Notes: a model not told the origin generated them from the letters alone. A stretch of DNA of 64,000 bases from an uncultured Candidatus Rokubacteria bacterium (GCA_963805625.1 CAWDVE010000019.1:320001-384000); one strand, 5' to 3'; counted from the stretch's first letter, positions 1 through 64,000 are shown. Program-made: numbers and translations.

Positions 1-359
1 GCCTCGCGTGCCCGGCCCGCCTCGCCGGCTTCGCGGAACCCCGCAGAGATCACCACCGCGCCGCGCACGCCCTTGGTGACACATTCCTTCAGGGCCGGCA
101 GGACGGCGGGCGCCGGCACTGCGATCACTGCGAGGTCAACCGGGCCGTCGATCGCGAGGAGCGACGCGGTCGCGGGCAGCCCCTGGACGACGTCCCCCCG
201 GGGATTCACGGGCCAGATCCGCCCCTCGAACCCCGCCGCCCGCAGGTTCGCGACGACGCTCCCGCCGACCTTCGTCGGGTCGCGCGAGGCTCCCACGATG
301 GCGATGCTGCGCGGGTCGAAGAAGGCCGCGAGGTCCCCAGGAGCTGGGGCGCCACTCAT
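1..359 (-). CDS. Acetate--CoA ligase (ADP-forming)/Pat-family protein, N-terminal CoA-binding part (runs off window start)
   Basis: Not in ORF track. Manual translation from ATG at 359: MSGAPAPGDLAAFFDPRSIAIVGASRDPTKVGGSVVANL...IWPVNP...VDLAVIAVPA...GAVVISAGFRE, the typical CoA-binding domain of this family. Confidence 0.85.
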   Translation of the reverse strand, partial: MSGAPAPGDLAAFFDPRSIAIVGASRDPTKVGGSVVANLRAAGFEGRIWPVNPRGDVVQGLPATASLLAIDGPVDLAVIAVPAPAVLPALKECVTKGVRGAVVISAGFREAGEAGRARE

Positions 360-384
360 TGGCGTCGCGGTACCGATCGGTCGC

Positions 385-2046
385 TCACCAAATCCGGAAG
401 CCAGGCGCGTTGAGCGGGGTGGTGGCGATCAGGTGGGCGAGGGACGGGCCGTAGGCGATGAGGATCAGCACGGCCGCGAGCGCGAGCCACGGCCGCCAGC
501 GGTCGAGAATGGCCGGCGCGTGGTCCGGCCCGGAGAGCGCCTCCGCGAAGCGCGGCATCTCGGGGGCCGGGCCGCGCGACCACACGAGTGTGCCCACGAT
601 GTTGAGGAAGTAGAGAAGGGCACTCACGAACAGCCCAGTGCCTGCGATCCCTACCCACATGAGATCCCAGTGCCACTCGGGGCGGACGTACGGAGCGGCA
701 CTCAGCATCGTGCGCCGCGGCGCACCCAGGAGGCCAAGGTTGTGCTGGGCGTGCGAGAAGACCGTCATCGCGACGAACCAGAGCCAGGCTTGGACGAGCG
801 CCAGGCGACGGCTCCAGAGGGCGCGGCCCCGAAGGGCCGGAACCAGCCAGTAAGTGATGCCCATGAACGACAGGGTGACGGCGGTGCCCACCGTCAGGTG
901 AAGATGGCCCGGGATCCAGGCCGTATTGTGGACGACCAGATTCAGGTTGTACGAGGCGTTGATGAGGCCACCCACCCCGCCGAAGACGAAGAGGAGCATC
1001 GCCAGAACCTGCGCGGCGACAGACGGGTCGCCCCAGGGCAGCTTCCCGAACCAGGCCACCCAGCCACGGCCCCCGCGTGTGCGAGCTCCGCTCTCGAGTG
1101 AAGCGACGACGTTGAAGAACGTGAGGAGGCTCGGGAAGAAGACCGCGAACGTGAGGAAGGCATGGACCAGCTTCCACAGGCGATGGATACCTGGATCGGC
1201 GTACTGGTGGTGGAACCCCAGCGGGGTGGAGAGGACCAGGAACAGGATGAACGACGTGCGGGCGAGCGGATCGCTGAAGAGCTTGCCGCCTGCCTGGCGG
1301 GGCACGAGGGTATACCAGGAGATGTAGGCCGGCAGCAGCCAGAAGTAGACGATCGGATGTCCCGTGAACCAGAAGAGCGCACGCGCCAGGAGCGGGTCCG
1401 TACCGCTGACGAGCCCCAGCGACCACGGGATGAGCATGAACAGCATCTCGCTGGCGATTCCCACCGACGCGATCGACCACATGGCAAACGTCACCATCCC
1501 CATGAAGGCCGCCAGGGGGGTGCGTTGCCCGGGATTCCGCGCACGCCAGGCGCGGAGCGTCAGCGCCAGGTTCAGGGTGACCAGCCACGTGCCGACGACG
1601 ACCAAGGTCAGGCCGACGTAGAAGGCCCAGTGTGCCTTGAGGGGCGGGTAGAAGGTGAACATTACGCTGGCGGCGTTGCCCACGAGCGGAATGGCCGCGA
1701 GCACGAGCCCACCCGTCATCAGCCAGAACGTGCGCCAGGCGAGCGGTCGGCTCCAGAGCGGGCGCTCGAGGGCCTTCGCGACCAGGAGCGGCACGAATCC
1801 GCAGATGAAGAACGTAGTGAAGACGAGCACGTTGAGGACGCCGTGCAGCGTGAGGCCATGGTAGTACGATCGGATCACCGGCGAGAGGGCCGGATAGAGA
1901 TTCACCCCCGCGTGCTCGAGGGCTTGGAGAAGGCCCACCGTCACTCCCCCGAAGAGCGCCACGAGGGCCACCGTCAGGTTGGCGCCAGCCGCCTGACGCT
2001 CAGCGGAGAGGTCGAGGACTGCCTCGGGCGACGCGGCGGGAGTCAT
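385..2046 (-). CDS. cbaA: Cytochrome c oxidase subunit I, ba3/B-family
   Basis: Polytopic membrane protein with [28 protein letters not shown] and [11 protein letters not shown] motifs; ATG at 2046 overlaps the cbaB stop. Confidence 0.93.
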
Positions 2047-2531
2047 GGCCGGGCCTCCACGATCACCTTGCCCCACATCGTGTGGTGCGCAATCCCGCAA
2101 TACTCGTGGCAGACGAACGGGTATTCTCCGGGACGGTCGAAGCGGGCCGTCACGCGCGCGATCTGGCCCGGGAGCAGCATCACGTTGACGTTGTGCCGGT
2201 CGACATGGAGACCGTGGACGACGTCCCGGCTCGTGGCGACGAACGTTACCGTCGAGCCCGCCGGCACGCGGACCTCGTTCGGCGTGAAGCTCCAGATGCC
2301 GGCAACCATCCGGACCTCGAAGCGATCGGGGCCGGTCTGGACCACGCCGGGTTGGTCGAACGGTGGCGTTTGCGCGACCTTCGTGACATCAATGCGCCCG
2401 GCGTCGCTTGGGAGGTGGATTCCGACGCCGAAGGCAGTGACAGCCAGCGCCACCAGCATCCCGACCGGGATGGCGATGCTGGGGAGGATCCATGCCAGCT
2501 CGTACAGGTAGACGGTCGTGCCCTGCTTCAT
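2043..2531 (-). CDS. cbaB: Cytochrome c oxidase subunit II (CuA), ba3-type
   Basis: One TM helix plus DVVHG and [12 protein letters not shown] CuA motif; RBS GAGGAG before ATG 2531. Confidence 0.93.
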
Positions 2532-2539
2532 CTCGCTCC

Positions 2540-2647
2540 TCACCGGGTCCAGAGCTTGAGGTAGAGGTTGGTCCACATGAAGGCGAGCAGGGCGAGGTAG
2601 ACGAGCATGAAGAGCAACGCCCCCTTCGGATGGTCGTTCTCGTTCAC
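2540..2647 (-). CDS. cbaD: Cytochrome ba3 oxidase subunit IIa (35 aa)
   Basis: GTG start after AAAGGAGG; MNENDHPKGALLFMLVYLALLAFMWTNLYLKLWTR is a single helix with PKGAL motif directly upstream of cbaB. Confidence 0.85.
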   Translation of the reverse strand: MNENDHPKGALLFMLVYLALLAFMWTNLYLKLWTR

Positions 2648-2684
2648 GTGCTCCCTCCTTTCGGGTTGGGTGCCTGCGGTAGAG

Positions 2685-2700
2685 AGCATCCAGAATGCCA
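2685..2700 (-). promoter_or_regulatory. Sigma-54 -24/-12 promoter for cbaDBA
   Basis: TGGCAT-TCTGG-ATGCT on the minus strand, just upstream of the cbaD RBS. Confidence 0.75.
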
Positions 2701-2780
2701 TAGGAAGCGCCCCGGGTTGGTCCCGGGCTGGAATGAAGGGGAAGCCGGGATATGACAAGCGATGCGAGGCTGTCGGTCGG

Positions 2781-2817
2781 CGGGGATGCCGCTTCGGAGA
2801 GGGGCGGCGCCGTCCCC
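2781..2817. promoter_or_regulatory. Degenerate tandem enhancer boxes
   Basis: CGGGGA-TGCCGC-TTCGGA (2781) and AGGGGC-GGCGCC-GTCCCC (2800). Confidence 0.4.
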
Positions 2818-3018
2818 TGCGCCCGGTCGCTCCAAGGGATTCGGCTTCGACAAGCTGGTGCTGGTCCTCGCGATCGGACGCGGGGACTTCCGGCGGACCG
2901 CGGGCCTCGGACTCGGCGTCCTGACCGCTGCGAGTCTCGCGGCGCTCCTGGGCCTCCGTCCGGGATCCTGATTCCTGCAAAGTTGGGATGCGTTCTCGAA
3001 CGCGCGCCCGTGGCCCAG

Positions 3019-3921
3019 TCACCGCGACGCTTCGCCGGGCGGGGCGCCCGGCGTCGATCGCGCCCGGAGGTAGACGAACCAGTAAACCAGACCGACCAGG
3101 ACCGCGCCGCCGATGACGTTGCCGATCGTCACGGGCAGGAGGTTTCGGCTCAGGAAGGCGTTCCACGAGAGGGCCTGACTCGAGGGGGCCTGCGCGCCGA
3201 CCGTGGCGGCGAAGAGCGGGTCCAGGCGGGTGATCAGCAGGCCCAGCGGAACGAAGTACATATTAGCGACGGAGTGCTCGAAGCCCGCCGCCACGAAGGC
3301 GCTGATCGGCGGCACGATGGCCAGGATGCGGTCGGCCGTCGTTCGGGCGGAGAGCGTCAGCCAGACGGCCAGGCAGACCAGCGTATTGCAGAGCACGCCG
3401 AGCGCCACGGCCTGCGTGAAGCCGAGCTCGACCTTGGCGTGTGCGATGGCGAGGGCGGTGACCCCGAAAGCGCCGCCTCCGGCGCGATGCACGCCGCCGA
3501 GATAGACCAGCGCGGCCGTGGCAACCGCCCCCGCCAAATTTCCGGCGAAGACGATCAGCCAGTTGCGCAGGAGCGCCCGGGTGGATACTCCCCCGCTGGC
3601 CCATGCCATGACGATCAGATTGTTTCCGGTGAAAAGCTCGGCCCCGCCCACCACGACGAGGATAAGGCCGACGCTGAATGCCACGCCGGCGAGAACCCGG
3701 ACGGCACCCCAGGGAGCCGAGCCAGCTCCGGCCAGCGCGGTGGTGGCGAAGACCCCGCCGAGCGCGATGAACGCCCCGGCGAGGACCGCAAGCACGAAGG
3801 TGGTGACGGCGTCCATGCCGCACTTCCGCACACCCACTTCCTCGGCCCGGCGCGCCATCTCGGACGGCAGGAGCGCGTCGATCTGCGAGACGCCGCCCGA
3901 CGTCTCATCTGGCGGCCTCAT
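3019..3921 (-). CDS. Formate/nitrite transporter (FNT/FocA family)
   Basis: LAGAFIALG, GAELFTGN, LCNTLVCLAVW, GFEHSVANM and VTIGNVIGG motifs. Confidence 0.93.
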   Translation of the reverse strand: MRPPDETSGGVSQIDALLPSEMARRAEEVGVRKCGMDAVTTFVLAVLAGAFIALGGVFATTALAGAGSAPWGAVRVLAGVAFSVGLILVVVGGAELFTGNNLIVMAWASGGVSTRALLRNWLIVFAGNLAGAVATAALVYLGGVHRAGGGAFGVTALAIAHAKVELGFTQAVALGVLCNTLVCLAVWLTLSARTTADRILAIVPPISAFVAAGFEHSVANMYFVPLGLLITRLDPLFAATVGAQAPSSQALSWNAFLSRNLLPVTIGNVIGGAVLVGLVYWFVYLRARSTPGAPPGEASR

Positions 3922-3932
3922 GATCGCCGGTC

Positions 3933-4358
3933 TCAGGCCTTGAGGAGGGCCATGATGTCCCGCCGCGTAACGACTCCGACCACCACCTTTCCGCCCGCCG
4001 CGTCGTTCACGACTGGAATGGTGCGGATGCGGTAGTCCACCATCAGGGCCATCGCCCTAATCGCCGGCTCGACCGGATACAGTGTGATCACGCTCGAGCT
4101 CATGATGGCGCCGACCGAGGAGGCCCAGGCGTTCTCCAGGGCAGGGACGAACTGAGGATAGGGCAGGAGGTGGAGCTTGAAGAGGTCCAGTTGCGTCACG
4201 ATTCCCTGGAGAGTCCTGAGGTCGTTCACGACGGGCAAGCCGTTGTACTCGTACTCGGCGAAGAGCCTTGTCAGCTCATCGATCGATGTCTCCGGCTTTA
4301 CGGTGAGAGCCGGCGTGGACATAAGGTCGCCGACGGGGACCCCGATGATTCTGCGCAT
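3933..4358 (-). CDS. CBS-domain pair protein
   Basis: Two CBS repeats (GLPVV..GIVTQLDL; TIPVV..GVVTRRDI). Confidence 0.9.
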   Translation of the reverse strand: MRRIIGVPVGDLMSTPALTVKPETSIDELTRLFAEYEYNGLPVVNDLRTLQGIVTQLDLFKLHLLPYPQFVPALENAWASSVGAIMSSSVITLYPVEPAIRAMALMVDYRIRTIPVVNDAAGGKVVVGVVTRRDIMALLKA

Positions 4359-4421
4359 GGATGTTCCCTCCGGGCGGCGGCCGCGTCCCGACCTGCCTCC
4401 GCCGGCGCCGACGCGCCTCGG

Positions 4422-4877
4422 TCACGGGTAGGAGATCACGATGTCCAGTTCGGGGCTCTCGGACACTTCGGCCCCCGCGATGTGACGCAGAACGTCGATC
4501 TCGGTGAGCATCCCAACGACGCGGTGGCCCTGGATCACGGGCAGGCAGCCCACCTTCTCCTGCCGCATCCGCTCGGCGGCTTCCGCCACCTCGGCCGAGG
4601 CCGTGACGCTGCGCACGGGCGCCGACATGACATCGCGGATCGGCGCGTCTCGCAGGAGCGTGCTGACAGGTACCTGGCCGATCTGTCGATAGACGGTGGC
4701 ACCGAACAGGTAGTGGCGGAGATCGCGGTCGGTGACGAGGCCGACGAGCGTGCCCCCCGAGTCGAGCACGGGCAAGTGACGGACCTTCCGCTGACACATC
4801 CGATTGACGGCCTCGAGGCACGTCGCGGCGTCCTCGATTGTGACCACATTCCGGCTCATCAGATCACTGACTCGCAT
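4422..4877 (-). CDS. CBS-domain pair protein
   Basis: VRHLPVLD..GLVTDRDL; VGCLPVI..GMLTEIDVL; RBS GGAGG. Confidence 0.9.
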   Translation of the reverse strand: MRVSDLMSRNVVTIEDAATCLEAVNRMCQRKVRHLPVLDSGGTLVGLVTDRDLRHYLFGATVYRQIGQVPVSTLLRDAPIRDVMSAPVRSVTASAEVAEAAERMRQEKVGCLPVIQGHRVVGMLTEIDVLRHIAGAEVSESPELDIVISYP

Positions 4878-4979
4878 TGCCTGGCCTCCGGGGTGTCAGT
4901 CAATCACTGGCGGATGGCATGCGCCCGTTGGACGAGGAGCCGGACGCACCCGCAGAATTGGTGCGGCGCTCGCGACACG

Positions 4980-5453
4980 CTACTCTCGCTCCTCGGTCGG
5001 AGGAATGGCGTGCATGGCTGGCGTCCGGATCAAGAGTACGGGCACCGGGGAGGCGCGAAGGACGGATTCAGCGATGGACCCGAACAGAGCGCGGCTGAGA
5101 CCGGACCGGCCATGGGTTGTCATGGCAACGAGGTCGACGGCACTCGTCTGGATGACGCTCAGGATCGCCTCGGCCGGCGGACCCAGAGCGATCCGCGTCC
5201 GAACACGAAGCCCCTTCTTGGACAGCCGTCGCTCCACGTCGTGGAGGTAGCGTTTCGCCTCCATCTCGCGGACCGCAAATGTGTCCGGTGCGACAACGCC
5301 GGCTAGCGCAATCGCCTCGGCGGCGGAGACCGCCTCGACGACACGCACAAGGACAACCTCCGCCTCCAGCGGGCCCGCCACCTGCTCGACGAAAGGCAGG
5401 ATGGCCTCGGCCAGCTCGGAACCATCGAGGGGAATCAGCACGCGCTTGTACAT
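4980..5453 (-). CDS. Universal stress protein
   Basis: MYKRVLIPLDGS ... THGRSG..LFGSIAESVLR; RBS GGAGG. Confidence 0.92.
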   Translation of the reverse strand: MYKRVLIPLDGSELAEAILPFVEQVAGPLEAEVVLVRVVEAVSAAEAIALAGVVAPDTFAVREMEAKRYLHDVERRLSKKGLRVRTRIALGPPAEAILSVIQTSAVDLVAMTTHGRSGLSRALFGSIAESVLRASPVPVLLIRTPAMHAIPPTEERE

Positions 5454-5503
5454 AGCACCTCCCAATCGCGGCGGCGTCTACTCTCGCAACCGACCTGCCT
5501 ACG

Positions 5504-5519
5504 TGCAACCCGGATGCCC
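5504..5519 (-). promoter_or_regulatory. Sigma-54 promoter for USP-CBS-CBS-FNT
   Basis: GGGCAT-CCGGG-TTGCA. Confidence 0.7.
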
Positions 5520-5597
5520 TTCCGTCGATGTGGCAGGAACAGGCCGAGTTCTGGGGCTCAGCCGGGCCGCCAATCCCCTCCGGCGGACGGCCGGTGG

Positions 5598-5635
5598 TGG
5601 GGCGACGACGCCCCGGTTCGGGCGACGGCGCCCCA
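5598..5635. promoter_or_regulatory. Tandem enhancer boxes
   Basis: TGGGGC-GACGAC-GCCCCG (5598) and TCGGGC-GACGGC-GCCCCA (5618), 20-bp period. Confidence 0.7.
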
Positions 5636-5928
5636 CGGCGAGCCCGACGATCGCAAGGCCCCCGGCCACGGCCAGGCTCCACCATCCCGTGTGGAAGAGC
5701 AGCCACCCACACATGAGAAACGCCAGCGAGGGCAGAATCAGGTCCAACAGCCGTCGAGCGAGGCGAGATGGGCATCTCCATCAGCTCGGCCATTCGCGGT
5801 CCGAACCGCGGAACGGCCCAGAGGATGCGGATGGGGCCGAGGACGAAGCCTGCCACGAACACGATCGCGAAATAGAGCGTGCTCGCCTTCAGGGTGTGCA
5901 CGGCCGGGTGCGACTCAGATCTGCTCAT
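5636..5928 (-). pseudogene. Disrupted small membrane protein(s)
   Basis: LYFAIVFVAGFVLGPIRILWAVPRFGPRMAELMEMPI breaks off near 5770; another hydrophobic stretch (LILPSLAFLMCGWLLFHTGWWSLAVAGGLAIVGLAVG) follows in a different frame. Confidence 0.5.
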
Positions 5929-6025
5929 CCGGCTCGCTGGACTGGGGCAAGCCGCGTGCTGGCTGGACTCGAGGATCCGTCGCAGCAGAGCGCCGGAAGG
6001 TCCGCGGCCTGGAGCGAAACCCGCG

Positions 6026-6229
6026 CTATCGCTTCTTGAACTTCGGCTTCGCGGCTGGCCAGCGCGCACGCGTGTCCTGGGCCGGCTGGAGCAACATGGT
6101 GTCCTTTCGCACCGCGGCCGTCGCCGTCTTCTGTCGACGGCGCACCCGCGGGGCGATCGGGCTCGGCTCGGGCGGCCGGCCGGACTTCTTCGACCGGGTG
6201 GGTTTGATCGGGCTTCCCCGGCGCGGCAT
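6026..6229 (-). CDS. Small basic hypothetical protein (67 aa), paralog of 35790..35993
   Basis: RBS AGGAG; 34/67 ungapped identities (hand count) to the second copy. Confidence 0.75.
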   Translation of the reverse strand: MPRRGSPIKPTRSKKSGRPPEPSPIAPRVRRRQKTATAAVRKDTMLLQPAQDTRARWPAAKPKFKKR

Positions 6230-6247
6230 GGTCAGTTCTCCTGTGGT

Positions 6248-6692
6248 CTAGTGACCCCGGACCGTCAGAACCGGGCAGGGGGCGAAGCGGACGACGCGCT
6301 CGGCGACGCTGCCGAGGAGAACCTTCGACACGCCCATGCGCCGTGAGTTCCGATCACGATCAAGTCCGCGCGCATTCGCCGGCGTCGCGCGGGACCTGCT
6401 CGTGTGGTAGGCCGTCGAGCCGGATGCCCGTCGTCCGGGCGCCGGCCTTCTTCGCGCGCGCGGTGAGCGCCGCCAGCTGCTTCTTTGCGTGATCGTGGGC
6501 GCCCCGGTCGCTCGCCTCGTACGTCGAGGGCGACACGAAGCCCTCGCCGAAGGGGACGACCAGCGGCGACACCGCATGAGCGATCGACAGCCTTGCGCGA
6601 TCTTGCCTGGCGAGCGCGATGGCCCGGGCCGGCGCCGGACGTGAGGCTTGGGAGAAATCCGTCGCGAGCAGGATCTGTCGGAAGACTCTCAT
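6248..6692 (-). pseudogene. Frameshifted universal stress protein
   Basis: QILLATDFS...LPHEQ, then ADLIVIGTHG and GVSKVLLGSVAERVVR in two other frames; close paralog of the intact USP 33846..34292. Confidence 0.8.
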
Positions 6693-7165
6693 GACGTCTC
6701 CCGGGCGTTGGGCTGGCTGCTCGGGGGCTGAACGGGAGCGCCCTCCGCCCTGAGCAACAAAATGGGGGTGGTGGTGCCGCGCAGGACCGACTCCGCCACG
6801 CTCCCGAGGAGGAGTCGCCCCAGACCGCTCCGCCCGTGGGTGGTCATCACGATCTCGTCAGCCTTACGGACCCGGGCCGCCTCCACGATCGCATAAGCGG
6901 CGGGACCGTACCAAACCGCTGTCTCGACCTTGACGTGACCCTGCCGGGCCAGGCGCTTCTGGATCTCGGCGAGGTAAGCTTCCGCCTCGCTCACTACTCT
7001 CACCTGGGCCTCGGTGGGATCGACCCCGGGTAGTGTCTGGGCCTGGGCCGCCCGGAGCAGGAGGATGTGGGCACCGGACACCTCCGCCAGCTCCACAGCC
7101 TTCGGCAGGGCCGCCTCGGCCAGGGCCGAGCCGTCGAGGGGAACGAGGATGGTGCCGAACTTCAT
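6689..7165 (-). CDS. Universal stress protein
   Basis: MKFGTILVPLDGS ... THGRSGLGRLLLGSVAESVLR. Confidence 0.92.
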   Translation of the reverse strand: MKFGTILVPLDGSALAEAALPKAVELAEVSGAHILLLRAAQAQTLPGVDPTEAQVRVVSEAEAYLAEIQKRLARQGHVKVETAVWYGPAAYAIVEAARVRKADEIVMTTHGRSGLGRLLLGSVAESVLRGTTTPILLLRAEGAPVQPPSSQPNARETS

Positions 7166-7179
7166 GCTGGACTGCGCTC

Positions 7180-7521
7180 TCAGGGGAGCGAGGCCAGGAA
7201 GGCCGCGAGGGCGCTCGCCTCGGCCTCGCTCAGCTCGAGATTCGGCATGTGGCGAGTCGGCTCCTGGGCGGCAGGGTCGCGCAACCACCGCGCCAGGGTC
7301 GCTTCCGGATACCGGGCGGCCGCGCGCCGGAGGTCCGAGGCGATGGGTGTCCCCGCGGCCCCGATCGTGTGACAGCCATAGCAGCCCTTGTCGGCGAAGA
7401 GCCGCCGTCCCTCGGTGACGAGCGCCTCCCGGCTCTGGGCATCGAGCCGGTCGCCGACGAGACCGAGACCCGACGCCAGCAGCCAGATCAGAGCGATGCC
7501 TGCGATTCCCGGTCGCGCCAT
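7180..7521 (-). CDS. Secreted monoheme class I cytochrome c
   Basis: Signal peptide, CYGCH heme motif, distal Met in HMP; TGATG coupling to the upstream gene. Confidence 0.88.
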   Translation of the reverse strand: MARPGIAGIALIWLLASGLGLVGDRLDAQSREALVTEGRRLFADKGCYGCHTIGAAGTPIASDLRRAAARYPEATLARWLRDPAAQEPTRHMPNLELSEAEASALAAFLASLP

Positions 7522-8159
7522 CAACCCCGCCAGATTCCCCGGGCGGTGAACCCCCGGGCCTCGAGCGCCCAGATCACCGGAGCCGGGTTGATCGTACGGA
7601 CGCGGATGACGGCCTCCTTGAGGCCGCCGCCGCAGGGCAGGGTCACCAGGCTCGAGATATCGCCGCCAGCGGCCTCGACCGTCTGCACGATCTCGGCGAG
7701 CCCGTGCGGCCGATCCCCGAAGACGACCTCGAACCGGCTCGATGGTTCCGCGGCGCCCAGGGCCCGCACGAACAGGCGTAGGACGTCCGTTTCCGTCACG
7801 AGCCCGACCAATCGCTCTCCCTCAGTGACCGGCAGCGCGCCGATCTTCTCCATGACCATCGTTCGCGCTGCATCCTCGATGGGAAGCATCGGGCTGGTCC
7901 TGATGACCGCTCGGGTCATGATCTCTCCGACGCGCAGGTGGTCGAGGAGGTACCTGAGCTCGTGGACCTCGAGGCTCGTGGCCGGTGACGCCATGGCCCG
8001 TTTCAGATCACGGTCCGACAGGATGCCCACCAACCGCTCGCCTTCGACCACGGGGAGGTGGCGCACCCCGCGCTGGCCGGTCAGCTGGATCGCCTCGGGA
8101 AGGGTCGTTTCGGGCGTGACCGTGAAGAGCTTCGTCTGCATGACGTCCTGCACAAGCAT
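7521..8159 (-). CDS. CBS-pair + ACT domain protein (AcuB-like)
   Basis: Two CBS repeats followed by ACT-like DRPHGLAEIV..GGDISSL. Confidence 0.88.
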   Translation of the reverse strand: MLVQDVMQTKLFTVTPETTLPEAIQLTGQRGVRHLPVVEGERLVGILSDRDLKRAMASPATSLEVHELRYLLDHLRVGEIMTRAVIRTSPMLPIEDAARTMVMEKIGALPVTEGERLVGLVTETDVLRLFVRALGAAEPSSRFEVVFGDRPHGLAEIVQTVEAAGGDISSLVTLPCGGGLKEAVIRVRTINPAPVIWALEARGFTARGIWRG

Positions 8160-8217
8160 CGGTCACCAACCTCCTGGCCAGCTGGCCCGCGCGATTATCT
8201 TCCCTACGACTACGAAA

Positions 8218-8233
8218 AGCAACGGCGATGCCA
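8218..8233 (-). promoter_or_regulatory. Sigma-54 promoter for AcuB-like/cytochrome c/USP operon
   Basis: TGGCAT-CGCCG-TTGCT. Confidence 0.85.
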
Positions 8234-8287
8234 GTGCGAGTTCGCGTTGGAATCGGGAGTTGGGTCCCCATGTCCGCGGGGGGAGGG

Positions 8288-8324
8288 TGGGGCATGGCGT
8301 GCCCGATGGGGCGGCCGTGCCCCA
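8288..8324. promoter_or_regulatory. Tandem enhancer boxes between divergent sigma-54 promoters
   Basis: TGGGGC-ATGGCG-TGCCCG (8288) and perfect TGGGGC-GGCCGT-GCCCCA (8307). Confidence 0.75.
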
Positions 8325-8387
8325 GGAGCGCAATCCGCTGAGGGTTCGCGCGGGACTGCCTGTCCACATTCCCGCTCCTCCGACACA

Positions 8388-8403
8388 TGGCACCCCGATT
8401 GCT
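8388..8403 (+). promoter_or_regulatory. Sigma-54 promoter for receiver/kinase-like/NtrC operon
   Basis: TGGCAC-CCCGA-TTGCT. Confidence 0.85.
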
Positions 8404-8428
8404 GGGGGTTTCGTCAGGGAGAACGGGG

Positions 8429-8812
8429 TTGACCCGAACCATCTTGGTCGTCGACGACGAGCCCGATCTTGTTGCGAACTGCGAGCGTCTACTCCTGCGA
8501 CTCGGCCATGTATCCCTTCGCGCTCATACTGGAACCGAGGCGCTGGCGCTGATCGACCGGGAGAAGCCGGATCTGGTCGTGTCCGACCTCCGGCTCCCCG
8601 GGGCGGACGGTCTGGCCGTGACGCGCCACGCCCGTCGCCACGTTCCGCCCATACCTGTGATCCTGATCACCGCCTACGACTCTCCGGAGGCGAGGCGGGC
8701 AGCCAGCGAGAGCGGCGCCGAGGTTTACCTCGCCAAGCCCTTCTCCAACGCGACATTCCTCGATGCCGTCCAGCGAGCCCTCACCCCGAGGCCGCCCGAC
8801 GGGGATAGGTGA
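8429..8812 (+). CDS. Stand-alone response regulator receiver
   Basis: ILVVDDEPD, phospho-acceptor SDLRLP, ITAY, LAKPF; TTG start after GGGAG. Confidence 0.9.
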   Translation: MTRTILVVDDEPDLVANCERLLLRLGHVSLRAHTGTEALALIDREKPDLVVSDLRLPGADGLAVTRHARRHVPPIPVILITAYDSPEARRAASESGAEVYLAKPFSNATFLDAVQRALTPRPPDGDR

Positions 8813-8831
8813 GCGCCCTGGCACGCTGGAC

Positions 8832-10397
8832 GTGACCGTGGCGAAGGACCACCAGGTCCGGTCGCTCCTCGATGACCTCCGGCGCCCGGAGGCCTATCCA
8901 ATCCCTCGACCCTCCGAGGTCACGCCGGTCACCACACACATCTCCTGGGTCTTCCTCACCGATCGGGAAGTCTGGAAGCTCAAGCGCCCCGTCGATTACG
9001 GGTTCGTGAACTACGCGACGCTCGAGCGGCGCCGGCGCTGCTGCGAGGACGAGGTTCGCCTGAACCGGCGGCTGGCCCCTGACGTCTATCTCGGCGTCGT
9101 TCCCGTCCGGCTCGGTCCGGATGGCCACTGGTTCGGGGCCGAGGGCGACATCGTCGACTACGCCGTCCGCATGCGGCGACTCGCGGACGAATGCAGTGCG
9201 GAGGCGCTACTCCGCCGGGATGCGCTGACACCGGATCACCTCACGCGCCTGGCGGCACGGCTCGCCCGCTTCTTCGTCGACGCGGTCCCTGCGCCTGAGG
9301 CGGGCGCGGTCGAGGCCATTCGCGAAAACCTCGTCGAGAACTTCGCGCAGGTGGAGCCATTTGTTGGGCGGTTCGTGTCGCGGGGCACGTTCGATGCCGT
9401 GCGGGCATGGCAGTTCGGGATCCTGGAGCGGCAATCGGGCCGGTTCCACGGGCGGGTCGAGCAGGGAAGGATCCGTGACGGACACGGCGATCTCCGGCTC
9501 GAGCACGTGTACTTCGAGAGTGCCGAGCCGATCGTCATCGACTGCGTCGAGTTCAACGAGCGGCTCCGAAGCGGGGACACGGCCGCCGACGTGTCCTTCC
9601 TCGCCATGGAGCTGACCGCCCGTTCGCGATCCGATCTCGCCGAGGTGTTCCTGGCCGCCTTCGCGCTGGAAGCCGACGACCACGACCTCTACGGTGTCGT
9701 CGACTTCTACATCGGGTATCGCGCCTGGGTGCGCGGGAAGGTCGCCGCTTTCCTGGCCGTCGACCCGTCCACGCCGCCGGAGAAGGCGGTCCGGAAGGCC
9801 GAGGAGGCGCGGTCCCTGTTCGATCTCGCCCGGTCCTACGCGGGGGCTCGGACCGGCGCCCCGCCGGTTATCGCGGTCGGCGGGCTGATCGGCAGCGGCA
9901 AGAGCACCCTGGCGGAGGCGCTCGGGCGGTCCCGGGGCGTTCCTGTCGTCTCGTCGGACCGGGTCCGGAAGGCGTTGGCAGGGGTCCGCGCCACCGACCC
10001 TGCGCCGTCGGACGCCTACTCGGCGGCGTTCTCGACGCGGACGTTCGACGAAATGTTCCGAAGGGCCGCCGTGGTACTGGACTCGGGGCGCGGCGTTGTC
10101 CTGGACGCGACGTTTCGCGAGCGTACGCTCCGGCTCCGCGCCCGGGACCTGGCCCGGCGCCACGGACGGCGGTTTCTGTTCGCCGAGACGGTTTGTGACG
10201 AGGCCACGCTCCGGGAGCGGCTTCGCCGGCGGGCAGCCGGCCCGTCGATCTCGGACGCCGGGGAAGCCCTGCTCGAACGCATGCGCGCGGAATTCGAGTC
10301 CGTCACCGAGCTCGGCGTTGGCGAGCACGTCCGCGTCGACACGACGGGACCGCCGGAAGTGGCGGCGCACGCCGCCCTGGGGGGCCTTCCCGCCTGA
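8832..10397 (+). CDS. Bifunctional aminoglycoside-phosphotransferase-like/P-loop kinase (Rv2004c-like); start approximate
   Basis: THISWVFLT, KLKRPVDYGF, RDGHGDLRLEH, IDCVEFN, then GLIGSGKST and LDATF. Confidence 0.88.
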   Translation: MTVAKDHQVRSLLDDLRRPEAYPIPRPSEVTPVTTHISWVFLTDREVWKLKRPVDYGFVNYATLERRRRCCEDEVRLNRRLAPDVYLGVVPVRLGPDGHWFGAEGDIVDYAVRMRRLADECSAEALLRRDALTPDHLTRLAARLARFFVDAVPAPEAGAVEAIRENLVENFAQVEPFVGRFVSRGTFDAVRAWQFGILERQSGRFHGRVEQGRIRDGHGDLRLEHVYFESAEPIVIDCVEFNERLRSGDTAADVSFLAMELTARSRSDLAEVFLAAFALEADDHDLYGVVDFYIGYRAWVRGKVAAFLAVDPSTPPEKAVRKAEEARSLFDLARSYAGARTGAPPVIAVGGLIGSGKSTLAEALGRSRGVPVVSSDRVRKALAGVRATDPAPSDAYSAAFSTRTFDEMFRRAAVVLDSGRGVVLDATFRERTLRLRARDLARRHGRRFLFAETVCDEATLRERLRRRAAGPSISDAGEALLERMRAEFESVTELGVGEHVRVDTTGPPEVAAHAALGGLPA

Positions 10398-10470
10398 CGT
10401 TCCCCCGGGCGGGCCGAACCGGCCGCCGCCGGTCCTGGCCGTGCTACCCTGATTCCTCGGTGGGCGCGCT

Positions 10471-11853
10471 ATGAACACGAAACCGCGAGTGCTGATCGTG
10501 GACGACGAGCCCGACGTCGTCGCCAACTGGGCTCGGTTGCTCGGCCGAGAGGACTATCCCTGCGTCACCGCGACCGACGGTGAGCGAGCGCTGGCGCTCC
10601 TCGAGAGCGAGCGCCCGGACGTTGTCCTCACCGATCTCAAGATGCCCCGGGTGGATGGAATGCAGGTTCTCGCCCGCGCCCTCGAGCTCGATCCCGACGT
10701 CGTCGTGATCATGATCACTGGCCACGGGACGGTCGAGTCGGCGGTCGAGGCCATGCGGGCGGGAGCGTTCGACTACCTGCTGAAGCCACTGCCTTCCAAC
10801 GACGTGCTCCGCCTGGCCGTCGAGCGCGCGGCCGAACGGCGCCGTCTGATCGAGGAGAATCGCCGGCTGCGGGAGCCGCTCGCGTCGCGCGCGGGTTTCG
10901 ACCAGGTCATCGGCAAGAGCCCGGTGATGACGGCAGTGTTCGACCTCGTCCGGAAGGCTGCCCGGTCCGAGGCCAACATCCTGATCCAGGGAGAATCCGG
11001 AACCGGGAAGGAGCTGATCGCCCGGGCGATCCACGCCCAGAGCGCCCGGGCCGCCGAGGTGTTCGTTCCCGTGGACTGCGCCGCGCTGCCCGATGCGCTG
11101 CTCGAGTCCGAGCTGTTCGGTCACGAGCGCGGCGCGTTCACCGGCGCGGATCGCACCAAGCCCGGGATGATCGAGGTTGCCGACCGGGGCACGCTCTTCC
11201 TCGACGAGATCGGCGAGCTGCCCCAAGCGCTCCAGTCCAAGCTCCTCCGGGCGCTTCAGGAGCGGCAGATCCGTCGCGTCGGCGGGACCAAGTTCGTCAA
11301 CGTGGACATCCGTCTCGTGTCCGCGACCAATCGAGACACCGCGGAGCTCGTCCGGAAGGGCGAGTTCCGCGACGACCTCTTCTACCGCGTCAACGTGATC
11401 ACGATCATGTTGCCGCCTCTCCGCGAACGGGCGGGTGACGTGGGGCTTCTCGCGCACCATTTCCTTCGCCGCTACGGGCGGAACCGCGAGCAGCCGCTCG
11501 AGGGCATCGAGCCGGAGGCGCTCGCGCGCCTGGAGGCCCACGCGTGGCCTGGCAATGTGCGCGAGCTCCAGAACGTGATCGAGCGCGCCTGCGTCCTGAC
11601 GGACGGACCGATGATCCGCGTCCGGGATCTTCCCGATCACGTCCGCGGGCGAGGTCGTCCGGCACCCGCGATTCCAGGCAAGGACCTACCCCTGGCCCAG
11701 GCCCGCGAGGCCTGGCTCCAAGCATTCGCTCAGGGGTACCTCACCGATCTGCTTCGACGACACGGGGGGAACATCTCGCAGGCCGCGAAGACGGCGGGCG
11801 TCGACCGGAAGACGCTTCATCGCCTGCTGGCCAAACACGGGATCAAGGCGTGA
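10471..11853 (+). CDS. Sigma-54-dependent response regulator (NtrC family: REC-AAA+-Fis HTH)
   Basis: Receiver, GESGTGKE, ELFGHERGAFTGA, LFLDEIGE, WPGNVREL, GNISQAAKTAGVDRKTLHRLL. Confidence 0.96.
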   Translation: MNTKPRVLIVDDEPDVVANWARLLGREDYPCVTATDGERALALLESERPDVVLTDLKMPRVDGMQVLARALELDPDVVVIMITGHGTVESAVEAMRAGAFDYLLKPLPSNDVLRLAVERAAERRRLIEENRRLREPLASRAGFDQVIGKSPVMTAVFDLVRKAARSEANILIQGESGTGKELIARAIHAQSARAAEVFVPVDCAALPDALLESELFGHERGAFTGADRTKPGMIEVADRGTLFLDEIGELPQALQSKLLRALQERQIRRVGGTKFVNVDIRLVSATNRDTAELVRKGEFRDDLFYRVNVITIMLPPLRERAGDVGLLAHHFLRRYGRNREQPLEGIEPEALARLEAHAWPGNVRELQNVIERACVLTDGPMIRVRDLPDHVRGRGRPAPAIPGKDLPLAQAREAWLQAFAQGYLTDLLRRHGGNISQAAKTAGVDRKTLHRLLAKHGIKA

Positions 11854-11997
11854 AGGTCTGAAGCGTCGCACCAGCGATCCCGCCATCCTCTCAGGACGTA
11901 GGCGCTCAACACCCGCATCCAGCTCGCCCGTTCGAAGCCGTCGCGCCGAGGTCATCGCCATCATCGCCTTGGCCGTGCGACGGTACGGCCGGCCGGC

Positions 11998-12813
11998 TCA
12001 GAAGTCGAGCTCGGTGAGGTCGGTCGCCAGCCCGACGGGCCCGCCGAACGCCGCGGCTGCTTCTGCTCGCATGGGTTCCACCAGTGCCTCGTTGGGTATG
12101 TGTGTGAGCACCAGCCGGCCAACCGCCGCCGCTCTCGCGGCGCGCCCGACGTCGTCCGCCGTCGAGTGTCCCAGGCGATGGACCTCGACGCGGTGCTCAT
12201 CCAGCCCCCCTGCTTCGTGGATCAGCACGTCAACACCCTGGGCGACCTCGATGAGCCGGGGAACCGGCCGCGTGTCACCGCTGTATGCGAGCCGTACGCC
12301 ATCGAGCTCGACGAGGCATCCCATCGCTCCGCCTTCGACCGGCAGATGGTCGACCAGGAATGTGGTCAGGCGCGCGCCTCCCCGCAACGGAGCGACGGCC
12401 CCGTCGACCATCGGGACGAGCTGGAGGCTGTCCCCCAGGAGCCGAGGGACCGCACTGGCAACGGCATCGAGCAGCACCCGGATGTCTCCGATGATGCGCG
12501 GCTCCGCGTATACGCGGGTCGGCTCGGTCGGTGCGCGACCGCGTTGACGCAGGCTTTGGATCGCGCTCCACAAGAGCAGCGGCTCGAGGCCCCCCACGTG
12601 ATCCACGTGCTGGTGGCTTACGAAGATGTCCCGGACCTGGTCGGGCGCAAATCCGCTCGCCAGTATTTGGCGGACAACGTCCATGCCGTTGCCGGTATCG
12701 AGGAGAACCCGTCCGCCCTGGGAGTCGTCTCCCCACGTGAGCAGCAGGCACGCCTGATGCCGCTCGGCATTCGCAGCGCCTCCCGTGCCCAGAAGTCGAA
12801 GCGACAGGGCCAC
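11998..12813 (-). CDS. Metallo-beta-lactamase-fold hydrolase, RNase Z/BN-like
   Basis: LLGTGG, LLDTG, SHQHVDHVGG, YSGDT, HEA, HST, LTHI; GTG start after GGAGG. Confidence 0.82.
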   Translation of the reverse strand: MALSLRLLGTGGAANAERHQACLLLTWGDDSQGGRVLLDTGNGMDVVRQILASGFAPDQVRDIFVSHQHVDHVGGLEPLLLWSAIQSLRQRGRAPTEPTRVYAEPRIIGDIRVLLDAVASAVPRLLGDSLQLVPMVDGAVAPLRGGARLTTFLVDHLPVEGGAMGCLVELDGVRLAYSGDTRPVPRLIEVAQGVDVLIHEAGGLDEHRVEVHRLGHSTADDVGRAARAAAVGRLVLTHIPNEALVEPMRAEAAAAFGGPVGLATDLTELDF

Positions 12814-13094
12814 TGCCACGTCCTCCCCTATCGGTCTGGCCGACTGCCGTGGGGCGCGGTAGACGCGAAGCACGCCGGTCAGATACACGGTGGTCGGGCG
12901 ATTGCAGAACCCGGACATGCACGACGCTCGCCTGGCAGCGCCGGCGAGCATGATGACGTCACCGCCAGATCGTCAGCCTGGATCCGGAGCTTGTGTCGGA
13001 GGCTAGCCCGGGGAGTGCGAGCGTGTCAAGCGTGCGTCGGCCGCGCAGATGGTTCGGGCCGTGACGGCATCGTGCCGAGCGGCGGAGTTGGCCG

Positions 13095-14406
13095 CTAGAG
13101 GTTCCCGAGGATCTCGTCGAAGCCCGGCTGGCCTACTTCCTCGACATCGTAGCGCACGCGAACCACCGGCTGACGGAGTGCGAGAACCCGGCCGAGATCG
13201 ATCGGCGTCCCCAGAAGCACGAAATCGCATGGCACCGCGTCGATCGTGGCGTGGAGGTCGGCCATCTGCTGGGCGCTGTAGCCGACGGCCGGGAGGACGG
13301 GTCCGAGCATCGGGTAATCGCGGAACACCCGCTGGATGCTGCCCCGGGCGTACGGGCGAGGGTCGACCAGGATCGCGCCGAATCGTCGGGCCGCCAGCTC
13401 AGCCGCCCCCGCCGGCAGGCCGCCGTGCGTCAGCGTAGGGCCGTCGTCGACGGCAAGCACCCGGCGGCCCCGGAGCCGCTCGGGGGCCTCGACCCGGGGG
13501 GGGGAGCCGAGTGTCGACCAACCGGGCGCGCGGATTGAGGGTTCGGGCCGCCACCTTGACCGTCTCAATTTGACTAGGGTCGGCGCTGTCCTCCTTGACG
13601 ATGACGACGACATCGGCCAGGCGGAGGTTCGTTTCCCCGGGATGGAATCGGGACTCGTGTCCGGCTCGGTGAGGATCGAGCAGGCACAGATGGAGCGTGG
13701 GAACGAAGAAGGGGAAGTCGTTGTTCCCGCCGTCCCAGACGATGACGTCCGTCTCGGCTTCCACGCGCGCCAAGATCGCCGCGTAGTCGACGCCGGCCCA
13801 CACGACGACCCCCGTCTCGAGATGCGGCTCGTACTCTTCGCGTTCCTCCAGCGTCACGCCCGCGCGGTCGAGGTCCGCGAGCGTGGCGAACCGCTGGACG
13901 CGCTGGGCGGCGAGATCGCCGTATGGCATCGGGTGGCGGACGACCCCGACACGCCGCCCCCGCCCCCGGAGGATCTCCACGAGCCGTCGACTCACGGCGC
14001 CCTTCCCGCAGCCGGTCCGGACTGCCGTGACGGCGACGACGGGCCGCGCGGCGCGGAGCATGGTCCTCCGCGGTCCCAGTAGGGCGAAGTCGGCGCCGGC
14101 CGCCAGCGCGCGGCTCGCGAGGTGCATGACCTGCTCGTGACTGACATCGCTGTAGGCGAGCACCACGAGGTCCACGGCGTGCTCGCGGACCAGCCTGTCG
14201 AGGGCCTCTTCAGGCTCGATCGGGATGCCGCCCGGATAGCGCGGCCCGGCCAGCTCGGGCGGATAGCGGCGACCCGCGATGCCCGGGATCTGAGCGGCCG
14301 TGAAGGCCACGACCTCCGTCGCCGGGTCGTCCCAGTAGACGACGTTGAAGTTGTGGAAGTCCCGACCCGCGGCCCCCAGAATCAGAACGCGGATGGGCGA
14401 CGGCAC
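13095..14406 (-). pseudogene. Cyclic 2,3-diphosphoglycerate synthetase-like P-loop protein, frameshifted in a C9 run
   Basis: GAAGRDFHNFN, AVRTGCGK, RHPMPYGDL, WDGGNND in one frame; DGPTLTHGG, VDPRPYA in the next; removing one base from the run at 13496-13504 restores one ORF. Confidence 0.8.
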
Positions 14407-14418
14407 GGATTCAGGCGT

Positions 14419-15552
14419 TCACAAGGCGAATCGCAGGCGCGCGGCGACACCGCCCATCGCCCCCAGCGCCGCGTGCGCGTGAACCATCGTCACGGCTCCG
14501 CCGGCTGCGATCGTGCGGGTCACCATCGTCTCGCCGAGCTCGACCGCAGCGGTGGCCTGGTGGCACAGTCTGCACGTTGCCGCGTGTCCCGGCTGGAGCG
14601 CGGCGCATGCGGTGCAAGCCCGCCCCGGCTCCCGGAAGTCCCGGAGAAGATAGAGCCGGTCGACCGCCCCGCGTTGCACGGCCTCCAGGACTCCCTCCAG
14701 GCTCGCCACGGCACGGCCATCCTTGGCCGCCTCGGTCAGGAGGCCGTCGACGGCAGCCTTAACCTCTTGGTCGGCGACGCGGCCGATCAGCTCCGCGGCT
14801 CGGGCCACGAGCTCGTCCGCCGGCTCGTGCCGCTGCCCTGACACGACTCCCGCGACCCGCGCGGCGACCGTCGCCGGAAGGACCCGCCGGAAAGCGCCGG
14901 TGCTGTCCTGGCTCCCGGCGATGACGATGCGCTCGAGGCCATGCTTCGCCACGAGCCCGCCGAGCGCCTCAGCCACCGCGTCCAGATGCCGGTCGCGGCG
15001 TTCCTCGATGTGGCGCTGATAGTGGGCCAGGGCGAGCTGAGCCCAGCCGCCGCGACGGTGATGACCGGCGACGTCGCTGTCTAAGCGGATCTCCTCGCCG
15101 GGCCTGGCGTCGAGGACGGGGATCAGCCGCGCGCTCTCCGCATCGACGAACACCACCAGCATGGGCGGCGCGTCGGCCAGCGCGGAGGCGAGAGGACCGA
15201 GGAAGGGCCGGTCGCCCACGACAACCAAGTTCTCCAGGGCAGCCCGAACCGGGACCACCTCGCGGAGGCCGAGGCCGGGGCTGGGGCAGACGAAGAGTGC
15301 CACGCCCTGGGCGTCGGCATGGCTTGCCTGGCTGACGACTGCCTCCGCCTGCGCCTCGATCCAATCGAGGGCAGTCGCCAGACCCTCCACCAGGCCACCC
15401 TCGCGCGCCCGGCGGAGCTCGCCCTTGACGAAGAGCCGCGTGCGATCGCGCTGGTGCTCGTCCGTCCAACGCGTATTCAGGTAGACGCTCACCACTGGTG
15501 CACCGGTGTTTTCCAGCTTCGACAAACGGGCGATTCGCTCGGCAAGCGTCAT
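14419..15552 (-). CDS. Bacterial eRF1/aRF1-like release factor (baeRF/Vms1-like) with Zn-ribbon insert
   Basis: PVVSVYL, GHHRRGGWAQ..YQRH catalytic-loop-like motif, CTAC..CRLC, C-terminal GGVAARLRF. Confidence 0.82.
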   Translation of the reverse strand: MTLAERIARLSKLENTGAPVVSVYLNTRWTDEHQRDRTRLFVKGELRRAREGGLVEGLATALDWIEAQAEAVVSQASHADAQGVALFVCPSPGLGLREVVPVRAALENLVVVGDRPFLGPLASALADAPPMLVVFVDAESARLIPVLDARPGEEIRLDSDVAGHHRRGGWAQLALAHYQRHIEERRDRHLDAVAEALGGLVAKHGLERIVIAGSQDSTGAFRRVLPATVAARVAGVVSGQRHEPADELVARAAELIGRVADQEVKAAVDGLLTEAAKDGRAVASLEGVLEAVQRGAVDRLYLLRDFREPGRACTACAALQPGHAATCRLCHQATAAVELGETMVTRTIAAGGAVTMVHAHAALGAMGGVAARLRFAL

Positions 15553-15727
15553 AGTGTGGGGCACCTTGGGGCCCCTCTTGGCTCGTAAGCGGACGGGCGC
15601 TACCTGTTCTCGACCGTCGGTGCCGACAGGATAGCGGGGAGTGTCCAGCCACCTATGACGATGAAGGGCCGGGACTCACTCCCCGCACTTGCGACCGTCA
15701 TCCCGTCGACACCGCCATGATCGCCGC

Positions 15728-16165
15728 CTACTCGGCCTTGATCGGGATGGTCGTTCCCTTCGCGGTGGGGGCCTTCGGCAAGGTCACCGTGAGAAGCCCG
15801 TTCTTGAAGCTGGCCGTGACCTTCGATCCGTCGACCGATGCCGGAAGCCGGACTGCCCGGACGAAGGCGCCGTATGATCGCTCGGCCCGATAGTAGTGCT
15901 CGTCCTTCTCCTCCTTCTCCTGCCTCTTCTCGCCCTTGAGGGTGAGGAGCTGGTCCTGCAGGGAGAGCTGGATCTCCTTGGGATCCATCCCCGGGACCTC
16001 GGCTTTCACCATCACGGCATCCTTCGTCTCGGAGACGTCCAGGGCGGGGGCCCACTCACCCATCGAGGGAAGCTGTGGGAAGTCCCCCTCCCAGAACCTG
16101 TCGAACAACCGATCCATTTCCTTCTTCATCGTCGACAGCCCCGTCCACGGTGTCAGTGCACGCAT
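15728..16165 (-). CDS. Small heat shock protein (Hsp20)
   Basis: WAPALDVSET, AEVPGM, ERSYGAFVR, FKNGLLTVTLPK; RBS AAGGAGGAG. Confidence 0.95.
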   Translation of the reverse strand: MRALTPWTGLSTMKKEMDRLFDRFWEGDFPQLPSMGEWAPALDVSETKDAVMVKAEVPGMDPKEIQLSLQDQLLTLKGEKRQEKEEKDEHYYRAERSYGAFVRAVRLPASVDGSKVTASFKNGLLTVTLPKAPTAKGTTIPIKAE

Positions 16166-16223
16166 GGTCTGCTCCTCCTTCTACTTTGCTACCTTGGTGT
16201 TCTAATCGGTCACTAGGAAACGG

Positions 16224-16239
16224 AGCAACTGCAATGCCA
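16224..16239 (-). promoter_or_regulatory. Sigma-54 promoter for hsp20 operon
   Basis: TGGCAT-TGCAG-TTGCT. Confidence 0.85.
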
Positions 16240-16292
16240 GAGGAGAAGGGCCTGCCGGATCGTGGGTTATGCGGCGGTCCCCCCGCCGAGGG

Positions 16293-16330
16293 TGGGGCAT
16301 CGGCTGGCCTGGTGGGGCGCTCCCGCCCCA
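16293..16330. promoter_or_regulatory. Tandem enhancer boxes
   Basis: TGGGGC half-site (16293) and perfect TGGGGC-GCTCCC-GCCCCA (16313). Confidence 0.75.
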
Positions 16331-16881
16331 TGAGGCCCGTCACCCTGACAGACGGCACCGAGGTCGCCTTACGCCCGATCCGTCCCGAGGACGAATCCGC
16401 CCTGACGGCCCTCTACGAGCGTCTGAGCCCGCAGACGGCCTACCAGCGGTTCTTCACGGTGATGCGTCGGCTGCCACCGGACTGGGCGCACATCCTGGCC
16501 AACGTGGACTACGATCGACGAATGGCGATCGCCGCCATCGGTCCGGAGGGCGACCTGATCGGGGTCGCGCGGTACGCCTACGACGAGCGGGCTCAGGAGG
16601 CCGAGATCGCCATCGTCATCGAGGATCGGTGGCAGGGTCGGGGCCTCGGGAAACGGCTGCTCGGCGAGCTGATCGGCTACGCGGAGGGCATGGGGATTCG
16701 CCGCCTCCGGGCCTATGTCCTCGGCGACAACCTGCGCATGCTCAAGCTCATCCGGCGGGTCACAACGATCGTGGATCGGAAGCTGGAGTCCGGGGTGCTT
16801 TCCTTGCTCTTGGCACCGCTCGGGCGTCCCGAACCGGCCCTCGATCCGGGCGGCGCCTCGATCCCCCCGACGGCACCCTGA
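16330..16881 (+). CDS. GNAT acetyltransferase, Pat-type stand-alone domain
   Basis: LRPIRPED, LSPQTAYQRFF, VDYDRRMA, IGVARY, EIAIVIEDRWQGRGLG, DNLRML. Confidence 0.88.
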   Translation: MRPVTLTDGTEVALRPIRPEDESALTALYERLSPQTAYQRFFTVMRRLPPDWAHILANVDYDRRMAIAAIGPEGDLIGVARYAYDERAQEAEIAIVIEDRWQGRGLGKRLLGELIGYAEGMGIRRLRAYVLGDNLRMLKLIRRVTTIVDRKLESGVLSLLLAPLGRPEPALDPGGASIPPTAP

Positions 16882-16935
16882 CCTCGAGGTGGCCCGGCAC
16901 GCTCGCGTTGCCGGTTCGAATGAGGTGTGGACGCC

Positions 16936-18645
16936 TTATGCGGGTCCTGGGAGGTCCTCCAGGATGGGGAAGCTGAGGGTGAACGTCGCGCCCCGGCCAG
17001 CGACGGAATGGACGTCGATGGTCCCGAGATGGTTCTGGACGATCCCGTAGCTCACCGCGAGCCCGAGCCCGGTTCCCGAGGGCTTGGTCGTGTAGAACGG
17101 CTCGAACAGGTGCGGGAGGTGCTCCGGGGAGATCCCGGGCCCCGTGTCCGTCACGATGAGACGCACCCGCCCGGACCGCACCGGATCGCGTCCAGTCTGG
17201 ATGCAGATCTCCCCTCCGCCCGTCAGTGCTTCCCGCGCGTTCGTCAGGAGGTTCAGCAAAACCTGCTGGAGCGCGTTGGCGTCCCCGGGGAGCGACGGGA
17301 GGGGCTGGTCGAGCAGCGTCGTGATGCGAACGTTGTCCGTGCTCATGGGCTTGCCCACGAGGAGGAGCGTCTCCGCGACGACCGTGTTCAGATCGACCGG
17401 GCGCCGCTCGCCGGTGGACTGGCGGGCGAACGACCGGAGGGCCTGGGCGACGCCCGCCACGCGCAGCACGTTGCGGTGGATCACCTTCAAGTCCTCGAGA
17501 TGCTGGTCCGGGAAGGTGTGGCCCTCCGCCTCGCCCAGCATCAGCTCGATCCGTGACGAGATGATGCCCAAGGGGTTGTTCATCTCGTGGGCGACCCCGG
17601 CCACGAGACGGCCGAGGGCGCTGAGCTTCTCAGTCTGATAGAGTACCTCGCGCTGGTGCCGGAGCTCCACCTCGACGCGTCGGTGAGAGAGGTGCTGGCC
17701 GATCCGGCTGCCGATGTCGGTCAGCATGGCGAGGAGCGCTTCATCCGGCTCACGCGAGTCCTGGGTCAGGAGCACCATGACGCCGGTCAAGGTGTGCTCG
17801 CTCTGGATCGGGAAGGCGCAGCCCGACGTCAGCCCGATCTGGGCCGCCGCCGCCGCGCGGCCGCCGGTGAGGCGATCGCCCGGCGCCGCCCAGCATGCGC
17901 GCCCGGTGTCCCAGGCCCGACCGGCCAGCCCCCTCCGGCGTGACAAGACAGTCTCGCGGCTGACCGCGTCGAATTCCGTTGTGTCCAGGTCCGGGCGATG
18001 CCACCCGGAATCGTACCGGAGGGCATCGCCCTCCACGCGCCACAGCTCGCCAACATCCCAGTCGAGGTTCTCGCACAGCGCCTGGAGGAGGCGCGGCGCG
18101 AGTCCCTCCGTTTCGGAGGGTTCGGCGAACACACGCGTCACCATGAACTCCGCCTGCAGTCGCCGCTCTGCGTTCCTGCGCGGCGTGATGTCGGTGACGA
18201 AGCCGAGTGCGAGACGACCTTCCTCCGCCTCGATGAAGCTCAGGCTGATCTCGACGGGGAATTCACGGCCGTCCTTGCGGCGGGCCATGAGATCGAGGCC
18301 GAGTCCCATGGGCCGGACCCGGGGTTCTATAAAGAAGCCGGCGCGGTGCTGCACGTGACTGGCCCGGATGCGCTCGGGCAGGAGGGTCTCCAGAGGCAGG
18401 CCCGGAAGCTCGCCGCGTGCATACCCGAACATCTGTTCCAGTCGACCGTTGGCCCGCACGATCAGGCCTGCGTGATCGACGATGACGATGCCGAGAGGAG
18501 AACTCTCCAGGACGGCATCGGCCTGCATTGAGGGGTCGTGGAACATCCCCTCCGGAGACGCTCCGGGCTGAGCTCCACTCGCGCCGCGCCGCTGGCGCCC
18601 GGCCGGCCTGGACGCCTCTCGTACCTTCGGCTTGCCGTTAGGCAT
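16936..18645 (-). CDS. PAS-GAF sensor histidine kinase (NtrB-like transmitter; FixL-like PAS); start uncertain
   Basis: PAS (MFGY..LLPERIRASH..RRKDGREFPVEISLS), GAF, H-box AHEMNNPL, NLLTNA, DTGPGI, FEPFYTTK, GTGLGL; no TM helices seen. Confidence 0.92.
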   Translation of the reverse strand: MPNGKPKVREASRPAGRQRRGASGAQPGASPEGMFHDPSMQADAVLESSPLGIVIVDHAGLIVRANGRLEQMFGYARGELPGLPLETLLPERIRASHVQHRAGFFIEPRVRPMGLGLDLMARRKDGREFPVEISLSFIEAEEGRLALGFVTDITPRRNAERRLQAEFMVTRVFAEPSETEGLAPRLLQALCENLDWDVGELWRVEGDALRYDSGWHRPDLDTTEFDAVSRETVLSRRRGLAGRAWDTGRACWAAPGDRLTGGRAAAAAQIGLTSGCAFPIQSEHTLTGVMVLLTQDSREPDEALLAMLTDIGSRIGQHLSHRRVEVELRHQREVLYQTEKLSALGRLVAGVAHEMNNPLGIISSRIELMLGEAEGHTFPDQHLEDLKVIHRNVLRVAGVAQALRSFARQSTGERRPVDLNTVVAETLLLVGKPMSTDNVRITTLLDQPLPSLPGDANALQQVLLNLLTNAREALTGGGEICIQTGRDPVRSGRVRLIVTDTGPGISPEHLPHLFEPFYTTKPSGTGLGLAVSYGIVQNHLGTIDVHSVAGRGATFTLSFPILEDLPGPA

Positions 18646-18719
18646 CCCGCCGCCATTCTTCCGGGTGGCCGGGGCCGCGTCAAGTCCGGATGGCTAAGCG
18701 CGGCTCCCATCCGCTCCTG

Positions 18720-18757
18720 TGTGGCATGCGCGCCTCGATCCGGGCGATGACGCCCCA
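18720..18757. promoter_or_regulatory. Tandem enhancer boxes
   Basis: TGTGGC-ATGCGC-GCCTCG (18720) and CCGGGC-GATGAC-GCCCCA (18740). Confidence 0.6.
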
Positions 18758-18818
18758 ATGCTCGGGGCCCGGCATCGGCCGGCCGGGGGGGCGGAGAGCT
18801 GAATGGCCCGATAACCGT

Positions 18819-18834
18819 TGGCACGTCGATTGCG
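18819..18834 (+). promoter_or_regulatory. Sigma-54 promoter for second receiver
   Basis: TGGCAC-GTCGA-TTGCG. Confidence 0.8.
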
Positions 18835-18859
18835 TCTCGCTCTCAAGAGGTTTTGCATC

Positions 18860-19252
18860 TTGGCTACCATATTGGTTGTGGACGATGAGCCGGACCTGGT
18901 GACGAACTGCCAGCGACTCCTCCGGCCGCTCGGGCACGTCCCTCTGAGTGCGAGCACGGCCGCCGATGCGATCGCTGTTATCGACCAGGAGGCTCCCAAC
19001 CTCGTCGTCACCGATCTACGGCTCTCAGGACCCGATGGACTTACCGTGGCCCGGCATGCCCGTACCCGCGTCCCACCGATCCCGGTGCTCCTCATCAGTG
19101 CCTACGATTCCCTCGGCATGAGGGATGCCGCGAGAGAGATCGGGGTCAACACGTTCCTTGCGAAGCCCTTCGCGAACGCCGCTTTCCGGCAGGCCGTCGA
19201 GCGTCTCCTGGAGGACAGGACCTCCGGATCGACCGATGACGCGGTTCGGTAG
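18860..19252 (+). CDS. Stand-alone response regulator receiver (paralog of 8429..8812)
   Basis: ILVVDDEPDLVTNC, TDLRLS, ISAY, LAKPF; TTG start. Confidence 0.9.
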   Translation: MATILVVDDEPDLVTNCQRLLRPLGHVPLSASTAADAIAVIDQEAPNLVVTDLRLSGPDGLTVARHARTRVPPIPVLLISAYDSLGMRDAAREIGVNTFLAKPFANAAFRQAVERLLEDRTSGSTDDAVR

Positions 19253-19258
19253 CGGCCG

Positions 19259-21310
<2,052 letters not shown>

Positions 21311-21339
21311 TCAGGTCGAGCCAATCCGTTCCAGCAGCC

Positions 21340-21528
21340 CTATCCGTAGCCGGGACGGTGGAATACGGTCGCGTTTCCCCCGGCCACGTAGTGCCGGTCG
21401 AGCACGAGGATCGAATGTCCCCGGCGAGCGAGGAGGGCGGCAGTCGTCAATCCACCCATGCCCGCCCCGACCACGATGGCATCGAAGGTGTCTTGCTCAA
21501 GGGTGCGGAAGCGATCCCGCCTGATCAT
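21340..21528 (-). pseudogene. N-terminal fragment of FAD-dependent oxidoreductase (phytoene desaturase-like)
   Basis: FDAIVVGAGMGGLTTAALLA..VLDRHYVAGG then stop after 62 aa. Confidence 0.7.
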
Positions 21529-21536
21529 GATCGGGC

Positions 21537-23315
21537 TCAGCTCGATTTAGAGCGCCGCTTCGCTGGGGTCCGGTTCGAACCCCGCCCTTGGGCCGGGCGT
21601 GCCTGCTGCGTCCAGGCGAGCAGCTCCTTCGCTGGTCGCGCGTTCACCACCGCGGACTTCTCGATCCAGCCACGCCGGGCGGTCGCGACACCGAGCTCGA
21701 GGTTGTCGAGGTGGTCCAGGACGTGAGTATCCGAGTCGATCGCGACCAGCGTTCCCAGCTCGTGGGCGCGTCGGGCGTGGACGTCGTTGAGATCGAGGCG
21801 CTGGGGATACGCGTTGATCTCGACCGCCTTGCCGTAGCGCTGGGCTGTCTCGAGGACACGGTCGAGATCGAGGTCGTAGGGCGCCCGTTCGCCGATGAGG
21901 CGGCCCGTCGGATGAGCCAAGATGTGAACCTGGGGGTGCTCGAGGGCCCGGCAGAGCCGGCGGGTCATGTCGGCTCGGCCCTGTTTGAAGGCACCGTGGA
22001 CCGCGGCGACCACGAGATCCAGCTGCGCCAAGACCTCGTCTGGGTAGTCGAGCCGCCCGTCGAGAAGGATGTCGCACTCGCTCCCGGCGAGGATCGTGAT
22101 CTTCGGGTACTTCCGCTGGACGGCCCGGATCCGGGCCACGTGAGCCCGCAGCTCCTCCACGGTGAGACCACGCGCGATTCGAGCCGACGGGCTGTGATCC
22201 GTAATGGCGACGTAGGCGCGGCCGCGCTTCAGGGCGGCCGCGACCAAGGCCTCGATCGTCGCATGCCCATCGGACGCCTTCGTGTGGCAATGGAGATCCC
22301 CTCGAAGGTCGTCGAGCTCGATCAGTCTCGGCAAGGCGCCGCGGAGCGCGGCCTCGATCTCGCCGGTGTCCTCCCGGAGTTCGGGCGGGATCCACGGAAG
22401 CCCCACGGCCGCGTACACTTCCTCTTCGGTGGCCCCGGCCACCCGGCGACCGCTCGTGTCCCGGTAGACGCCGTACTCCGAGAGCTTGAGCCCCTTCTTC
22501 ACAGCCATCTCACGGATCCGGATGTTGTGCTGTTTGGATCCGGTGAAGTAGACAAGGGCGGCTCCGAAGCTCTCCGGCTCCACGACGCGGAGGTCGACTT
22601 GGATCCCTTCCGTGTGTCGGATCGAGGCCTTCGTTGACCCCCGTTCCAGGACCTGTCCGACCTGGGGCAGTCGCACGAAAGCATCCATCACGCGGATCGG
22701 TGTCGTGGACGTGATCAGGAGGTCGAGGTCCCCGACTGTCTCCTTCATGCGCCGCGCCGACCCCGCCAGGCTGATCTGCTTCACTCCGGCGACGGCTCCC
22801 AGTACCCGCACCAGCTCGCGGCCGATGGGGAGCGCCTGTCCGAGCGGCATCCTCTCCTGGCCCTTCCGGACGACCCCGATGCCGGCCAGGATGTTCTGCT
22901 CCGTCTTGGCCTGGATGCCCCGCAGGCCGCGGAGCTTGCCGGCCTTGGCGAGCGCCTCGAGGCGGGCGACGCTGGTCACGCCTTGCTTCTCGTAGAGCAG
23001 CCGGGCCGTCTTGGGCCCGATGCCGGGGATCCCCATCAGCTCGACGACGCCCGTCGGGATTCCGCGCCGGGCGGCCGCCAGGTCCTTCATCCGTCCCGTC
23101 TCGAGGTGTTCGGCGATCTTCGCGGCGAGGTCGGTCCCGATCCCCGGGACCTCCTCGAGGCGCCGCTCGCGAGCAAGGACTTCCACGTCCTCGGTGAGAC
23201 TCTGAAGATTTAGCGCCGCGCGTCGGTAGGCACGGATGCGGAACGGATTCTCGCCTCGGATCTCCAGGAGATCCGCCATCAGATCGAACTGGCGGGCGAT
23301 CTCGAAGTTCTTCAC
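21537..23315 (-). CDS. polX: DNA polymerase X with PHP exonuclease domain
   Basis: ENPFRIRAY, GSARR..VGDLDLL, YFTGSKQHN, GDLHCHT..SDG, ITDHS, AHPTGR; GTG start overlaps upstream stop. Confidence 0.94.
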   Translation of the reverse strand: MKNFEIARQFDLMADLLEIRGENPFRIRAYRRAALNLQSLTEDVEVLARERRLEEVPGIGTDLAAKIAEHLETGRMKDLAAARRGIPTGVVELMGIPGIGPKTARLLYEKQGVTSVARLEALAKAGKLRGLRGIQAKTEQNILAGIGVVRKGQERMPLGQALPIGRELVRVLGAVAGVKQISLAGSARRMKETVGDLDLLITSTTPIRVMDAFVRLPQVGQVLERGSTKASIRHTEGIQVDLRVVEPESFGAALVYFTGSKQHNIRIREMAVKKGLKLSEYGVYRDTSGRRVAGATEEEVYAAVGLPWIPPELREDTGEIEAALRGALPRLIELDDLRGDLHCHTKASDGHATIEALVAAALKRGRAYVAITDHSPSARIARGLTVEELRAHVARIRAVQRKYPKITILAGSECDILLDGRLDYPDEVLAQLDLVVAAVHGAFKQGRADMTRRLCRALEHPQVHILAHPTGRLIGERAPYDLDLDRVLETAQRYGKAVEINAYPQRLDLNDVHARRAHELGTLVAIDSDTHVLDHLDNLELGVATARRGWIEKSAVVNARPAKELLAWTQQARPAQGRGSNRTPAKRRSKSS

Positions 23316-24267
23316 GGGGCGGGCCCCGCGTGGTTCTGGTCCTGGTACGCGTGGATGACGTACTCCTGGAGCATCCGATGGGCGTTGAAGAACGAGGCGT
23401 TGGGCGCGATGGCCAGCCGCATCACCTCGGCCCAGCTCGCGGGCCGGTCGGCGTGAAGCGGCAGGATCGTCTGCTCGAGCGTCTCGTAGAGATGCCGTGC
23501 ATCGTCCGCGGCCTCGGACGCCCCGTCCCGGCGGCCGCTCGACCAGCCGGTGACCCCTTCGACATGGCCGTCGAGCCACCAGCCGTCGAGGACGCTGAGG
23601 CTGGGGACCCCGTTGTGGGCGGCCTTCGTGCCGCTGGTTCCCGAGGCCTCCAGGGGAGGCCTCGGCGTGTTCAGCCAGAGGTCGACACCGGCCGTGACCT
23701 GCCGGGCGAGCTCGAGGTCGTAGTCGGGCAGGTAGGCGATCCGGACGTCGGGCGCGAGCTCGGTCCTCCGGCTGACGATCTCTTGGATCAGGTTCTTGCC
23801 CTCGGTGTCTTGCGGATGCGCCTTGCCGGCGAAGACCACTTGCAGCGGGCCGCGCGCGGCGGCGAGTCGGCGAAGGCGGTCAGGGTCGCGAAGCAGGAGC
23901 GTGGGCCGCTTGTAGACTGTGGCTCGGCGGGCGAACCCCAGCGTGAAGCACTCGGCGTCGAAGTGTGCGGGCGTCCGCTCGTTCACCGTGTGGACCAGCT
24001 GCGCCTTGGCCTCCCGGTGGGCGCTCTGGATGGCGGTCACGGGAATCCCCAGCGCGTAGCGCAGGGAGAAGCTGTCCCGCCTCCAGTCCGGGATGTAGCG
24101 GTCGTACAGGGCTGCGAAGGGCGGAGCGGTCCAGGTGGTCGAGTGCACCCCGTTCGTGATGGAGCCGACGTGTCTCCGGCCAGCACGCCGAGACCGCCGC
24201 TGTACGTAGGGATGTGGCTCTCGAGGACGATTTCCATGGAGAAGTAGGCAATCACCCCCTCAGTCAT
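23312..24267 (-). pseudogene. glgP: Alpha-glucan phosphorylase with large internal deletion and frameshift
   Basis: [21 protein letters not shown] abuts out-of-frame SITNGVH; C-half keeps GFARR..YKR, FAGKAHP, EASGTSGTK, LDGWW. Confidence 0.85.
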
Positions 24268-24327
24268 CACGAGGGCCCGAGAGGCTGCTGTCCATCCCGA
24301 GTCGCCCCAGCAGGTCTCCGGTGAGCG

Positions 24328-24756
24328 TCAGATCCGGCTGCGCCCGAGCTCGTTTGCCAGAGTGGAGGCAATGTGGCCCAGCTCGCTGCCGATCAGCATC
24401 AGGAGGTCATCGAGCGAGATGATGCCGACCAGCTTGCCTGACTGGCTCACGACCGGCAGGCGTCGAACCCCCCGGCGGCTCAGGAGCTTGGTGGCGTCGA
24501 GGACTCCCGCGCTCTCGTGAATCACGGTGGGCTTCCGCGTGATCAGCGAACCCACGCGGACGACGGCCGGGTCGCTTCCCTGGGCGACGACCTTCACCGC
24601 GATGTCCCGATCGGTCAGGACCCCGATCGGCTTGCCACGACCGTCGACGACCACGACGGCGCCGACCTTCCGGCTCCACATCCGGTGGGCAGCCTCTCGG
24701 ACCGTGGTGTCGGGTGACGCGGTGACTGGAGGCTTGCTGCAGATCTGTCCGATCAT
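24328..24756 (-). CDS. CBS-domain pair protein (Hrp1/Rv2626c-like)
   Basis: VGAVVVVD..GVLTDRDI; VRRLPVV..GIISLDDL; RBS GAGGAG. Confidence 0.92.
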   Translation of the reverse strand: MIGQICSKPPVTASPDTTVREAAHRMWSRKVGAVVVVDGRGKPIGVLTDRDIAVKVVAQGSDPAVVRVGSLITRKPTVIHESAGVLDATKLLSRRGVRRLPVVSQSGKLVGIISLDDLLMLIGSELGHIASTLANELGRSRI

Positions 24757-24803
24757 CGTCGATCTCCTCTTGGGCGTGCAGCGTTGTCAGCACTACCGCC
24801 TGG

Positions 24804-24819
24804 TGCAAGGGCCGTGCAA
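24804..24819 (-). promoter_or_regulatory. Variant sigma-54-like promoter (GG changed to TG)
   Basis: TTGCAC-GGCCC-TTGCA, with well-formed enhancer boxes upstream. Confidence 0.45.
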
Positions 24820-24879
24820 TGAGGAGGGCCTCGGCCGGACTGGGCCGATGCCCATCAAGGCCGGAGGACGTGCGAGCCG

Positions 24880-24916
24880 CGTCCCGCCGCTGCCCCAGTG
24901 GGGCGGCGGCGTCCCA
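24880..24916. promoter_or_regulatory. Tandem enhancer boxes
   Basis: CGTCCC-GCCGCT-GCCCCA (24880) and TGGGGC-GGCGGC-GTCCCA (24899). Confidence 0.65.
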
Positions 24917-24979
24917 CCGGAGAGGTGTTCCGGCCTCAGCGCGAGGGAACACCCGCGCCTGGTCCCCGTCTCGGGTTGA

Positions 24980-25165
24980 CTAGCGGGTGATTCGAGCCAG
25001 CAATGACTCGAGCCGCGCTTCCAGGGGCGCGCGCGGCTGCATGCCGACAAGGCGATCCCTCGGGTGGCCGCCTTCGAAGAAGAGCAGGGTCGGGATCCGC
25101 TGGTCGGCGCCCGCAGGACATCCTGCGCCGCAGCCGTCGCACCGGATCTCGGTAGGCGCGCCCAT
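24980..25165 (-). pseudogene. Thioredoxin-2 (TrxC)-like remnant lacking the WCxxC core
   Basis: IRCDGCGA N-terminal Zn-knuckle half joined almost directly to C-terminal IPTLLFFEGG..DRLVGMQP. Confidence 0.65.
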
Positions 25166-25169
25166 CAGC

Positions 25170-27641
25170 TCAGCCAACCCTGGTCGTGGCGGGCCCGGAC
25201 GGCGGTGATGGCAGGGCGGAAGGCCCCTGGCCGCCAGGGAAGGGGGCGGCGGTGCCCCGTTCGGCCTCGGCGATGGCCTCGAGCCCCCGGACCAGCGCAT
25301 CTGGGTTCAGTGAGATGCTCGTGATCCCCCGCTCGACCAGGAAGCGGATGAATTCCGGGTAGTCACTGGGAGCCTGACCGCAGATGCCGATCTTCCGGCC
25401 GGCCGCTCGCGCCGCCTCGATCACCGATGCCACCATCGTCAGCACGGCCGGATTCCGTTCGTCGAAGATCGGCGCGACGAGCTCGGAGTCCCGATCGACA
25501 CCCAGCACGAGCTGGGTGAGGTCGTTGGATCCGATCGAGAAGCCATCGAAGACCCGGGCGAACTCGCGTGCCTGGAGGACGTTCGAGGGGATCTCGCACA
25601 TCACGTAGATCTCGAGATCTCGCTCGCCTTGCCGGAGCCCGTGCTCGGCCATCAAGGCCACGACGTGCTCGCCTTCTTCGGGGGTCCGGCAGAACGGGAC
25701 CATGAGCTTGACGTTGGTCAATCCCATCTCGTCGCGCACCCGCCGCATCGCTCGGCACTCGAGGGCGAAGCCTTCCCGGTAGTGGGGATGCGCGTAGCGG
25801 TACGCACCCCGGAAGCCGAGCATCGGGTTGGCCTCTACGGGCTCGAATGCCTTGCCGCCCACGAGCCCGGCGTACTCGTTTGACTTGAAGTCGGAGAGAC
25901 GGACGATCACGTCCCGCGGGTAGAACGCCGCGGCGATGACGCCCACGCCTTCGGCCAGGCGGTCGACGAAGTACTCCGCGGGATCGGCGTACCCGCGCGT
26001 GAGCGTGTCGATTGCCGCGCGGGCCGCCGGGTCGGAGACCCGCTCCGGATGCAGGAGGGCGAGCGGGTGCACCCGAACCACGCTCGCGATGATGAACTCG
26101 ATCCGGGCCAGGCCCACGCCGTCGGTCGGCAGGACACTCAGGCGAAACGCCTCGCTCGGATTCCCGACGTTCAGCATGACCTTGGTGAGTCGCGATGGCA
26201 GGTTCGCGAGATCGACCGTGCGCAGCTCGAAAGGCACGGCGCCACGGTAGACGGAGGCAAGCTCGCCTTCGGCGCAGCTCACCGTCACGGTCTCGCCTTC
26301 CGGGATGAGCTCCGTGCCCCGTCCAGTGCCGACCACGCACGGGACGCCGAGCTCCCGGCTCACGATGGCGGCGTGGCAGGTGCGGCCGCCGCGGTCGGTG
26401 ACGATCGCCGCCGCGCGCTTCATGACTGGTTCCCAGTCGGGGTCGGTCATCGGGGCCACGAGCACCTCTCCCGGGGCGAGCCGGGCGAGGTCCCGTGGGT
26501 CCCGGAGGCGCCGCGCCCGCCCAACACCAACCCGCTGGCCGATCGCCTTGCCAGAGACCAGCCGCTCGAAGCCCGCCGTCGGGCCGAGCGCGAACACCTG
26601 GATCAGCGGCCGGCGCTTCGCCCCGTGTACCGTCTCCGGGCGCGCCTGGAGGATGTAGAGGCGTCCGTCCGTCCCGTCACGCGCCCACTCGATGTCCATC
26701 GGCGTCGGTCGGCCCGCCTTCGCCGAGTAGTGGGACTCGATCGCGATTCCGAGGCGTGCAAGCTCGATCACCTCGGGATCCGTCAGGCTGAGGCGCGTGC
26801 GTGCCTCGGCTGGAACCTCGACCCGCATGGGCGTCCCGTCGGGGCCGAGCCCGAGCTTCCAATCCTTTCGGCCGAGGGCGCGCTTGAGGATTGCCTGATG
26901 GCCGGCGCGGAGGGCCGGCTTGAAAACCCAGAACTCGTCGGGATCGAGCTGACCCTGGACGATCGCCTCGCCCAGGCCGTAGGCGCTGTTGATCACCACG
27001 ACGTCCGGTGAGCCGCTTTCGGGGTCGAGCGTGAACAGGACGCCGGCCGCTCCGAGATCGGCTCGGACCATGTGCTGGACGCCGACCGAGAGGCGGACCG
27101 CCAGGTGGTCGAAGCCATGCTGGATCCGGTAGACGATCGCGCGGTCGGTGAAGAGCGAGGCGAAACAGCCTCGGCACGCCGCGATGAGGGCGTCGGCGCC
27201 TCGCACGCCGAGGTACGTCTCCTGCTGCCCGGCGAAGCTCGCCTCGGGCAGATCCTCGGCCGTCGCGCTCGAGCGGACGGCGACGCTGGGGTCCGGCCCG
27301 CCCTCTCGGGCGAGGGCGTCGTAGGCTTCACGGACCTGCCGCTCGAGGTCGGCTGGCCAGGGTGCCTCCACGATGAGCCGGCGAAGCGTGGCCCCGGCCT
27401 TGGCGAGAGCGGTCACGTCCTCGCCCGACACGCCCTCTAGAAGCGCCTGCAGGCGGTTCCGGAGTCCGGACTCGTCAAGGAGCGCGGCGTAGGCCTCGCC
27501 GGTGACTGCGAAGCCATTCGGTACCCGCACGCCCGCTGCCGTCAGCTCACCGTAGAGCTCGCCGAGCGAGGCGTTCTTGCCCCCGACCCGTGGAAGGTCG
27601 TCGAGGCGGATATCCCGAAACCACGCGATGTATCCCGTCAC
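25170..27641 (-). CDS. ppsA: Phosphoenolpyruvate synthase
   Basis: VGGKNASLGE, AVRSSATAEDLPEASFAGQQ, GGRTCHAAIVSRE, SDFKSNEY, FSIGSNDLTQ, ICGQAPSDYP. Confidence 0.96.
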   Translation of the reverse strand: MTGYIAWFRDIRLDDLPRVGGKNASLGELYGELTAAGVRVPNGFAVTGEAYAALLDESGLRNRLQALLEGVSGEDVTALAKAGATLRRLIVEAPWPADLERQVREAYDALAREGGPDPSVAVRSSATAEDLPEASFAGQQETYLGVRGADALIAACRGCFASLFTDRAIVYRIQHGFDHLAVRLSVGVQHMVRADLGAAGVLFTLDPESGSPDVVVINSAYGLGEAIVQGQLDPDEFWVFKPALRAGHQAILKRALGRKDWKLGLGPDGTPMRVEVPAEARTRLSLTDPEVIELARLGIAIESHYSAKAGRPTPMDIEWARDGTDGRLYILQARPETVHGAKRRPLIQVFALGPTAGFERLVSGKAIGQRVGVGRARRLRDPRDLARLAPGEVLVAPMTDPDWEPVMKRAAAIVTDRGGRTCHAAIVSRELGVPCVVGTGRGTELIPEGETVTVSCAEGELASVYRGAVPFELRTVDLANLPSRLTKVMLNVGNPSEAFRLSVLPTDGVGLARIEFIIASVVRVHPLALLHPERVSDPAARAAIDTLTRGYADPAEYFVDRLAEGVGVIAAAFYPRDVIVRLSDFKSNEYAGLVGGKAFEPVEANPMLGFRGAYRYAHPHYREGFALECRAMRRVRDEMGLTNVKLMVPFCRTPEEGEHVVALMAEHGLRQGERDLEIYVMCEIPSNVLQAREFARVFDGFSIGSNDLTQLVLGVDRDSELVAPIFDERNPAVLTMVASVIEAARAAGRKIGICGQAPSDYPEFIRFLVERGITSISLNPDALVRGLEAIAEAERGTAAPFPGGQGPSALPSPPSGPATTRVG

Positions 27642-27762
27642 GGTACCGTCCTCGACTCCGCCCGAGCTGCCATCCAGCTCACTCGAGAGCCGCGAGATGC
27701 GCCAGCAGAGGCCACGGTCAGCACGATTGGGATCCGAGCCTGAGCCGGCAGCCGTTGGGGCA

Positions 27763-28221
27763 CTATGAGCCAGCTCCCTCCGTCGCTGCGGGCGCCGCCC
27801 GCCTAGTCACGACCGCGCACGGCGCGGCCCGGACGACGCGGTCGGCCACGCTTCCGAGGAGGAAGCGCTCGAGAGCGCCGCGGCCATGGGTGCCCATGAC
27901 GACGAAGGCGGCACCTTCGCGCTTGGCGGTCTCCACGATCTCGTGGTGAGGGGCGCCGGTGACGACGCGGGCGAGCGTGGGAACACCTTGCCCGCGGCAC
28001 TCGGCCGCGCGCTCTTCCAGCGCCTTCCTGGCCCATTCCCGTTGCTCCTCGAAGACACGTTCCAGCTCGCGTGCCCCGGTCAGCCCCTCGCGGAACAGGG
28101 GTGCTTCCACGGCGACGTGGAGCAGCACCAGCTCGGCCCCGAGGGCGCGGGCGAGCTGCACGGCGAGGCCCCGGGCCTGCTCGGCGCAATCCGAAAAGTC
28201 AGTTGGGTGGATGATCGTCAT
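27763..28221 (-). CDS. Universal stress protein
   Basis: IIHPTDFS ... MGTHGRG..LLGSVADRVVR; RBS GGAGGAG. Confidence 0.92.
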   Translation of the reverse strand: MTIIHPTDFSDCAEQARGLAVQLARALGAELVLLHVAVEAPLFREGLTGARELERVFEEQREWARKALEERAAECRGQGVPTLARVVTGAPHHEIVETAKREGAAFVVMGTHGRGALERFLLGSVADRVVRAAPCAVVTRRAAPAATEGAGS

Positions 28222-28248
28222 CGCGGCTGCTCCTCCCGGCGGAGAGAC

Positions 28249-28264
28249 TGCAACGACAATGCCA
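28249..28264 (-). promoter_or_regulatory. Sigma-54 promoter for USP-ppsA
   Basis: TGGCAT-TGTCG-TTGCA. Confidence 0.85.
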
Positions 28265-28315
28265 CGAGCAAGGGCCCTCGACCGGCCAGCCAGGGCGCCG
28301 AAACGCGTTCCAGGA

Positions 28316-28352
28316 TGGGGCGCCGATGCCTCGCCGGGGCGATTGCACCACG
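28316..28352. promoter_or_regulatory. Tandem enhancer boxes
   Basis: TGGGGC-GCCGAT-GCCTCG (28316) and CGGGGC-GATTGC-ACCACG (28335). Confidence 0.65.
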
Positions 28353-28504
28353 AATACCCGGTGACGGGTGACCACTCGAGCCGGCCCTGGGGCGATGGAT
28401 GCGCGGCGCAAGCGCCTCCGAGGAGGGCCCGTGGCGACGCGCTTCAGCCGGCAGGGGACGCGAGAATTGTGACCACGACGTGACCACGCGCGTCCGGAAG
28501 CGAT

Positions 28505-29185
28505 CTATTGGGCCTGATCGCGCTCGGACGTGGATGTCTTGGCCTGTTCCTCCTCCGAGTAAGCGGAGAAGACCACGTCGGCGCGCGCCATCTTCCGGTA
28601 GAAGGCATGCTCACGGGCGAGTTCCCGGGTTCCGTAGAACAACTGGTCGAGGCCGAACCACACCGCGAACCACCCAGCCGGCTCCAAGAGCACGTGAAGG
28701 ACGGTACGGGCGACGGTCTCCGGCTGTCGCCTGAGCAGCGCCGACACCGTCATGACGGTGAACCCTGCCACTGCGACGGCCAAGCTTCCCCACACCGCCC
28801 GACGGCGCTCGCTTCTGAGGCGGTCGGCGTGCCTCCGGAAGTGATCGCGGAGACGCTTCCGGATCGTGGCCTCGTCGTTGAGGTTGCGCACGTGGGTCGG
28901 CACCAGAAAGCGGAGCTCGGGCACCTCGTCACGACGATCCCGCACCGCGCGCTTGGCCTCGGCCACGAAGTCCTCGGACAGTGCCCGCTGGCCATAGGGA
29001 CGGGGATCGAAGTCGGAGAAGATGTCCTCGTACGTGTCCAGCCACAGGCTGACGGCGCCGACGGCCGGGTTCGGCTCTCGCGTGCGATCGCTGCCCGGGG
29101 TGGTCTTGCCGGTGGGCGCTCGACCGGGGGTGGTCGCCCCCGATGCTGCCGTCCCCAGACCCGTCCGGCCGGCTTGCCCGGTCAT
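28505..29185 (-). CDS. Hypothetical two-TM membrane protein
   Basis: LDTYEDIFSDFDPRPY..RALSEDF domain plus two hydrophobic helices (EPAGWF); ATGA coupling to upstream gene. Confidence 0.75.
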   Translation of the reverse strand: MTGQAGRTGLGTAASGATTPGRAPTGKTTPGSDRTREPNPAVGAVSLWLDTYEDIFSDFDPRPYGQRALSEDFVAEAKRAVRDRRDEVPELRFLVPTHVRNLNDEATIRKRLRDHFRRHADRLRSERRRAVWGSLAVAVAGFTVMTVSALLRRQPETVARTVLHVLLEPAGWFAVWFGLDQLFYGTRELAREHAFYRKMARADVVFSAYSEEEQAKTSTSERDQAQ

Positions 29186-30132
29186 GCCCGCGCCGGTGGC
29201 GTCACCAAGTCCACATGCGGGCGCCGTCGACATGAGCGAGCCCGGGCTCGACGAGGGAGCCTCACGCGGAGCCCATGGCACTCCACTTCCCGACCGCGGA
29301 CGACACGCTGACCGGCGAGCGGGCCCTGCGTCTCCGTGACGACCGTGTCCTGCCCTTCTCGATGATCGTGGTCGTAGTGGTAGACCACCACCCAGTCGTG
29401 GGTGCGATCGAGCTCGTGAGCGCGCGCGGTGTTCGAGTAGAGTGCGGTGAAATGCCATCGCCCCCGATGCGTGTGGAGCACGGGCAGCCAGGGCTTTCCC
29501 TCGGGGTTGAACCTTCGGGGTGCGATCATCCGCAGTTCGCCCGCTGCGGCTTTCTCTCGGTACTCGCGATCGACGTCGAGCAGCATCGCCACCCCCGGGC
29601 CAGTCGGTTCGTGATGGACCGTCCGTGTCGAACCGAGCAGGCTCTGCAGCGCGCCGCGGATCGCTGCGGCGCGGCGGGCGCCGATTCCCGGCACCGCCTC
29701 GAGGCGCCCGTCATGTGCAGCGATCTCGAGGCCTTCCAACGTGTCGATGCCCAGCGTGTCGTGGATGCGGTGGGCAAGGCCGGGGCCGATACCGGGGACC
29801 GTCTGGAAGACACGCACCGGATCGAGCGTGCCCCGGAGCCGCTCCAGCTGGCTCCACCGGCCGGTTCGCAGCATCTCGACGATCGCCGCGGCGATGCCTT
29901 GGCCGACGTGGGGTAGCGCGAGCAGCCCCTCCACGCCCTCTCCCTCGAGGACCTGCCGGAGATCGCGATCCGCGTGCGCGACGGGGTCCGCCGCCCGACG
30001 ATACGCGGACACGCGAAACGGATTCGCCCCCTGCTGGGCGAGGAGATCGGCGACTTGGCGAAGCTTGGCCGCGATTCCCTGATTCACCGACGGCAATGCG
30101 GGCGCGTGCGACGGTTCGGGTCCGGGCGTCAT
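29182..30132 (-). CDS. Helix-hairpin-helix DNA-binding protein (PolX N-terminal-like, no polymerase core)
   Basis: ANPFRVSAYRRAA, LPHVG, VPGIGP, VPGIG repeats, then APRRFNP..WLPVLH..TALYSNTARAH domain. Confidence 0.82.
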   Translation of the reverse strand: MTPGPEPSHAPALPSVNQGIAAKLRQVADLLAQQGANPFRVSAYRRAADPVAHADRDLRQVLEGEGVEGLLALPHVGQGIAAAIVEMLRTGRWSQLERLRGTLDPVRVFQTVPGIGPGLAHRIHDTLGIDTLEGLEIAAHDGRLEAVPGIGARRAAAIRGALQSLLGSTRTVHHEPTGPGVAMLLDVDREYREKAAAGELRMIAPRRFNPEGKPWLPVLHTHRGRWHFTALYSNTARAHELDRTHDWVVVYHYDHDHREGQDTVVTETQGPLAGQRVVRGREVECHGLRVRLPRRARARSCRRRPHVDLVTPPARA

Positions 30133-30491
30133 CAGAACGCGAGCTTCCCCGCTCGCAGCTGCGCCCGCGGACTTCCACCTCCGCGCACCTCGTGGGTGCC
30201 ACGATCCCAGACAACCACTGGGCCAGCGTCGTACTGCCCGGGCGGGATGATCCCCTGGAAGCCGATGTACTCCACGGGATGGTCGGGCACTCTCACTGCG
30301 AGCCGTCGCTCGGCAGGGTTCATGGAGGGGCCCTTGGGCACGGCCCACGACGTGAGCACGCCGCCGAGCTCGAGCCGGAAGTCGTAATGCAGGCGGGATG
30401 CCTTGTGCTCGTGGACTACGAAGCGCCCCCGTACGACGCGGTCGGTCTGCCGTTCGCTCCGGCTTGCGCGCCCGGTGTCAGCGCCGCACAT
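30132..30491 (-). CDS. LigD 3'-phosphoesterase (PE) domain, probably C-terminally truncated
   Basis: [39 protein letters not shown]; ends at GKLAF. Confidence 0.75.
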
Positions 30492-30570
30492 AGACCCAGA
30501 CGATCACCGCGGCGACTAGCACGACGACGGCGGCCACGATCGCCCACTGATCCTGAATGGCCTCGACCAT
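30478..30570 (-). CDS. 30-aa single-pass membrane peptide
   Basis: GAGGAGG RBS; [30 protein letters not shown]; lies just downstream of a sigma-54 promoter; below ORF-track cutoff. Confidence 0.65.
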
Positions 30571-30626
30571 CGGTATCCTCCTCGCTCCGCTCGAAGCGGG
30601 CCGGCGAGCTCATGTGCCGACCACCC

Positions 30627-30642
30627 TGCATCGCGAGTGCCA
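30627..30642 (-). promoter_or_regulatory. Sigma-54 promoter
   Basis: TGGCAC-TCGCG-ATGCA. Confidence 0.8.
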
Positions 30643-30695
30643 GCTTGGGCCCGCGGTGGCAGCCACGCGCGGCTCGGAGTCGCCCGGCATCGTCC

Positions 30696-30753
30696 ACGGT
30701 CGGATGTGCCCCTGCTGCCCTGCTCGTGCCCCACGTGGGGCGGGCAGGCCCCA
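30696..30753. promoter_or_regulatory. Triple tandem enhancer boxes (20-bp period)
   Basis: Right arms GCCCCT (30708), GCCCCA (30728), GCCCCA (30748); last box is perfect TGGGGC-GGGCAG-GCCCCA. Confidence 0.75.
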
Positions 30754-30758
30754 GCCCC

Positions 30759-31943
30759 TCAGATCACTCCATGGGCGCGGCCCACCTTGAGAAATGCCGT
30801 CACCGCATGCTCGAGGTGCTCGCGCGAGTGGGCCGCGCTGATCTGGACGCGGATCCGAGCCTGCCCCTTGGGCACCACCGGATACCAGAAGCCGACCGCA
30901 TAGATCCCCTCACCGAGGAGATCGGAGGCCACGGCGTGCGCGAGCCGCGCGTCGCCGAGCATGATCGGGACGATCGGATGCTCCCCGGGGCGGATCCGGA
31001 AGCCCGCGTGCGTCATCGCCTCCCTGAACCAGCGGGTGTTGGCGGCGAGCCGGTCACAGCGCTCGGCGGTCTGGGACAGCAGTTCGAGGCAGGCGAGGGA
31101 GGCGCACACGACGGCCGGCGCGAGGCTGTTGGAGAACAAGTAGGGACGCGACCGCTGGCGCAACAGCGAGACGATCTCTTGCCGGCCGGTCGTGAAGCCC
31201 CCACTGGCACCGCCAAGGGCCTTGCCGAGGGTCGACGTCACGATGTCCACCCGACCCGACACGCCGCAGTGCTCGGGCGTCCCGCGGCCAGTTGGGCCGA
31301 AGAAGCCGGTGGCGTGGCTGTCGTCGACCATCACGAGTGCCCGATACCGGTCGGCGAGATCGCAGAGCTGGCGCAGCGGCGCGACGTCGCCGTCCATGGA
31401 GAAGACGCCGTCGGTCGCGATGAGTCTTGTCCGCGCTCCGGCCGTCTCCCCGAGAAGCCGTTCGAGCTCGTCCATGTTGCCGTGGGTGTACCGGTGTCGC
31501 TGAGCCTTGCACAGCCGAATCCCGTCGATGATGGACGCGTGGTTCAGGGCGTCGGAGATCACGGCATCCTGCTCGTCGAGGAGCGTCTCGAACAACCCCC
31601 CGTTGGCGTCGAAGCAGGAAGAGTAGAGGATCGTGTCCTCCGTCCCGAGGAACCGCGTGAGCGCCGCCTCGAGCTCCTTGTGGATCGTCTGGGTGCCGCA
31701 GATGAAGCGGACGCTCGACAGCCCGAAGCCCCATCGCGCCAGGCCTTCCTGGGCTGCCCGGACGAGGTGGGGATCATCGGCCAGGCCGAGATAGTTGTTG
31801 GCGCAGAAGTTGAGGACGCTCCGGCCATCGACCGTGATGGCCGCTCCCTGAGGGCCTTCGATCGCGCGCTCGTGCTTCGTGAGGCCGGCGGCCTCGATCT
31901 CGTCGAGCTCGACCTGGAATCGCCGTCGCGCTGACTGGTCCAT
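30759..31943 (-). CDS. kbl: Glycine C-acetyltransferase (2-amino-3-ketobutyrate CoA ligase)
   Basis: [51 protein letters not shown]. Confidence 0.95.
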
Positions 31944-31944
31944 G

Positions 31945-32970
31945 TCATCCTCCGCCGTAGCGCCGCCGGATGTTAGGCACGAGATACTCGCGCAGCGCTC
32001 GGTCGAGGTCGTACCTGGGCCGGAATCCCCAGTCCCGTCGGGCCTGAGTGTCGTCCAGGTCGGCTGGCCAGGAGTCCACGATCCGCTGCCGGCGCCGGTC
32101 GGGCGCGAAGGTGATGGCCGTTCCCGGAAAGGCGGAGCGCACCAGGTCGGCCAGTTCCCCGGCGCTCGGATTGAAGGCGGTGACGTTGTAGACCGGGCTG
32201 GCCAGACGCTCGGCCGGTGCGTCGGCGAGCGCGAGCAGGGCGTCCACGGCGTCGGGCATTGCCATGAACGGGATGCGGGTATCCTCGCGAACGAAGCACG
32301 CATACGGTTTCGACTGGGCGGCGGCGTGGATCATCTCGGGCGCGTAGTCGCTCGTCCCCCCGCTGGGCGTGGTGAATGCCGAGATGAGTCCGGGAAATCG
32401 GATCGAGCGAAAGTCCACGCCGCGCACCTCTTCCTCGGCCGCGAGCTGCCCGTAGTGTCGGCTGTAGTAGCGGCCGAGATGCTCGGCGTAGAGCTTGTTG
32501 CAGCCGTACATGGTGATGGGCAGGGTCCAGGTGTTCTCCGCGACCGGCCCGGCTCTCCTCTTTGCCTCGACGTCCGGCAGGCCGTAGACCGCGATGGAGC
32601 TGGGAAAGAGGAACCGGACGCGGTGACCGTGCCAGCGTGCCTCCTCGACAGCCAGCTTCAGCAGGTTCAGCGTCCCTCCCACGTTGATCTCGTGAGCCGA
32701 CTCCGGAACGAACTCCGCCCGGGTGGAGAGAACCGCGGCGAGATGGTAGATCGCGTGGATCTCGAACTCGCTGCGGAGACGCTCGAGGAGATGACGGTCG
32801 CGGATGTCCCCCGCAAGGCTCATGGCGCAGCGACGCGCCAGTTCAGGCTCGAGCGGCCGGACGTCAAGGGCCAGCACGTCGACCGCGCCGCCCTCGGTGA
32901 AGCGGTGAATCAGCCCGTGTGCCATCTCTCCACTCGCCCCGGTGACGAGCACCATGGGCCTACGTGCCAT
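31945..32970 (-). CDS. SDR-type (GalE-like) L-threonine 3-dehydrogenase
   Basis: [47 protein letters not shown]; adjacent to kbl. Confidence 0.85.
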
Positions 32971-33301
32971 GTCGAGCCTCCCGAGGCTTGGGCCGATGGG
33001 GCTCCTGGGCGCGGATCGCCTGCCCGCCGTCTAGGTGCATGGCAGGCGGAGCCGTCGGTGATCCGGCGGCGAGGGCAGTCGCCGCGGGCGACCAGGCTCG
33101 GGAGGCGGGGGCCCGGGTGGCTGTGGCGGGTCGGGCGGGGGAGTGGGATCGGGAGGCTCCGGGGGCGGCCTTCGAGCCGGGCCACGGGCGTCCGCGGTTA
33201 GCCCCGAGCTTGCGGGCTCCCGCGTCTCGAGTCCCAATCCTCTCGGTGTCGGGCCGAGGTCGTCACCGCATCTCATCGGTCCCACCGACTCGACGCGGAG
33301 C

Positions 33302-33769
33302 CTACCAGAGAAAGCCCTCGACATCGACGGGCGGATCCGGCATCAGCAGCGACACGGTCCTCACCAGGTCTCGCTCGGTGAGGATCCCCGCCAGCTTCGT
33401 GCCGTCGACTACCGGGAGACTGCCGAAGCGCCCAAAGAACAGCACGCGCGCCGCATGCCCGAGGGCGACCTCAGGATGCGTGGTCACAACGTCCCAGGTC
33501 ATCGCATCACGCACGCGGAGCTCCTCCAGGGCCTGGGCCAGCCCGGACGCGCGGCGCTGGGCGCTGCCCGAGAGGTGCTCGATCAGCGCGGGCGCGAAAG
33601 CCGCGCTGCGGAGATCCCGGTCGGTGATGATCCCGAGGAGGCGGCCCGCGTCGTCGGTCACCAGGAGGTGGTGGATCCCTTCCTTCTTCATGACGGCCAT
33701 CGCCGTGGCGAGCGGCGCCTCAGGATCGATCGTGATCGGGTTCCGGGTCATGACGTCCTTGACCTTCAT
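33302..33769 (-). CDS. CBS-domain pair protein
   Basis: IHHLLVTD..GIITDRDLR; FGSLPVVD..GILTERDL. Confidence 0.9.
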   Translation of the reverse strand: MKVKDVMTRNPITIDPEAPLATAMAVMKKEGIHHLLVTDDAGRLLGIITDRDLRSAAFAPALIEHLSGSAQRRASGLAQALEELRVRDAMTWDVVTTHPEVALGHAARVLFFGRFGSLPVVDGTKLAGILTERDLVRTVSLLMPDPPVDVEGFLW

Positions 33770-33845
33770 GGCTTCTCCCCGGCGCCGCTCGAGCTCTCGA
33801 GAACCGTCAACGTCGCTTGACTCGATCGGCGGCGCCCTCGGTCGG

Positions 33846-34292
33846 TTACCTCGCCCGGACGGTCAGGACCGGGCAGGGGGCCAGCGTGACGACCCGTGCG
33901 GCGACGCTACCCAGGAACACCCGGCCGAGGCCGGTGCGACCGTGGGTCCCGAGCACGATGAGGTCCGCCCGCGTGGATCGGGCCGCCCGCACGATGCGGT
34001 CGTGGGGGATGCCCTCCAGGGCGAGACCCTTGGCCCGGACCCCGCTCTTCCTGGCCTGGGCCACGAGCCGACCGACCCGGCGCTGGGCGTCCCCCCGGAC
34101 GTCGGCCATCCACTTGTCGTAGACCTGTGGCGTGGCGTAGCCCTCACCCATCATCGGGATGATGATCGAATAGACATGGACGATGGTGAGACTGGCCCGG
34201 TTGGCTCGCGCGAGGCCGAGGGCCCGGCGAAACGCGGGGCGCGACGCCGGGGAGAAGTCGGAGGCGTACAGGATGCGTCGGAACTGGCTCAT
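33846..34292 (-). CDS. Universal stress protein
   Basis: RILYASDFS ... LGTHGRTGLGRVFLGSVAARVV; RBS AAGGAG. Confidence 0.92.
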   Translation of the reverse strand: MSQFRRILYASDFSPASRPAFRRALGLARANRASLTIVHVYSIIIPMMGEGYATPQVYDKWMADVRGDAQRRVGRLVAQARKSGVRAKGLALEGIPHDRIVRAARSTRADLIVLGTHGRTGLGRVFLGSVAARVVTLAPCPVLTVRAR

Positions 34293-34329
34293 CGTAGTCT
34301 CTCCTTCTTCGGCGGAGAGGCGGCGAGCG

Positions 34330-34573
34330 GAGCGAGATGCTCGCCGCGGCCCTCCAGGGTGGCGAGCTTCGGATAGTCCGACTCGGGAATGCCCACACCG
34401 AGCGCCTGGTGCAGCCCACAATGCATGCGGCCCAGAGCGTGGAAGGTCGCTTCCAAGGGCGCGTCGCAGATCATGTTCGGGTGGTCGATGTTCTTCCGTT
34501 CGACCAGTTCGACCCGGCCGGTGGTGATGGTCGTTGCCGCCAGGCCTCGGTCACCAGCCGCTCTTCCATCATC
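34330..34573 (-). pseudogene. Mosaic remnant: archaeal-type SAM synthetase N-terminus + acyl carrier protein C-terminus
   Basis: VELVERKNIDHPNMICDA resembles the VERKGxGHPDxICD motif; GLHQALGVGIPESDYPKLATLEG matches the intact ACP at 56524 (GLHHAFRVDIPESDYPKLASLDG). Confidence 0.65.
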
Positions 34574-34682
34574 GCGTCTCCCCACCGATTCTACGCCGAC
34601 CGCTTCGCGTCGTCCGGCGCCGAATGCGTGGCGCCCGAGCCGATGAAACCGGACGACTCATTTGGTGATCTGCCGCTGCTCT

Positions 34683-34698
34683 CGCACAAGGTCTGCCA
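34683..34698 (-). promoter_or_regulatory. Possible sigma-54 promoter
   Basis: TGGCAG-ACCTT-GTGCG (GG-N10-GC kept, -12 element imperfect). Confidence 0.4.
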
Positions 34699-34805
34699 GA
34701 GAGCAGGCCCTCCCCGCGGTCGGCTTGTCTCGTCGGTCGATGTGCGGGTCAGGACTCGGTGCCCCCGGCGGGTACGCATCGTCCGTGCCGCCCGCCTCCC
34801 GTGAA

Positions 34806-35633
34806 TCACGCGCGCTGGACGAGGCGAATCTCGCCAGCGACGACCGTGTGGACGCGTTTGCGCGTGTCCTTGACCTGGAGGTGCCCCTCGGTGTCAACAC
34901 CGAGGGCGCGGCCGGCGAAGACCGTTGGCCCTTCGCGGACTTCGACCCACCGTCCCGTCACCACATCGACGTCGCGCCACCCTGCGAGGATTGCGGCTGC
35001 GCCCTTTGCCTGATAGGTATCCAGGCGTCCCTCTAGGCAGGTCAGAAACCTTGCGGTGAACGCGTTTCGATCCACTGCACGACCGAGCGCCTCCCGCAGC
35101 GAGGTGGCAAACTGCCCCGTCTCGCCCAAGCCCGTGCGAAGGGCCTTGTGGGTTACGTTGAGGTTGACCCCGACACCGAGCACGATGTACTCGACCGCAT
35201 CCCCGCGGGCGGTCATCTCGGCGCGCACGCCGGCCACCTTGCGGTTCCGCACGAGAACGTCGTTCGGCCACTTGAGCCCCGCCTTGACCCCCAGCTCACG
35301 GATCGAATCAACCAAGGCAAGCGGGGCAATGAAGGCGAAGCCCGGCGCGGCAGCCGCGGCGATCGGCGGCCGGAAGAGGATCGAGGCATACAGGTTCACG
35401 CCGGGCGGTGAGAACCAAGTCTTCTGCCCCCGACCTCGGCCCGCGGTCTGACTCTCGGCCAGGACCACGGTGCCCTCGAGCGCTCCGGCGTCCGCCAGCT
35501 CACGCAGGCTCGCATTCGTCGATGCGACCACCTCGTGCAAGACGATCCGTCGCCCGATGGTATGCGTGGCGAGCTGCTGCCGGATCACGTCGATGCTGAG
35601 CGTCTCTCTCGCGATGATGGCGCGAGGCGGCAT
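34806..35633 (-). CDS. birA: Biotin--protein ligase (no HTH)
   Basis: STN, AESQTAGRGR..WFSP, LKWPND..KVAG, GVGVN. Confidence 0.92.
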   Translation of the reverse strand: MPPRAIIARETLSIDVIRQQLATHTIGRRIVLHEVVASTNASLRELADAGALEGTVVLAESQTAGRGRGQKTWFSPPGVNLYASILFRPPIAAAAAPGFAFIAPLALVDSIRELGVKAGLKWPNDVLVRNRKVAGVRAEMTARGDAVEYIVLGVGVNLNVTHKALRTGLGETGQFATSLREALGRAVDRNAFTARFLTCLEGRLDTYQAKGAAAILAGWRDVDVVTGRWVEVREGPTVFAGRALGVDTEGHLQVKDTRKRVHTVVAGEIRLVQRA

Positions 35634-35789
35634 CGGAGGACTCCTCTGTTCGGCTCGCCGCCCCACCGGGGAGGATCGGGAGGGAGCCGTCCGGATGCCT
35701 GTGCGACGAGCGGTTGTTCGCCCCATGGTGTCAGCGCGTCGCGCCCAGGAACGTCACTCGACGATCCGCACCCTGAGCCATCAGGGGAT

Positions 35790-35993
35790 CTAGCCCTTCT
35801 TGACCTTCGGCTTGGTCCGCCCCCAGAGGATCCGCGGGCCCTCCGCGGCCTCGAACAGCGTCGTATCCTTTCTCACCGCCGTGCGTGCGGTCTTCAGCCG
35901 CCGACGGACCCTGGCCGGTGCGACGGACCGCTCCGCGGGCCGCCCGGCCTTCGGGGATCGGGGAGGCTCGGCGGGACCTCGCTCAGTTGCCAT
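35790..35993 (-). CDS. Small basic hypothetical protein (67 aa), paralog of 6026..6229
   Basis: RBS AAAGGAG; shares RVRRRxKTAxxAVRKDT and WxxxKPKxKK. Confidence 0.75.
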   Translation of the reverse strand: MATERGPAEPPRSPKAGRPAERSVAPARVRRRLKTARTAVRKDTTLFEAAEGPRILWGRTKPKVKKG

Positions 35994-36342
35994 CGTTCGC
36001 TCCTTTCTCTGACAGGCTCCGTCCAGAAGGGACCCGTGTCACGCGGCTCACGCGCTGGCCATCCGATTCGAGCAACCGAGTCTCGACGACGATTCCGATC
36101 TGGCGAGCGAGCCCATCGGCTCGCTCCAGCACTCGGAGTCCAGCCTGGCGCCAGATCTGCCGCAACACCTCCAGATCGGTGCGAACCTCGGTGTACCAGC
36201 TCTCCGGATAGGCGTAGGGTGACTCGACGGCGTGCACGACCCGCACCTGAGACGCATGGGTCTTGGCGAGCGCCAGCGCTTCCCGGAGCACATCCTCGCC
36301 CATCTTGCTGTCGTCGATGGCGACGAGGATCCGCTTGTACAT
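35983..36342 (-). pseudogene. C-terminally truncated universal stress protein
   Basis: MYKRILVAIDDS..VRVVHAV..VETRLLESDG but no G(T/S)HGRxG/GS segment. Confidence 0.7.
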
Positions 36343-36388
36343 GACGTTCCTCCGGCAGATGTCCGCCTCTGCGCCGGATCGGCTGCTC

Positions 36389-36420
36389 GGCCTTGATGGG
36401 CCCCGGGGTCGATCAAGGCC
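36389..36420. other. Stem-loop just after groEL stop
   Basis: GGCCTTGAT...ATCAAGGCC inverted repeat; no U-tract, so possibly an mRNA-stabilising hairpin. Confidence 0.4.
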
Positions 36421-36426
36421 AAAGGG

Positions 36427-38040
36427 CTACTCCATCACGGGAGTGCGCTCGGCCTTGGGCTCCGGCACCTCCGTCAGGGTCGCTTCGCAGAGGAGCAGCA
36501 AGCTGGCCGCCGAGACCGCGTTCTCGAGACCCACCCGGACCACCTTGGTCGGATCGACGATCCCGGCCTGGAACAGGTCGACGTACTCTTGGCGGGCCGC
36601 GTCGAAGCCGATATGGTCGGTTCCGCTCCGCATCCGATTCACGACGACGCCGCCATCGGCGCCGGAGTTCTCCGCGATCTGGCGAGTCGGCGCATCGAGC
36701 GCCCGGCGAAGGATCTGGAGGCCGGTCCGCTCGTCCCCCTCTGCCTTCGCCTCTTCCCGGCTCACGGCGTCGGTCGCGCGAAGGAGCGCGAGACCGCCGC
36801 CGGGAACGATACCCTCCGCTACCGCTGCCTTCGTCGCGGCGATCGCGTCCTCCAAGGCCTCCTTGCGGCTCTTCATCTCGGCCTCCGAGGGCGCCCCGAC
36901 GCGGATGACGGCCACGCCGCCGGACAGCTTCGCCAGCCGCTCCTCGAGCTTCTCCCGGTCATAGTCGCTCGTCGACTTCTCGACGAGCTGACGAAGCTGC
37001 TGTTTGCGAGCCTCGATCGCGGCCTTGTCACCGGCTCCGCCGATGATCGTGGTGCTGTCCCGATCGACGACGCAGCGCTTCGCGCGGCCGAGATGGCTGG
37101 GATCGATGTTCTCGAGCTTGACGCCGAGCTCTTCGGAGAGCACGCGGCCGCCCGTCAGGATGGCGATGTCCTCCAGCATGTCCTTGCGGCGGTCGCCGAA
37201 GCCGGGCGCCTTGACGGCGACACAGCGAAGGGTGCCCCGGAGCTTGTTCACGACGAGCGTGGCCAGCGCCTCGCCCTCGACATCCTCGCCGACGACCAGG
37301 ATGGACTCCCCGGAGCGAGCCATCTGCTCCAGGAGGGGCAGGAGATCCTTCATGACACCGATCTTCCGGTCCGTGAGGAGGATGGCCGCGTCTTCCAGGA
37401 CGGCCTCCATCTTCTCGGCATCGGTCACGAAGTAGGGCGACACATAACCGCGGTCGAACTGGAGTCCCTCGACGACCTCCAGTTGCGTCTCGGTGGTCTT
37501 CGACTCCTCGACGGTGATCACGCCCTCGCCGCCAACCTTCTCCATCGCATCGGCGACGAGCTCGCCGATCGAGGGGTCGTTGTGAGCAGAGATCGTGGCG
37601 ACCTGGGCTTTCTCGAGTCGGCTCTTGACGGGACGCGACATGGCACGGATGGCCTCGACGGCGATCCGGACGCCTCGATCGAGGCCGCGCTTGAGGTCGA
37701 TCGCGCTGGCGCCGGCGGTGACGTTGCGGACGCCGTCGGCGAAGATGGCCTGCGCGAGCACGGTGGAAGTGCTGGTGCCGTCGCCGACCGCATCGCCGGT
37801 GCGCTCCGCCGCCTGGCGGATCATCTGGGCGCCGAGGTTCTCGGAGGGATCCTTGAGGGCCATCTCCTTGGCGATCGTCACTCCATCGTTGCAGACGAGT
37901 GGAGGGCCAAAGCTCCGCTGGATCAGCACACACTTGGACTTGGGGCCGAGCGTCACGCGCACGGCGTCGGCGAGGGTCGACGCGCCGCGCAGGATCTTTT
38001 CACGAGCCTCGGACCGGAACATGACCTGTTTGTACGGCAT
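36427..38040 (-). CDS. groL: Chaperonin GroEL (no adjacent groES, no GGM tail)
   Basis: [49 protein letters not shown]. Confidence 0.96.
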
Positions 38041-38089
38041 GATTGTGTCCTTCTTAGTTGCGCTCAGCCGAGCACACGGGCGAGTCCCC

Positions 38090-38431
38090 TCACTCCCGAA
38101 TGACTTGGCAGGTCAGGCAGTGGCGGGTGGCGGGCATGGCCTGGAGCCGCGGAAGGGGAATGCTTCCCCCGCAGCTCTCGCATACCCCGTAGGTGCCAGC
38201 GTGCAGCCGGGCGAAGGCGGCGTCGATCTCCTCCATCTCCTGTCGCTCCCGGTCGTCCAGGCGAGCCAGGATACCGATGACTTCCTGCCGGGCCGCATCC
38301 TCGATCGGCGCGCCCGGCTCCCGGGCCTCCAGCGTCGCGACCTCCCCTTCGGTCGCTGCCGCCGTTCGCAGGAGCTGGGATCGCAGGTCACGTAGACCGG
38401 CGCGCAAGCGCTCCCGCACGACACGGTCCAT
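38090..38431 (-). CDS. TraR/DksA-family C4 zinc-finger protein
   Basis: Coiled coil, then [28 protein letters not shown]. Confidence 0.88.
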
Positions 38432-38476
38432 CGATCGGCGGATCTCCTTCACGGGTATCCTCTCCAGCTCCCGGTG

Positions 38477-38492
38477 TGCAATGCATGTGCCC
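38477..38492 (-). promoter_or_regulatory. Sigma-54 promoter for traR-like/groL
   Basis: GGGCAC-ATGCA-TTGCA. Confidence 0.75.
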
Positions 38493-38553
38493 GGAACTCG
38501 ACACCGAAAACCCCCTGACCTCGAAGCTGGAGACCTATGGGGCGGTGGCGTGG

Positions 38554-38594
38554 TGTCCCATCCCGTCCCCACCTGGGGAGGGCGCTCAGCCCCA
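38554..38594. promoter_or_regulatory. Tandem enhancer boxes
   Basis: TGTCCC-ATCCCG-TCCCCA (38554), followed by TGGGGA (38574) and GCCCCA (38589). Confidence 0.55.
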
Positions 38595-38805
38595 ACGCTC
38601 CTCGAGGAGGCCGCCCTGGCAGAGGGGCGTGGCGGACGTCGACGACCTCGCCGAGGTGCCTGTAGACGAAGGCGGCATCCTCGGCCACGCGCGATTTGGG
38701 CTTGCCATGTCCCACCGGCGCCTCAGTTGAGGCACCGGCGTCTCCTGACGTGGTGGCAGGAGCAGTAAGATGGCCTCCAAGGCTTCAGGGATGGGCTCCG
38801 GATCC

Positions 38806-38821
38806 GGGCATGGGGATCGCA
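38806..38821 (+). promoter_or_regulatory. Possible sigma-54 promoter
   Basis: GGGCAT-GGGGA-TCGCA (GG-N10-GC kept). Confidence 0.35.
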
Positions 38822-38939
38822 CGGTGTAGTTTGACGGCCGTGATGGCCAGAGCCGTGGACGGAGCGCGACGGGAACCGCAGGCGTGATGTCGGCGGGTGC
38901 GGCTGGGCCCGAAAGGCGGAGGATCCGGGAGGGGAGCGC

Positions 38940-39254
38940 ATGGGGCCCAAGAAGGGTGTGCAGTCGAGAGTTCGGCGGACTACTCGGCGCGGCAAGCCCC
39001 GGCGCTGGGTCAAGACCGTCACTACCATCTCCACGAAGACACCGACGGGATTGTTCACTCGCGACGCTGCGACCATCGCGCGGACGCTCGCCTTGCCGCG
39101 CGTCAGTCCGAAGGGGTCGGTCTCCGGCCTGCGGATGCTGTCCTTCTTCATCAATCGCGCGGGCCGCGGGCTATCGCGGTCACGCCGAGCCGAGCTCGAG
39201 AAGGCCAAACGGCTCATGCGGAAGGCGATTGCCGCAGCACGGGCCAGGAGCTGA
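38940..39254 (+). CDS. DUF3175-like small basic protein
   Basis: RWVKTV..GLFT..IARTL..MLSFFINRAGRGL..ELEKAK; RBS GGGGAG. Confidence 0.75.
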   Translation: MGPKKGVQSRVRRTTRRGKPRRWVKTVTTISTKTPTGLFTRDAATIARTLALPRVSPKGSVSGLRMLSFFINRAGRGLSRSRRAELEKAKRLMRKAIAAARARS

Positions 39255-39258
39255 TGCC

Positions 39259-39699
39259 ATGAAGGTGCGGGAGGTCATGCGGCAAGCGCTCCTGACGGTG
39301 AGACCCGACATCCCGGCACGGATGGCGGCCAAGATGATGCGTACCCACCAGGTGAGACACCTTCTCGTGACCGACGAGGAAGAGCGGCTGATTGGCATCC
39401 TGACCGACCGCGATCTTCGGCACGCAGCGTTCCTGCCCCTCCTCGCGCCGCACCTCGCGTGGGAGGAGCGATGGCTGAAGGCGCCACGGGTGCGGGACGT
39501 GATGACCTGGAAGGTCGTGACGATCGAACCGGACGTCGACCTCGTCCGAGCCGGCCTTCTGATGTTCGAGCGGCGCATCGGGAGTCTGCCGGTCACGGAC
39601 CATGGGACGCTGGTCGGGATCGTGACCGAGCGCGATGTGTTCGAGGCGTTCCGAACAGCCGGCGAGTCCTCGGATCCGGCCGAGCTCTACCTGGGCTGA
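39259..39699 (+). CDS. CBS-domain pair protein
   Basis: VRHLLVTD..GILTDRDLR; IGSLPV..GIVTERDV; paralog of 33302 and 63432. Confidence 0.9.
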   Translation: MKVREVMRQALLTVRPDIPARMAAKMMRTHQVRHLLVTDEEERLIGILTDRDLRHAAFLPLLAPHLAWEERWLKAPRVRDVMTWKVVTIEPDVDLVRAGLLMFERRIGSLPVTDHGTLVGIVTERDVFEAFRTAGESSDPAELYLG

Positions 39700-39761
39700 C
39701 CTTCTCGAGCTGCCTTCGTGGTGTTGGCGACCCACGTGCTCTCCCGCCCGCCGCTCGATTC

Positions 39762-42485
39762 TCACCCCCCTCGCGGCGAGGCGCGCAGGTCGGTCACCGC
39801 CGCCTCGAGCGCCCGCACGATCTGGCGGGCGGCCTCCTCTGGCGGCGTCCCCGGCGGGAACAGGCGTCGGGGTTCCAGGGGGGCCCCGAACGTCACCGTC
39901 ACGGGATGTGGCTTGATCAACCAGCGGCCCCGCGGCAACGCCTCGAACGTTCCCTGGATGAAGACCGGCACGACCGGGCGCGGGAACCGTGCGAGCAGGA
40001 GTCCGATGCCGGGGCGGAAGGGCAGGAGCTTGCCGGTGCGGGACCGCTCCCCCTCGGGGAACCAGATCAGGCAGTCTCCTCGCTTCAAGACCGCCGCCGC
40101 GAGCGCGAGGCTGGATCCAGCACCTCGTTCAGGGTCGATCGGGAGGACCCGCCCCACGCGGCTCACGCCTCGCATCAGGGGGTTGGCGAACGCCACGCCA
40201 GTCCAGCCGCCCCAGTAGCTCCGCTCGAGCCGGCGGCGCCCCAGCGCCGCGGACAGGACCATTGGGTCCAGGAAGCTCGCATGATTGGGAGCGAGCACCC
40301 AGGGCTCGCTGGGAAGATGCTCTAGCCCCACCGTCCGCAGCCGGAACACGAGGCGCATGAGCGCGCTGTTCGCGGCCATCAGGGCGCGCGACAGCAGCGT
40401 CAGACCGGGCCCCAGCGGCGTGAGCCAGTGGGACTGCGCCGGCGAGAGGAGTCGCTCAGGCTCGCTCCACAGCGCGTCCGAGGAGCCGACTCCGGCCAGG
40501 GGGGCGTCGACGACCGCCCGGAGGAGGTCGCGGATCGTCGCGACGCGGGCAATCTCTGCTTCGTCGAGCTGTACGCCCACCCGCCGCTCGATCTCGAGCG
40601 TGAGGGCAAGCCACTCGAGTGAGTCCACTCCGAGATCCAGGCCGAGGCTCACGTCCATGGTGAGGCGGCGCGAGGGATAACGCTGTGACAGCCACTCCCA
40701 GATCAGCTTCGCGGGCTGGTGCTCCAGGAGCAGCCGATCCGCCTCGACCATGTCTCCGACCGCGATCGGGCCCCGTTGGCTCTGCTCCCCGGTCACGGTG
40801 CGGGCACCGGTATAGAGGCCCGGAAGACCTCGACGGCGCAGCTTGCCCAGGCGGGTCCGGGGCAGGGGATCCCGCGTGACGGCCACGTCGCTCATTCGCT
40901 GGTACGAGGGGAGTACAGGATTGATCTCCGCGACCGCATCGCGCACGGCCTGGAGGACATCGGTGCGGCCGGTCCGCTCGATCATCGCGACGTCGGGCAA
41001 GGCCAGGCCCACCAGACGACCGTCCTGTTGCAGGACCGCGAAGTCCCGGAGGAAGGCGTGCCGGAGGAAGGCGGCCTCGACGTTCTCGGGGTTCACGTTC
41101 TCGCCCCCCGGCGTCACCAGCATCTCATCCGCACGACCCGTGATGAAGAGGCGGCCGCGTGTGTCCAGATAGCCGAGATCGCCCGTCCGGAACCAGCCGT
41201 CGCCGGTGAAGGCCTCCCGCGTCTTGTCAGGCAGATTCAGATACGCGGTGAACACGCCGGGCCCCCGAACCTGGATCTCGCCCTCGCCGGGTTCCTGGTC
41301 CGTTGGGGAGGCGACGCGGAGCATGACTCCCGGGATCGGCCGACCCGCGCTGTCCAGGCGACCGTCGCCGGGCAGGTTGAGCGTGAGCATCGGCGAGGTC
41401 TCGGTCAGCCCGTATCCGCTCGCCACGTCCCAGCCCAGGCCCTCGAGCTTCCGGGCGACGGCCGGCTCTAGCGCCGCGCCTCCCGAGGTCAACAGCCGGA
41501 GCCTGGGGCCGATCCGCGCGCGAACGGCGCGGAACAAGCGCGTGCCCCAGCGCAGGCCGAGCCGCCGACGCGCCCAGATGGACAGGTCGAGCGCGAGCCG
41601 GACGGCGGCCGCCGTACCCCGCCCACGATTGGCCAGCTCGGTCTCGATGGCCGAAAGCAAGGCAGTGTACAGACGCGGCACCCCCACCAGGACCGTAGCC
41701 TCGCCTTCCTTCAGCGCCCGGACGATCTGGGGGCCGGTGAGCGCATACGGCAGGACGAGGGGCAACCCGAGCGCCAGGGGAGTGAACAGACCTACGACGA
41801 AAGGATAGACGTGGTGCAAGGGGAGGGGGAGGCACACGCGGTCGCCCGTCGTCACGAGCCGGATGCCGGCGAGCGTGTTGATCTGAAAGGTCAGGTTGCC
41901 GTGACTCAGCGGGACGCCTTTTGGCGGTCCCGTCGTGCCCGAGGTGTAGAACAGGGCGGCGGGGTCGGCGTCCCGACGCTCGGGAAGGACCTCCCCCGGG
42001 CCACGCAGCCCGTGCCAGCTGGCGCGCCCCTCCGGCGTGTCCAGCAGGACGATGCGGGCCGCCGGAGCCAGGCTGGCCACGCGGGTGGCCCGGTCGGCGG
42101 TCGTGAAGACGAGCCGCGCCGCGCTGTCGATCAAGGTGTGCGCGAGGGACTCGTCGTTGAACTGAGCGTCCAGGGGAACCACCACGGCGCCTGCCCGGAT
42201 GACTGCGAGCGCCGAGGCGATCCACTCCGGCCCGTCCGGCGCGAACAGGGCGGCGCGGGCTCCGGGCTCTAGACCAGCGGAGGCAAGCCCGGCCGCCAGC
42301 TCGCGCACGGTTCGAGCCAGCTGCCCGTAGCTCCACTCACGGCGCTCCCTTGCAGCGAAGACGACCAGGGCAGGCCGTTCGGCGTGCGCGGCGAGGCCGT
42401 CCACGATCTCGATCAGCCTGCTGGACGGTGCCATCGTCGGTGCGGCGTTCAGTTGGCGAGGGGCCGGCTTGATCGGTGGGCGCAT
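39762..42485 (-). CDS. Acyl-adenylate-forming ligase - ACP - PlsC acyltransferase tri-domain protein
   Basis: YTSGTTGPPKG, GYGLTET, RTGDLG; carrier LGVDSL; NHASFLD and FPEGERS. Confidence 0.9.
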   Translation of the reverse strand: MRPPIKPAPRQLNAAPTMAPSSRLIEIVDGLAAHAERPALVVFAARERREWSYGQLARTVRELAAGLASAGLEPGARAALFAPDGPEWIASALAVIRAGAVVVPLDAQFNDESLAHTLIDSAARLVFTTADRATRVASLAPAARIVLLDTPEGRASWHGLRGPGEVLPERRDADPAALFYTSGTTGPPKGVPLSHGNLTFQINTLAGIRLVTTGDRVCLPLPLHHVYPFVVGLFTPLALGLPLVLPYALTGPQIVRALKEGEATVLVGVPRLYTALLSAIETELANRGRGTAAAVRLALDLSIWARRRLGLRWGTRLFRAVRARIGPRLRLLTSGGAALEPAVARKLEGLGWDVASGYGLTETSPMLTLNLPGDGRLDSAGRPIPGVMLRVASPTDQEPGEGEIQVRGPGVFTAYLNLPDKTREAFTGDGWFRTGDLGYLDTRGRLFITGRADEMLVTPGGENVNPENVEAAFLRHAFLRDFAVLQQDGRLVGLALPDVAMIERTGRTDVLQAVRDAVAEINPVLPSYQRMSDVAVTRDPLPRTRLGKLRRRGLPGLYTGARTVTGEQSQRGPIAVGDMVEADRLLLEHQPAKLIWEWLSQRYPSRRLTMDVSLGLDLGVDSLEWLALTLEIERRVGVQLDEAEIARVATIRDLLRAVVDAPLAGVGSSDALWSEPERLLSPAQSHWLTPLGPGLTLLSRALMAANSALMRLVFRLRTVGLEHLPSEPWVLAPNHASFLDPMVLSAALGRRRLERSYWGGWTGVAFANPLMRGVSRVGRVLPIDPERGAGSSLALAAAVLKRGDCLIWFPEGERSRTGKLLPFRPGIGLLLARFPRPVVPVFIQGTFEALPRGRWLIKPHPVTVTFGAPLEPRRLFPPGTPPEEAARQIVRALEAAVTDLRASPRGG

Positions 42486-42562
42486 CCGCTGAACCCGCCA
42501 TCGCGCCGCGCCTTCTGTTGCGTCAGACTTGCATCTGTCCGCGCGTTGCCAGCAACAGGGGA

Positions 42563-42982
42563 TCAGCCGCGGCGGCGGTTGAGACCCTGTCGGCCGGACC
42601 TGCGCTCGGGCGCGGCGCCTGTGCCCCCGGCCTCCGGCGTCATGAGCCGCTTCGCGGTGTAGTACTTCTTGGGATGCCGCTTGCTCTCCCGGTCGCGATC
42701 ACGGTAGCGTTCGAGCTCCCGCTCGAGCTTCGCGAGCGCGCCGTCGAAGGCGGCCCGTAGCGTCTCCGCAGTGTCCTCGACGCGGACGTGCGGGCGATAC
42801 GGCAGCCGCACCGTGAGTGCGCAGCGCATGGCTGGCCCGCCTTTCGGCCCGTTCTCGTCGAAGAGGGTCGCCTGCGCTGTGATCGGTTTCGTGGCCAGGT
42901 GGGCCAGGGCCGCCGTCAGCTGCGCCGTGATACGGGCGCGCAGGGCACGGTCAGCGGGGACGCCTCGAATCTCGATCGCCAT
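42563..42982 (-). CDS. HPF/RaiA-family ribosome hibernation factor-like protein
   Basis: IEIRG, DENGPKGG..RC, AFDGALAKLERELER; RBS AAGGAG. Confidence 0.78.
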   Translation of the reverse strand: MAIEIRGVPADRALRARITAQLTAALAHLATKPITAQATLFDENGPKGGPAMRCALTVRLPYRPHVRVEDTAETLRAAFDGALAKLERELERYRDRDRESKRHPKKYYTAKRLMTPEAGGTGAAPERRSGRQGLNRRRG

Positions 42983-43051
42983 GGTCTCGCTCCTTGTCCG
43001 GCTCTGAGCTGCTCGTCAGTCGGGCGCGTCGGACGTGCCCATTCCGGCGAG

Positions 43052-43067
43052 TGCAATGGAGGTGCCA
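43052..43067 (-). promoter_or_regulatory. Sigma-54 promoter for HPF-like gene
   Basis: TGGCAC-CTCCA-TTGCA. Confidence 0.85.
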
Positions 43068-43106
43068 GAAGAATGCGGGGTAAACGGGGCAACTGACATC
43101 GTTCTC

Positions 43107-43144
43107 TGTCCCGCCGATGCCTCGGGTGAGGCGATCTCTCCCCA
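43107..43144. promoter_or_regulatory. Tandem enhancer boxes
   Basis: TGTCCC-GCCGAT-GCCTCG (43107) and TGAGGC-GATCTC-TCCCCA (43127); nearly colinear with 48496-48533. Confidence 0.7.
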
Positions 43145-43361
43145 TCAAGTAACGGTGAGTGATCCTCCGGAGTGTCGGGGGCGGGCGAAAGGATCCCCCG
43201 TGGGACGGGCGGATTCGCGTGGTCACGCCCAAACGGCACGGATAACGACGAGAAGCACGGCCCCGGCCAACACGACCCATCCTGTCATCTTCACGCATGA
43301 CTGCTCTCCGAACACGCCGCGATCGGTCGTTCCCGCGGCGAGGTCAACGTCGTCTGCTGCG

Positions 43362-44396
43362 TCAGTGGAGCGCCTTGACGATCTCGTCCTGCGCCACCCA
43401 GGGGAACGGCACCGGTCGTCCGTCCCGCCGCGCCACGACGCCGCGACCGGCTTCGATCTGGCCGATCGCGTGCCCGACGATGGCGTTTCGTCGCCAGGCG
43501 CGCAGCAGCGCGCCGACCCGGCTCGGCGCGATGGCCACCAAGAGAGCGCCCGATCCGATGAGGCCGAGTGGGTTGATGCCGAAGTGGCGGCAGAGACGCG
43601 CGGTCGCGGGTCGGATCGGCACGCGATCGAGCTCGACCCGAAGGCGGACGCCAGACGCGTGCGCCAGCTCGTGAAGGGCGGCGCGCACACCGCCTTCCGT
43701 CGGGTCGTGCATCGCTGACGCCCGGAGACGGGCCGCCGTCAGCGCCTCCGTCACCACCGAGATCCCGGGGTGACGTCGGAAGCCCTGGGCCCGGCGCAGC
43801 AGGGCGGCAGGCATCGCCCGCCGAAGCTCCCGGGCGCGCTCTTGGGAGAGAATCGCCGTGCCCTCGATGCCCGCGGCCTTCGTGAGCAGCACCACGTCGC
43901 CCGGGCGGGCACCTGCCGCCGTGATCGGCCGGCGCCCGATCAGGAGCCCTTGCATGTCGCCGGCCACGATCGCCCGGGTGACTCCGTCCGTGACCTCGGT
44001 GTGTCCTCCCGTCACGGCGATGCCGAGCGTCCGACACGCCCGGTCAATGTCGCGGACGATGGCCACGACGTGTGAGGCCCGGGTGCCCGGGGGCAAGAGG
44101 ATCGTCGGCTGGAACCAGCAGGGCCGGGCGCCCATGACGGCGATGTCGTTGGCGTTCACCTGGACGACGTACCAGCCGAGGTGGGTCGTCGCGAACGTCA
44201 CCGGGTCGCTCTTGAGCACGAGCCCCCGAGGGCCAACCCTGACAACCGCCGCATCCACGCCACAGCCGGGTCCCACCAGCACGCGATCATCTCTCGCCCC
44301 GCGCCACCGCAGCAGTCGATCGAGCAAGGCGGGCGGAAGCTTCCCCAGGCGCAGGGTCGATCTGGCCGACGGCACGCGGATCGCCGATCTGTTCAT
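43362..44396 (-). CDS. AIR synthase-like (HypE/PurM superfamily) protein
   Basis: LGKLP, GVDAAV, SDPVTF, NANDIA, TGGHTEVT, MHDPTEGG; ATG overlaps the ATPase stop. Confidence 0.85.
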   Translation of the reverse strand: MNRSAIRVPSARSTLRLGKLPPALLDRLLRWRGARDDRVLVGPGCGVDAAVVRVGPRGLVLKSDPVTFATTHLGWYVVQVNANDIAVMGARPCWFQPTILLPPGTRASHVVAIVRDIDRACRTLGIAVTGGHTEVTDGVTRAIVAGDMQGLLIGRRPITAAGARPGDVVLLTKAAGIEGTAILSQERARELRRAMPAALLRRAQGFRRHPGISVVTEALTAARLRASAMHDPTEGGVRAALHELAHASGVRLRVELDRVPIRPATARLCRHFGINPLGLIGSGALLVAIAPSRVGALLRAWRRNAIVGHAIGQIEAGRGVVARRDGRPVPFPWVAQDEIVKALH

Positions 44397-47078
44397 CGCC
44401 GGCCCACTCGGGCCTGGGCGGCCTTGAGGGCCTCGAGGAGCACTACCGGCCACAGGATACACAGCGTCACCAGACCCCAGTCGCCGGCCGAAAGGCTCAC
44501 CGTCCCGAGGAGATGCGCGAGCGGGGCCCAGGACACGGCCGTCCACTGAACCGCCCAGAGGACCGCGAGCGCGACCCAGGAGAGGCCATTCGGGGGCAAT
44601 CGCCACCATCCGAGCCGATCCGAGCGGCAGTTCATCGCCTGGAGCGGGTGGATCAGGACGAGCGCGACGAATGCGATGGTGCTGGCGCGGGGGCCCGGGC
44701 CGTCCTGCCAGACCGCCCAGAGGTAGGCGCCCAGCGACGCCGGCACTCAGGAGGGCGCCCTCCGCCAGCATGCGCCGCCCGAAGCGCCACGTGACGAGGG
44801 CGTCCCGCGGGTCCCGCGGCGGACGACGCATGACGTCGGGCTCGGCCGGATCGCGGATCAGGGCCATCGCGGGCAGGATGTCCGTGACCAGGTTCACCCA
44901 CAGAATCTGGAGCGGCAGGAGCGGGGCGGGGAAACCCAGCAGGATCGCGACGAAGACGGCCAGGATCTCGGAGAGGTTGCAGGTGAACAGGAAGTGGATG
45001 ACCTTGCGCAGATTGGCGTAGATCACCCGGCCTTCCTCGACCGCCCGGGCGATCGTTGCAAAGTTGTCGTCGGTGAGGACGATGTCGGCCGCCTCGCGCG
45101 CGATGTCCGTACCGTGGCGCCCCATGGCGACCCCGATGTCCGCCCGAGCCAGGGCCGGGGCGTCGTTGACGCCATCCCCGGTCATAGCCACGATCTCGCC
45201 TTCGGCCTGGAGCGCCATGATGAGGTCGAGCTTGTCCTGGGGGCTGACGCGGCTCCGGATCGATTCGGGCGTGAGGCCCAGCTGGCGACCGACTGCTTCC
45301 GCCGTCAAGCGCTGATCGCCCGTGAGCATGATGGTGCGGATCCCCGCGGTGGCGCAGCGCGCGATCGCCTCCCGGACGCCGCTCCGCACCGGATCCTCGA
45401 GCCCCACGAATCCGAGGAACGTCAGCCCCTCGATGCGGTCGCCCTCCGGCCAGCCCTCGGGGAGCCAGGCTATCGCGAGCACACGAAGCCCATCGCGGGC
45501 GAGCGCCCGGTTCGCCTCGAGGAGAGCGGCCCGGGTCTCCTCGGTCAGTGGCGCCGGGCCCCTCCGCGTGTCGTACTGGATCGACGCCTCGAGCACGGCG
45601 GCGGGCGCCCCCTTCACGCAGAGCACGCGGCCCCCCTCGGTCTCGTGGAGAGTGGCCATCAGCCGAATCGTGGGATCGAAGGGGATCTCTCCGCGCCGCG
45701 GCCACCGGCGGCCGAGGGCAACAGGGTCGAGCCCGGCGTCCAAGGCGGCCGCCAGCAAGGCGATCTCCGTCGGATCGCCCTGGAACTCGAGACCATCCGA
45801 GCCGCGGGTCAGGCTGGCGTCGTTGACGAGCGCGCCTACCGTCAGGAGGCGCGCGAGCTGGGCATCGGCGAGGGGATCGAAAGCCACGTCATCGCGGACG
45901 AACTCCCGCGCCGCTGCGGGTGTGCGGGAGACGACGGCAATCGTCTCTTGGTCCACGTGGAGACGGCTCACGGTCATGCGATTCTCGGTCATGGTGCCGG
46001 TCTTGTCGGTGCAGATCACCGTCGTCGAGCCGAGAGTTTCCACGGCCGGGAGCCGCCGGACGAGCGCTCCCGACCGCGCGAGGCGCCAGAGGCCGGCGGC
46101 GAGCGCCACCGTCGTGACGGCGGGCAGGCCCTCCGGGATCGCGGCGATGGCCAGGGTGATGGCCGTCTCGAGCATGAGCCCGACCGGCTGGCCGCGGAGG
46201 ATTCCCGCCAGGGCGACGACGCTGCACGTCCCGAGCGCGAAGCCGATCAGCCGACGGCCGAGCCACTCGACTTGCCGCTCGAGCGGGGTGGTCCGCTCCC
46301 CGGCGAGGGCGACCAGCTGGCCGATCCGGCCCAGCTCGGTCGCCAGGCCGGTCGCGGTCACGACCGCCACCCCGCTTCCGGCGACCACCGTGGTCCCGAG
46401 GTACACCATCGTGCGTCGGTCGGCGAGCGACGTCTGGGGGGCGAGGCGGGCGTCGGCGTCCTTGTCGACCGGCACGCTCTCGCCGGTCAGGGCCGCCTCG
46501 GCGGTGCGGAGCCGGCTGCCCCGGACGAGCCGCGCGTCTGCCGGGACATGAGCTCCCGCCTCGAGGATCAGCAGATCGCCGGGAACCACCTCGGCGGCGC
46601 GGATCCGGACGACGTCCCCCTGCCGCCGTACGAGGGCCTGAGGCACCGCCAGGGCGCGCAACTTCGCCAGCGAGATGCGGGCCCGCCACTCGGTGAAGAA
46701 CCCGATCCCGGCGTTGAGGAGGAGCGCGGCCAGAATCGCGAGCGCTTCGACGCGCTCCCCGAGCGAGCCCGCGATGGCCGAGGCGGCGAGGAGGAGCAGG
46801 ACGACGAGACTGCGGAACTGGGCGAGCCCGAGACGCCACAGAGGCGTGTCGGGGTGCTCGCCAACGGAGTTTGGACCGATGCGCGCGAGCCGGCGGCGCG
46901 CTTCGTCGGTTCCGAGCCCCGCTTCCGGATCGACGGTCAGGAGATCCAGGACCTCCGACGGCGAGAGGGCGTGCCACTCGCGACTGATCGGGGGACTCCC
47001 GTCGGCGGCCGACGGACCGTCTACCGACGGGTCCGCGGTGCGGGCATGGCCGCTCGGACTCGGTGGCCGCGGCCCCAT
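44393..47078 (-). pseudogene. Cation-transporting P-type ATPase (P2A, CtpF-like) with frameshift near 44735
   Basis: LTGES, PEGLP, DKTGT, KGAP, TGD, GDGVND, QILWVNLVTD; last TM helices lie in frame 44393..44746. Confidence 0.8.
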
Positions 47079-47112
47079 GGCGGCTCGAGGCGTCGCCCCC
47101 GGCTCTCCGTGG

Positions 47113-47472
47113 TCAGCTCGAGCGCTTGTCGTCGGCGGCCTTCCGCTCGAGGTCCCAGTAGCGCCGGTCCCGGTTCCGCAGGATCTCCTCGGACGTGCGC
47201 ACCTCGGCGTCGGGGGCTTGGGGGACCCCGAGGGCTTCTCCGATCTCGTCCACGACGTTCTGGTCTGGCATGGCGACGCTCCCGCCCACCGCCTCCTCCC
47301 CGGAGCTAGCCGCGCGCTGCCAGTCCGCGTCTAGATCGCCCCCGGTCAGGGCGGGCCCGGTTCCCGCGTTGGCTTCCAGCTCGCGAAGCCGCTCCAGAGA
47401 TTCGACCTGTGGTCCTGATTCGGAGTGCGCTCGGCGCACCGGCCGATCCTGGCGGTTGGCCTTTGCTTTCAT
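47113..47472 (-). CDS. DUF6335-like protein
   Basis: LTGGDLDADW..GEEAVGG..PDQNVVDEIGEALG; RBS GGAGG. Confidence 0.78.
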   Translation of the reverse strand: MKAKANRQDRPVRRAHSESGPQVESLERLRELEANAGTGPALTGGDLDADWQRAASSGEEAVGGSVAMPDQNVVDEIGEALGVPQAPDAEVRTSEEILRNRDRRYWDLERKAADDKRSS

Positions 47473-47544
47473 CGCGATACCTCCGGGCCTCTGGTTCCTC
47501 TGACTTCGGATCATCGAGCCTCGGCACCGTTGGCTGGTGGCGAC

Positions 47545-48375
47545 TCAGTGGGACATTAGGACGGGCACGGTCATGTTCTGGAGCATGTGTCGGGTTGCTC
47601 CTCCCAGCACCATCTCACGCACGCGTGAGTGCCCGTAGGCGCCCATCACTATGAGATCGATGCTGAGATCAGCCGCGCGAGAGAGGAGCAGGTCTCCGAC
47701 TCCGATGTCGATGCCCACGTCCGAGGCCGCTTCCGCCGCGACGCCGTGGCGCGCAAGGTGGAGGGCGATGTCCGCGCTCGGCACCCGAGGCCCGGTATGG
47801 GCGTCGGGGTCGATCGAGAGCACGGTGACCTTCGTCGCGAGCTTCAGGAGCGGGATCGCGTCGTGCACGGCCCGCGTCGCCTCGCGGCTTCCGTTCCACG
47901 CGATCAGGATCCGCTCGCCGACCGCCTCGAAGGTGCCGTAGCGTGGGACGACCAGCACAGGTCGGCCGACTCCGAGAGCCAGCTCCTCGGGGAGGAAGGC
48001 GAGGTCGTAGGGTGCGTTGACGAGATCGCGACCCTGCCCAACGACTGTGAGGTCGGCATATCGGGCGTGCAGCTTCGTCGTCCCGACGATGTCGCCGATG
48101 CTGACTCGCCACTCGGCGCGGACCCCGCGCCGCCGTGCTCGATCGTGGAACCGCTCCTCGGCCTGGCGGGCGAGCTCCTCGAGGTGCAGCCGTTGCTCCT
48201 CCCGGAAGCTCGGCGGTAGTTCGGCCTCGAGATAGCCCGGCAACCGAGGCCACCCCATCGCATGGAGGCCCGTGAGATGGGCCCCGTGCTTCGCGGCGAG
48301 GGCGACCGCGACGTCTACCCGCGAGCTGGACGTCGGGTCGTTGTCCACGTGCACCAGCAGATCCTTGAGCCCCAT
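47545..48375 (-). CDS. Tandem-domain universal stress protein
   Basis: LKDLLVHVD, ADLTVVGQ, GRPVLVVP, AWNGSREATRA, MGAYGHSRVRE..LGGAT. Confidence 0.93.
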   Translation of the reverse strand: MGLKDLLVHVDNDPTSSSRVDVAVALAAKHGAHLTGLHAMGWPRLPGYLEAELPPSFREEQRLHLEELARQAEERFHDRARRRGVRAEWRVSIGDIVGTTKLHARYADLTVVGQGRDLVNAPYDLAFLPEELALGVGRPVLVVPRYGTFEAVGERILIAWNGSREATRAVHDAIPLLKLATKVTVLSIDPDAHTGPRVPSADIALHLARHGVAAEAASDVGIDIGVGDLLLSRAADLSIDLIVMGAYGHSRVREMVLGGATRHMLQNMTVPVLMSH

Positions 48376-48437
48376 GGTCCCTCCCCTGGCGGCGCTCGTT
48401 TCCCGTCCTGACGCGCTCGGGCGCCACCCGGCGAGGG

Positions 48438-48453
48438 TGCAACCCGAGTGCCA
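48438..48453 (-). promoter_or_regulatory. Sigma-54 promoter for USP/DUF6335/ATPase
   Basis: TGGCAC-TCGGG-TTGCA. Confidence 0.85.
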
Positions 48454-48495
48454 CCGCGGCGGGGCATTGGACATGGGAGGAGGTCGCCTGAGAGG

Positions 48496-48574
48496 TGTCC
48501 CGCCGCTGCCCCGGGTGGGGCGGGTGCTCCGCACCGGCGCAGCACCCTGGCGAGACCGGGTTGAGCGTGCCCCG
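48496..48574. promoter_or_regulatory. Enhancer boxes between divergent sigma-54 promoters
   Basis: TGTCCC-GCCGCT-GCCCCG (48496), TGGGGC-GGGTGC-TCCGCA (48516), CGGGTT-GAGCGT-GCCCCG (48557). Confidence 0.65.
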
Positions 48575-48615
48575 CGCCATGCGCCCGAATGTGTAGTCGA
48601 TGCCAGAGATTGGGA

Positions 48616-48631
48616 TGGCAGCGCCGTTGCT
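48616..48631 (+). promoter_or_regulatory. Sigma-54 promoter for nucleotidyltransferase-BON-pfkB operon
   Basis: TGGCAG-CGCCG-TTGCT. Confidence 0.8.
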
Positions 48632-48699
48632 AGACGTCTCTTTGGGATCAGGTCCTGCGGGCTGCCAGCCGGGCGCGGATAACCGTCCAGGGGAGAGAG

Positions 48700-49665
48700 A
48701 TGGAGCTCGGACCGAGGCGATCAGACCGGTGGGCGCTCATCCTGGCCGGCGGTGAGGGGATCCGGCTCCGGTCGCTGACGCGACGGATTGCCGGCGACGA
48801 GCGGCCCAAGCAGTTCTGCCCGTTGTTGAACGGCGAGACGCTGCTCGATCGGACGCGCACTCGCGTCGCGCGGACGGTGAGACCAGATCGGACGTGCCTC
48901 GTGCTGACCCGGTCACACGAGCGGTTCTATGGACCGCTTCTCGCCAAGGTGCCGCCCGGGCCGCTGGTCGTTCAACCGTGCGGCCGGGGCACAGCTCCCG
49001 CGATCCTGTACGGTCTGCTTCGCGTCGCCGACGGGGGATCGTCGGACGCCGTGGCCCTGTTCCCCTCGGACCACTACATCTCGGATGAGGCGCGCTTCAT
49101 GGCGCACGTGGACGCGGCCTTCGCCACGGTCGAGGCCCGTCCCGACCTGGTCGTCCTCTTGGGAATGGAGGCGGATGGCCCCGAGGTGCAGTACGGCTGG
49201 ATCGAGGCGGGGGACCCGCTCCTCGAAGGGGCCGCGTTTACCGTTTACCGGGTCCGGCGGTTCTGGGAGAAGCCCGTGGCGGCGATCGCCGAGACCCTCT
49301 TCGAGCGCCGCTGTCTCTGGAACAGCTTCGTCCTGGTGGCTCGGGTGCCTGCGCTACTCGCCCTGATTCGAGGGGCCACCCCCGATCTCTACGGCGCGTT
49401 CATGTCGGCATGGCCCCAGCGCTCGACTCTCGGAGAGACCGAGGCCATGCGATCGCTTTACGCGAGGCTTCCCGCGACGAACTTCTCGGAAGACGTCCTG
49501 GGGACGAGGCCCCCCAATCTCGCGGTGCTGCCGGTTCGAGGAGTCACGTGGAGCGACTGGGGGGACCCGGCTCGAGTGCTCCAGACGTTGGGACGGCTGG
49601 GCGTTCATCCGGAGTGGGCCGAGGGGGAGGCGACTCTAGCCGGGACCGGATCACGGAGTGGGTGA
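48700..49665 (+). CDS. Sugar-phosphate nucleotidyltransferase (mannose-1-P guanylyltransferase-like)
   Basis: ILAGGEGIRL, RPKQF, GTAPAI, FPSDHY, YGWIE, FWEKP, WSDWG. Confidence 0.88.
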   Translation: MELGPRRSDRWALILAGGEGIRLRSLTRRIAGDERPKQFCPLLNGETLLDRTRTRVARTVRPDRTCLVLTRSHERFYGPLLAKVPPGPLVVQPCGRGTAPAILYGLLRVADGGSSDAVALFPSDHYISDEARFMAHVDAAFATVEARPDLVVLLGMEADGPEVQYGWIEAGDPLLEGAAFTVYRVRRFWEKPVAAIAETLFERRCLWNSFVLVARVPALLALIRGATPDLYGAFMSAWPQRSTLGETEAMRSLYARLPATNFSEDVLGTRPPNLAVLPVRGVTWSDWGDPARVLQTLGRLGVHPEWAEGEATLAGTGSRSG

Positions 49666-49728
49666 TGAGCCTCCAGGCACAACGCCACGGACAGCGGAGT
49701 TGAGGCCGCGGTGAAGACGGGAGGCGCC

Positions 49729-50382
49729 ATGAAGACCGACATCGTCTTGAAGGGGCAAGTGCTGGAGGAGCTGGAGTGGGAGCCTGGCATCAAGGCCGCC
49801 GGGATCGGCGTGGGGGTGACCGACGGCGTCGTGACTCTGAGCGGCGACGTCCAGAGTTACCACGAGAAGATCGAGGCCGAGCGAGCCGCGCTGCGAGTGG
49901 CCGGCGTGAAGGGGATGGCGAGTGAGATCGAGGTGCACCTGCCCGGTGCGAGCCAGCGCTCGGATTCGGACATCGCACGAGCCGTGGTCCACGCCCTCGA
50001 GTGGAACAGTTCGATCCCGCCGGATCGTATCAAGGTCGTCGTCAGCAAGGGCTGGGTGACGCTGGAGGGGGAAGTGGACTGGGGGTACCAGCGGACCGCG
50101 GCCGAGGACGCCGTGCGTCGCCTCACCGGGGTGCTGGGTATCCGGAATCAGGTGACGATCAAGCCAAGGCTCACGTCGGGCACCATCAAGGGGAAAATCG
50201 AAGACGCGTTCCGCCGCAGCGCCGAGGTCGACGCCCGTCGCGTCACGGTGGAAATCGATGGCAGCGCCGTCACCTTGCGGGGCAACGTGCGGTCGTGGGT
50301 GGAGAAGCAGGAAGCCGAGCGCGTGGCGTGGGCGTCACCCGGGGTCTCGAGCGTCCTGAACAAGCTCGTGCTCGGCGACTAG
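49729..50382 (+). CDS. Triple BON-domain (OsmY-like) protein
   Basis: Three repeats of G.VTL.G.V...AE; RBS GGAGG. Confidence 0.92.
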   Translation: MKTDIVLKGQVLEELEWEPGIKAAGIGVGVTDGVVTLSGDVQSYHEKIEAERAALRVAGVKGMASEIEVHLPGASQRSDSDIARAVVHALEWNSSIPPDRIKVVVSKGWVTLEGEVDWGYQRTAAEDAVRRLTGVLGIRNQVTIKPRLTSGTIKGKIEDAFRRSAEVDARRVTVEIDGSAVTLRGNVRSWVEKQEAERVAWASPGVSSVLNKLVLGD

Positions 50383-50452
50383 GCGAGCCCGGGCACGCGG
50401 CGATATGGCAGGAGATGGACGCCTGATGCGCCCCTCGCTGGAGGCCCAACCG

Positions 50453-51391
50453 ATGCTCTCGATCGTCACGCTCACCATGAACCCCGCCGTCGACGAGAGC
50501 ACCAGCGTGCCCTACGTCCTCCCGGACCGAAAGCTTCGCTGCCAGGCCCCGACGTACGAGCCTGGAGGCGGGGGGATCAACGTCGCGCGAGCGATCCGGA
50601 AGCTCGGAGGGGACGCGCTGCTCTGCTTCCCCGTGGCGGGGCCGGCCGGTGAGCTGCTCAAGCGCCTGCTCGACGCCGAGGGCCTGCGTTACACGCCGAT
50701 GCCCGTCAACGGCTGGACGCGGGAGAACCTCAACGTGCTGGAGGAAGTCAGCGGCCGCCAGTTCCGGTTTTGCATGCCGGGCGCGGCCCTTGGCGACCAC
50801 GAGTGGCCGATCTTCCTCGACTGGGTGCGTCAGCTGCGTCCCGCGCCCGACTTCCTGGTGGCGAGCGGCAGCTTGCCGCCCGGGGTGCCGGTCGACTTCT
50901 ATGCGCGCCTGGCGGCGGTGGGCCGACAGATTGGAAGCCGGGTCGTCCTGGACACCTCCGGCGCGCCGCTGGCCCGCGCCGTCGACGAGGGAGTCTATCT
51001 GCTGAAGCCGAGCCTTCAGGAGTTTCGGGCCCTGATGGGCGAGCCCGAGGGCGACGAGTCCAACCTCGCAAACCTCGCGGCCATCGTCGTCAAGCGCGGC
51101 TGGTGCGAGATTCTCGTCCTCTCGCTCGGGGCGGGGGGCGCCCTCTGGGTGACCGCCTCGGAGCGGGAGCGGCTCGCGTCGCCGGCTGTCCGCGTCAAGA
51201 GCAGCGTGGGGGCCGGCGACAGCATGGTGGGGGGCATCGTGCTCTCCCTGGCCCGGGGCCGAGCCATAGGCGAGGCGGTCCGCTTCGGGGTCGCTGCCGG
51301 GGCGGCGGCCGTGATGAACCCCGGAACCGCGCTCTGCCGTCGCGAAGACGTGGAACGACTGTACCCGCAGGTGATGACATCACCCGGTTAA
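50453..51391 (+). CDS. pfkB: PfkB-family phosphofructokinase (Pfk-2-like)
   Basis: TLTMNPAVD, GGGGINVARAI, SGSLPPG, LLKPS, VGAGDSMVGG. Confidence 0.9.
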   Translation: MLSIVTLTMNPAVDESTSVPYVLPDRKLRCQAPTYEPGGGGINVARAIRKLGGDALLCFPVAGPAGELLKRLLDAEGLRYTPMPVNGWTRENLNVLEEVSGRQFRFCMPGAALGDHEWPIFLDWVRQLRPAPDFLVASGSLPPGVPVDFYARLAAVGRQIGSRVVLDTSGAPLARAVDEGVYLLKPSLQEFRALMGEPEGDESNLANLAAIVVKRGWCEILVLSLGAGGALWVTASERERLASPAVRVKSSVGAGDSMVGGIVLSLARGRAIGEAVRFGVAAGAAAVMNPGTALCRREDVERLYPQVMTSPG

Positions 51392-51411
51392 CAAGAGACG
51401 AGGAGGAATTC

Positions 51412-51831
51412 ATGAAGGCTCGTGACGTGATGACGGCGAATCCGATCACCGTGACTCCTCAGGCGACCCTCGCGGAGGTGTGGGATATCATGCGCGAGGC
51501 TGACATTCGCCACGTGCCGGTCGCGCGCGGGGGAATCCTGATCGGCATGCTGAGCGACCGCGATCTCGCCTCTCTCGACGTGGGACGGGTGCTGACGACG
51601 GAGGGAGCCGATGCCCTCAGGCGGGCACTTGGCGCGCCGGTCGTCGCTGCGATGAGCTCCGACGTGATCTCCGTCGACCCCGAGGCCGATCTGGGCGACG
51701 TGATCGACCTGATGATCGAGAACAAGGTGGGCGCGATCCCCGTCGTCCTTCCCGACACGCGTGAAGTGGTGGGAATCGCCAGCTACATCGACGTGCTGCG
51801 GGCCGTCCAGGAACTGGTCTCCGAGGAATGA
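51412..51831 (+). CDS. CBS-domain pair protein
   Basis: IRHVPV..GMLSDRDL; VGAIPVV..GIASYIDVL; RBS GAGGAGG. Confidence 0.9.
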   Translation: MKARDVMTANPITVTPQATLAEVWDIMREADIRHVPVARGGILIGMLSDRDLASLDVGRVLTTEGADALRRALGAPVVAAMSSDVISVDPEADLGDVIDLMIENKVGAIPVVLPDTREVVGIASYIDVLRAVQELVSEE

Positions 51832-51970
51832 GCTTCCCCGGGATGTCGTAGGGTGGCCGACTTCCGCGGCCGGGTCGCGGTGCTGGGCTGCAGCCGGCCA
51901 CCGTGCCCGAGGGCCTGGTCCTGACATCGCGAGCCCTCGAGTTGATGCCGCGCGGTGGAGGCGTAGTGAA

Positions 51971-53977
51971 ATGAGTGACCTGTCAGACGCCCGAGCATAT
52001 ATGGTTCGTACCCATATCGCCGCCCGCGGCGTCCGTGATCCAGCCGTGCTCGCGGCGATGCGGGATGTCCCGCGCGAAGCGTTTCTCCCCGCGGAACTCG
52101 AGGAGTTCGCGTACGCGGATGCACCCCTGCCGATCGAGCGCGGGCAGACGATCTCGCAGCCGTACATCGTCGCGCTGATGACGGCGGCAGCGGCGCTCCG
52201 CCCCGGTGATCGTGTGCTGGAGGTGGGGACGGGGTCGGGCTACGCGGCGGCGATTCTCGGCCGGATCGCTCACGAGGTCTATACCATCGAGCGGCACGAA
52301 GAGCTGGCGCGCGTCGCGGCCGAGCGGCTTGCCCATCTCGGATTCTCGAACGTTTCGGTGCTCCATGGCGACGGGACGCTCGGCTGGCCCGAGCACGCTC
52401 CGTACGACGCGATCGTCGTTGCGGCGGGGGGGCCGAAGGTGCCCGAGGCGCTCCTCGACCAGTTGGCACCTGGCGGGCGCCTCGTGATCCCGGTGGGGGA
52501 GGGCCGCGGCGTCCAGCGCCTGCTTCGGGTGACTCGGGGAGCGGATGGGCGGCTTCACGAGGAAGAGCTCGGCGACGTGCGCTTCGTGCCACTGATCGGG
52601 GCCCAGGGCTGGATGGCAGAGCCGACCGAATGGAACGGGCGTCCCTCGCAGGCCCCGAGCCGCCCCGGAATCCTGGTTCACCTCGTGCGCGAAGTCGCCG
52701 AGCCGATCGAGTCGATCGATGGCCAGGATCTCGGGGCGCTGCTCGAGCGTCTCGGCCGAGCGAGGCTGGTGCTGATCGGTGAAGCGTCGCACGGCACGTC
52801 CGAGTTTTACCGGATGCGTGCCCGCATCACCCAGGAGCTCATCCGCACGCGCGGATTCGGAATCGTCGCGGTCGAGGCCGACTGGCCCGACGCGCGCCGC
52901 GTCGGTCGCTACGTCCAGGCCCTTCCAGACGGGCACCGTCCCGAGGTAGCGGCCTTCACGCGGTTCCCCACGTGGATGTGGCGGAATCACGAGACCTGGG
53001 GATTCGTCGAGTGGCTCCGGGCCTTCAACGCCGAGATCCGCGAGCCCGCGCGACGCGCGGGTTTCTACGGCCTCGACCTCTACAGCCTCTTCGCGTCGAT
53101 TCGCTCGGTCCTCGAATACCTGGAGCGGGTGGACCCGGCGGCGGCGCGTCTTGCGCGCGAACGATACTCCTGCTTGACGCCCTGGCAGGCCGACCCGCAG
53201 GCTTATGGGCGCGCCGCCCTCAGCGGACGCTACCGCGTCTGCGAGAAGGAGGCAGTGGCGATGTTGCGCGACATGCTCGGCCGGGAGCTGGACTATGCGG
53301 AGCGGGACGGCGAGCGGTTCCTCGACGCGGTGCAGAACGCACGCCTCGTTGCCGACGCCGAGCGCTACTACCGAGCGATGTACTACGGGGCGAGCGAGTC
53401 GTGGAACCAGCGCGACCGGCACATGTTCGACACGCTCGAGCGCCTGCTCGCGTTCCACGGACCGTCGTCGAAGGCCGTCGTGTGGGCGCACAACTCGCAC
53501 CTCGGCGACGCGCGAGCGACCGAGATGAGCGCGCGCGGCGAGCTGAACCTGGGACAGCTGTGCCGGCAACGATTCGGCGACGCGGTCTCCCTGGTCGGCT
53601 TCGGCACCGATCACGGGACGGTTGCCGCCGCGCACGACTGGGATGGGCCAATGCGGATCATGAACCTGCGCCCGGCCCATCCCGAGAGCTACGAGCGGCT
53701 GTGTCACGACTCGGGCGTCAAGGCCTTCCTGCTGCATCTCCGCGAGCCGTCGCGCGAGGAGGTGCGCACGGAGCTGGCGCCTTCGCGGCTCGAGCGCGCC
53801 GTCGGCGTCATCTACCGGCCGGACACCGAGCTACAGAGCCACTACTTCCATGCCTCGCTGCCATACCAATTCGACGAGTACATCTGGTTCGACGAGACGC
53901 AGGCGCTACGGCCCATCACGACCGCCGAGACGAGCACGCTCCTGGCGCTCCATCCATTCAGCACCGGAGCGGCCTGA
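51971..53977 (+). CDS. Protein-L-isoaspartate O-methyltransferase fused to erythromycin-esterase-like domain
   Basis: GQTISQPYIV, VLEVGTGSGY, APYDAI; then IGEASHGTSEFY, VEADWPD, FPTWMWRN, WAHNSH. Confidence 0.9.
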   Translation: MSDLSDARAYMVRTHIAARGVRDPAVLAAMRDVPREAFLPAELEEFAYADAPLPIERGQTISQPYIVALMTAAAALRPGDRVLEVGTGSGYAAAILGRIAHEVYTIERHEELARVAAERLAHLGFSNVSVLHGDGTLGWPEHAPYDAIVVAAGGPKVPEALLDQLAPGGRLVIPVGEGRGVQRLLRVTRGADGRLHEEELGDVRFVPLIGAQGWMAEPTEWNGRPSQAPSRPGILVHLVREVAEPIESIDGQDLGALLERLGRARLVLIGEASHGTSEFYRMRARITQELIRTRGFGIVAVEADWPDARRVGRYVQALPDGHRPEVAAFTRFPTWMWRNHETWGFVEWLRAFNAEIREPARRAGFYGLDLYSLFASIRSVLEYLERVDPAAARLARERYSCLTPWQADPQAYGRAALSGRYRVCEKEAVAMLRDMLGRELDYAERDGERFLDAVQNARLVADAERYYRAMYYGASESWNQRDRHMFDTLERLLAFHGPSSKAVVWAHNSHLGDARATEMSARGELNLGQLCRQRFGDAVSLVGFGTDHGTVAAAHDWDGPMRIMNLRPAHPESYERLCHDSGVKAFLLHLREPSREEVRTELAPSRLERAVGVIYRPDTELQSHYFHASLPYQFDEYIWFDETQALRPITTAETSTLLALHPFSTGAA

Positions 53978-54069
53978 GGCAGCTGCCCGAGGCCGCCGAG
54001 AGGCCGCAGCAACCTCCGGCGGTAGCGCCCGTGGGATGCGTGCATATTGTTCGCCCTCACTCCCGCGAC

Positions 54070-54240
54070 ATGCTCGGCGAAGTTGAAGACGTAGCAGTGA
54101 TCCGACGGGGTCGGTTCCTCCCGCGCCGTCCGGGTCAGGACCCGATGCATGGTCGAGGTCCGTCCGGTGCGCGCGGCGCCCACGACGAACATGCTGTAGC
54201 CGGCCGCCGCATGCCGATGCCGAACGGCGTGGCGGCCATC
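54070..54240 (-). pseudogene. N-terminal remnant of Lon-like AAA protein
   Basis: GYSMFVVG..TGRTST..PSDHCYVFNF resembles the GYNIF..GTGK..DWCYVxNF N-terminus; no continuation. Confidence 0.55.
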
Positions 54241-54251
54241 GCGCGGTCCTC

Positions 54252-55727
54252 CTAGCCCTTGATGTTCCCGATGGGGGTGAGGGACACGACCTTTCGGGAG
54301 ATGTCGAGCCGATGGAGGACATCGACGACCTCCGCGAGATCCTTGTAGGCGAAGCCGGCCTCCTCGGCCACACCCGATTTCGACGCGGCGCGCACGAGGA
54401 TACCGCGAGCTTCCATCTCCTGGATCAGCCGCGTGCCGTGGACCCGGCGCTTGGCCTCGTGGCGTGACATCGTGCGCCCGGCGCCGTGGGCCGTCGAGCC
54501 GAAGGTCTCGGCCATCGCATGTGCCGTGCCCACGAGGAGCGCGGAACCGGTTTCCATGGAGCCTCCGATGATCACCGGCTGGCCCACCGCCTGGTATGCC
54601 TCTGGTACGTCCGGAGCGCCGGGACCGAAGGCGCGCGTGGCGCCCTTCCGGTGAACGACCAGCTCCAGGGATTCGCCGTCCACCACGTGGCGCTCCAGCT
54701 TGGCCGTGTTGTGGCAGACGTCGTAGACGACCGACAGCCCGAGCTCGTGAGGGTCGGAGCCAAAGACGGCGCCCATGACCTCCCGGACCCGGTGCGTGAT
54801 TACCTGGCGATTGGCGAACGCCGTGTTGGCCGCCGCCGTCATGGCGGCGAAGTAGGCCTGCCCATCGGGTGAGCGGAACGGCGCGCAGGCGAGCTCGCGA
54901 TCACTGACGGTGATGCCGTAGTGGGGCATCGCCTGGTCGAAGCGGCGGAGGTAGTCCGTCCCGATCTGGTGCCCGAACCCGCGGGAGCCGCAGTGGAGCA
55001 TGACGCACACCTGTCCGGGTCCATCCACCCCCAGGGCCCGGGCCACCTCGGAGTCGTGGATGGCCCCGGGACGGACGACCTGGATCTCGAGATAGTGGTT
55101 GCCGGAGCCGAGCGTCCCCAGTTGGTTCAGACCCCGCTCGAGGGCGCGGGCGCTCACGTGAACGGGATCGGCCCCCGGGAGGCATCCGCGTCCCTCCGTG
55201 TGCTCGAGGTCTTCGGGCCAGCCGTAGCCGTGACGCACGCACCATCCGGCTCCCTCCACCATGACCCGGCGGAACTCGCTGTCGGTCAGTCGCACGAACC
55301 CGTGGGCGCCCACGCCCGACGGGACCGCGCGGAATAGCGCGTCCACGAGGTCGCGCAGCCTGGGCTGCACCTCGGCTTCGGTGAGGCGCGTCCGGATGAG
55401 CCGCATCCCACAGTTGATGTCGAAGCCGATCCCGCCGGGCGAGATGACGCCGTTGTCGGCGCGAAACGCCGCGACGCCACCGATCGGGAAGCCGTACCCC
55501 CAATGCCCATCAGGCATGCAGAGAGCGGCGCGGACGATGCCCGGGAGACAGGCCACGTTCGTCACCTGTTCGAAGACCCCGGCGTCCATCTGCGCGAGCA
55601 ACGTCTCGGAGGCGTAGATGCGCGCCGGGACCCGCATGCCAGCCTTTTGGCTTGCCGGGATCTCCCAGATGCAGTCCCCGGCCGGCTCGACTTTCATCCC
55701 GGACGTTGTTGCGATCGTCACCGGCAT
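54252..55727 (-). CDS. rtcB: RNA-splicing ligase RtcB (archaeal-like long form)
   Basis: MPDGHWGYGFPIGG, GFDINCG, GSGNHYLE, HCGSRG, HNTAK, HRKGAT, HGAGR, EEA..AYKD. Confidence 0.95.
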   Translation of the reverse strand: MPVTIATTSGMKVEPAGDCIWEIPASQKAGMRVPARIYASETLLAQMDAGVFEQVTNVACLPGIVRAALCMPDGHWGYGFPIGGVAAFRADNGVISPGGIGFDINCGMRLIRTRLTEAEVQPRLRDLVDALFRAVPSGVGAHGFVRLTDSEFRRVMVEGAGWCVRHGYGWPEDLEHTEGRGCLPGADPVHVSARALERGLNQLGTLGSGNHYLEIQVVRPGAIHDSEVARALGVDGPGQVCVMLHCGSRGFGHQIGTDYLRRFDQAMPHYGITVSDRELACAPFRSPDGQAYFAAMTAAANTAFANRQVITHRVREVMGAVFGSDPHELGLSVVYDVCHNTAKLERHVVDGESLELVVHRKGATRAFGPGAPDVPEAYQAVGQPVIIGGSMETGSALLVGTAHAMAETFGSTAHGAGRTMSRHEAKRRVHGTRLIQEMEARGILVRAASKSGVAEEAGFAYKDLAEVVDVLHRLDISRKVVSLTPIGNIKG

Positions 55728-55756
55728 TCCCTATGGCCCGCGTGTGCGGCGACCGC

Positions 55757-56185
55757 TCAGATGTCGATCACGAGCCGGGCACGCCAGCCACCGTTGACGG
55801 CGATCACCTCGAACCGGTGGAAGGTCACGGCCTTGGGATCGGCCCGCAGGGCCGTCCGTACCCGATCGATGACGCCGCCGTGGACGTCCGCTTCCAGCCT
55901 GAACGGACCGTCCCCGCTGACCCGAACCCGCGCCTGCGGGAAGACCTCCCGGTCGCGGTCCTTCCGGTAGATGAGCTCAGACAGCCAGTCGTAGAACAAC
56001 AAGTCCACCTCGTCGGCCGAGAGCGCGATCCGCCGCTCGACTGAGGTCTCCACGGTCGCCGGATCGACCATGAGCTCGACTAGGGCGCCCGCCGCTGTCT
56101 CGAAGAGATCGTTCAGGTCCCGGCCTTCGACCTCGAGGGCGCAGTCAGCGAGGGCCACGTTCTCCAAGACTTGATATCGGCCCAC
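55757..56185 (-). CDS. Archease
   Basis: LAD..EVEGRDL..LF, WLSELIY, KAVTFH, LVIDI; directly upstream of rtcB. Confidence 0.9.
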   Translation of the reverse strand: MGRYQVLENVALADCALEVEGRDLNDLFETAAGALVELMVDPATVETSVERRIALSADEVDLLFYDWLSELIYRKDRDREVFPQARVRVSGDGPFRLEADVHGGVIDRVRTALRADPKAVTFHRFEVIAVNGGWRARLVIDI

Positions 56186-56199
56186 ACCGGGACCCCTGG

Positions 56200-56215
56200 T
56201 GCAACCGGAATGCCA
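56200..56215 (-). promoter_or_regulatory. Sigma-54 promoter for archease-rtcB
   Basis: TGGCAT-TCCGG-TTGCA. Confidence 0.8.
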
Positions 56216-56266
56216 CGAGCCCCGCGAGCCTTCGGCGGCGATTCAGGCCGCGATCGGCTACCTCGG

Positions 56267-56303
56267 TGGGACATGAATGCCCCGCGAGGGCAAACGAGCC
56301 CCA
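56267..56303. promoter_or_regulatory. Tandem enhancer boxes
   Basis: TGGGAC-ATGAAT-GCCCCG (56267) and GAGGGC-AAACGA-GCCCCA (56286). Confidence 0.72.
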
Positions 56304-56523
56304 GTTACCCGGCGCCGGCGGCCATTGGCCCGGCGTGGGGCAGGGCACAGCACAGATGGAGTGCGGACAGCGTCGCCGCGGAGATTGCGTCTCCGGCGCA
56401 GCGGCGGCCCATGCCGCGCACGGTCTCGAGGCGTCATGAGGTCGGGTCGATTGATCGACCGCCCGGGGCGCCGGACCCGAGACCCGGGAGAAGTCCGAGG
56501 CGTGCTGAATGCGCCGGCGCGGC

Positions 56524-56793
56524 TCAGGGGGCGGTCCCCTTGCGTGGGGTCGCGTCGAGCGAGGCGAGATACTCGACGCAACCGTCGAGCGAGGCGAGCT
56601 TCGGGTAGTCCGATTCGGGAATGTCCACCCGGAATGCGTGGTGCAGCCCGATCACGAAGTTCAGGAGGTCCATGGAGTCGAGGTCCAGCTGGTCCCGGAA
56701 GCTCACTGCCGGCTTGATTCGACCGAGATCGGCCTCGGGGGCGACCTCCTCCAGGGCGTGGAGGACGGCCGCGCGGATCTCATCCTTGCTCAC
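56524..56793 (-). CDS. Acyl carrier protein
   Basis: LDLDSMDLL phosphopantetheine motif, IPESDY; GTG start. Confidence 0.88.
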   Translation of the reverse strand: MSKDEIRAAVLHALEEVAPEADLGRIKPAVSFRDQLDLDSMDLLNFVIGLHHAFRVDIPESDYPKLASLDGCVEYLASLDATPRKGTAP

Positions 56794-56836
56794 TGGGCTA
56801 CCCTGGTTGCACGGAGGTTGATCGGACGGCTTCGAT

Positions 56837-56904
56837 CGGCCGGTCTTCGACCTGTGGCGGCCGGTCTTCGACCTGTGGCGGCCGGTCTTCGACCTGTGGC
56901 GGCC
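56837..56904. repeat. 21-bp tandem repeat, 3 perfect copies plus partial
   Basis: CGGCCGGTCTTCGACCTGTGG at 56837, 56858 and 56879. Confidence 0.95.
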
Positions 56905-56920
56905 TGTGGGTTCATGCGCG

Positions 56921-58057
56921 TTACAACCGGCCCGGCTCCTGCAGGAGCCGATCCACCGCGACCAAGAAGAGCCCGCCGCGATGGCCATCCGTCACGCGGT
57001 GGTCGGCCGAGAGTGTCGCCGTGACGACTGGCCGCGGCATGATCTGGCCCTGGACCACCCAGGGCCGCTCCACGATCTTGCCGAAGCCCACGATCGCGAC
57101 TTGGGGAGGATAGATGATGCCGAAGACGCTCTCCACGCCCTGCTCGCCCAGGCTCGTCACTGTGATCGTAGGATCGGAGAGCTCGGAGCTCCGCAACGTG
57201 CCGGCGCGGGCGCGTATGACGAGGTCGCGGAGACTTCGCATGAGCTCGTCCAGGCTCTGGTGATCCGTGTCGTGCAGGGCGGGGGCGACGAGGCCGCCGG
57301 ATCGCAGAGAGATGGCAACGCCGACGTGGATCACCGGACTCGGCTCGACCTTCCCGGCGATCCATCGCGCGTTCAGCTCCGGGACCTCCCGGAGGGCGAG
57401 CGCCACCGCCTTTATGAGGAGGACGCCGAGGAGAAGGCGGTCCGGCACGGGCCGCTTCGCGTTCTCGACCGCCAACCAGTCTGTGGCGCGACCCAGGTCA
57501 ATCGTGGTGCCGAGGTAGTAATGTGGAATCTCGCGCTTGGCGCGCGCCATGGCAGCCCCGACGGTCTGCCGGAGCTGGGCCTGGCGGTCGACGACGCCCG
57601 GGGGAGGCGCCGGCGGGGTGCCGGATGGGATCGCGGGCTGCTGGGCCGCGGCCCGTTCGACGTCCTCGCGGGTGATCGCCCCGTCCGCGCCGGTCCCCGG
57701 GATCGCGGCCGGGTCGATCCCGAGTTCGGTGGCGAGCTTCCGCGCTAGCGGGGAGATCCGGAGTCGGCGGGACGTCGGCGGAGCCGCCGCGGGTGCCGGG
57801 GACGGAGTCCCGGCCGCTGCGCCGTCCTCTCGAATGAACGCCAGCACCGTTCCGACCGGCACCTTCTGGCCGGGTTGGACCAGGACCCGCTCGAGCACGC
57901 CGTTGGCGAAGATCTCGACGTCGATGAGCCCCTTCTCGGTCTCGACCTCGGCTACGACGTCCCCGCGCTTGACGCGATCACCCGGGTTCTTGCGCCAGGC
58001 GACGAGCGTGCCCGCCTCCATGTCCGCCCCCAGGATCGGCATCAGGAACTCAGCCAC
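56921..58057 (-). CDS. pdhC: Dihydrolipoamide acyltransferase (E2)
   Basis: Lipoyl domain VETEKG, subunit-binding ISPLARKLA, catalytic DHRVTDG. Confidence 0.9.
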
Positions 58058-59036
58058 GGCGCTTTCGCATCTCCCGGATGGCGTGGACGATGGTCGTCGC
58101 CTGGGGCAGGGCCGCGTCCTCGAGGTGCTTCGCGTACGGCATCGGCACCTCGGCGCTGCACAGCCTCGCCACCGGCGCGTCCAGGTCGTAGAAGGCGCCT
58201 TCCATGATCTGGGCGCTGATCTCCGCGGCCAGGCTCCCGGTGCGCCAGGCCTCATCGACGACAAGAGCCCGATGCGTCTTGGCGACCGAGGCCATGATGC
58301 CCTGCGTGTCGAGCGGACGGAGGGAGCGGAGATCGAGGACCTCCGCCTCGATACCCTCCGCGGCGAGTTGCTCGGCGGCCTCGAGACCCTTCCACAGTGA
58401 TCCGCCGTACGTGATCACTGTCACATCGGCACCCGAGCGCCGGACGGCGGCCCGCGTGAGGTCGCGGGGGAGTGCGGTGTCGTCGATCTCGCCCTCCATC
58501 GGGTAGAGCATCGCGTGCTCGAAGATGAAGACGGGATCCGGATCCTGGAGGGCGAGCCGCAGCATGCCCCGGGCGTCGGCCACCGTGGCCGGGGCCACGA
58601 CCCTGATGCCGGGGATGTGCGCGTACCAGCCCTCGAGGCTGTGGGAGTGCTGGGCGGCCAGCTGGCGACCGCCGCCGGTGGCCATGCGCACGACCAGCGG
58701 GACGCTCAGCTGACCGCCCGACATGTGGCGCAGGGTGGCCGCGTTGTTCACGATTTGATCCAGGGCCAGCAGGCTGAAGTTGACGGTCATGATCTCGACG
58801 ATCGGACGCATGCCGCCCAGCGCGGCGCCGACGCCGGCTCCGACGAAGGTCGATTCGGACAGCGGTGTGTCGCGTACTCGGTCGGGTCCGAACTCCTCGA
58901 GGAGACCCTTGCTGCACGCGTAGGCGCCGCCGTAGCATCCGACGTCTTCACCCATGAGGAAGACGCGCGGGTCACCGGCGAGAGCCTCCCGCAGTGCCGC
59001 CCGGACCGCTTCCCGGTAGGTCAGCTTGACGGTCAT
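58050..59036 (-). CDS. pdhB: Pyruvate/2-oxoacid dehydrogenase E1 beta
   Basis: [28 protein letters not shown]. Confidence 0.9.
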
Positions 59037-60031
59037 GGGGTCCCGCTCGGGGTGCAGACGTCTCGCGTCAGATCCTCGACTGGCTCCCAGGGCCCCTCCT
59101 CGGCGACCCGGACCGCGTCCTCGATCTCGCCGGCCACCGTGGCCTCGAGGGCAGCCCAGTCGGGGTCCGACAGAAGCCGCCATTCACGAAGCCGGGTTGC
59201 GAAGGTCGCGATCGGATCGCGGGTCTTCCACTGCTCGACCTCTTCCTTGGTGCGATAGAGCTCGGGGTCATACATCGAATGCGCCCGGAATCGGTAGGTC
59301 TGGAGCTCGAGGAAGTGCGGACCGAGCCCGAGCCGGACCGTGTCGGCGACCCGCCGGGTGGCGGCCTCGACGGCGAGGACGTCCATCCCATCCACCACCT
59401 CCGCGCAGAGACCGGCACTCTCCGCCTTGCGTGCGAGATCCGGCTGGGCCTGATGGCGGGCGATGGCCGTCCCCATGGCGTATAGGTTGTTCTCGCACAG
59501 AAAGAGGACGGGAAGCTTCCACAAGGCGGCGAGGTTCAGCGACTCGTGAAACTCGCCCTCGGCGACCGCGCCGTCTCCGAAGAAGCATGCCGTCACCCGA
59601 GCGCGCTCCTGCAGCCGGTCCGCCAGAGCCAGACCCACGGCAATCGGTAGTCCAGCTCCGACGATCGCGTGGCCCCCGTAGAAGCGGCGGCTCACGTCGA
59701 AGAAGTGCATCGAGCCGCCGCGGCCCCGGCTCACTCCGTTGGCCTTCCCGTACATCTCGGCCATCAGCGGTCCCGCTGGGATGCCGCGGGCGAGGGCATG
59801 CCCGTGCTCGCGGTAGGTCGCCACGATGGCATCGTCGGCGGTGAGGGCCTGCATGGCACCCACAGCGACCGCCTCCTCGCCGATGTAGAGATGCAGGAAG
59901 CCGCGGATCTTGCCGACCGTGTACAGCTCGGCCGCCTTTTCCTCGAAGCGGCGGATGCGGAGCATCTCGCGGAGGAGATGAAGCACGCGGTCACGTTCGA
60001 CGGGGAGATTCGGCAGACAGGGAAATGGCAT
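59033..60031 (-). CDS. pdhA: Pyruvate dehydrogenase E1 alpha
   Basis: [32 protein letters not shown] motif, YRFRAHSM. Confidence 0.92.
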
Positions 60032-60039
60032 CGCAGGCC

Positions 60040-61800
<1,761 letters not shown>

Positions 61801-61847
61801 TCATCCCTCCTCGCGAGACAGACACCCCTGCGGTCGCTGGGTCCTGG

Positions 61848-61863
61848 TGCATCCAGGGTGCCA
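61848..61863 (-). promoter_or_regulatory. Sigma-54 promoter for acsA-pdh-ACP
   Basis: TGGCAC-CCTGG-ATGCA. Confidence 0.8.
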
Positions 61864-61904
61864 CAGGCTTTGTCCATCAAATTGGTGGCTTGTCGACCTC
61901 CGGG

Positions 61905-61966
61905 CGCTGACGTGCCGCCCCAGCTTGGGGTGCGGGTGCCCCAGGGGCTGGTCCGTGAGTGCCCCG
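61905..61966. promoter_or_regulatory. Triple enhancer boxes
   Basis: GCCCCA half-site (61917), TGGGGT-GCGGGT-GCCCCA (61926), TGGTCC-GTGAGT-GCCCCG (61949). Confidence 0.72.
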
Positions 61967-62004
61967 GCCGACGCGGATGCCGGCTGATCGCGGCCCGTCG
62001 CGCC

Positions 62005-63435
62005 TCAGTCGGCGCCGCGTACCTCGAGCGCTTCGATCTCGGCTTTGAGCGACCGTTGGAGGGCAAGGAGGCGATCGCTGTAGGCCACCGGGTACGCGGC
62101 GGGGTCTCTGAGCCGCCGCACCGCGTCAGGGAGCGCGCGGAGCTGAGCCGCACAGTAGTCGCGGATCGCCGTCAGGGCGGGAAGCGGCGTCGTGACTGCT
62201 CCCGAGGTCATCACCGTGTCGAGAAGAGGCTCGGCGCCGGCGGGCGGGTCTTCCTCCCGTAGGGCCAGCCGATCGCTCGCGAAGCGGCCGTCGGCCCCGC
62301 GTGTGCGGTAGACTTGCTTCTCGCCGGTCCACGTTTCCTTCCCCGTGCTGAACTTGAGCACGTTCCGGCCGGCGTAGCGCACGAGCTTGTAGGCCATGTC
62401 CAAATAGGGGGCGTCGGCGGAGACATCCATGCGCGTCCCGACCCCGAAGGCGTCGATGGGCGCCCCGGCGGTGAGGAGCTCGTCGATGACGTGCTCGTCG
62501 AGGCCGCCGCTGACGAAGATACGCACGTAGCCGAGCCCGGCCCCATCGAGGATTCGTCGCACCTCCTGGCTGAGGGTCAGAATGTCGCCGCTGTCCAGTC
62601 GCACGCCGGCCAGCCGGTGCCCCCGAGCCTCCATCTCCTTTCCCACCTGGACCGCCTTGTGGGCGCCGGTGACGGTGTCGTACGTGTCGATGAGAAGGGT
62701 CGTGTTCTCCGGAAAGGCGCGCGCGAACGCGCGGAACGCGTCGATCTCGCGGGGGAAGGCCACCACGTACGAGTGCGCCATCGTCCCGGTGGCCGGGATA
62801 CCGTAGGAGCGCTCCGCGAGCACGTTGCTGCTCATGGTGGCGCCCGCCAGGAATGTGCACCGCGCGGCCTTCATGCCGGCATCGACTCCGGGAGTGCGCC
62901 GGAGGCCGAACTCGACAATCGCGCGCCCGCGTCCCGCGATGACGGAGCGGGCCGCCTTGGTGGTGAGGACCGTCTGGAAGTGACAGGCGTTCATGACCGC
63001 CGTCTCGACGAGCTGGGCTTCGATGATGGGCGCGGTGATCTCCAGGAGCGGCTCATCGGGAAAGACGACCGTCCCTTCGGGCACGGCTCGCACGTCGCCC
63101 GTGAACCGGAGGTCGGCGAGGAAGCCGAGGAAGCGATCGTCGAACCGGCGCGTCCCTGCGAGGTGCGCGAGCGCGTCGTCGGAGAAGCGGAAGCTCTGGA
63201 GGTAGCCCAGCACATCCTCGAGCCCCGTGGCGATGAGGAACGACCGATTCTTCGGGAGCTTCCGCACGAAGAGACTGAACGTGGCGGGGTCGTGCATCCC
63301 TTCCCGGAAATACGACGCGGCCATGGTGAGCTCGTAGAGATCGGTGAAGAGGGCGGCGTCTCGGGTGGTGACCGGTCCCGAGACAAACGCTCCCCGGAGC
63401 GATGGGGCGATTGGCGATTCCAGCGACGCGCTCAT
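62005..63435 (-). CDS. pncB: Nicotinate phosphoribosyltransferase
   Basis: TDLYELTM, EFGLRR, GTMAHS, LIDTYD, VRLDSGD, SGGLDE; ATGA coupling. Confidence 0.94.
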   Translation of the reverse strand: MSASLESPIAPSLRGAFVSGPVTTRDAALFTDLYELTMAASYFREGMHDPATFSLFVRKLPKNRSFLIATGLEDVLGYLQSFRFSDDALAHLAGTRRFDDRFLGFLADLRFTGDVRAVPEGTVVFPDEPLLEITAPIIEAQLVETAVMNACHFQTVLTTKAARSVIAGRGRAIVEFGLRRTPGVDAGMKAARCTFLAGATMSSNVLAERSYGIPATGTMAHSYVVAFPREIDAFRAFARAFPENTTLLIDTYDTVTGAHKAVQVGKEMEARGHRLAGVRLDSGDILTLSQEVRRILDGAGLGYVRIFVSGGLDEHVIDELLTAGAPIDAFGVGTRMDVSADAPYLDMAYKLVRYAGRNVLKFSTGKETWTGEKQVYRTRGADGRFASDRLALREEDPPAGAEPLLDTVMTSGAVTTPLPALTAIRDYCAAQLRALPDAVRRLRDPAAYPVAYSDRLLALQRSLKAEIEALEVRGAD

Positions 63436-63908
63436 GGAGCCCGGAGCGCCCATCGGTACGGAGGCGACAGGACTCCCTCTTCGAGGACCTCGGCGAACAC
63501 TCGGATGACGTCGGCCTCGGTGAGGATCCCGACGAGCCGCTCGTTCTTCACGACCGGGAGCGCGCCGATCTTCCGGTGGTGCAGGAGCCGGGCCGCGTCG
63601 CGGATCTCGGTCTCCGGCCGAACCGTGAACACCGTCCACGTCATGATGTCCCGGACGGTGAGACCCTCCAGCGCGTCGGCCAGCCTCCCGCCGAGTCGTT
63701 CCTGGAGTCGTGGGTCGAGAATGACCTGCCGGAGGTCCCGGTCGGTCACGATGCCGACAAGGCGTTGGCTGGCGTCCACGACGGGCAGGTGACGGATCCT
63801 CGCGGCTCTCATCAACCGCACGGCGTCGGTGACCTTCGCCGTCGGACGGACCGTTGAGGGGGCGGGGGTCATCCGATCCCCGACGCGGATGGACTCGGGC
63901 CAGTTCAT
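63432..63908 (-). CDS. CBS-domain pair protein; start uncertain
   Basis: IRHLPVVD..GIVTDRDLR; IGALPVV..GILTEADV. Confidence 0.88.
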   Translation of the reverse strand: MNWPESIRVGDRMTPAPSTVRPTAKVTDAVRLMRAARIRHLPVVDASQRLVGIVTDRDLRQVILDPRLQERLGGRLADALEGLTVRDIMTWTVFTVRPETEIRDAARLLHHRKIGALPVVKNERLVGILTEADVIRVFAEVLEEGVLSPPYRWALRAP

Positions 63909-64000
63909 AGGCTCGAACTCCTGGGCCTCGCGCCGGGCATGCCTCGGTTTCCGTGTTCGGATGTTGCGCCTGATCGATCGCTTTGGATGCCGCATCGCCG

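What the first reader, a model, noticed from the sequence alone, without database searches (positions are those of the whole stretch)
8832..63435. Gene content mirrors the mycobacterial DosR regulon without a DosR-type regulator
Seen: APH-like/P-loop kinase, multiple USPs, Hsp20, PfkB, erythromycin-esterase fusion, CtpF-like ATPase, CBS pairs, eRF1-like protein, archease, RtcB, PncB and an HPF-like protein. Established from memory: the M. tuberculosis DosR regulon includes members of these families (Rv2004c, Rv2005c/Rv2623, hspX, pfkB, Rv2030c, ctpF, Rv2626c, Rv2629, Rv2630, Rv2631, Rv0573c, Rv0079). No LuxR/NarL or FNR/FixK regulator is in the window. Inference: a shared dormancy toolkit has been rewired to a different sensor and sigma factor in another high-GC lineage.
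Basis: partly seen in the sequence, partly recalled or inferred. Interest (0 to 1): 0.78.

Follow-up and report, generated by a model that had tools for sequence, protein, structure and literature searches.

The report
Sigma-54 low-oxygen survival island in Rokubacteria
An uncultured Rokubacteria-type bacterium clusters about 100 kb of stress, ribosome-resting and alternative-respiration genes (many from families that tuberculosis bacteria switch on when oxygen runs out) behind predicted sigma-54 promoters that share one repeated DNA site, which likely lets a predicted heme-sensing kinase and its activator turn them on together at low oxygen, a variant of a switch already known from Myxococcus.

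Summary
The block is larger than stated, about 102 kb, and also holds a ba3-type oxidase, NrfAH and an NXR-type enzyme. Close proteins come from Rokubacteria (Methylomirabilota). No LuxR- or CRP-type regulator lies in it, and DosR, FNR/lxa and NmpR boxes are not enriched. Instead 17 of 21 predicted sigma-54 promoters in the block carry a palindrome, TGGGGC-N6-GCCCCA, about 50-140 bases upstream, against 11 of 200 elsewhere in the genome. The block encodes an NtrC-type activator and a PAS-GAF kinase whose likely heme ligands, His97 and Met113, are invariant in 82 of 82 homologues. Site, activator and gene set recur across the order. So control by a different sensor and sigma factor is supported; heme binding, the oxygen signal and induction are inferred. 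The design is not new: Myxococcus NmpRSTU is a tested sigma-54 low-oxygen regulon, and Burkholderia lxa is a clustered DosR-like set. The sensor, site, lineage and size differ here. New variant of a known kind; interest 0.5.

The parts
10471..11853 (+). NtrC-type sigma-54 activator (REC with Asp55, AAA+ with GAFTGA, Fis-type HTH); last gene of a REC-kinase-activator operon behind a promoter with the palindrome, so predicted to activate itself
   Evidence: recognition helix conserved across the phylum
16936..18645 (-). Cytoplasmic PAS-GAF histidine kinase (His353); PAS resembles the heme PAS of FG214, FixL and DosP, with His97 and Met113 at FG214's ligand positions and no FixL distal Arg
8387..8812 (+). 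Stand-alone receiver protein 1 (first gene after the 8388 promoter; true start lies a little downstream of the ORF limit)
18818..19252 (+). Stand-alone receiver protein 2, divergent from the kinase, behind its own sigma-54 site
8307..8324 (.). Palindrome TGGGGC-N6-GCCCCA (perfect), shared by the divergent promoters at 8233(-) and 8388(+)
8218..8233 (-). Sigma-54 -24/-12 site for CBS, cytochrome c and two USP genes
8388..8403 (+). Sigma-54 site for receiver, AAA_33 kinase and activator
16313..16330 (.). Palindrome (perfect) upstream of the hsp20-baeRF10 promoter
   Evidence: same position with changed spacer in relatives
16224..16239 (-). Sigma-54 site for Hsp20, baeRF10 and the GTPase-like gene
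5504..5635 (-). Sigma-54 site (5519) with two tandem palindromes (5598-5615, 5618-5635), heading USP, CBS, CBS and formate/nitrite channel
24804..24916 (-). Sigma-54 site (24819) and palindrome (24899-24916), heading CBS, truncated GlgP, PolX and a second LigA
28249..28333 (-). Sigma-54 site (28264) and palindrome (28316-28333), heading USP and PEP synthase
30627..30753 (-). Sigma-54 site (30642) and perfect palindrome (30736-30753), heading LigD phosphoesterase domain and HhH protein
38477..38492 (-). Sigma-54 site heading DksA-like, GroEL paralogue and USP; no good palindrome (score 3.3)
43052..43144 (-). Sigma-54 site (43067) and palindrome (43127-43144), heading HPF
48438..48631 (.). Divergent sigma-54 sites (48453-, 48616+) sharing a palindrome (48516-48533); head tandem USP/P-ATPase and nucleotidyltransferase/BON/PfkB/CBS/PCMT-esterase
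56200..56284 (-). Sigma-54 site (56215) and palindrome (56267-56284), heading archease-RtcB
61848..61943 (-). Sigma-54 site (61863) and palindrome (61926-61943), heading acetate-CoA ligase and a pyruvate dehydrogenase paralogue set
8832..10397 (+). AAA_33 P-loop kinase with APH-like N-terminus; sits next to the activator in close relatives
14419..15564 (-). baeRF family 10, a distant Balon/Rv2629 homologue that keeps a GGWAQ loop
15728..16165 (-). Hsp20 / alpha-crystallin
42563..42982 (-). S30AE / HPF-type ribosome hibernation protein
43362..47078 (-). Type II P-type ATPase, frameshifted near 44700-44735, followed by a separate AIR-synthase-like gene
47545..48375 (-). Tandem-domain USP
50426..51391 (+). 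PfkB-family sugar kinase
52046..53977 (+). Protein-isoaspartate methyltransferase fused to an erythromycin-esterase-family domain
54252..56185 (-). RtcB and archease (RtcA lies just beyond the window at C19:384435)
62005..63908 (-). CBS pair and PncB; their weak sigma-54 site and palindrome lie just outside the window (64067, 64149)
385..2701 (-). ba3-type cytochrome c oxidase subunits I and II and a small upstream membrane peptide
   Evidence: tandem perfect or near-perfect palindromes upstream in G003, one in G175

Best explanation
This is a clustered block of stress, hibernation and respiration genes whose operons start at predicted sigma-54 promoters with a shared upstream palindrome, and it is likely switched on at low oxygen when the block's own predicted heme-PAS kinase phosphorylates the block's own sigma-54 activator, which would bind TGGGGC-N6-GCCCCA. 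Steps: (1) shown in sequence: about 20 sigma-54 sites head the operons and most carry the palindrome; (2) strongly inferred: the palindrome is the binding site of the activator at 10471-11853; (3) inferred: the kinase at 16936-18645 is its partner; (4) inferred: the PAS binds heme through His97, with Met113 as an exchangeable sixth ligand; (5) inferred from the targets: the kinase is active when oxygen is scarce; (6) inferred: the activator induces its own operon, and two induced stand-alone receivers could damp the signal. The output would be ribosome hibernation and RNA repair (HPF, baeRF10, RtcB, archease, RtcA), chaperones and protein repair (Hsp20, GroEL, PCMT), NAD salvage (PncB, NadE), nucleotide-sensing USP/CBS proteins, and alternative respiration (ba3 oxidase, NrfAH, NXR-type enzyme).
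For: Eight strict sigma-54 sites in 64 kb against 93 in 7.27 Mb; rpoN present. The palindrome is enriched only at spacer 6: 11 sites with at most one mismatch, all intergenic, against 0.64 expected; the reversed arrangement shows no comparable peak (at most 3 sites at any spacer). A matrix trained on relatives scores 10 or more upstream of 17 of 21 island promoters, against 11 of 200 elsewhere and 0.6% of random positions. Sites are kept with changed spacers at matching promoters in G003, G009 and G004, and recur before USP/CBS/Hsp20 genes in more distant members of the order and in other orders. The strict composite pattern is found in 47 of 182 genomes of the order, with the reversed control in 0 of 251; 41 of 103 genomes with the activator have it against 6 of 79 without. 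Kinase and activator genes are adjacent in 12 genomes among the loci, and a kinase with all five heme-pocket residues sits directly beside the activator in G022, G023, G084, G095 and G097. All 14 PDB hits of the PAS are FG214, FixL or DosP/YddU chains. H97, R101, R111 and M113 are invariant in 82 of 82 homologues; the model matches 10JX at 1.7 A. Targets include a ba3-type oxidase, NrfAH and an NXR-type enzyme.
Against: Nothing was measured: no heme binding, DNA binding, phosphotransfer or induction data. The motif seed came from this island, so the test is not fully independent, and related genomes are not independent samples. In six relatives of five families/genera aligned the kinase adjacent to the activator is a membrane protein whose PAS lacks the His/Met residues, so the activator may take other inputs; only 8 of 18 genomes examined had a heme-type PAS in the stretch fetched. 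In this genome the kinase lies 5 kb from the activator. The FixL distal Arg is absent. Similar palindromes occur at a few promoters of metal-stress-type genes, one beside a ZraR-like paralogue, and arise in Achromobacter from tandem NtrC-type boxes before glnA (27 of the 80 loci examined). Four of 21 island promoters score below 10. Many targets (PDH, LigA, BirA, Kbl) are not oxygen-specific.
Confidence: 0.62

Rival explanations
1. The wiring is the same (sigma-54, this activator, this palindrome), but the signal is not oxygen. The kinase reads redox state, CO, NO or heme supply, or a membrane kinase feeds in another cue, so the block is a general growth-arrest programme.
For: The closest structure, FG214, is described as a redox-regulated switch with His/His or His/Met ligation. 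The FixL distal Arg is missing. A non-heme membrane kinase is the adjacent partner in six relatives. Hsp20, HPF, USP, GroEL and DksA-like genes are general stress genes.
Against: A ba3-type oxidase, NrfAH and an NXR-type enzyme share the promoter signature here or in relatives. The published clusters with this gene content (DosR, lxa, NmpR) are induced at low oxygen. No CO dehydrogenase gene was found among the scanned genes of the block.
Confidence: 0.22
2. The promoters are sigma-54 dependent, but the palindrome is read by a different activator encoded elsewhere; the resident pair is merely one of the targets.
For: The genome has 39 proteins with a sigma-54-activator ATPase match. Similar boxes occur near a ZraR-like pair. 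Six of 79 genomes without a detected activator have the pattern.
Against: The pattern tracks the resident activator across the order (41/103 against 6/79), and five of those six genomes are 75-94% complete. Its HTH is unlike those of the paralogues and conserved wherever the site is found. In G005 and G011, where the recognition helix differs, only one palindrome with at most one mismatch was seen in the fetched stretches. glnA here lacks the site.
Confidence: 0.08
3. A DosR/NarL-, FixJ- or FNR/CRP-type regulator elsewhere in the genome controls the block.
For: Twelve LuxR-type HTH matches and two full CRP-type proteins exist elsewhere.
Against: Dev-box core, FNR and lxa motifs occur at background frequency in the block. 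Neither CRP-type protein shows an evident FNR cysteine cluster (judged by eye). Sigma-54 promoters need an AAA+ activator (established knowledge).
Confidence: 0.04
4. The block is an accumulation of acquired and partly decayed genes with no common control.
For: Several genes are broken (split USP, truncated USP and GlgP, frameshifted ATPase and GTPase-like gene). Gene order varies between relatives.
Against: Promoter and palindrome are conserved with changed spacers across genomes and move with the genes. GC content is flat at 0.67-0.72.
Confidence: 0.04

Closest known systems
NmpRSTU and the NmpR regulon of Myxococcus xanthus (PMC11841059; abstract, passages and section 22 read)
   Same: NtrC-like activator with sigma-54 promoters, a palindromic enhancer, self-activation, a heme sensor kinase, and CBS, USP, P-type ATPase and high-affinity oxidase targets; one target shown induced in hypoxia.
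   Different: NmpU uses a protoglobin in a multi-step relay; no protoglobin is found in this genome. The NmpR site is GCGCA-N5-TGCGC, not enriched here. The oxidase is cbb3 there and ba3-type here. Seven bound promoters there, against about 17-20 predicted promoters in one 100-kb block with ribosome-hibernation and RNA-repair genes here.
DosR (DevR) dormancy regulon of Mycobacterium tuberculosis (PMC3177182, PMC5309233; passages)
   Same: Family overlap: USPs, alpha-crystallin, PfkB, P-type ATPase, CBS pair, RtcB, nicotinate salvage, S30AE/HPF-type and Balon-type factors; 18-bp palindromic sites, often in tandem; regulator inside its own regulon.
   Different: NarL/LuxR-type regulator and GGGACT-type Dev box there; AAA+ activator, sigma-54 and TGGGGC-N6-GCCCCA here. 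Nine genomic blocks there, essentially one here. Tested homologues are distant.
lxa locus of Burkholderia cenocepacia (PMC3721108; passages)
   Same: A single cluster of about 50 genes with six USPs, alpha-crystallin, PfkB, cation ATPase, ABC exporter and cytochromes, whose overlap with DosR the authors noted; induced at low oxygen.
   Different: Anr/FNR-type TGA-N6-TCA motif and CRP-family regulators; neither is found in this block.
Heme-PAS sensors FixL, DosP and FG214; NtrY/NtrX (bioRxiv 10.64898/2026.03.15.711900 and PMC7240162; passages)
   Same: PAS fold with the proximal His conserved; Met at FG214's Met172 position; NtrY is a heme-PAS redox kinase paired with an NtrC-like protein.
   Different: No FixL distal Arg, no FG214 distal His175, an added GAF domain, and a GAFTGA-bearing partner rather than FixJ. 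NtrY was not compared by sequence; the activator scores 395.6 bits against the NtrX family cut-off of 600.
Balon / baeRF-1 proteins in stress operons (PMC10901736, PMC6514570; passages)
   Same: Release-factor-like protein next to Hsp20, with HPF and RtcB nearby; this neighbourhood is already described.
   Different: The protein here is baeRF family 10 and keeps a GGxxQ loop, which Balon-type factors lack; it may be a peptidyl-tRNA hydrolase rather than a pure hibernation factor.

Membership tests
DosR regulon | NarL/LuxR-type response regulator DosR encoded with the regulon | tested here: not met
   No GerE match on contig C19; 12 matches elsewhere
DosR regulon | Dev boxes (GGGAC-N4-GTCCC core) upstream of targets | tested here: not met
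   0 exact against 0.17 expected; 10 against 7.3 at one mismatch
DosR regulon | Shared effector families | tested here: met
   against the lists
DosR regulon | Orthology of effectors to Rv genes (reciprocal best hits, trees) | tested here: inconclusive
   No M. tuberculosis proteome available. baeRF10 below the Rv2629 cut-off; the CBS tested hits many other chains better than Rv2626c; the tandem USP gave three PDB hits, none labelled Rv2623
DosR regulon | Induction by hypoxia, NO or CO | not testable with these tools
   Only low-share assembled RNA runs were found
NmpRSTU regulon | NtrC-like activator with sigma-54 promoters and self-activation | tested here: met
   (predicted from sequence)
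NmpRSTU regulon | Protoglobin sensor kinase NmpU | tested here: not met
   No PF11563 match in the genome, 99.9% complete
NmpRSTU regulon | GCGCA-N5-TGCGC enhancer | tested here: not met
   11 against 11.5 expected at one mismatch
NmpRSTU regulon | Orthology of the activator to NmpR | not tested
   No NmpR sequence was fetched
lxa / Anr-FNR regulon | Single cluster rich in USPs with Hsp20, PfkB and cation ATPase | tested here: met
lxa / Anr-FNR regulon | TGA-N6-TCA or FNR box and a CRP-family regulator in the locus | tested here: not met
   3 intergenic sites against 4.2 expected; FNR box 1 against 0.9; no CRP match in the block
FixL-type heme-PAS kinase | Proximal heme His in the PAS F-helix | tested here: met
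   His97 aligns with the FixL and FG214 His; invariant in 82 of 82
FixL-type heme-PAS kinase | Distal Arg that stabilises bound O2 (role recalled) | tested here: not met
   The aligned position holds Leu
FixL-type heme-PAS kinase | Heme binding and O2-dependent kinase activity | not testable with these tools
   needs protein biochemistry
Sigma-54 enhancer-binding response regulators (NtrC class) | REC with phospho-Asp, AAA+ with GAFTGA, Fis-type HTH, RpoN in the genome | tested here: met
   below every named equivalog cut-off shown (AtoC 473/714, NtrC 397/559)
Balon / Rv2629 hibernation factors | Family score and absence of a GGQ-type loop | tested here: not met
   66.5 bits against 320; GGWAQ present; best family is baeRF10

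The most novel reading that the evidence does not exclude
Rokubacteria run a phylum-specific oxygen master switch: one His/Met heme-PAS kinase and one sigma-54 activator jointly turn on dormancy genes and the anaerobic respiratory chain. Their NXR-type enzyme, which sits behind a top-scoring site, would then work as a low-oxygen nitrate reductase feeding NrfAH (nitrate to ammonium) rather than as a nitrite oxidiser. The DosR-type gene set would be a portable toolkit that has been plugged into at least four unrelated oxygen regulators (DosR, Anr/FNR, globin-NmpR and this one).
Probability: 0.33. Interest if true: 0.72.

Novelty: new variant of a known kind. Interest (0 to 1): 0.5.

Why it matters
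It gives a concrete, testable regulatory circuit (sensor, activator, binding site and about 20 promoters) for an uncultured phylum, for which my literature searches found no such description. The palindrome can be used to read off candidate low-oxygen genes in any Rokubacteria genome, including the direction in which their NXR-type enzyme is likely used. It also adds a fourth regulator class over the same USP/Hsp20/HPF/RtcB gene set, which points to that set, with its several uncharacterised families, as a general survival programme and not a mycobacterial speciality. The interest is capped because a sigma-54 low-oxygen regulon and clustered DosR-like islands are already published.

Tried and rejected
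Rfam and tRNA scans: nothing. DosR, FNR, lxa, NtrC and NmpR motifs: at background. Reading the palindrome as the junction of two NtrC-type boxes: true for Achromobacter glnA, rejected here because the reversed arrangement has no peak and glnA of this genome lacks the site. P-ATPase/AIR-synthase fusion: rejected as a frameshift, since the genes are separate in G003 and G009. Single-sequence fold: unusable, pLDDT 33.6. Alignment-based fold was good (pLDDT 90.6), but most top Foldseek hits were phytochromes at 13-17 A rmsd, which reflects only the PAS-GAF order; the GAF ligand stays unknown. RNA runs: 12 runs from 7 studies, each holding 11% of the words or less; 4 of 12 were laid and are contigs from mixed organisms, so they say nothing on starts, level, induction or habitat. 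IHF-like site between palindrome and promoter: 7 of 28 against a shuffled mean of 2.1 (maximum 6), weak and from related genomes. Atlas look-up gave no result. Literature searches for this system in Rokubacteria/Methylomirabilota or for a sigma-54 hypoxia regulon found nothing relevant, but they also missed the NmpR paper, so they are weak evidence of absence. No complex prediction was run, since kinase-receiver pairs tend to pass by likeness. Only 80 of the 113 hits were listed and examined. No supplements were read; the lxa and Balon supplements may list Rokubacteria or similar loci.
Full report
Observation. I called genes with a codon model trained on the genome and scanned 71 window ORFs against Pfam and 34 proteins against NCBIfam. 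The window holds seven USP genes (one split, one truncated) and eight CBS-pair genes; 13 of 27 USP domain matches in the 7.27-Mb genome lie in the surrounding 104 kb. Three details need correcting: the esterase fusion partner is a protein-isoaspartate methyltransferase; the ATPase is frameshifted near 44700-44735 and only seems fused to the next gene; and the eRF1-like protein is baeRF family 10, far below the Rv2629 family cut-off, a distant homologue of Balon MSMEG_1130 (E 4e-7).

Extent and organism. The window is C19:320001-384000 of G000. Flank scans extend the block to about C19:306.8-409.1 kb. The left part adds an NXR-type molybdoenzyme operon (best PDB hit nitrite oxidoreductase subunit A, E 9e-269), NrfAH, an acetate-CoA ligase and a ba3-type oxidase. 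The right part adds RtcA, NadE, an archaeal-type SAM synthetase family protein, PCMT, a second DksA-like gene, more USPs, an ABC exporter and a second P-type ATPase. Records labelled Rokubacteria or Methylomirabilota carry close homologues (for example Hsp20 at 92% in L053 and L084; activator C-terminus at 83-84%), which places the genome in that group. LigA, GroEL, PncB, NadE, BirA and PDH have separate paralogues elsewhere in the genome, so the island copies are second copies; RtcB, archease, PfkB, HPF, baeRF10 and the AAA_33 kinase have no paralogue at E 1e-15.

Promoters. Eight strict sigma-54 sites fall in the window, all between genes and facing a downstream gene, against 93 in the genome; rpoN is present. 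Upstream of them lies a palindrome, TGGGGC-N6-GCCCCA. Only spacer 6 is enriched: 5 exact and 11 one-mismatch sites in 104 kb, all intergenic, against 0.06 and 0.64 expected. A matrix built from 47 sites in relatives (selected with the seed taken from this island, so not fully independent) scores 10 or more upstream of 17 of 21 island promoters, 11 of 200 other promoters and 0.6% of 5000 random positions. Dev-box, FNR, lxa and NmpR motifs are at background.

Conservation. G003 and G009 keep most of the island and G004 a small part of it, with promoter and palindrome in matching places and changed spacers. G019, G036, G059, G051, G039 and G175 have reshuffled versions with the same signature; G039 showed promoters but no one-mismatch palindrome in the stretch fetched. 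The strict composite pattern occurs in 47 of 182 genomes of the order, 1 of 68 in other orders, and the reversed control in 0 of 251. It tracks the activator: 41 of 103 genomes with it against 6 of 79 without (kin are not independent, and G006 was counted as having it). In other orders the activator persists; G084, G095, G097, G117 and G103 show it beside USP/CBS genes with a variant site, whereas G113, G110, G128 and G099 show little of this nearby. A scan of 185,579 species genomes gave 113 hits; of the 80 listed, 25 are labelled Rokubacteria/Methylomirabilota, 27 are Achromobacter/Bordetella (glnA where checked), 8 are unlabelled bacteria and 20 are others. The Achromobacter hits come from neighbouring NtrC-type boxes and are a look-alike. 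draw on overlapping collections.

Regulators. The activator has a receiver Asp, GAFTGA and a Fis-type HTH and falls below all named family cut-offs shown. Its helix (SxAAKxAGxDRKTxHRL) is conserved across relatives and unlike those of its 38 paralogous matches. It ends an operon that starts at a palindrome-bearing promoter, so it would activate itself. The kinase is PAS-GAF-HisKA-HATPase. All 14 PDB hits of its PAS are FG214, FixL or DosP/YddU chains. His97 and Met113 align with FG214 His156 and Met172, which that preprint assigns as proximal ligand and alternative distal ligand (passages). H97, R101, R111 and M113 are invariant in 82 of 82 aligned sequences, chosen by high coverage from the best 120 of 618 hits. 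The alignment-based model (pLDDT 90.6) matches 10JX at 1.7 A over 112 columns. Kinase and activator genes are adjacent in 12 genomes among the loci examined. Against a simple picture: in the six of these aligned from G015, G024, G041, G044, G045 and G056 the adjacent kinase is a membrane protein without the heme residues, while G022, G023, G084, G095 and G097 have the heme type adjacent, and several genomes carry a heme-type kinase elsewhere in the island (8 of 18 examined). Two kinases may feed one activator.

Mechanism. Shown: gene content, promoter-like sites, the palindrome and their conservation. Inferred: the activator binds the palindrome; the kinase is its partner; the PAS binds heme; activity rises when oxygen falls. 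The last step rests on the targets (ba3-type oxidase, NrfAH, NXR-type enzyme) and on analogy with DosR, lxa and NmpR. I put the whole chain at 0.62, a non-oxygen signal at 0.22, another activator at 0.08, a DosR/FNR-type regulator in trans at 0.04 and no co-regulation at 0.04.

Comparison and novelty. It works like DosR and lxa in content and like NmpRSTU in wiring, but fails the defining tests of each: no DosR or Dev box, no Anr/FNR box, no protoglobin and no NmpR site. The lxa paper already notes the overlap with DosR (passages); the Balon and baeRF papers describe the Hsp20/HPF/RtcB neighbourhood (passages); the NmpR paper shows a sigma-54 regulon with CBS, USP, P-type ATPase and cbb3 oxidase, one promoter induced in hypoxia (abstract, passages and section 22). 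I reached the NmpR paper through earlier notes of this scan, which also report similar islands in other Rokubacteria, Binatia and myxobacteria; those notes are unchecked leads. My searches found no paper on this circuit in Methylomirabilota, but they missed NmpR too. Verdict: a real, well-supported predicted regulon; new variant of a known kind; interest 0.5. The most valuable open point is whether the NXR-type operon, which has the top-scoring site in this genome (20.6) and a strong one in G175, is induced at low oxygen together with nrfAH.

Noticed in passing
window 44700-44735, 13399-13460, 6248-6692, 23312-24327, 35983-36342: Several island genes are frameshifted, split or truncated here (P-ATPase, GTPase-like gene, two USPs, GlgP) while relatives have whole versions; relatives show other splits. 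Assembly error or real decay cannot be told apart.
   Followed up: partly
G000:C19:306831-313112 (L003): NXR-type operon (A, B, C and chaperone) behind a sigma-54 promoter with a perfect palindrome; bears on whether Rokubacteria use it to oxidise nitrite or reduce nitrate.
   Followed up: partly
G000:C13:318963 and C17:772862: Two strong sites outside the island: one heads a cytochrome c / Rieske / cytochrome b-like operon, the other a gene set that looks like porin, amino-acid decarboxylase and antiporter (read from N-terminal sequences only). Likely extra regulon members.
   Followed up: partly
G000:C10:222673, C10:1894772, C19:161657: Similar palindromes before Gly/Met-rich secreted proteins and metal-stress-type genes, one beside a ZraS/ZraR-like pair; a second activator may read a related site.
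   Followed up: partly
L207-L209 (G005:C104, G011:C31): A sister module: activator at 78% identity with a changed recognition helix, a kinase lacking the heme residues, and promoters with TGGCTC at -24 and almost no palindromes. A natural contrast for site specificity.
   Followed up: partly
window 34806-35633: A BirA-like ligase lacking an HTH match is repeatedly the first or second gene after a palindrome-bearing promoter in relatives (L059, L123, G036, G059); its role in the programme is unexplained.
   Followed up: no
window 19259-23315 and 28505-30491: A second NAD-dependent DNA ligase, PolX, a LigD phosphoesterase domain and an HhH protein lie behind these promoters, suggesting DNA end repair as part of the programme.
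   Followed up: no
window 10430-10445: An extended -10-like sequence lies between the AAA_33 kinase and the activator gene and could give basal, sigma-70-type expression of the activator (seen by eye).
   Followed up: no
G000:C12:190045-190395: A second PAS domain of the same His/Met type lies in an unrelated region of the genome.
   Followed up: no
L050 and other Achromobacter loci: Three NtrC-type boxes upstream of glnA-ntrB generate the same 18-bp pattern at their junction.
   Followed up: yes
L075: A record labelled Gemmatimonadota carries hsp20-baeRF10-GTPase at 73-89% identity with the same promoter; possibly a misassigned Rokubacteria contig or a transfer.
   Followed up: no
G000 contigs C17/C26, C19/C28, C3/C22: Identical promoter hits and proteins occur on pairs of contigs, consistent with duplicated assembly segments (6.3% contamination reported).
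   Followed up: no
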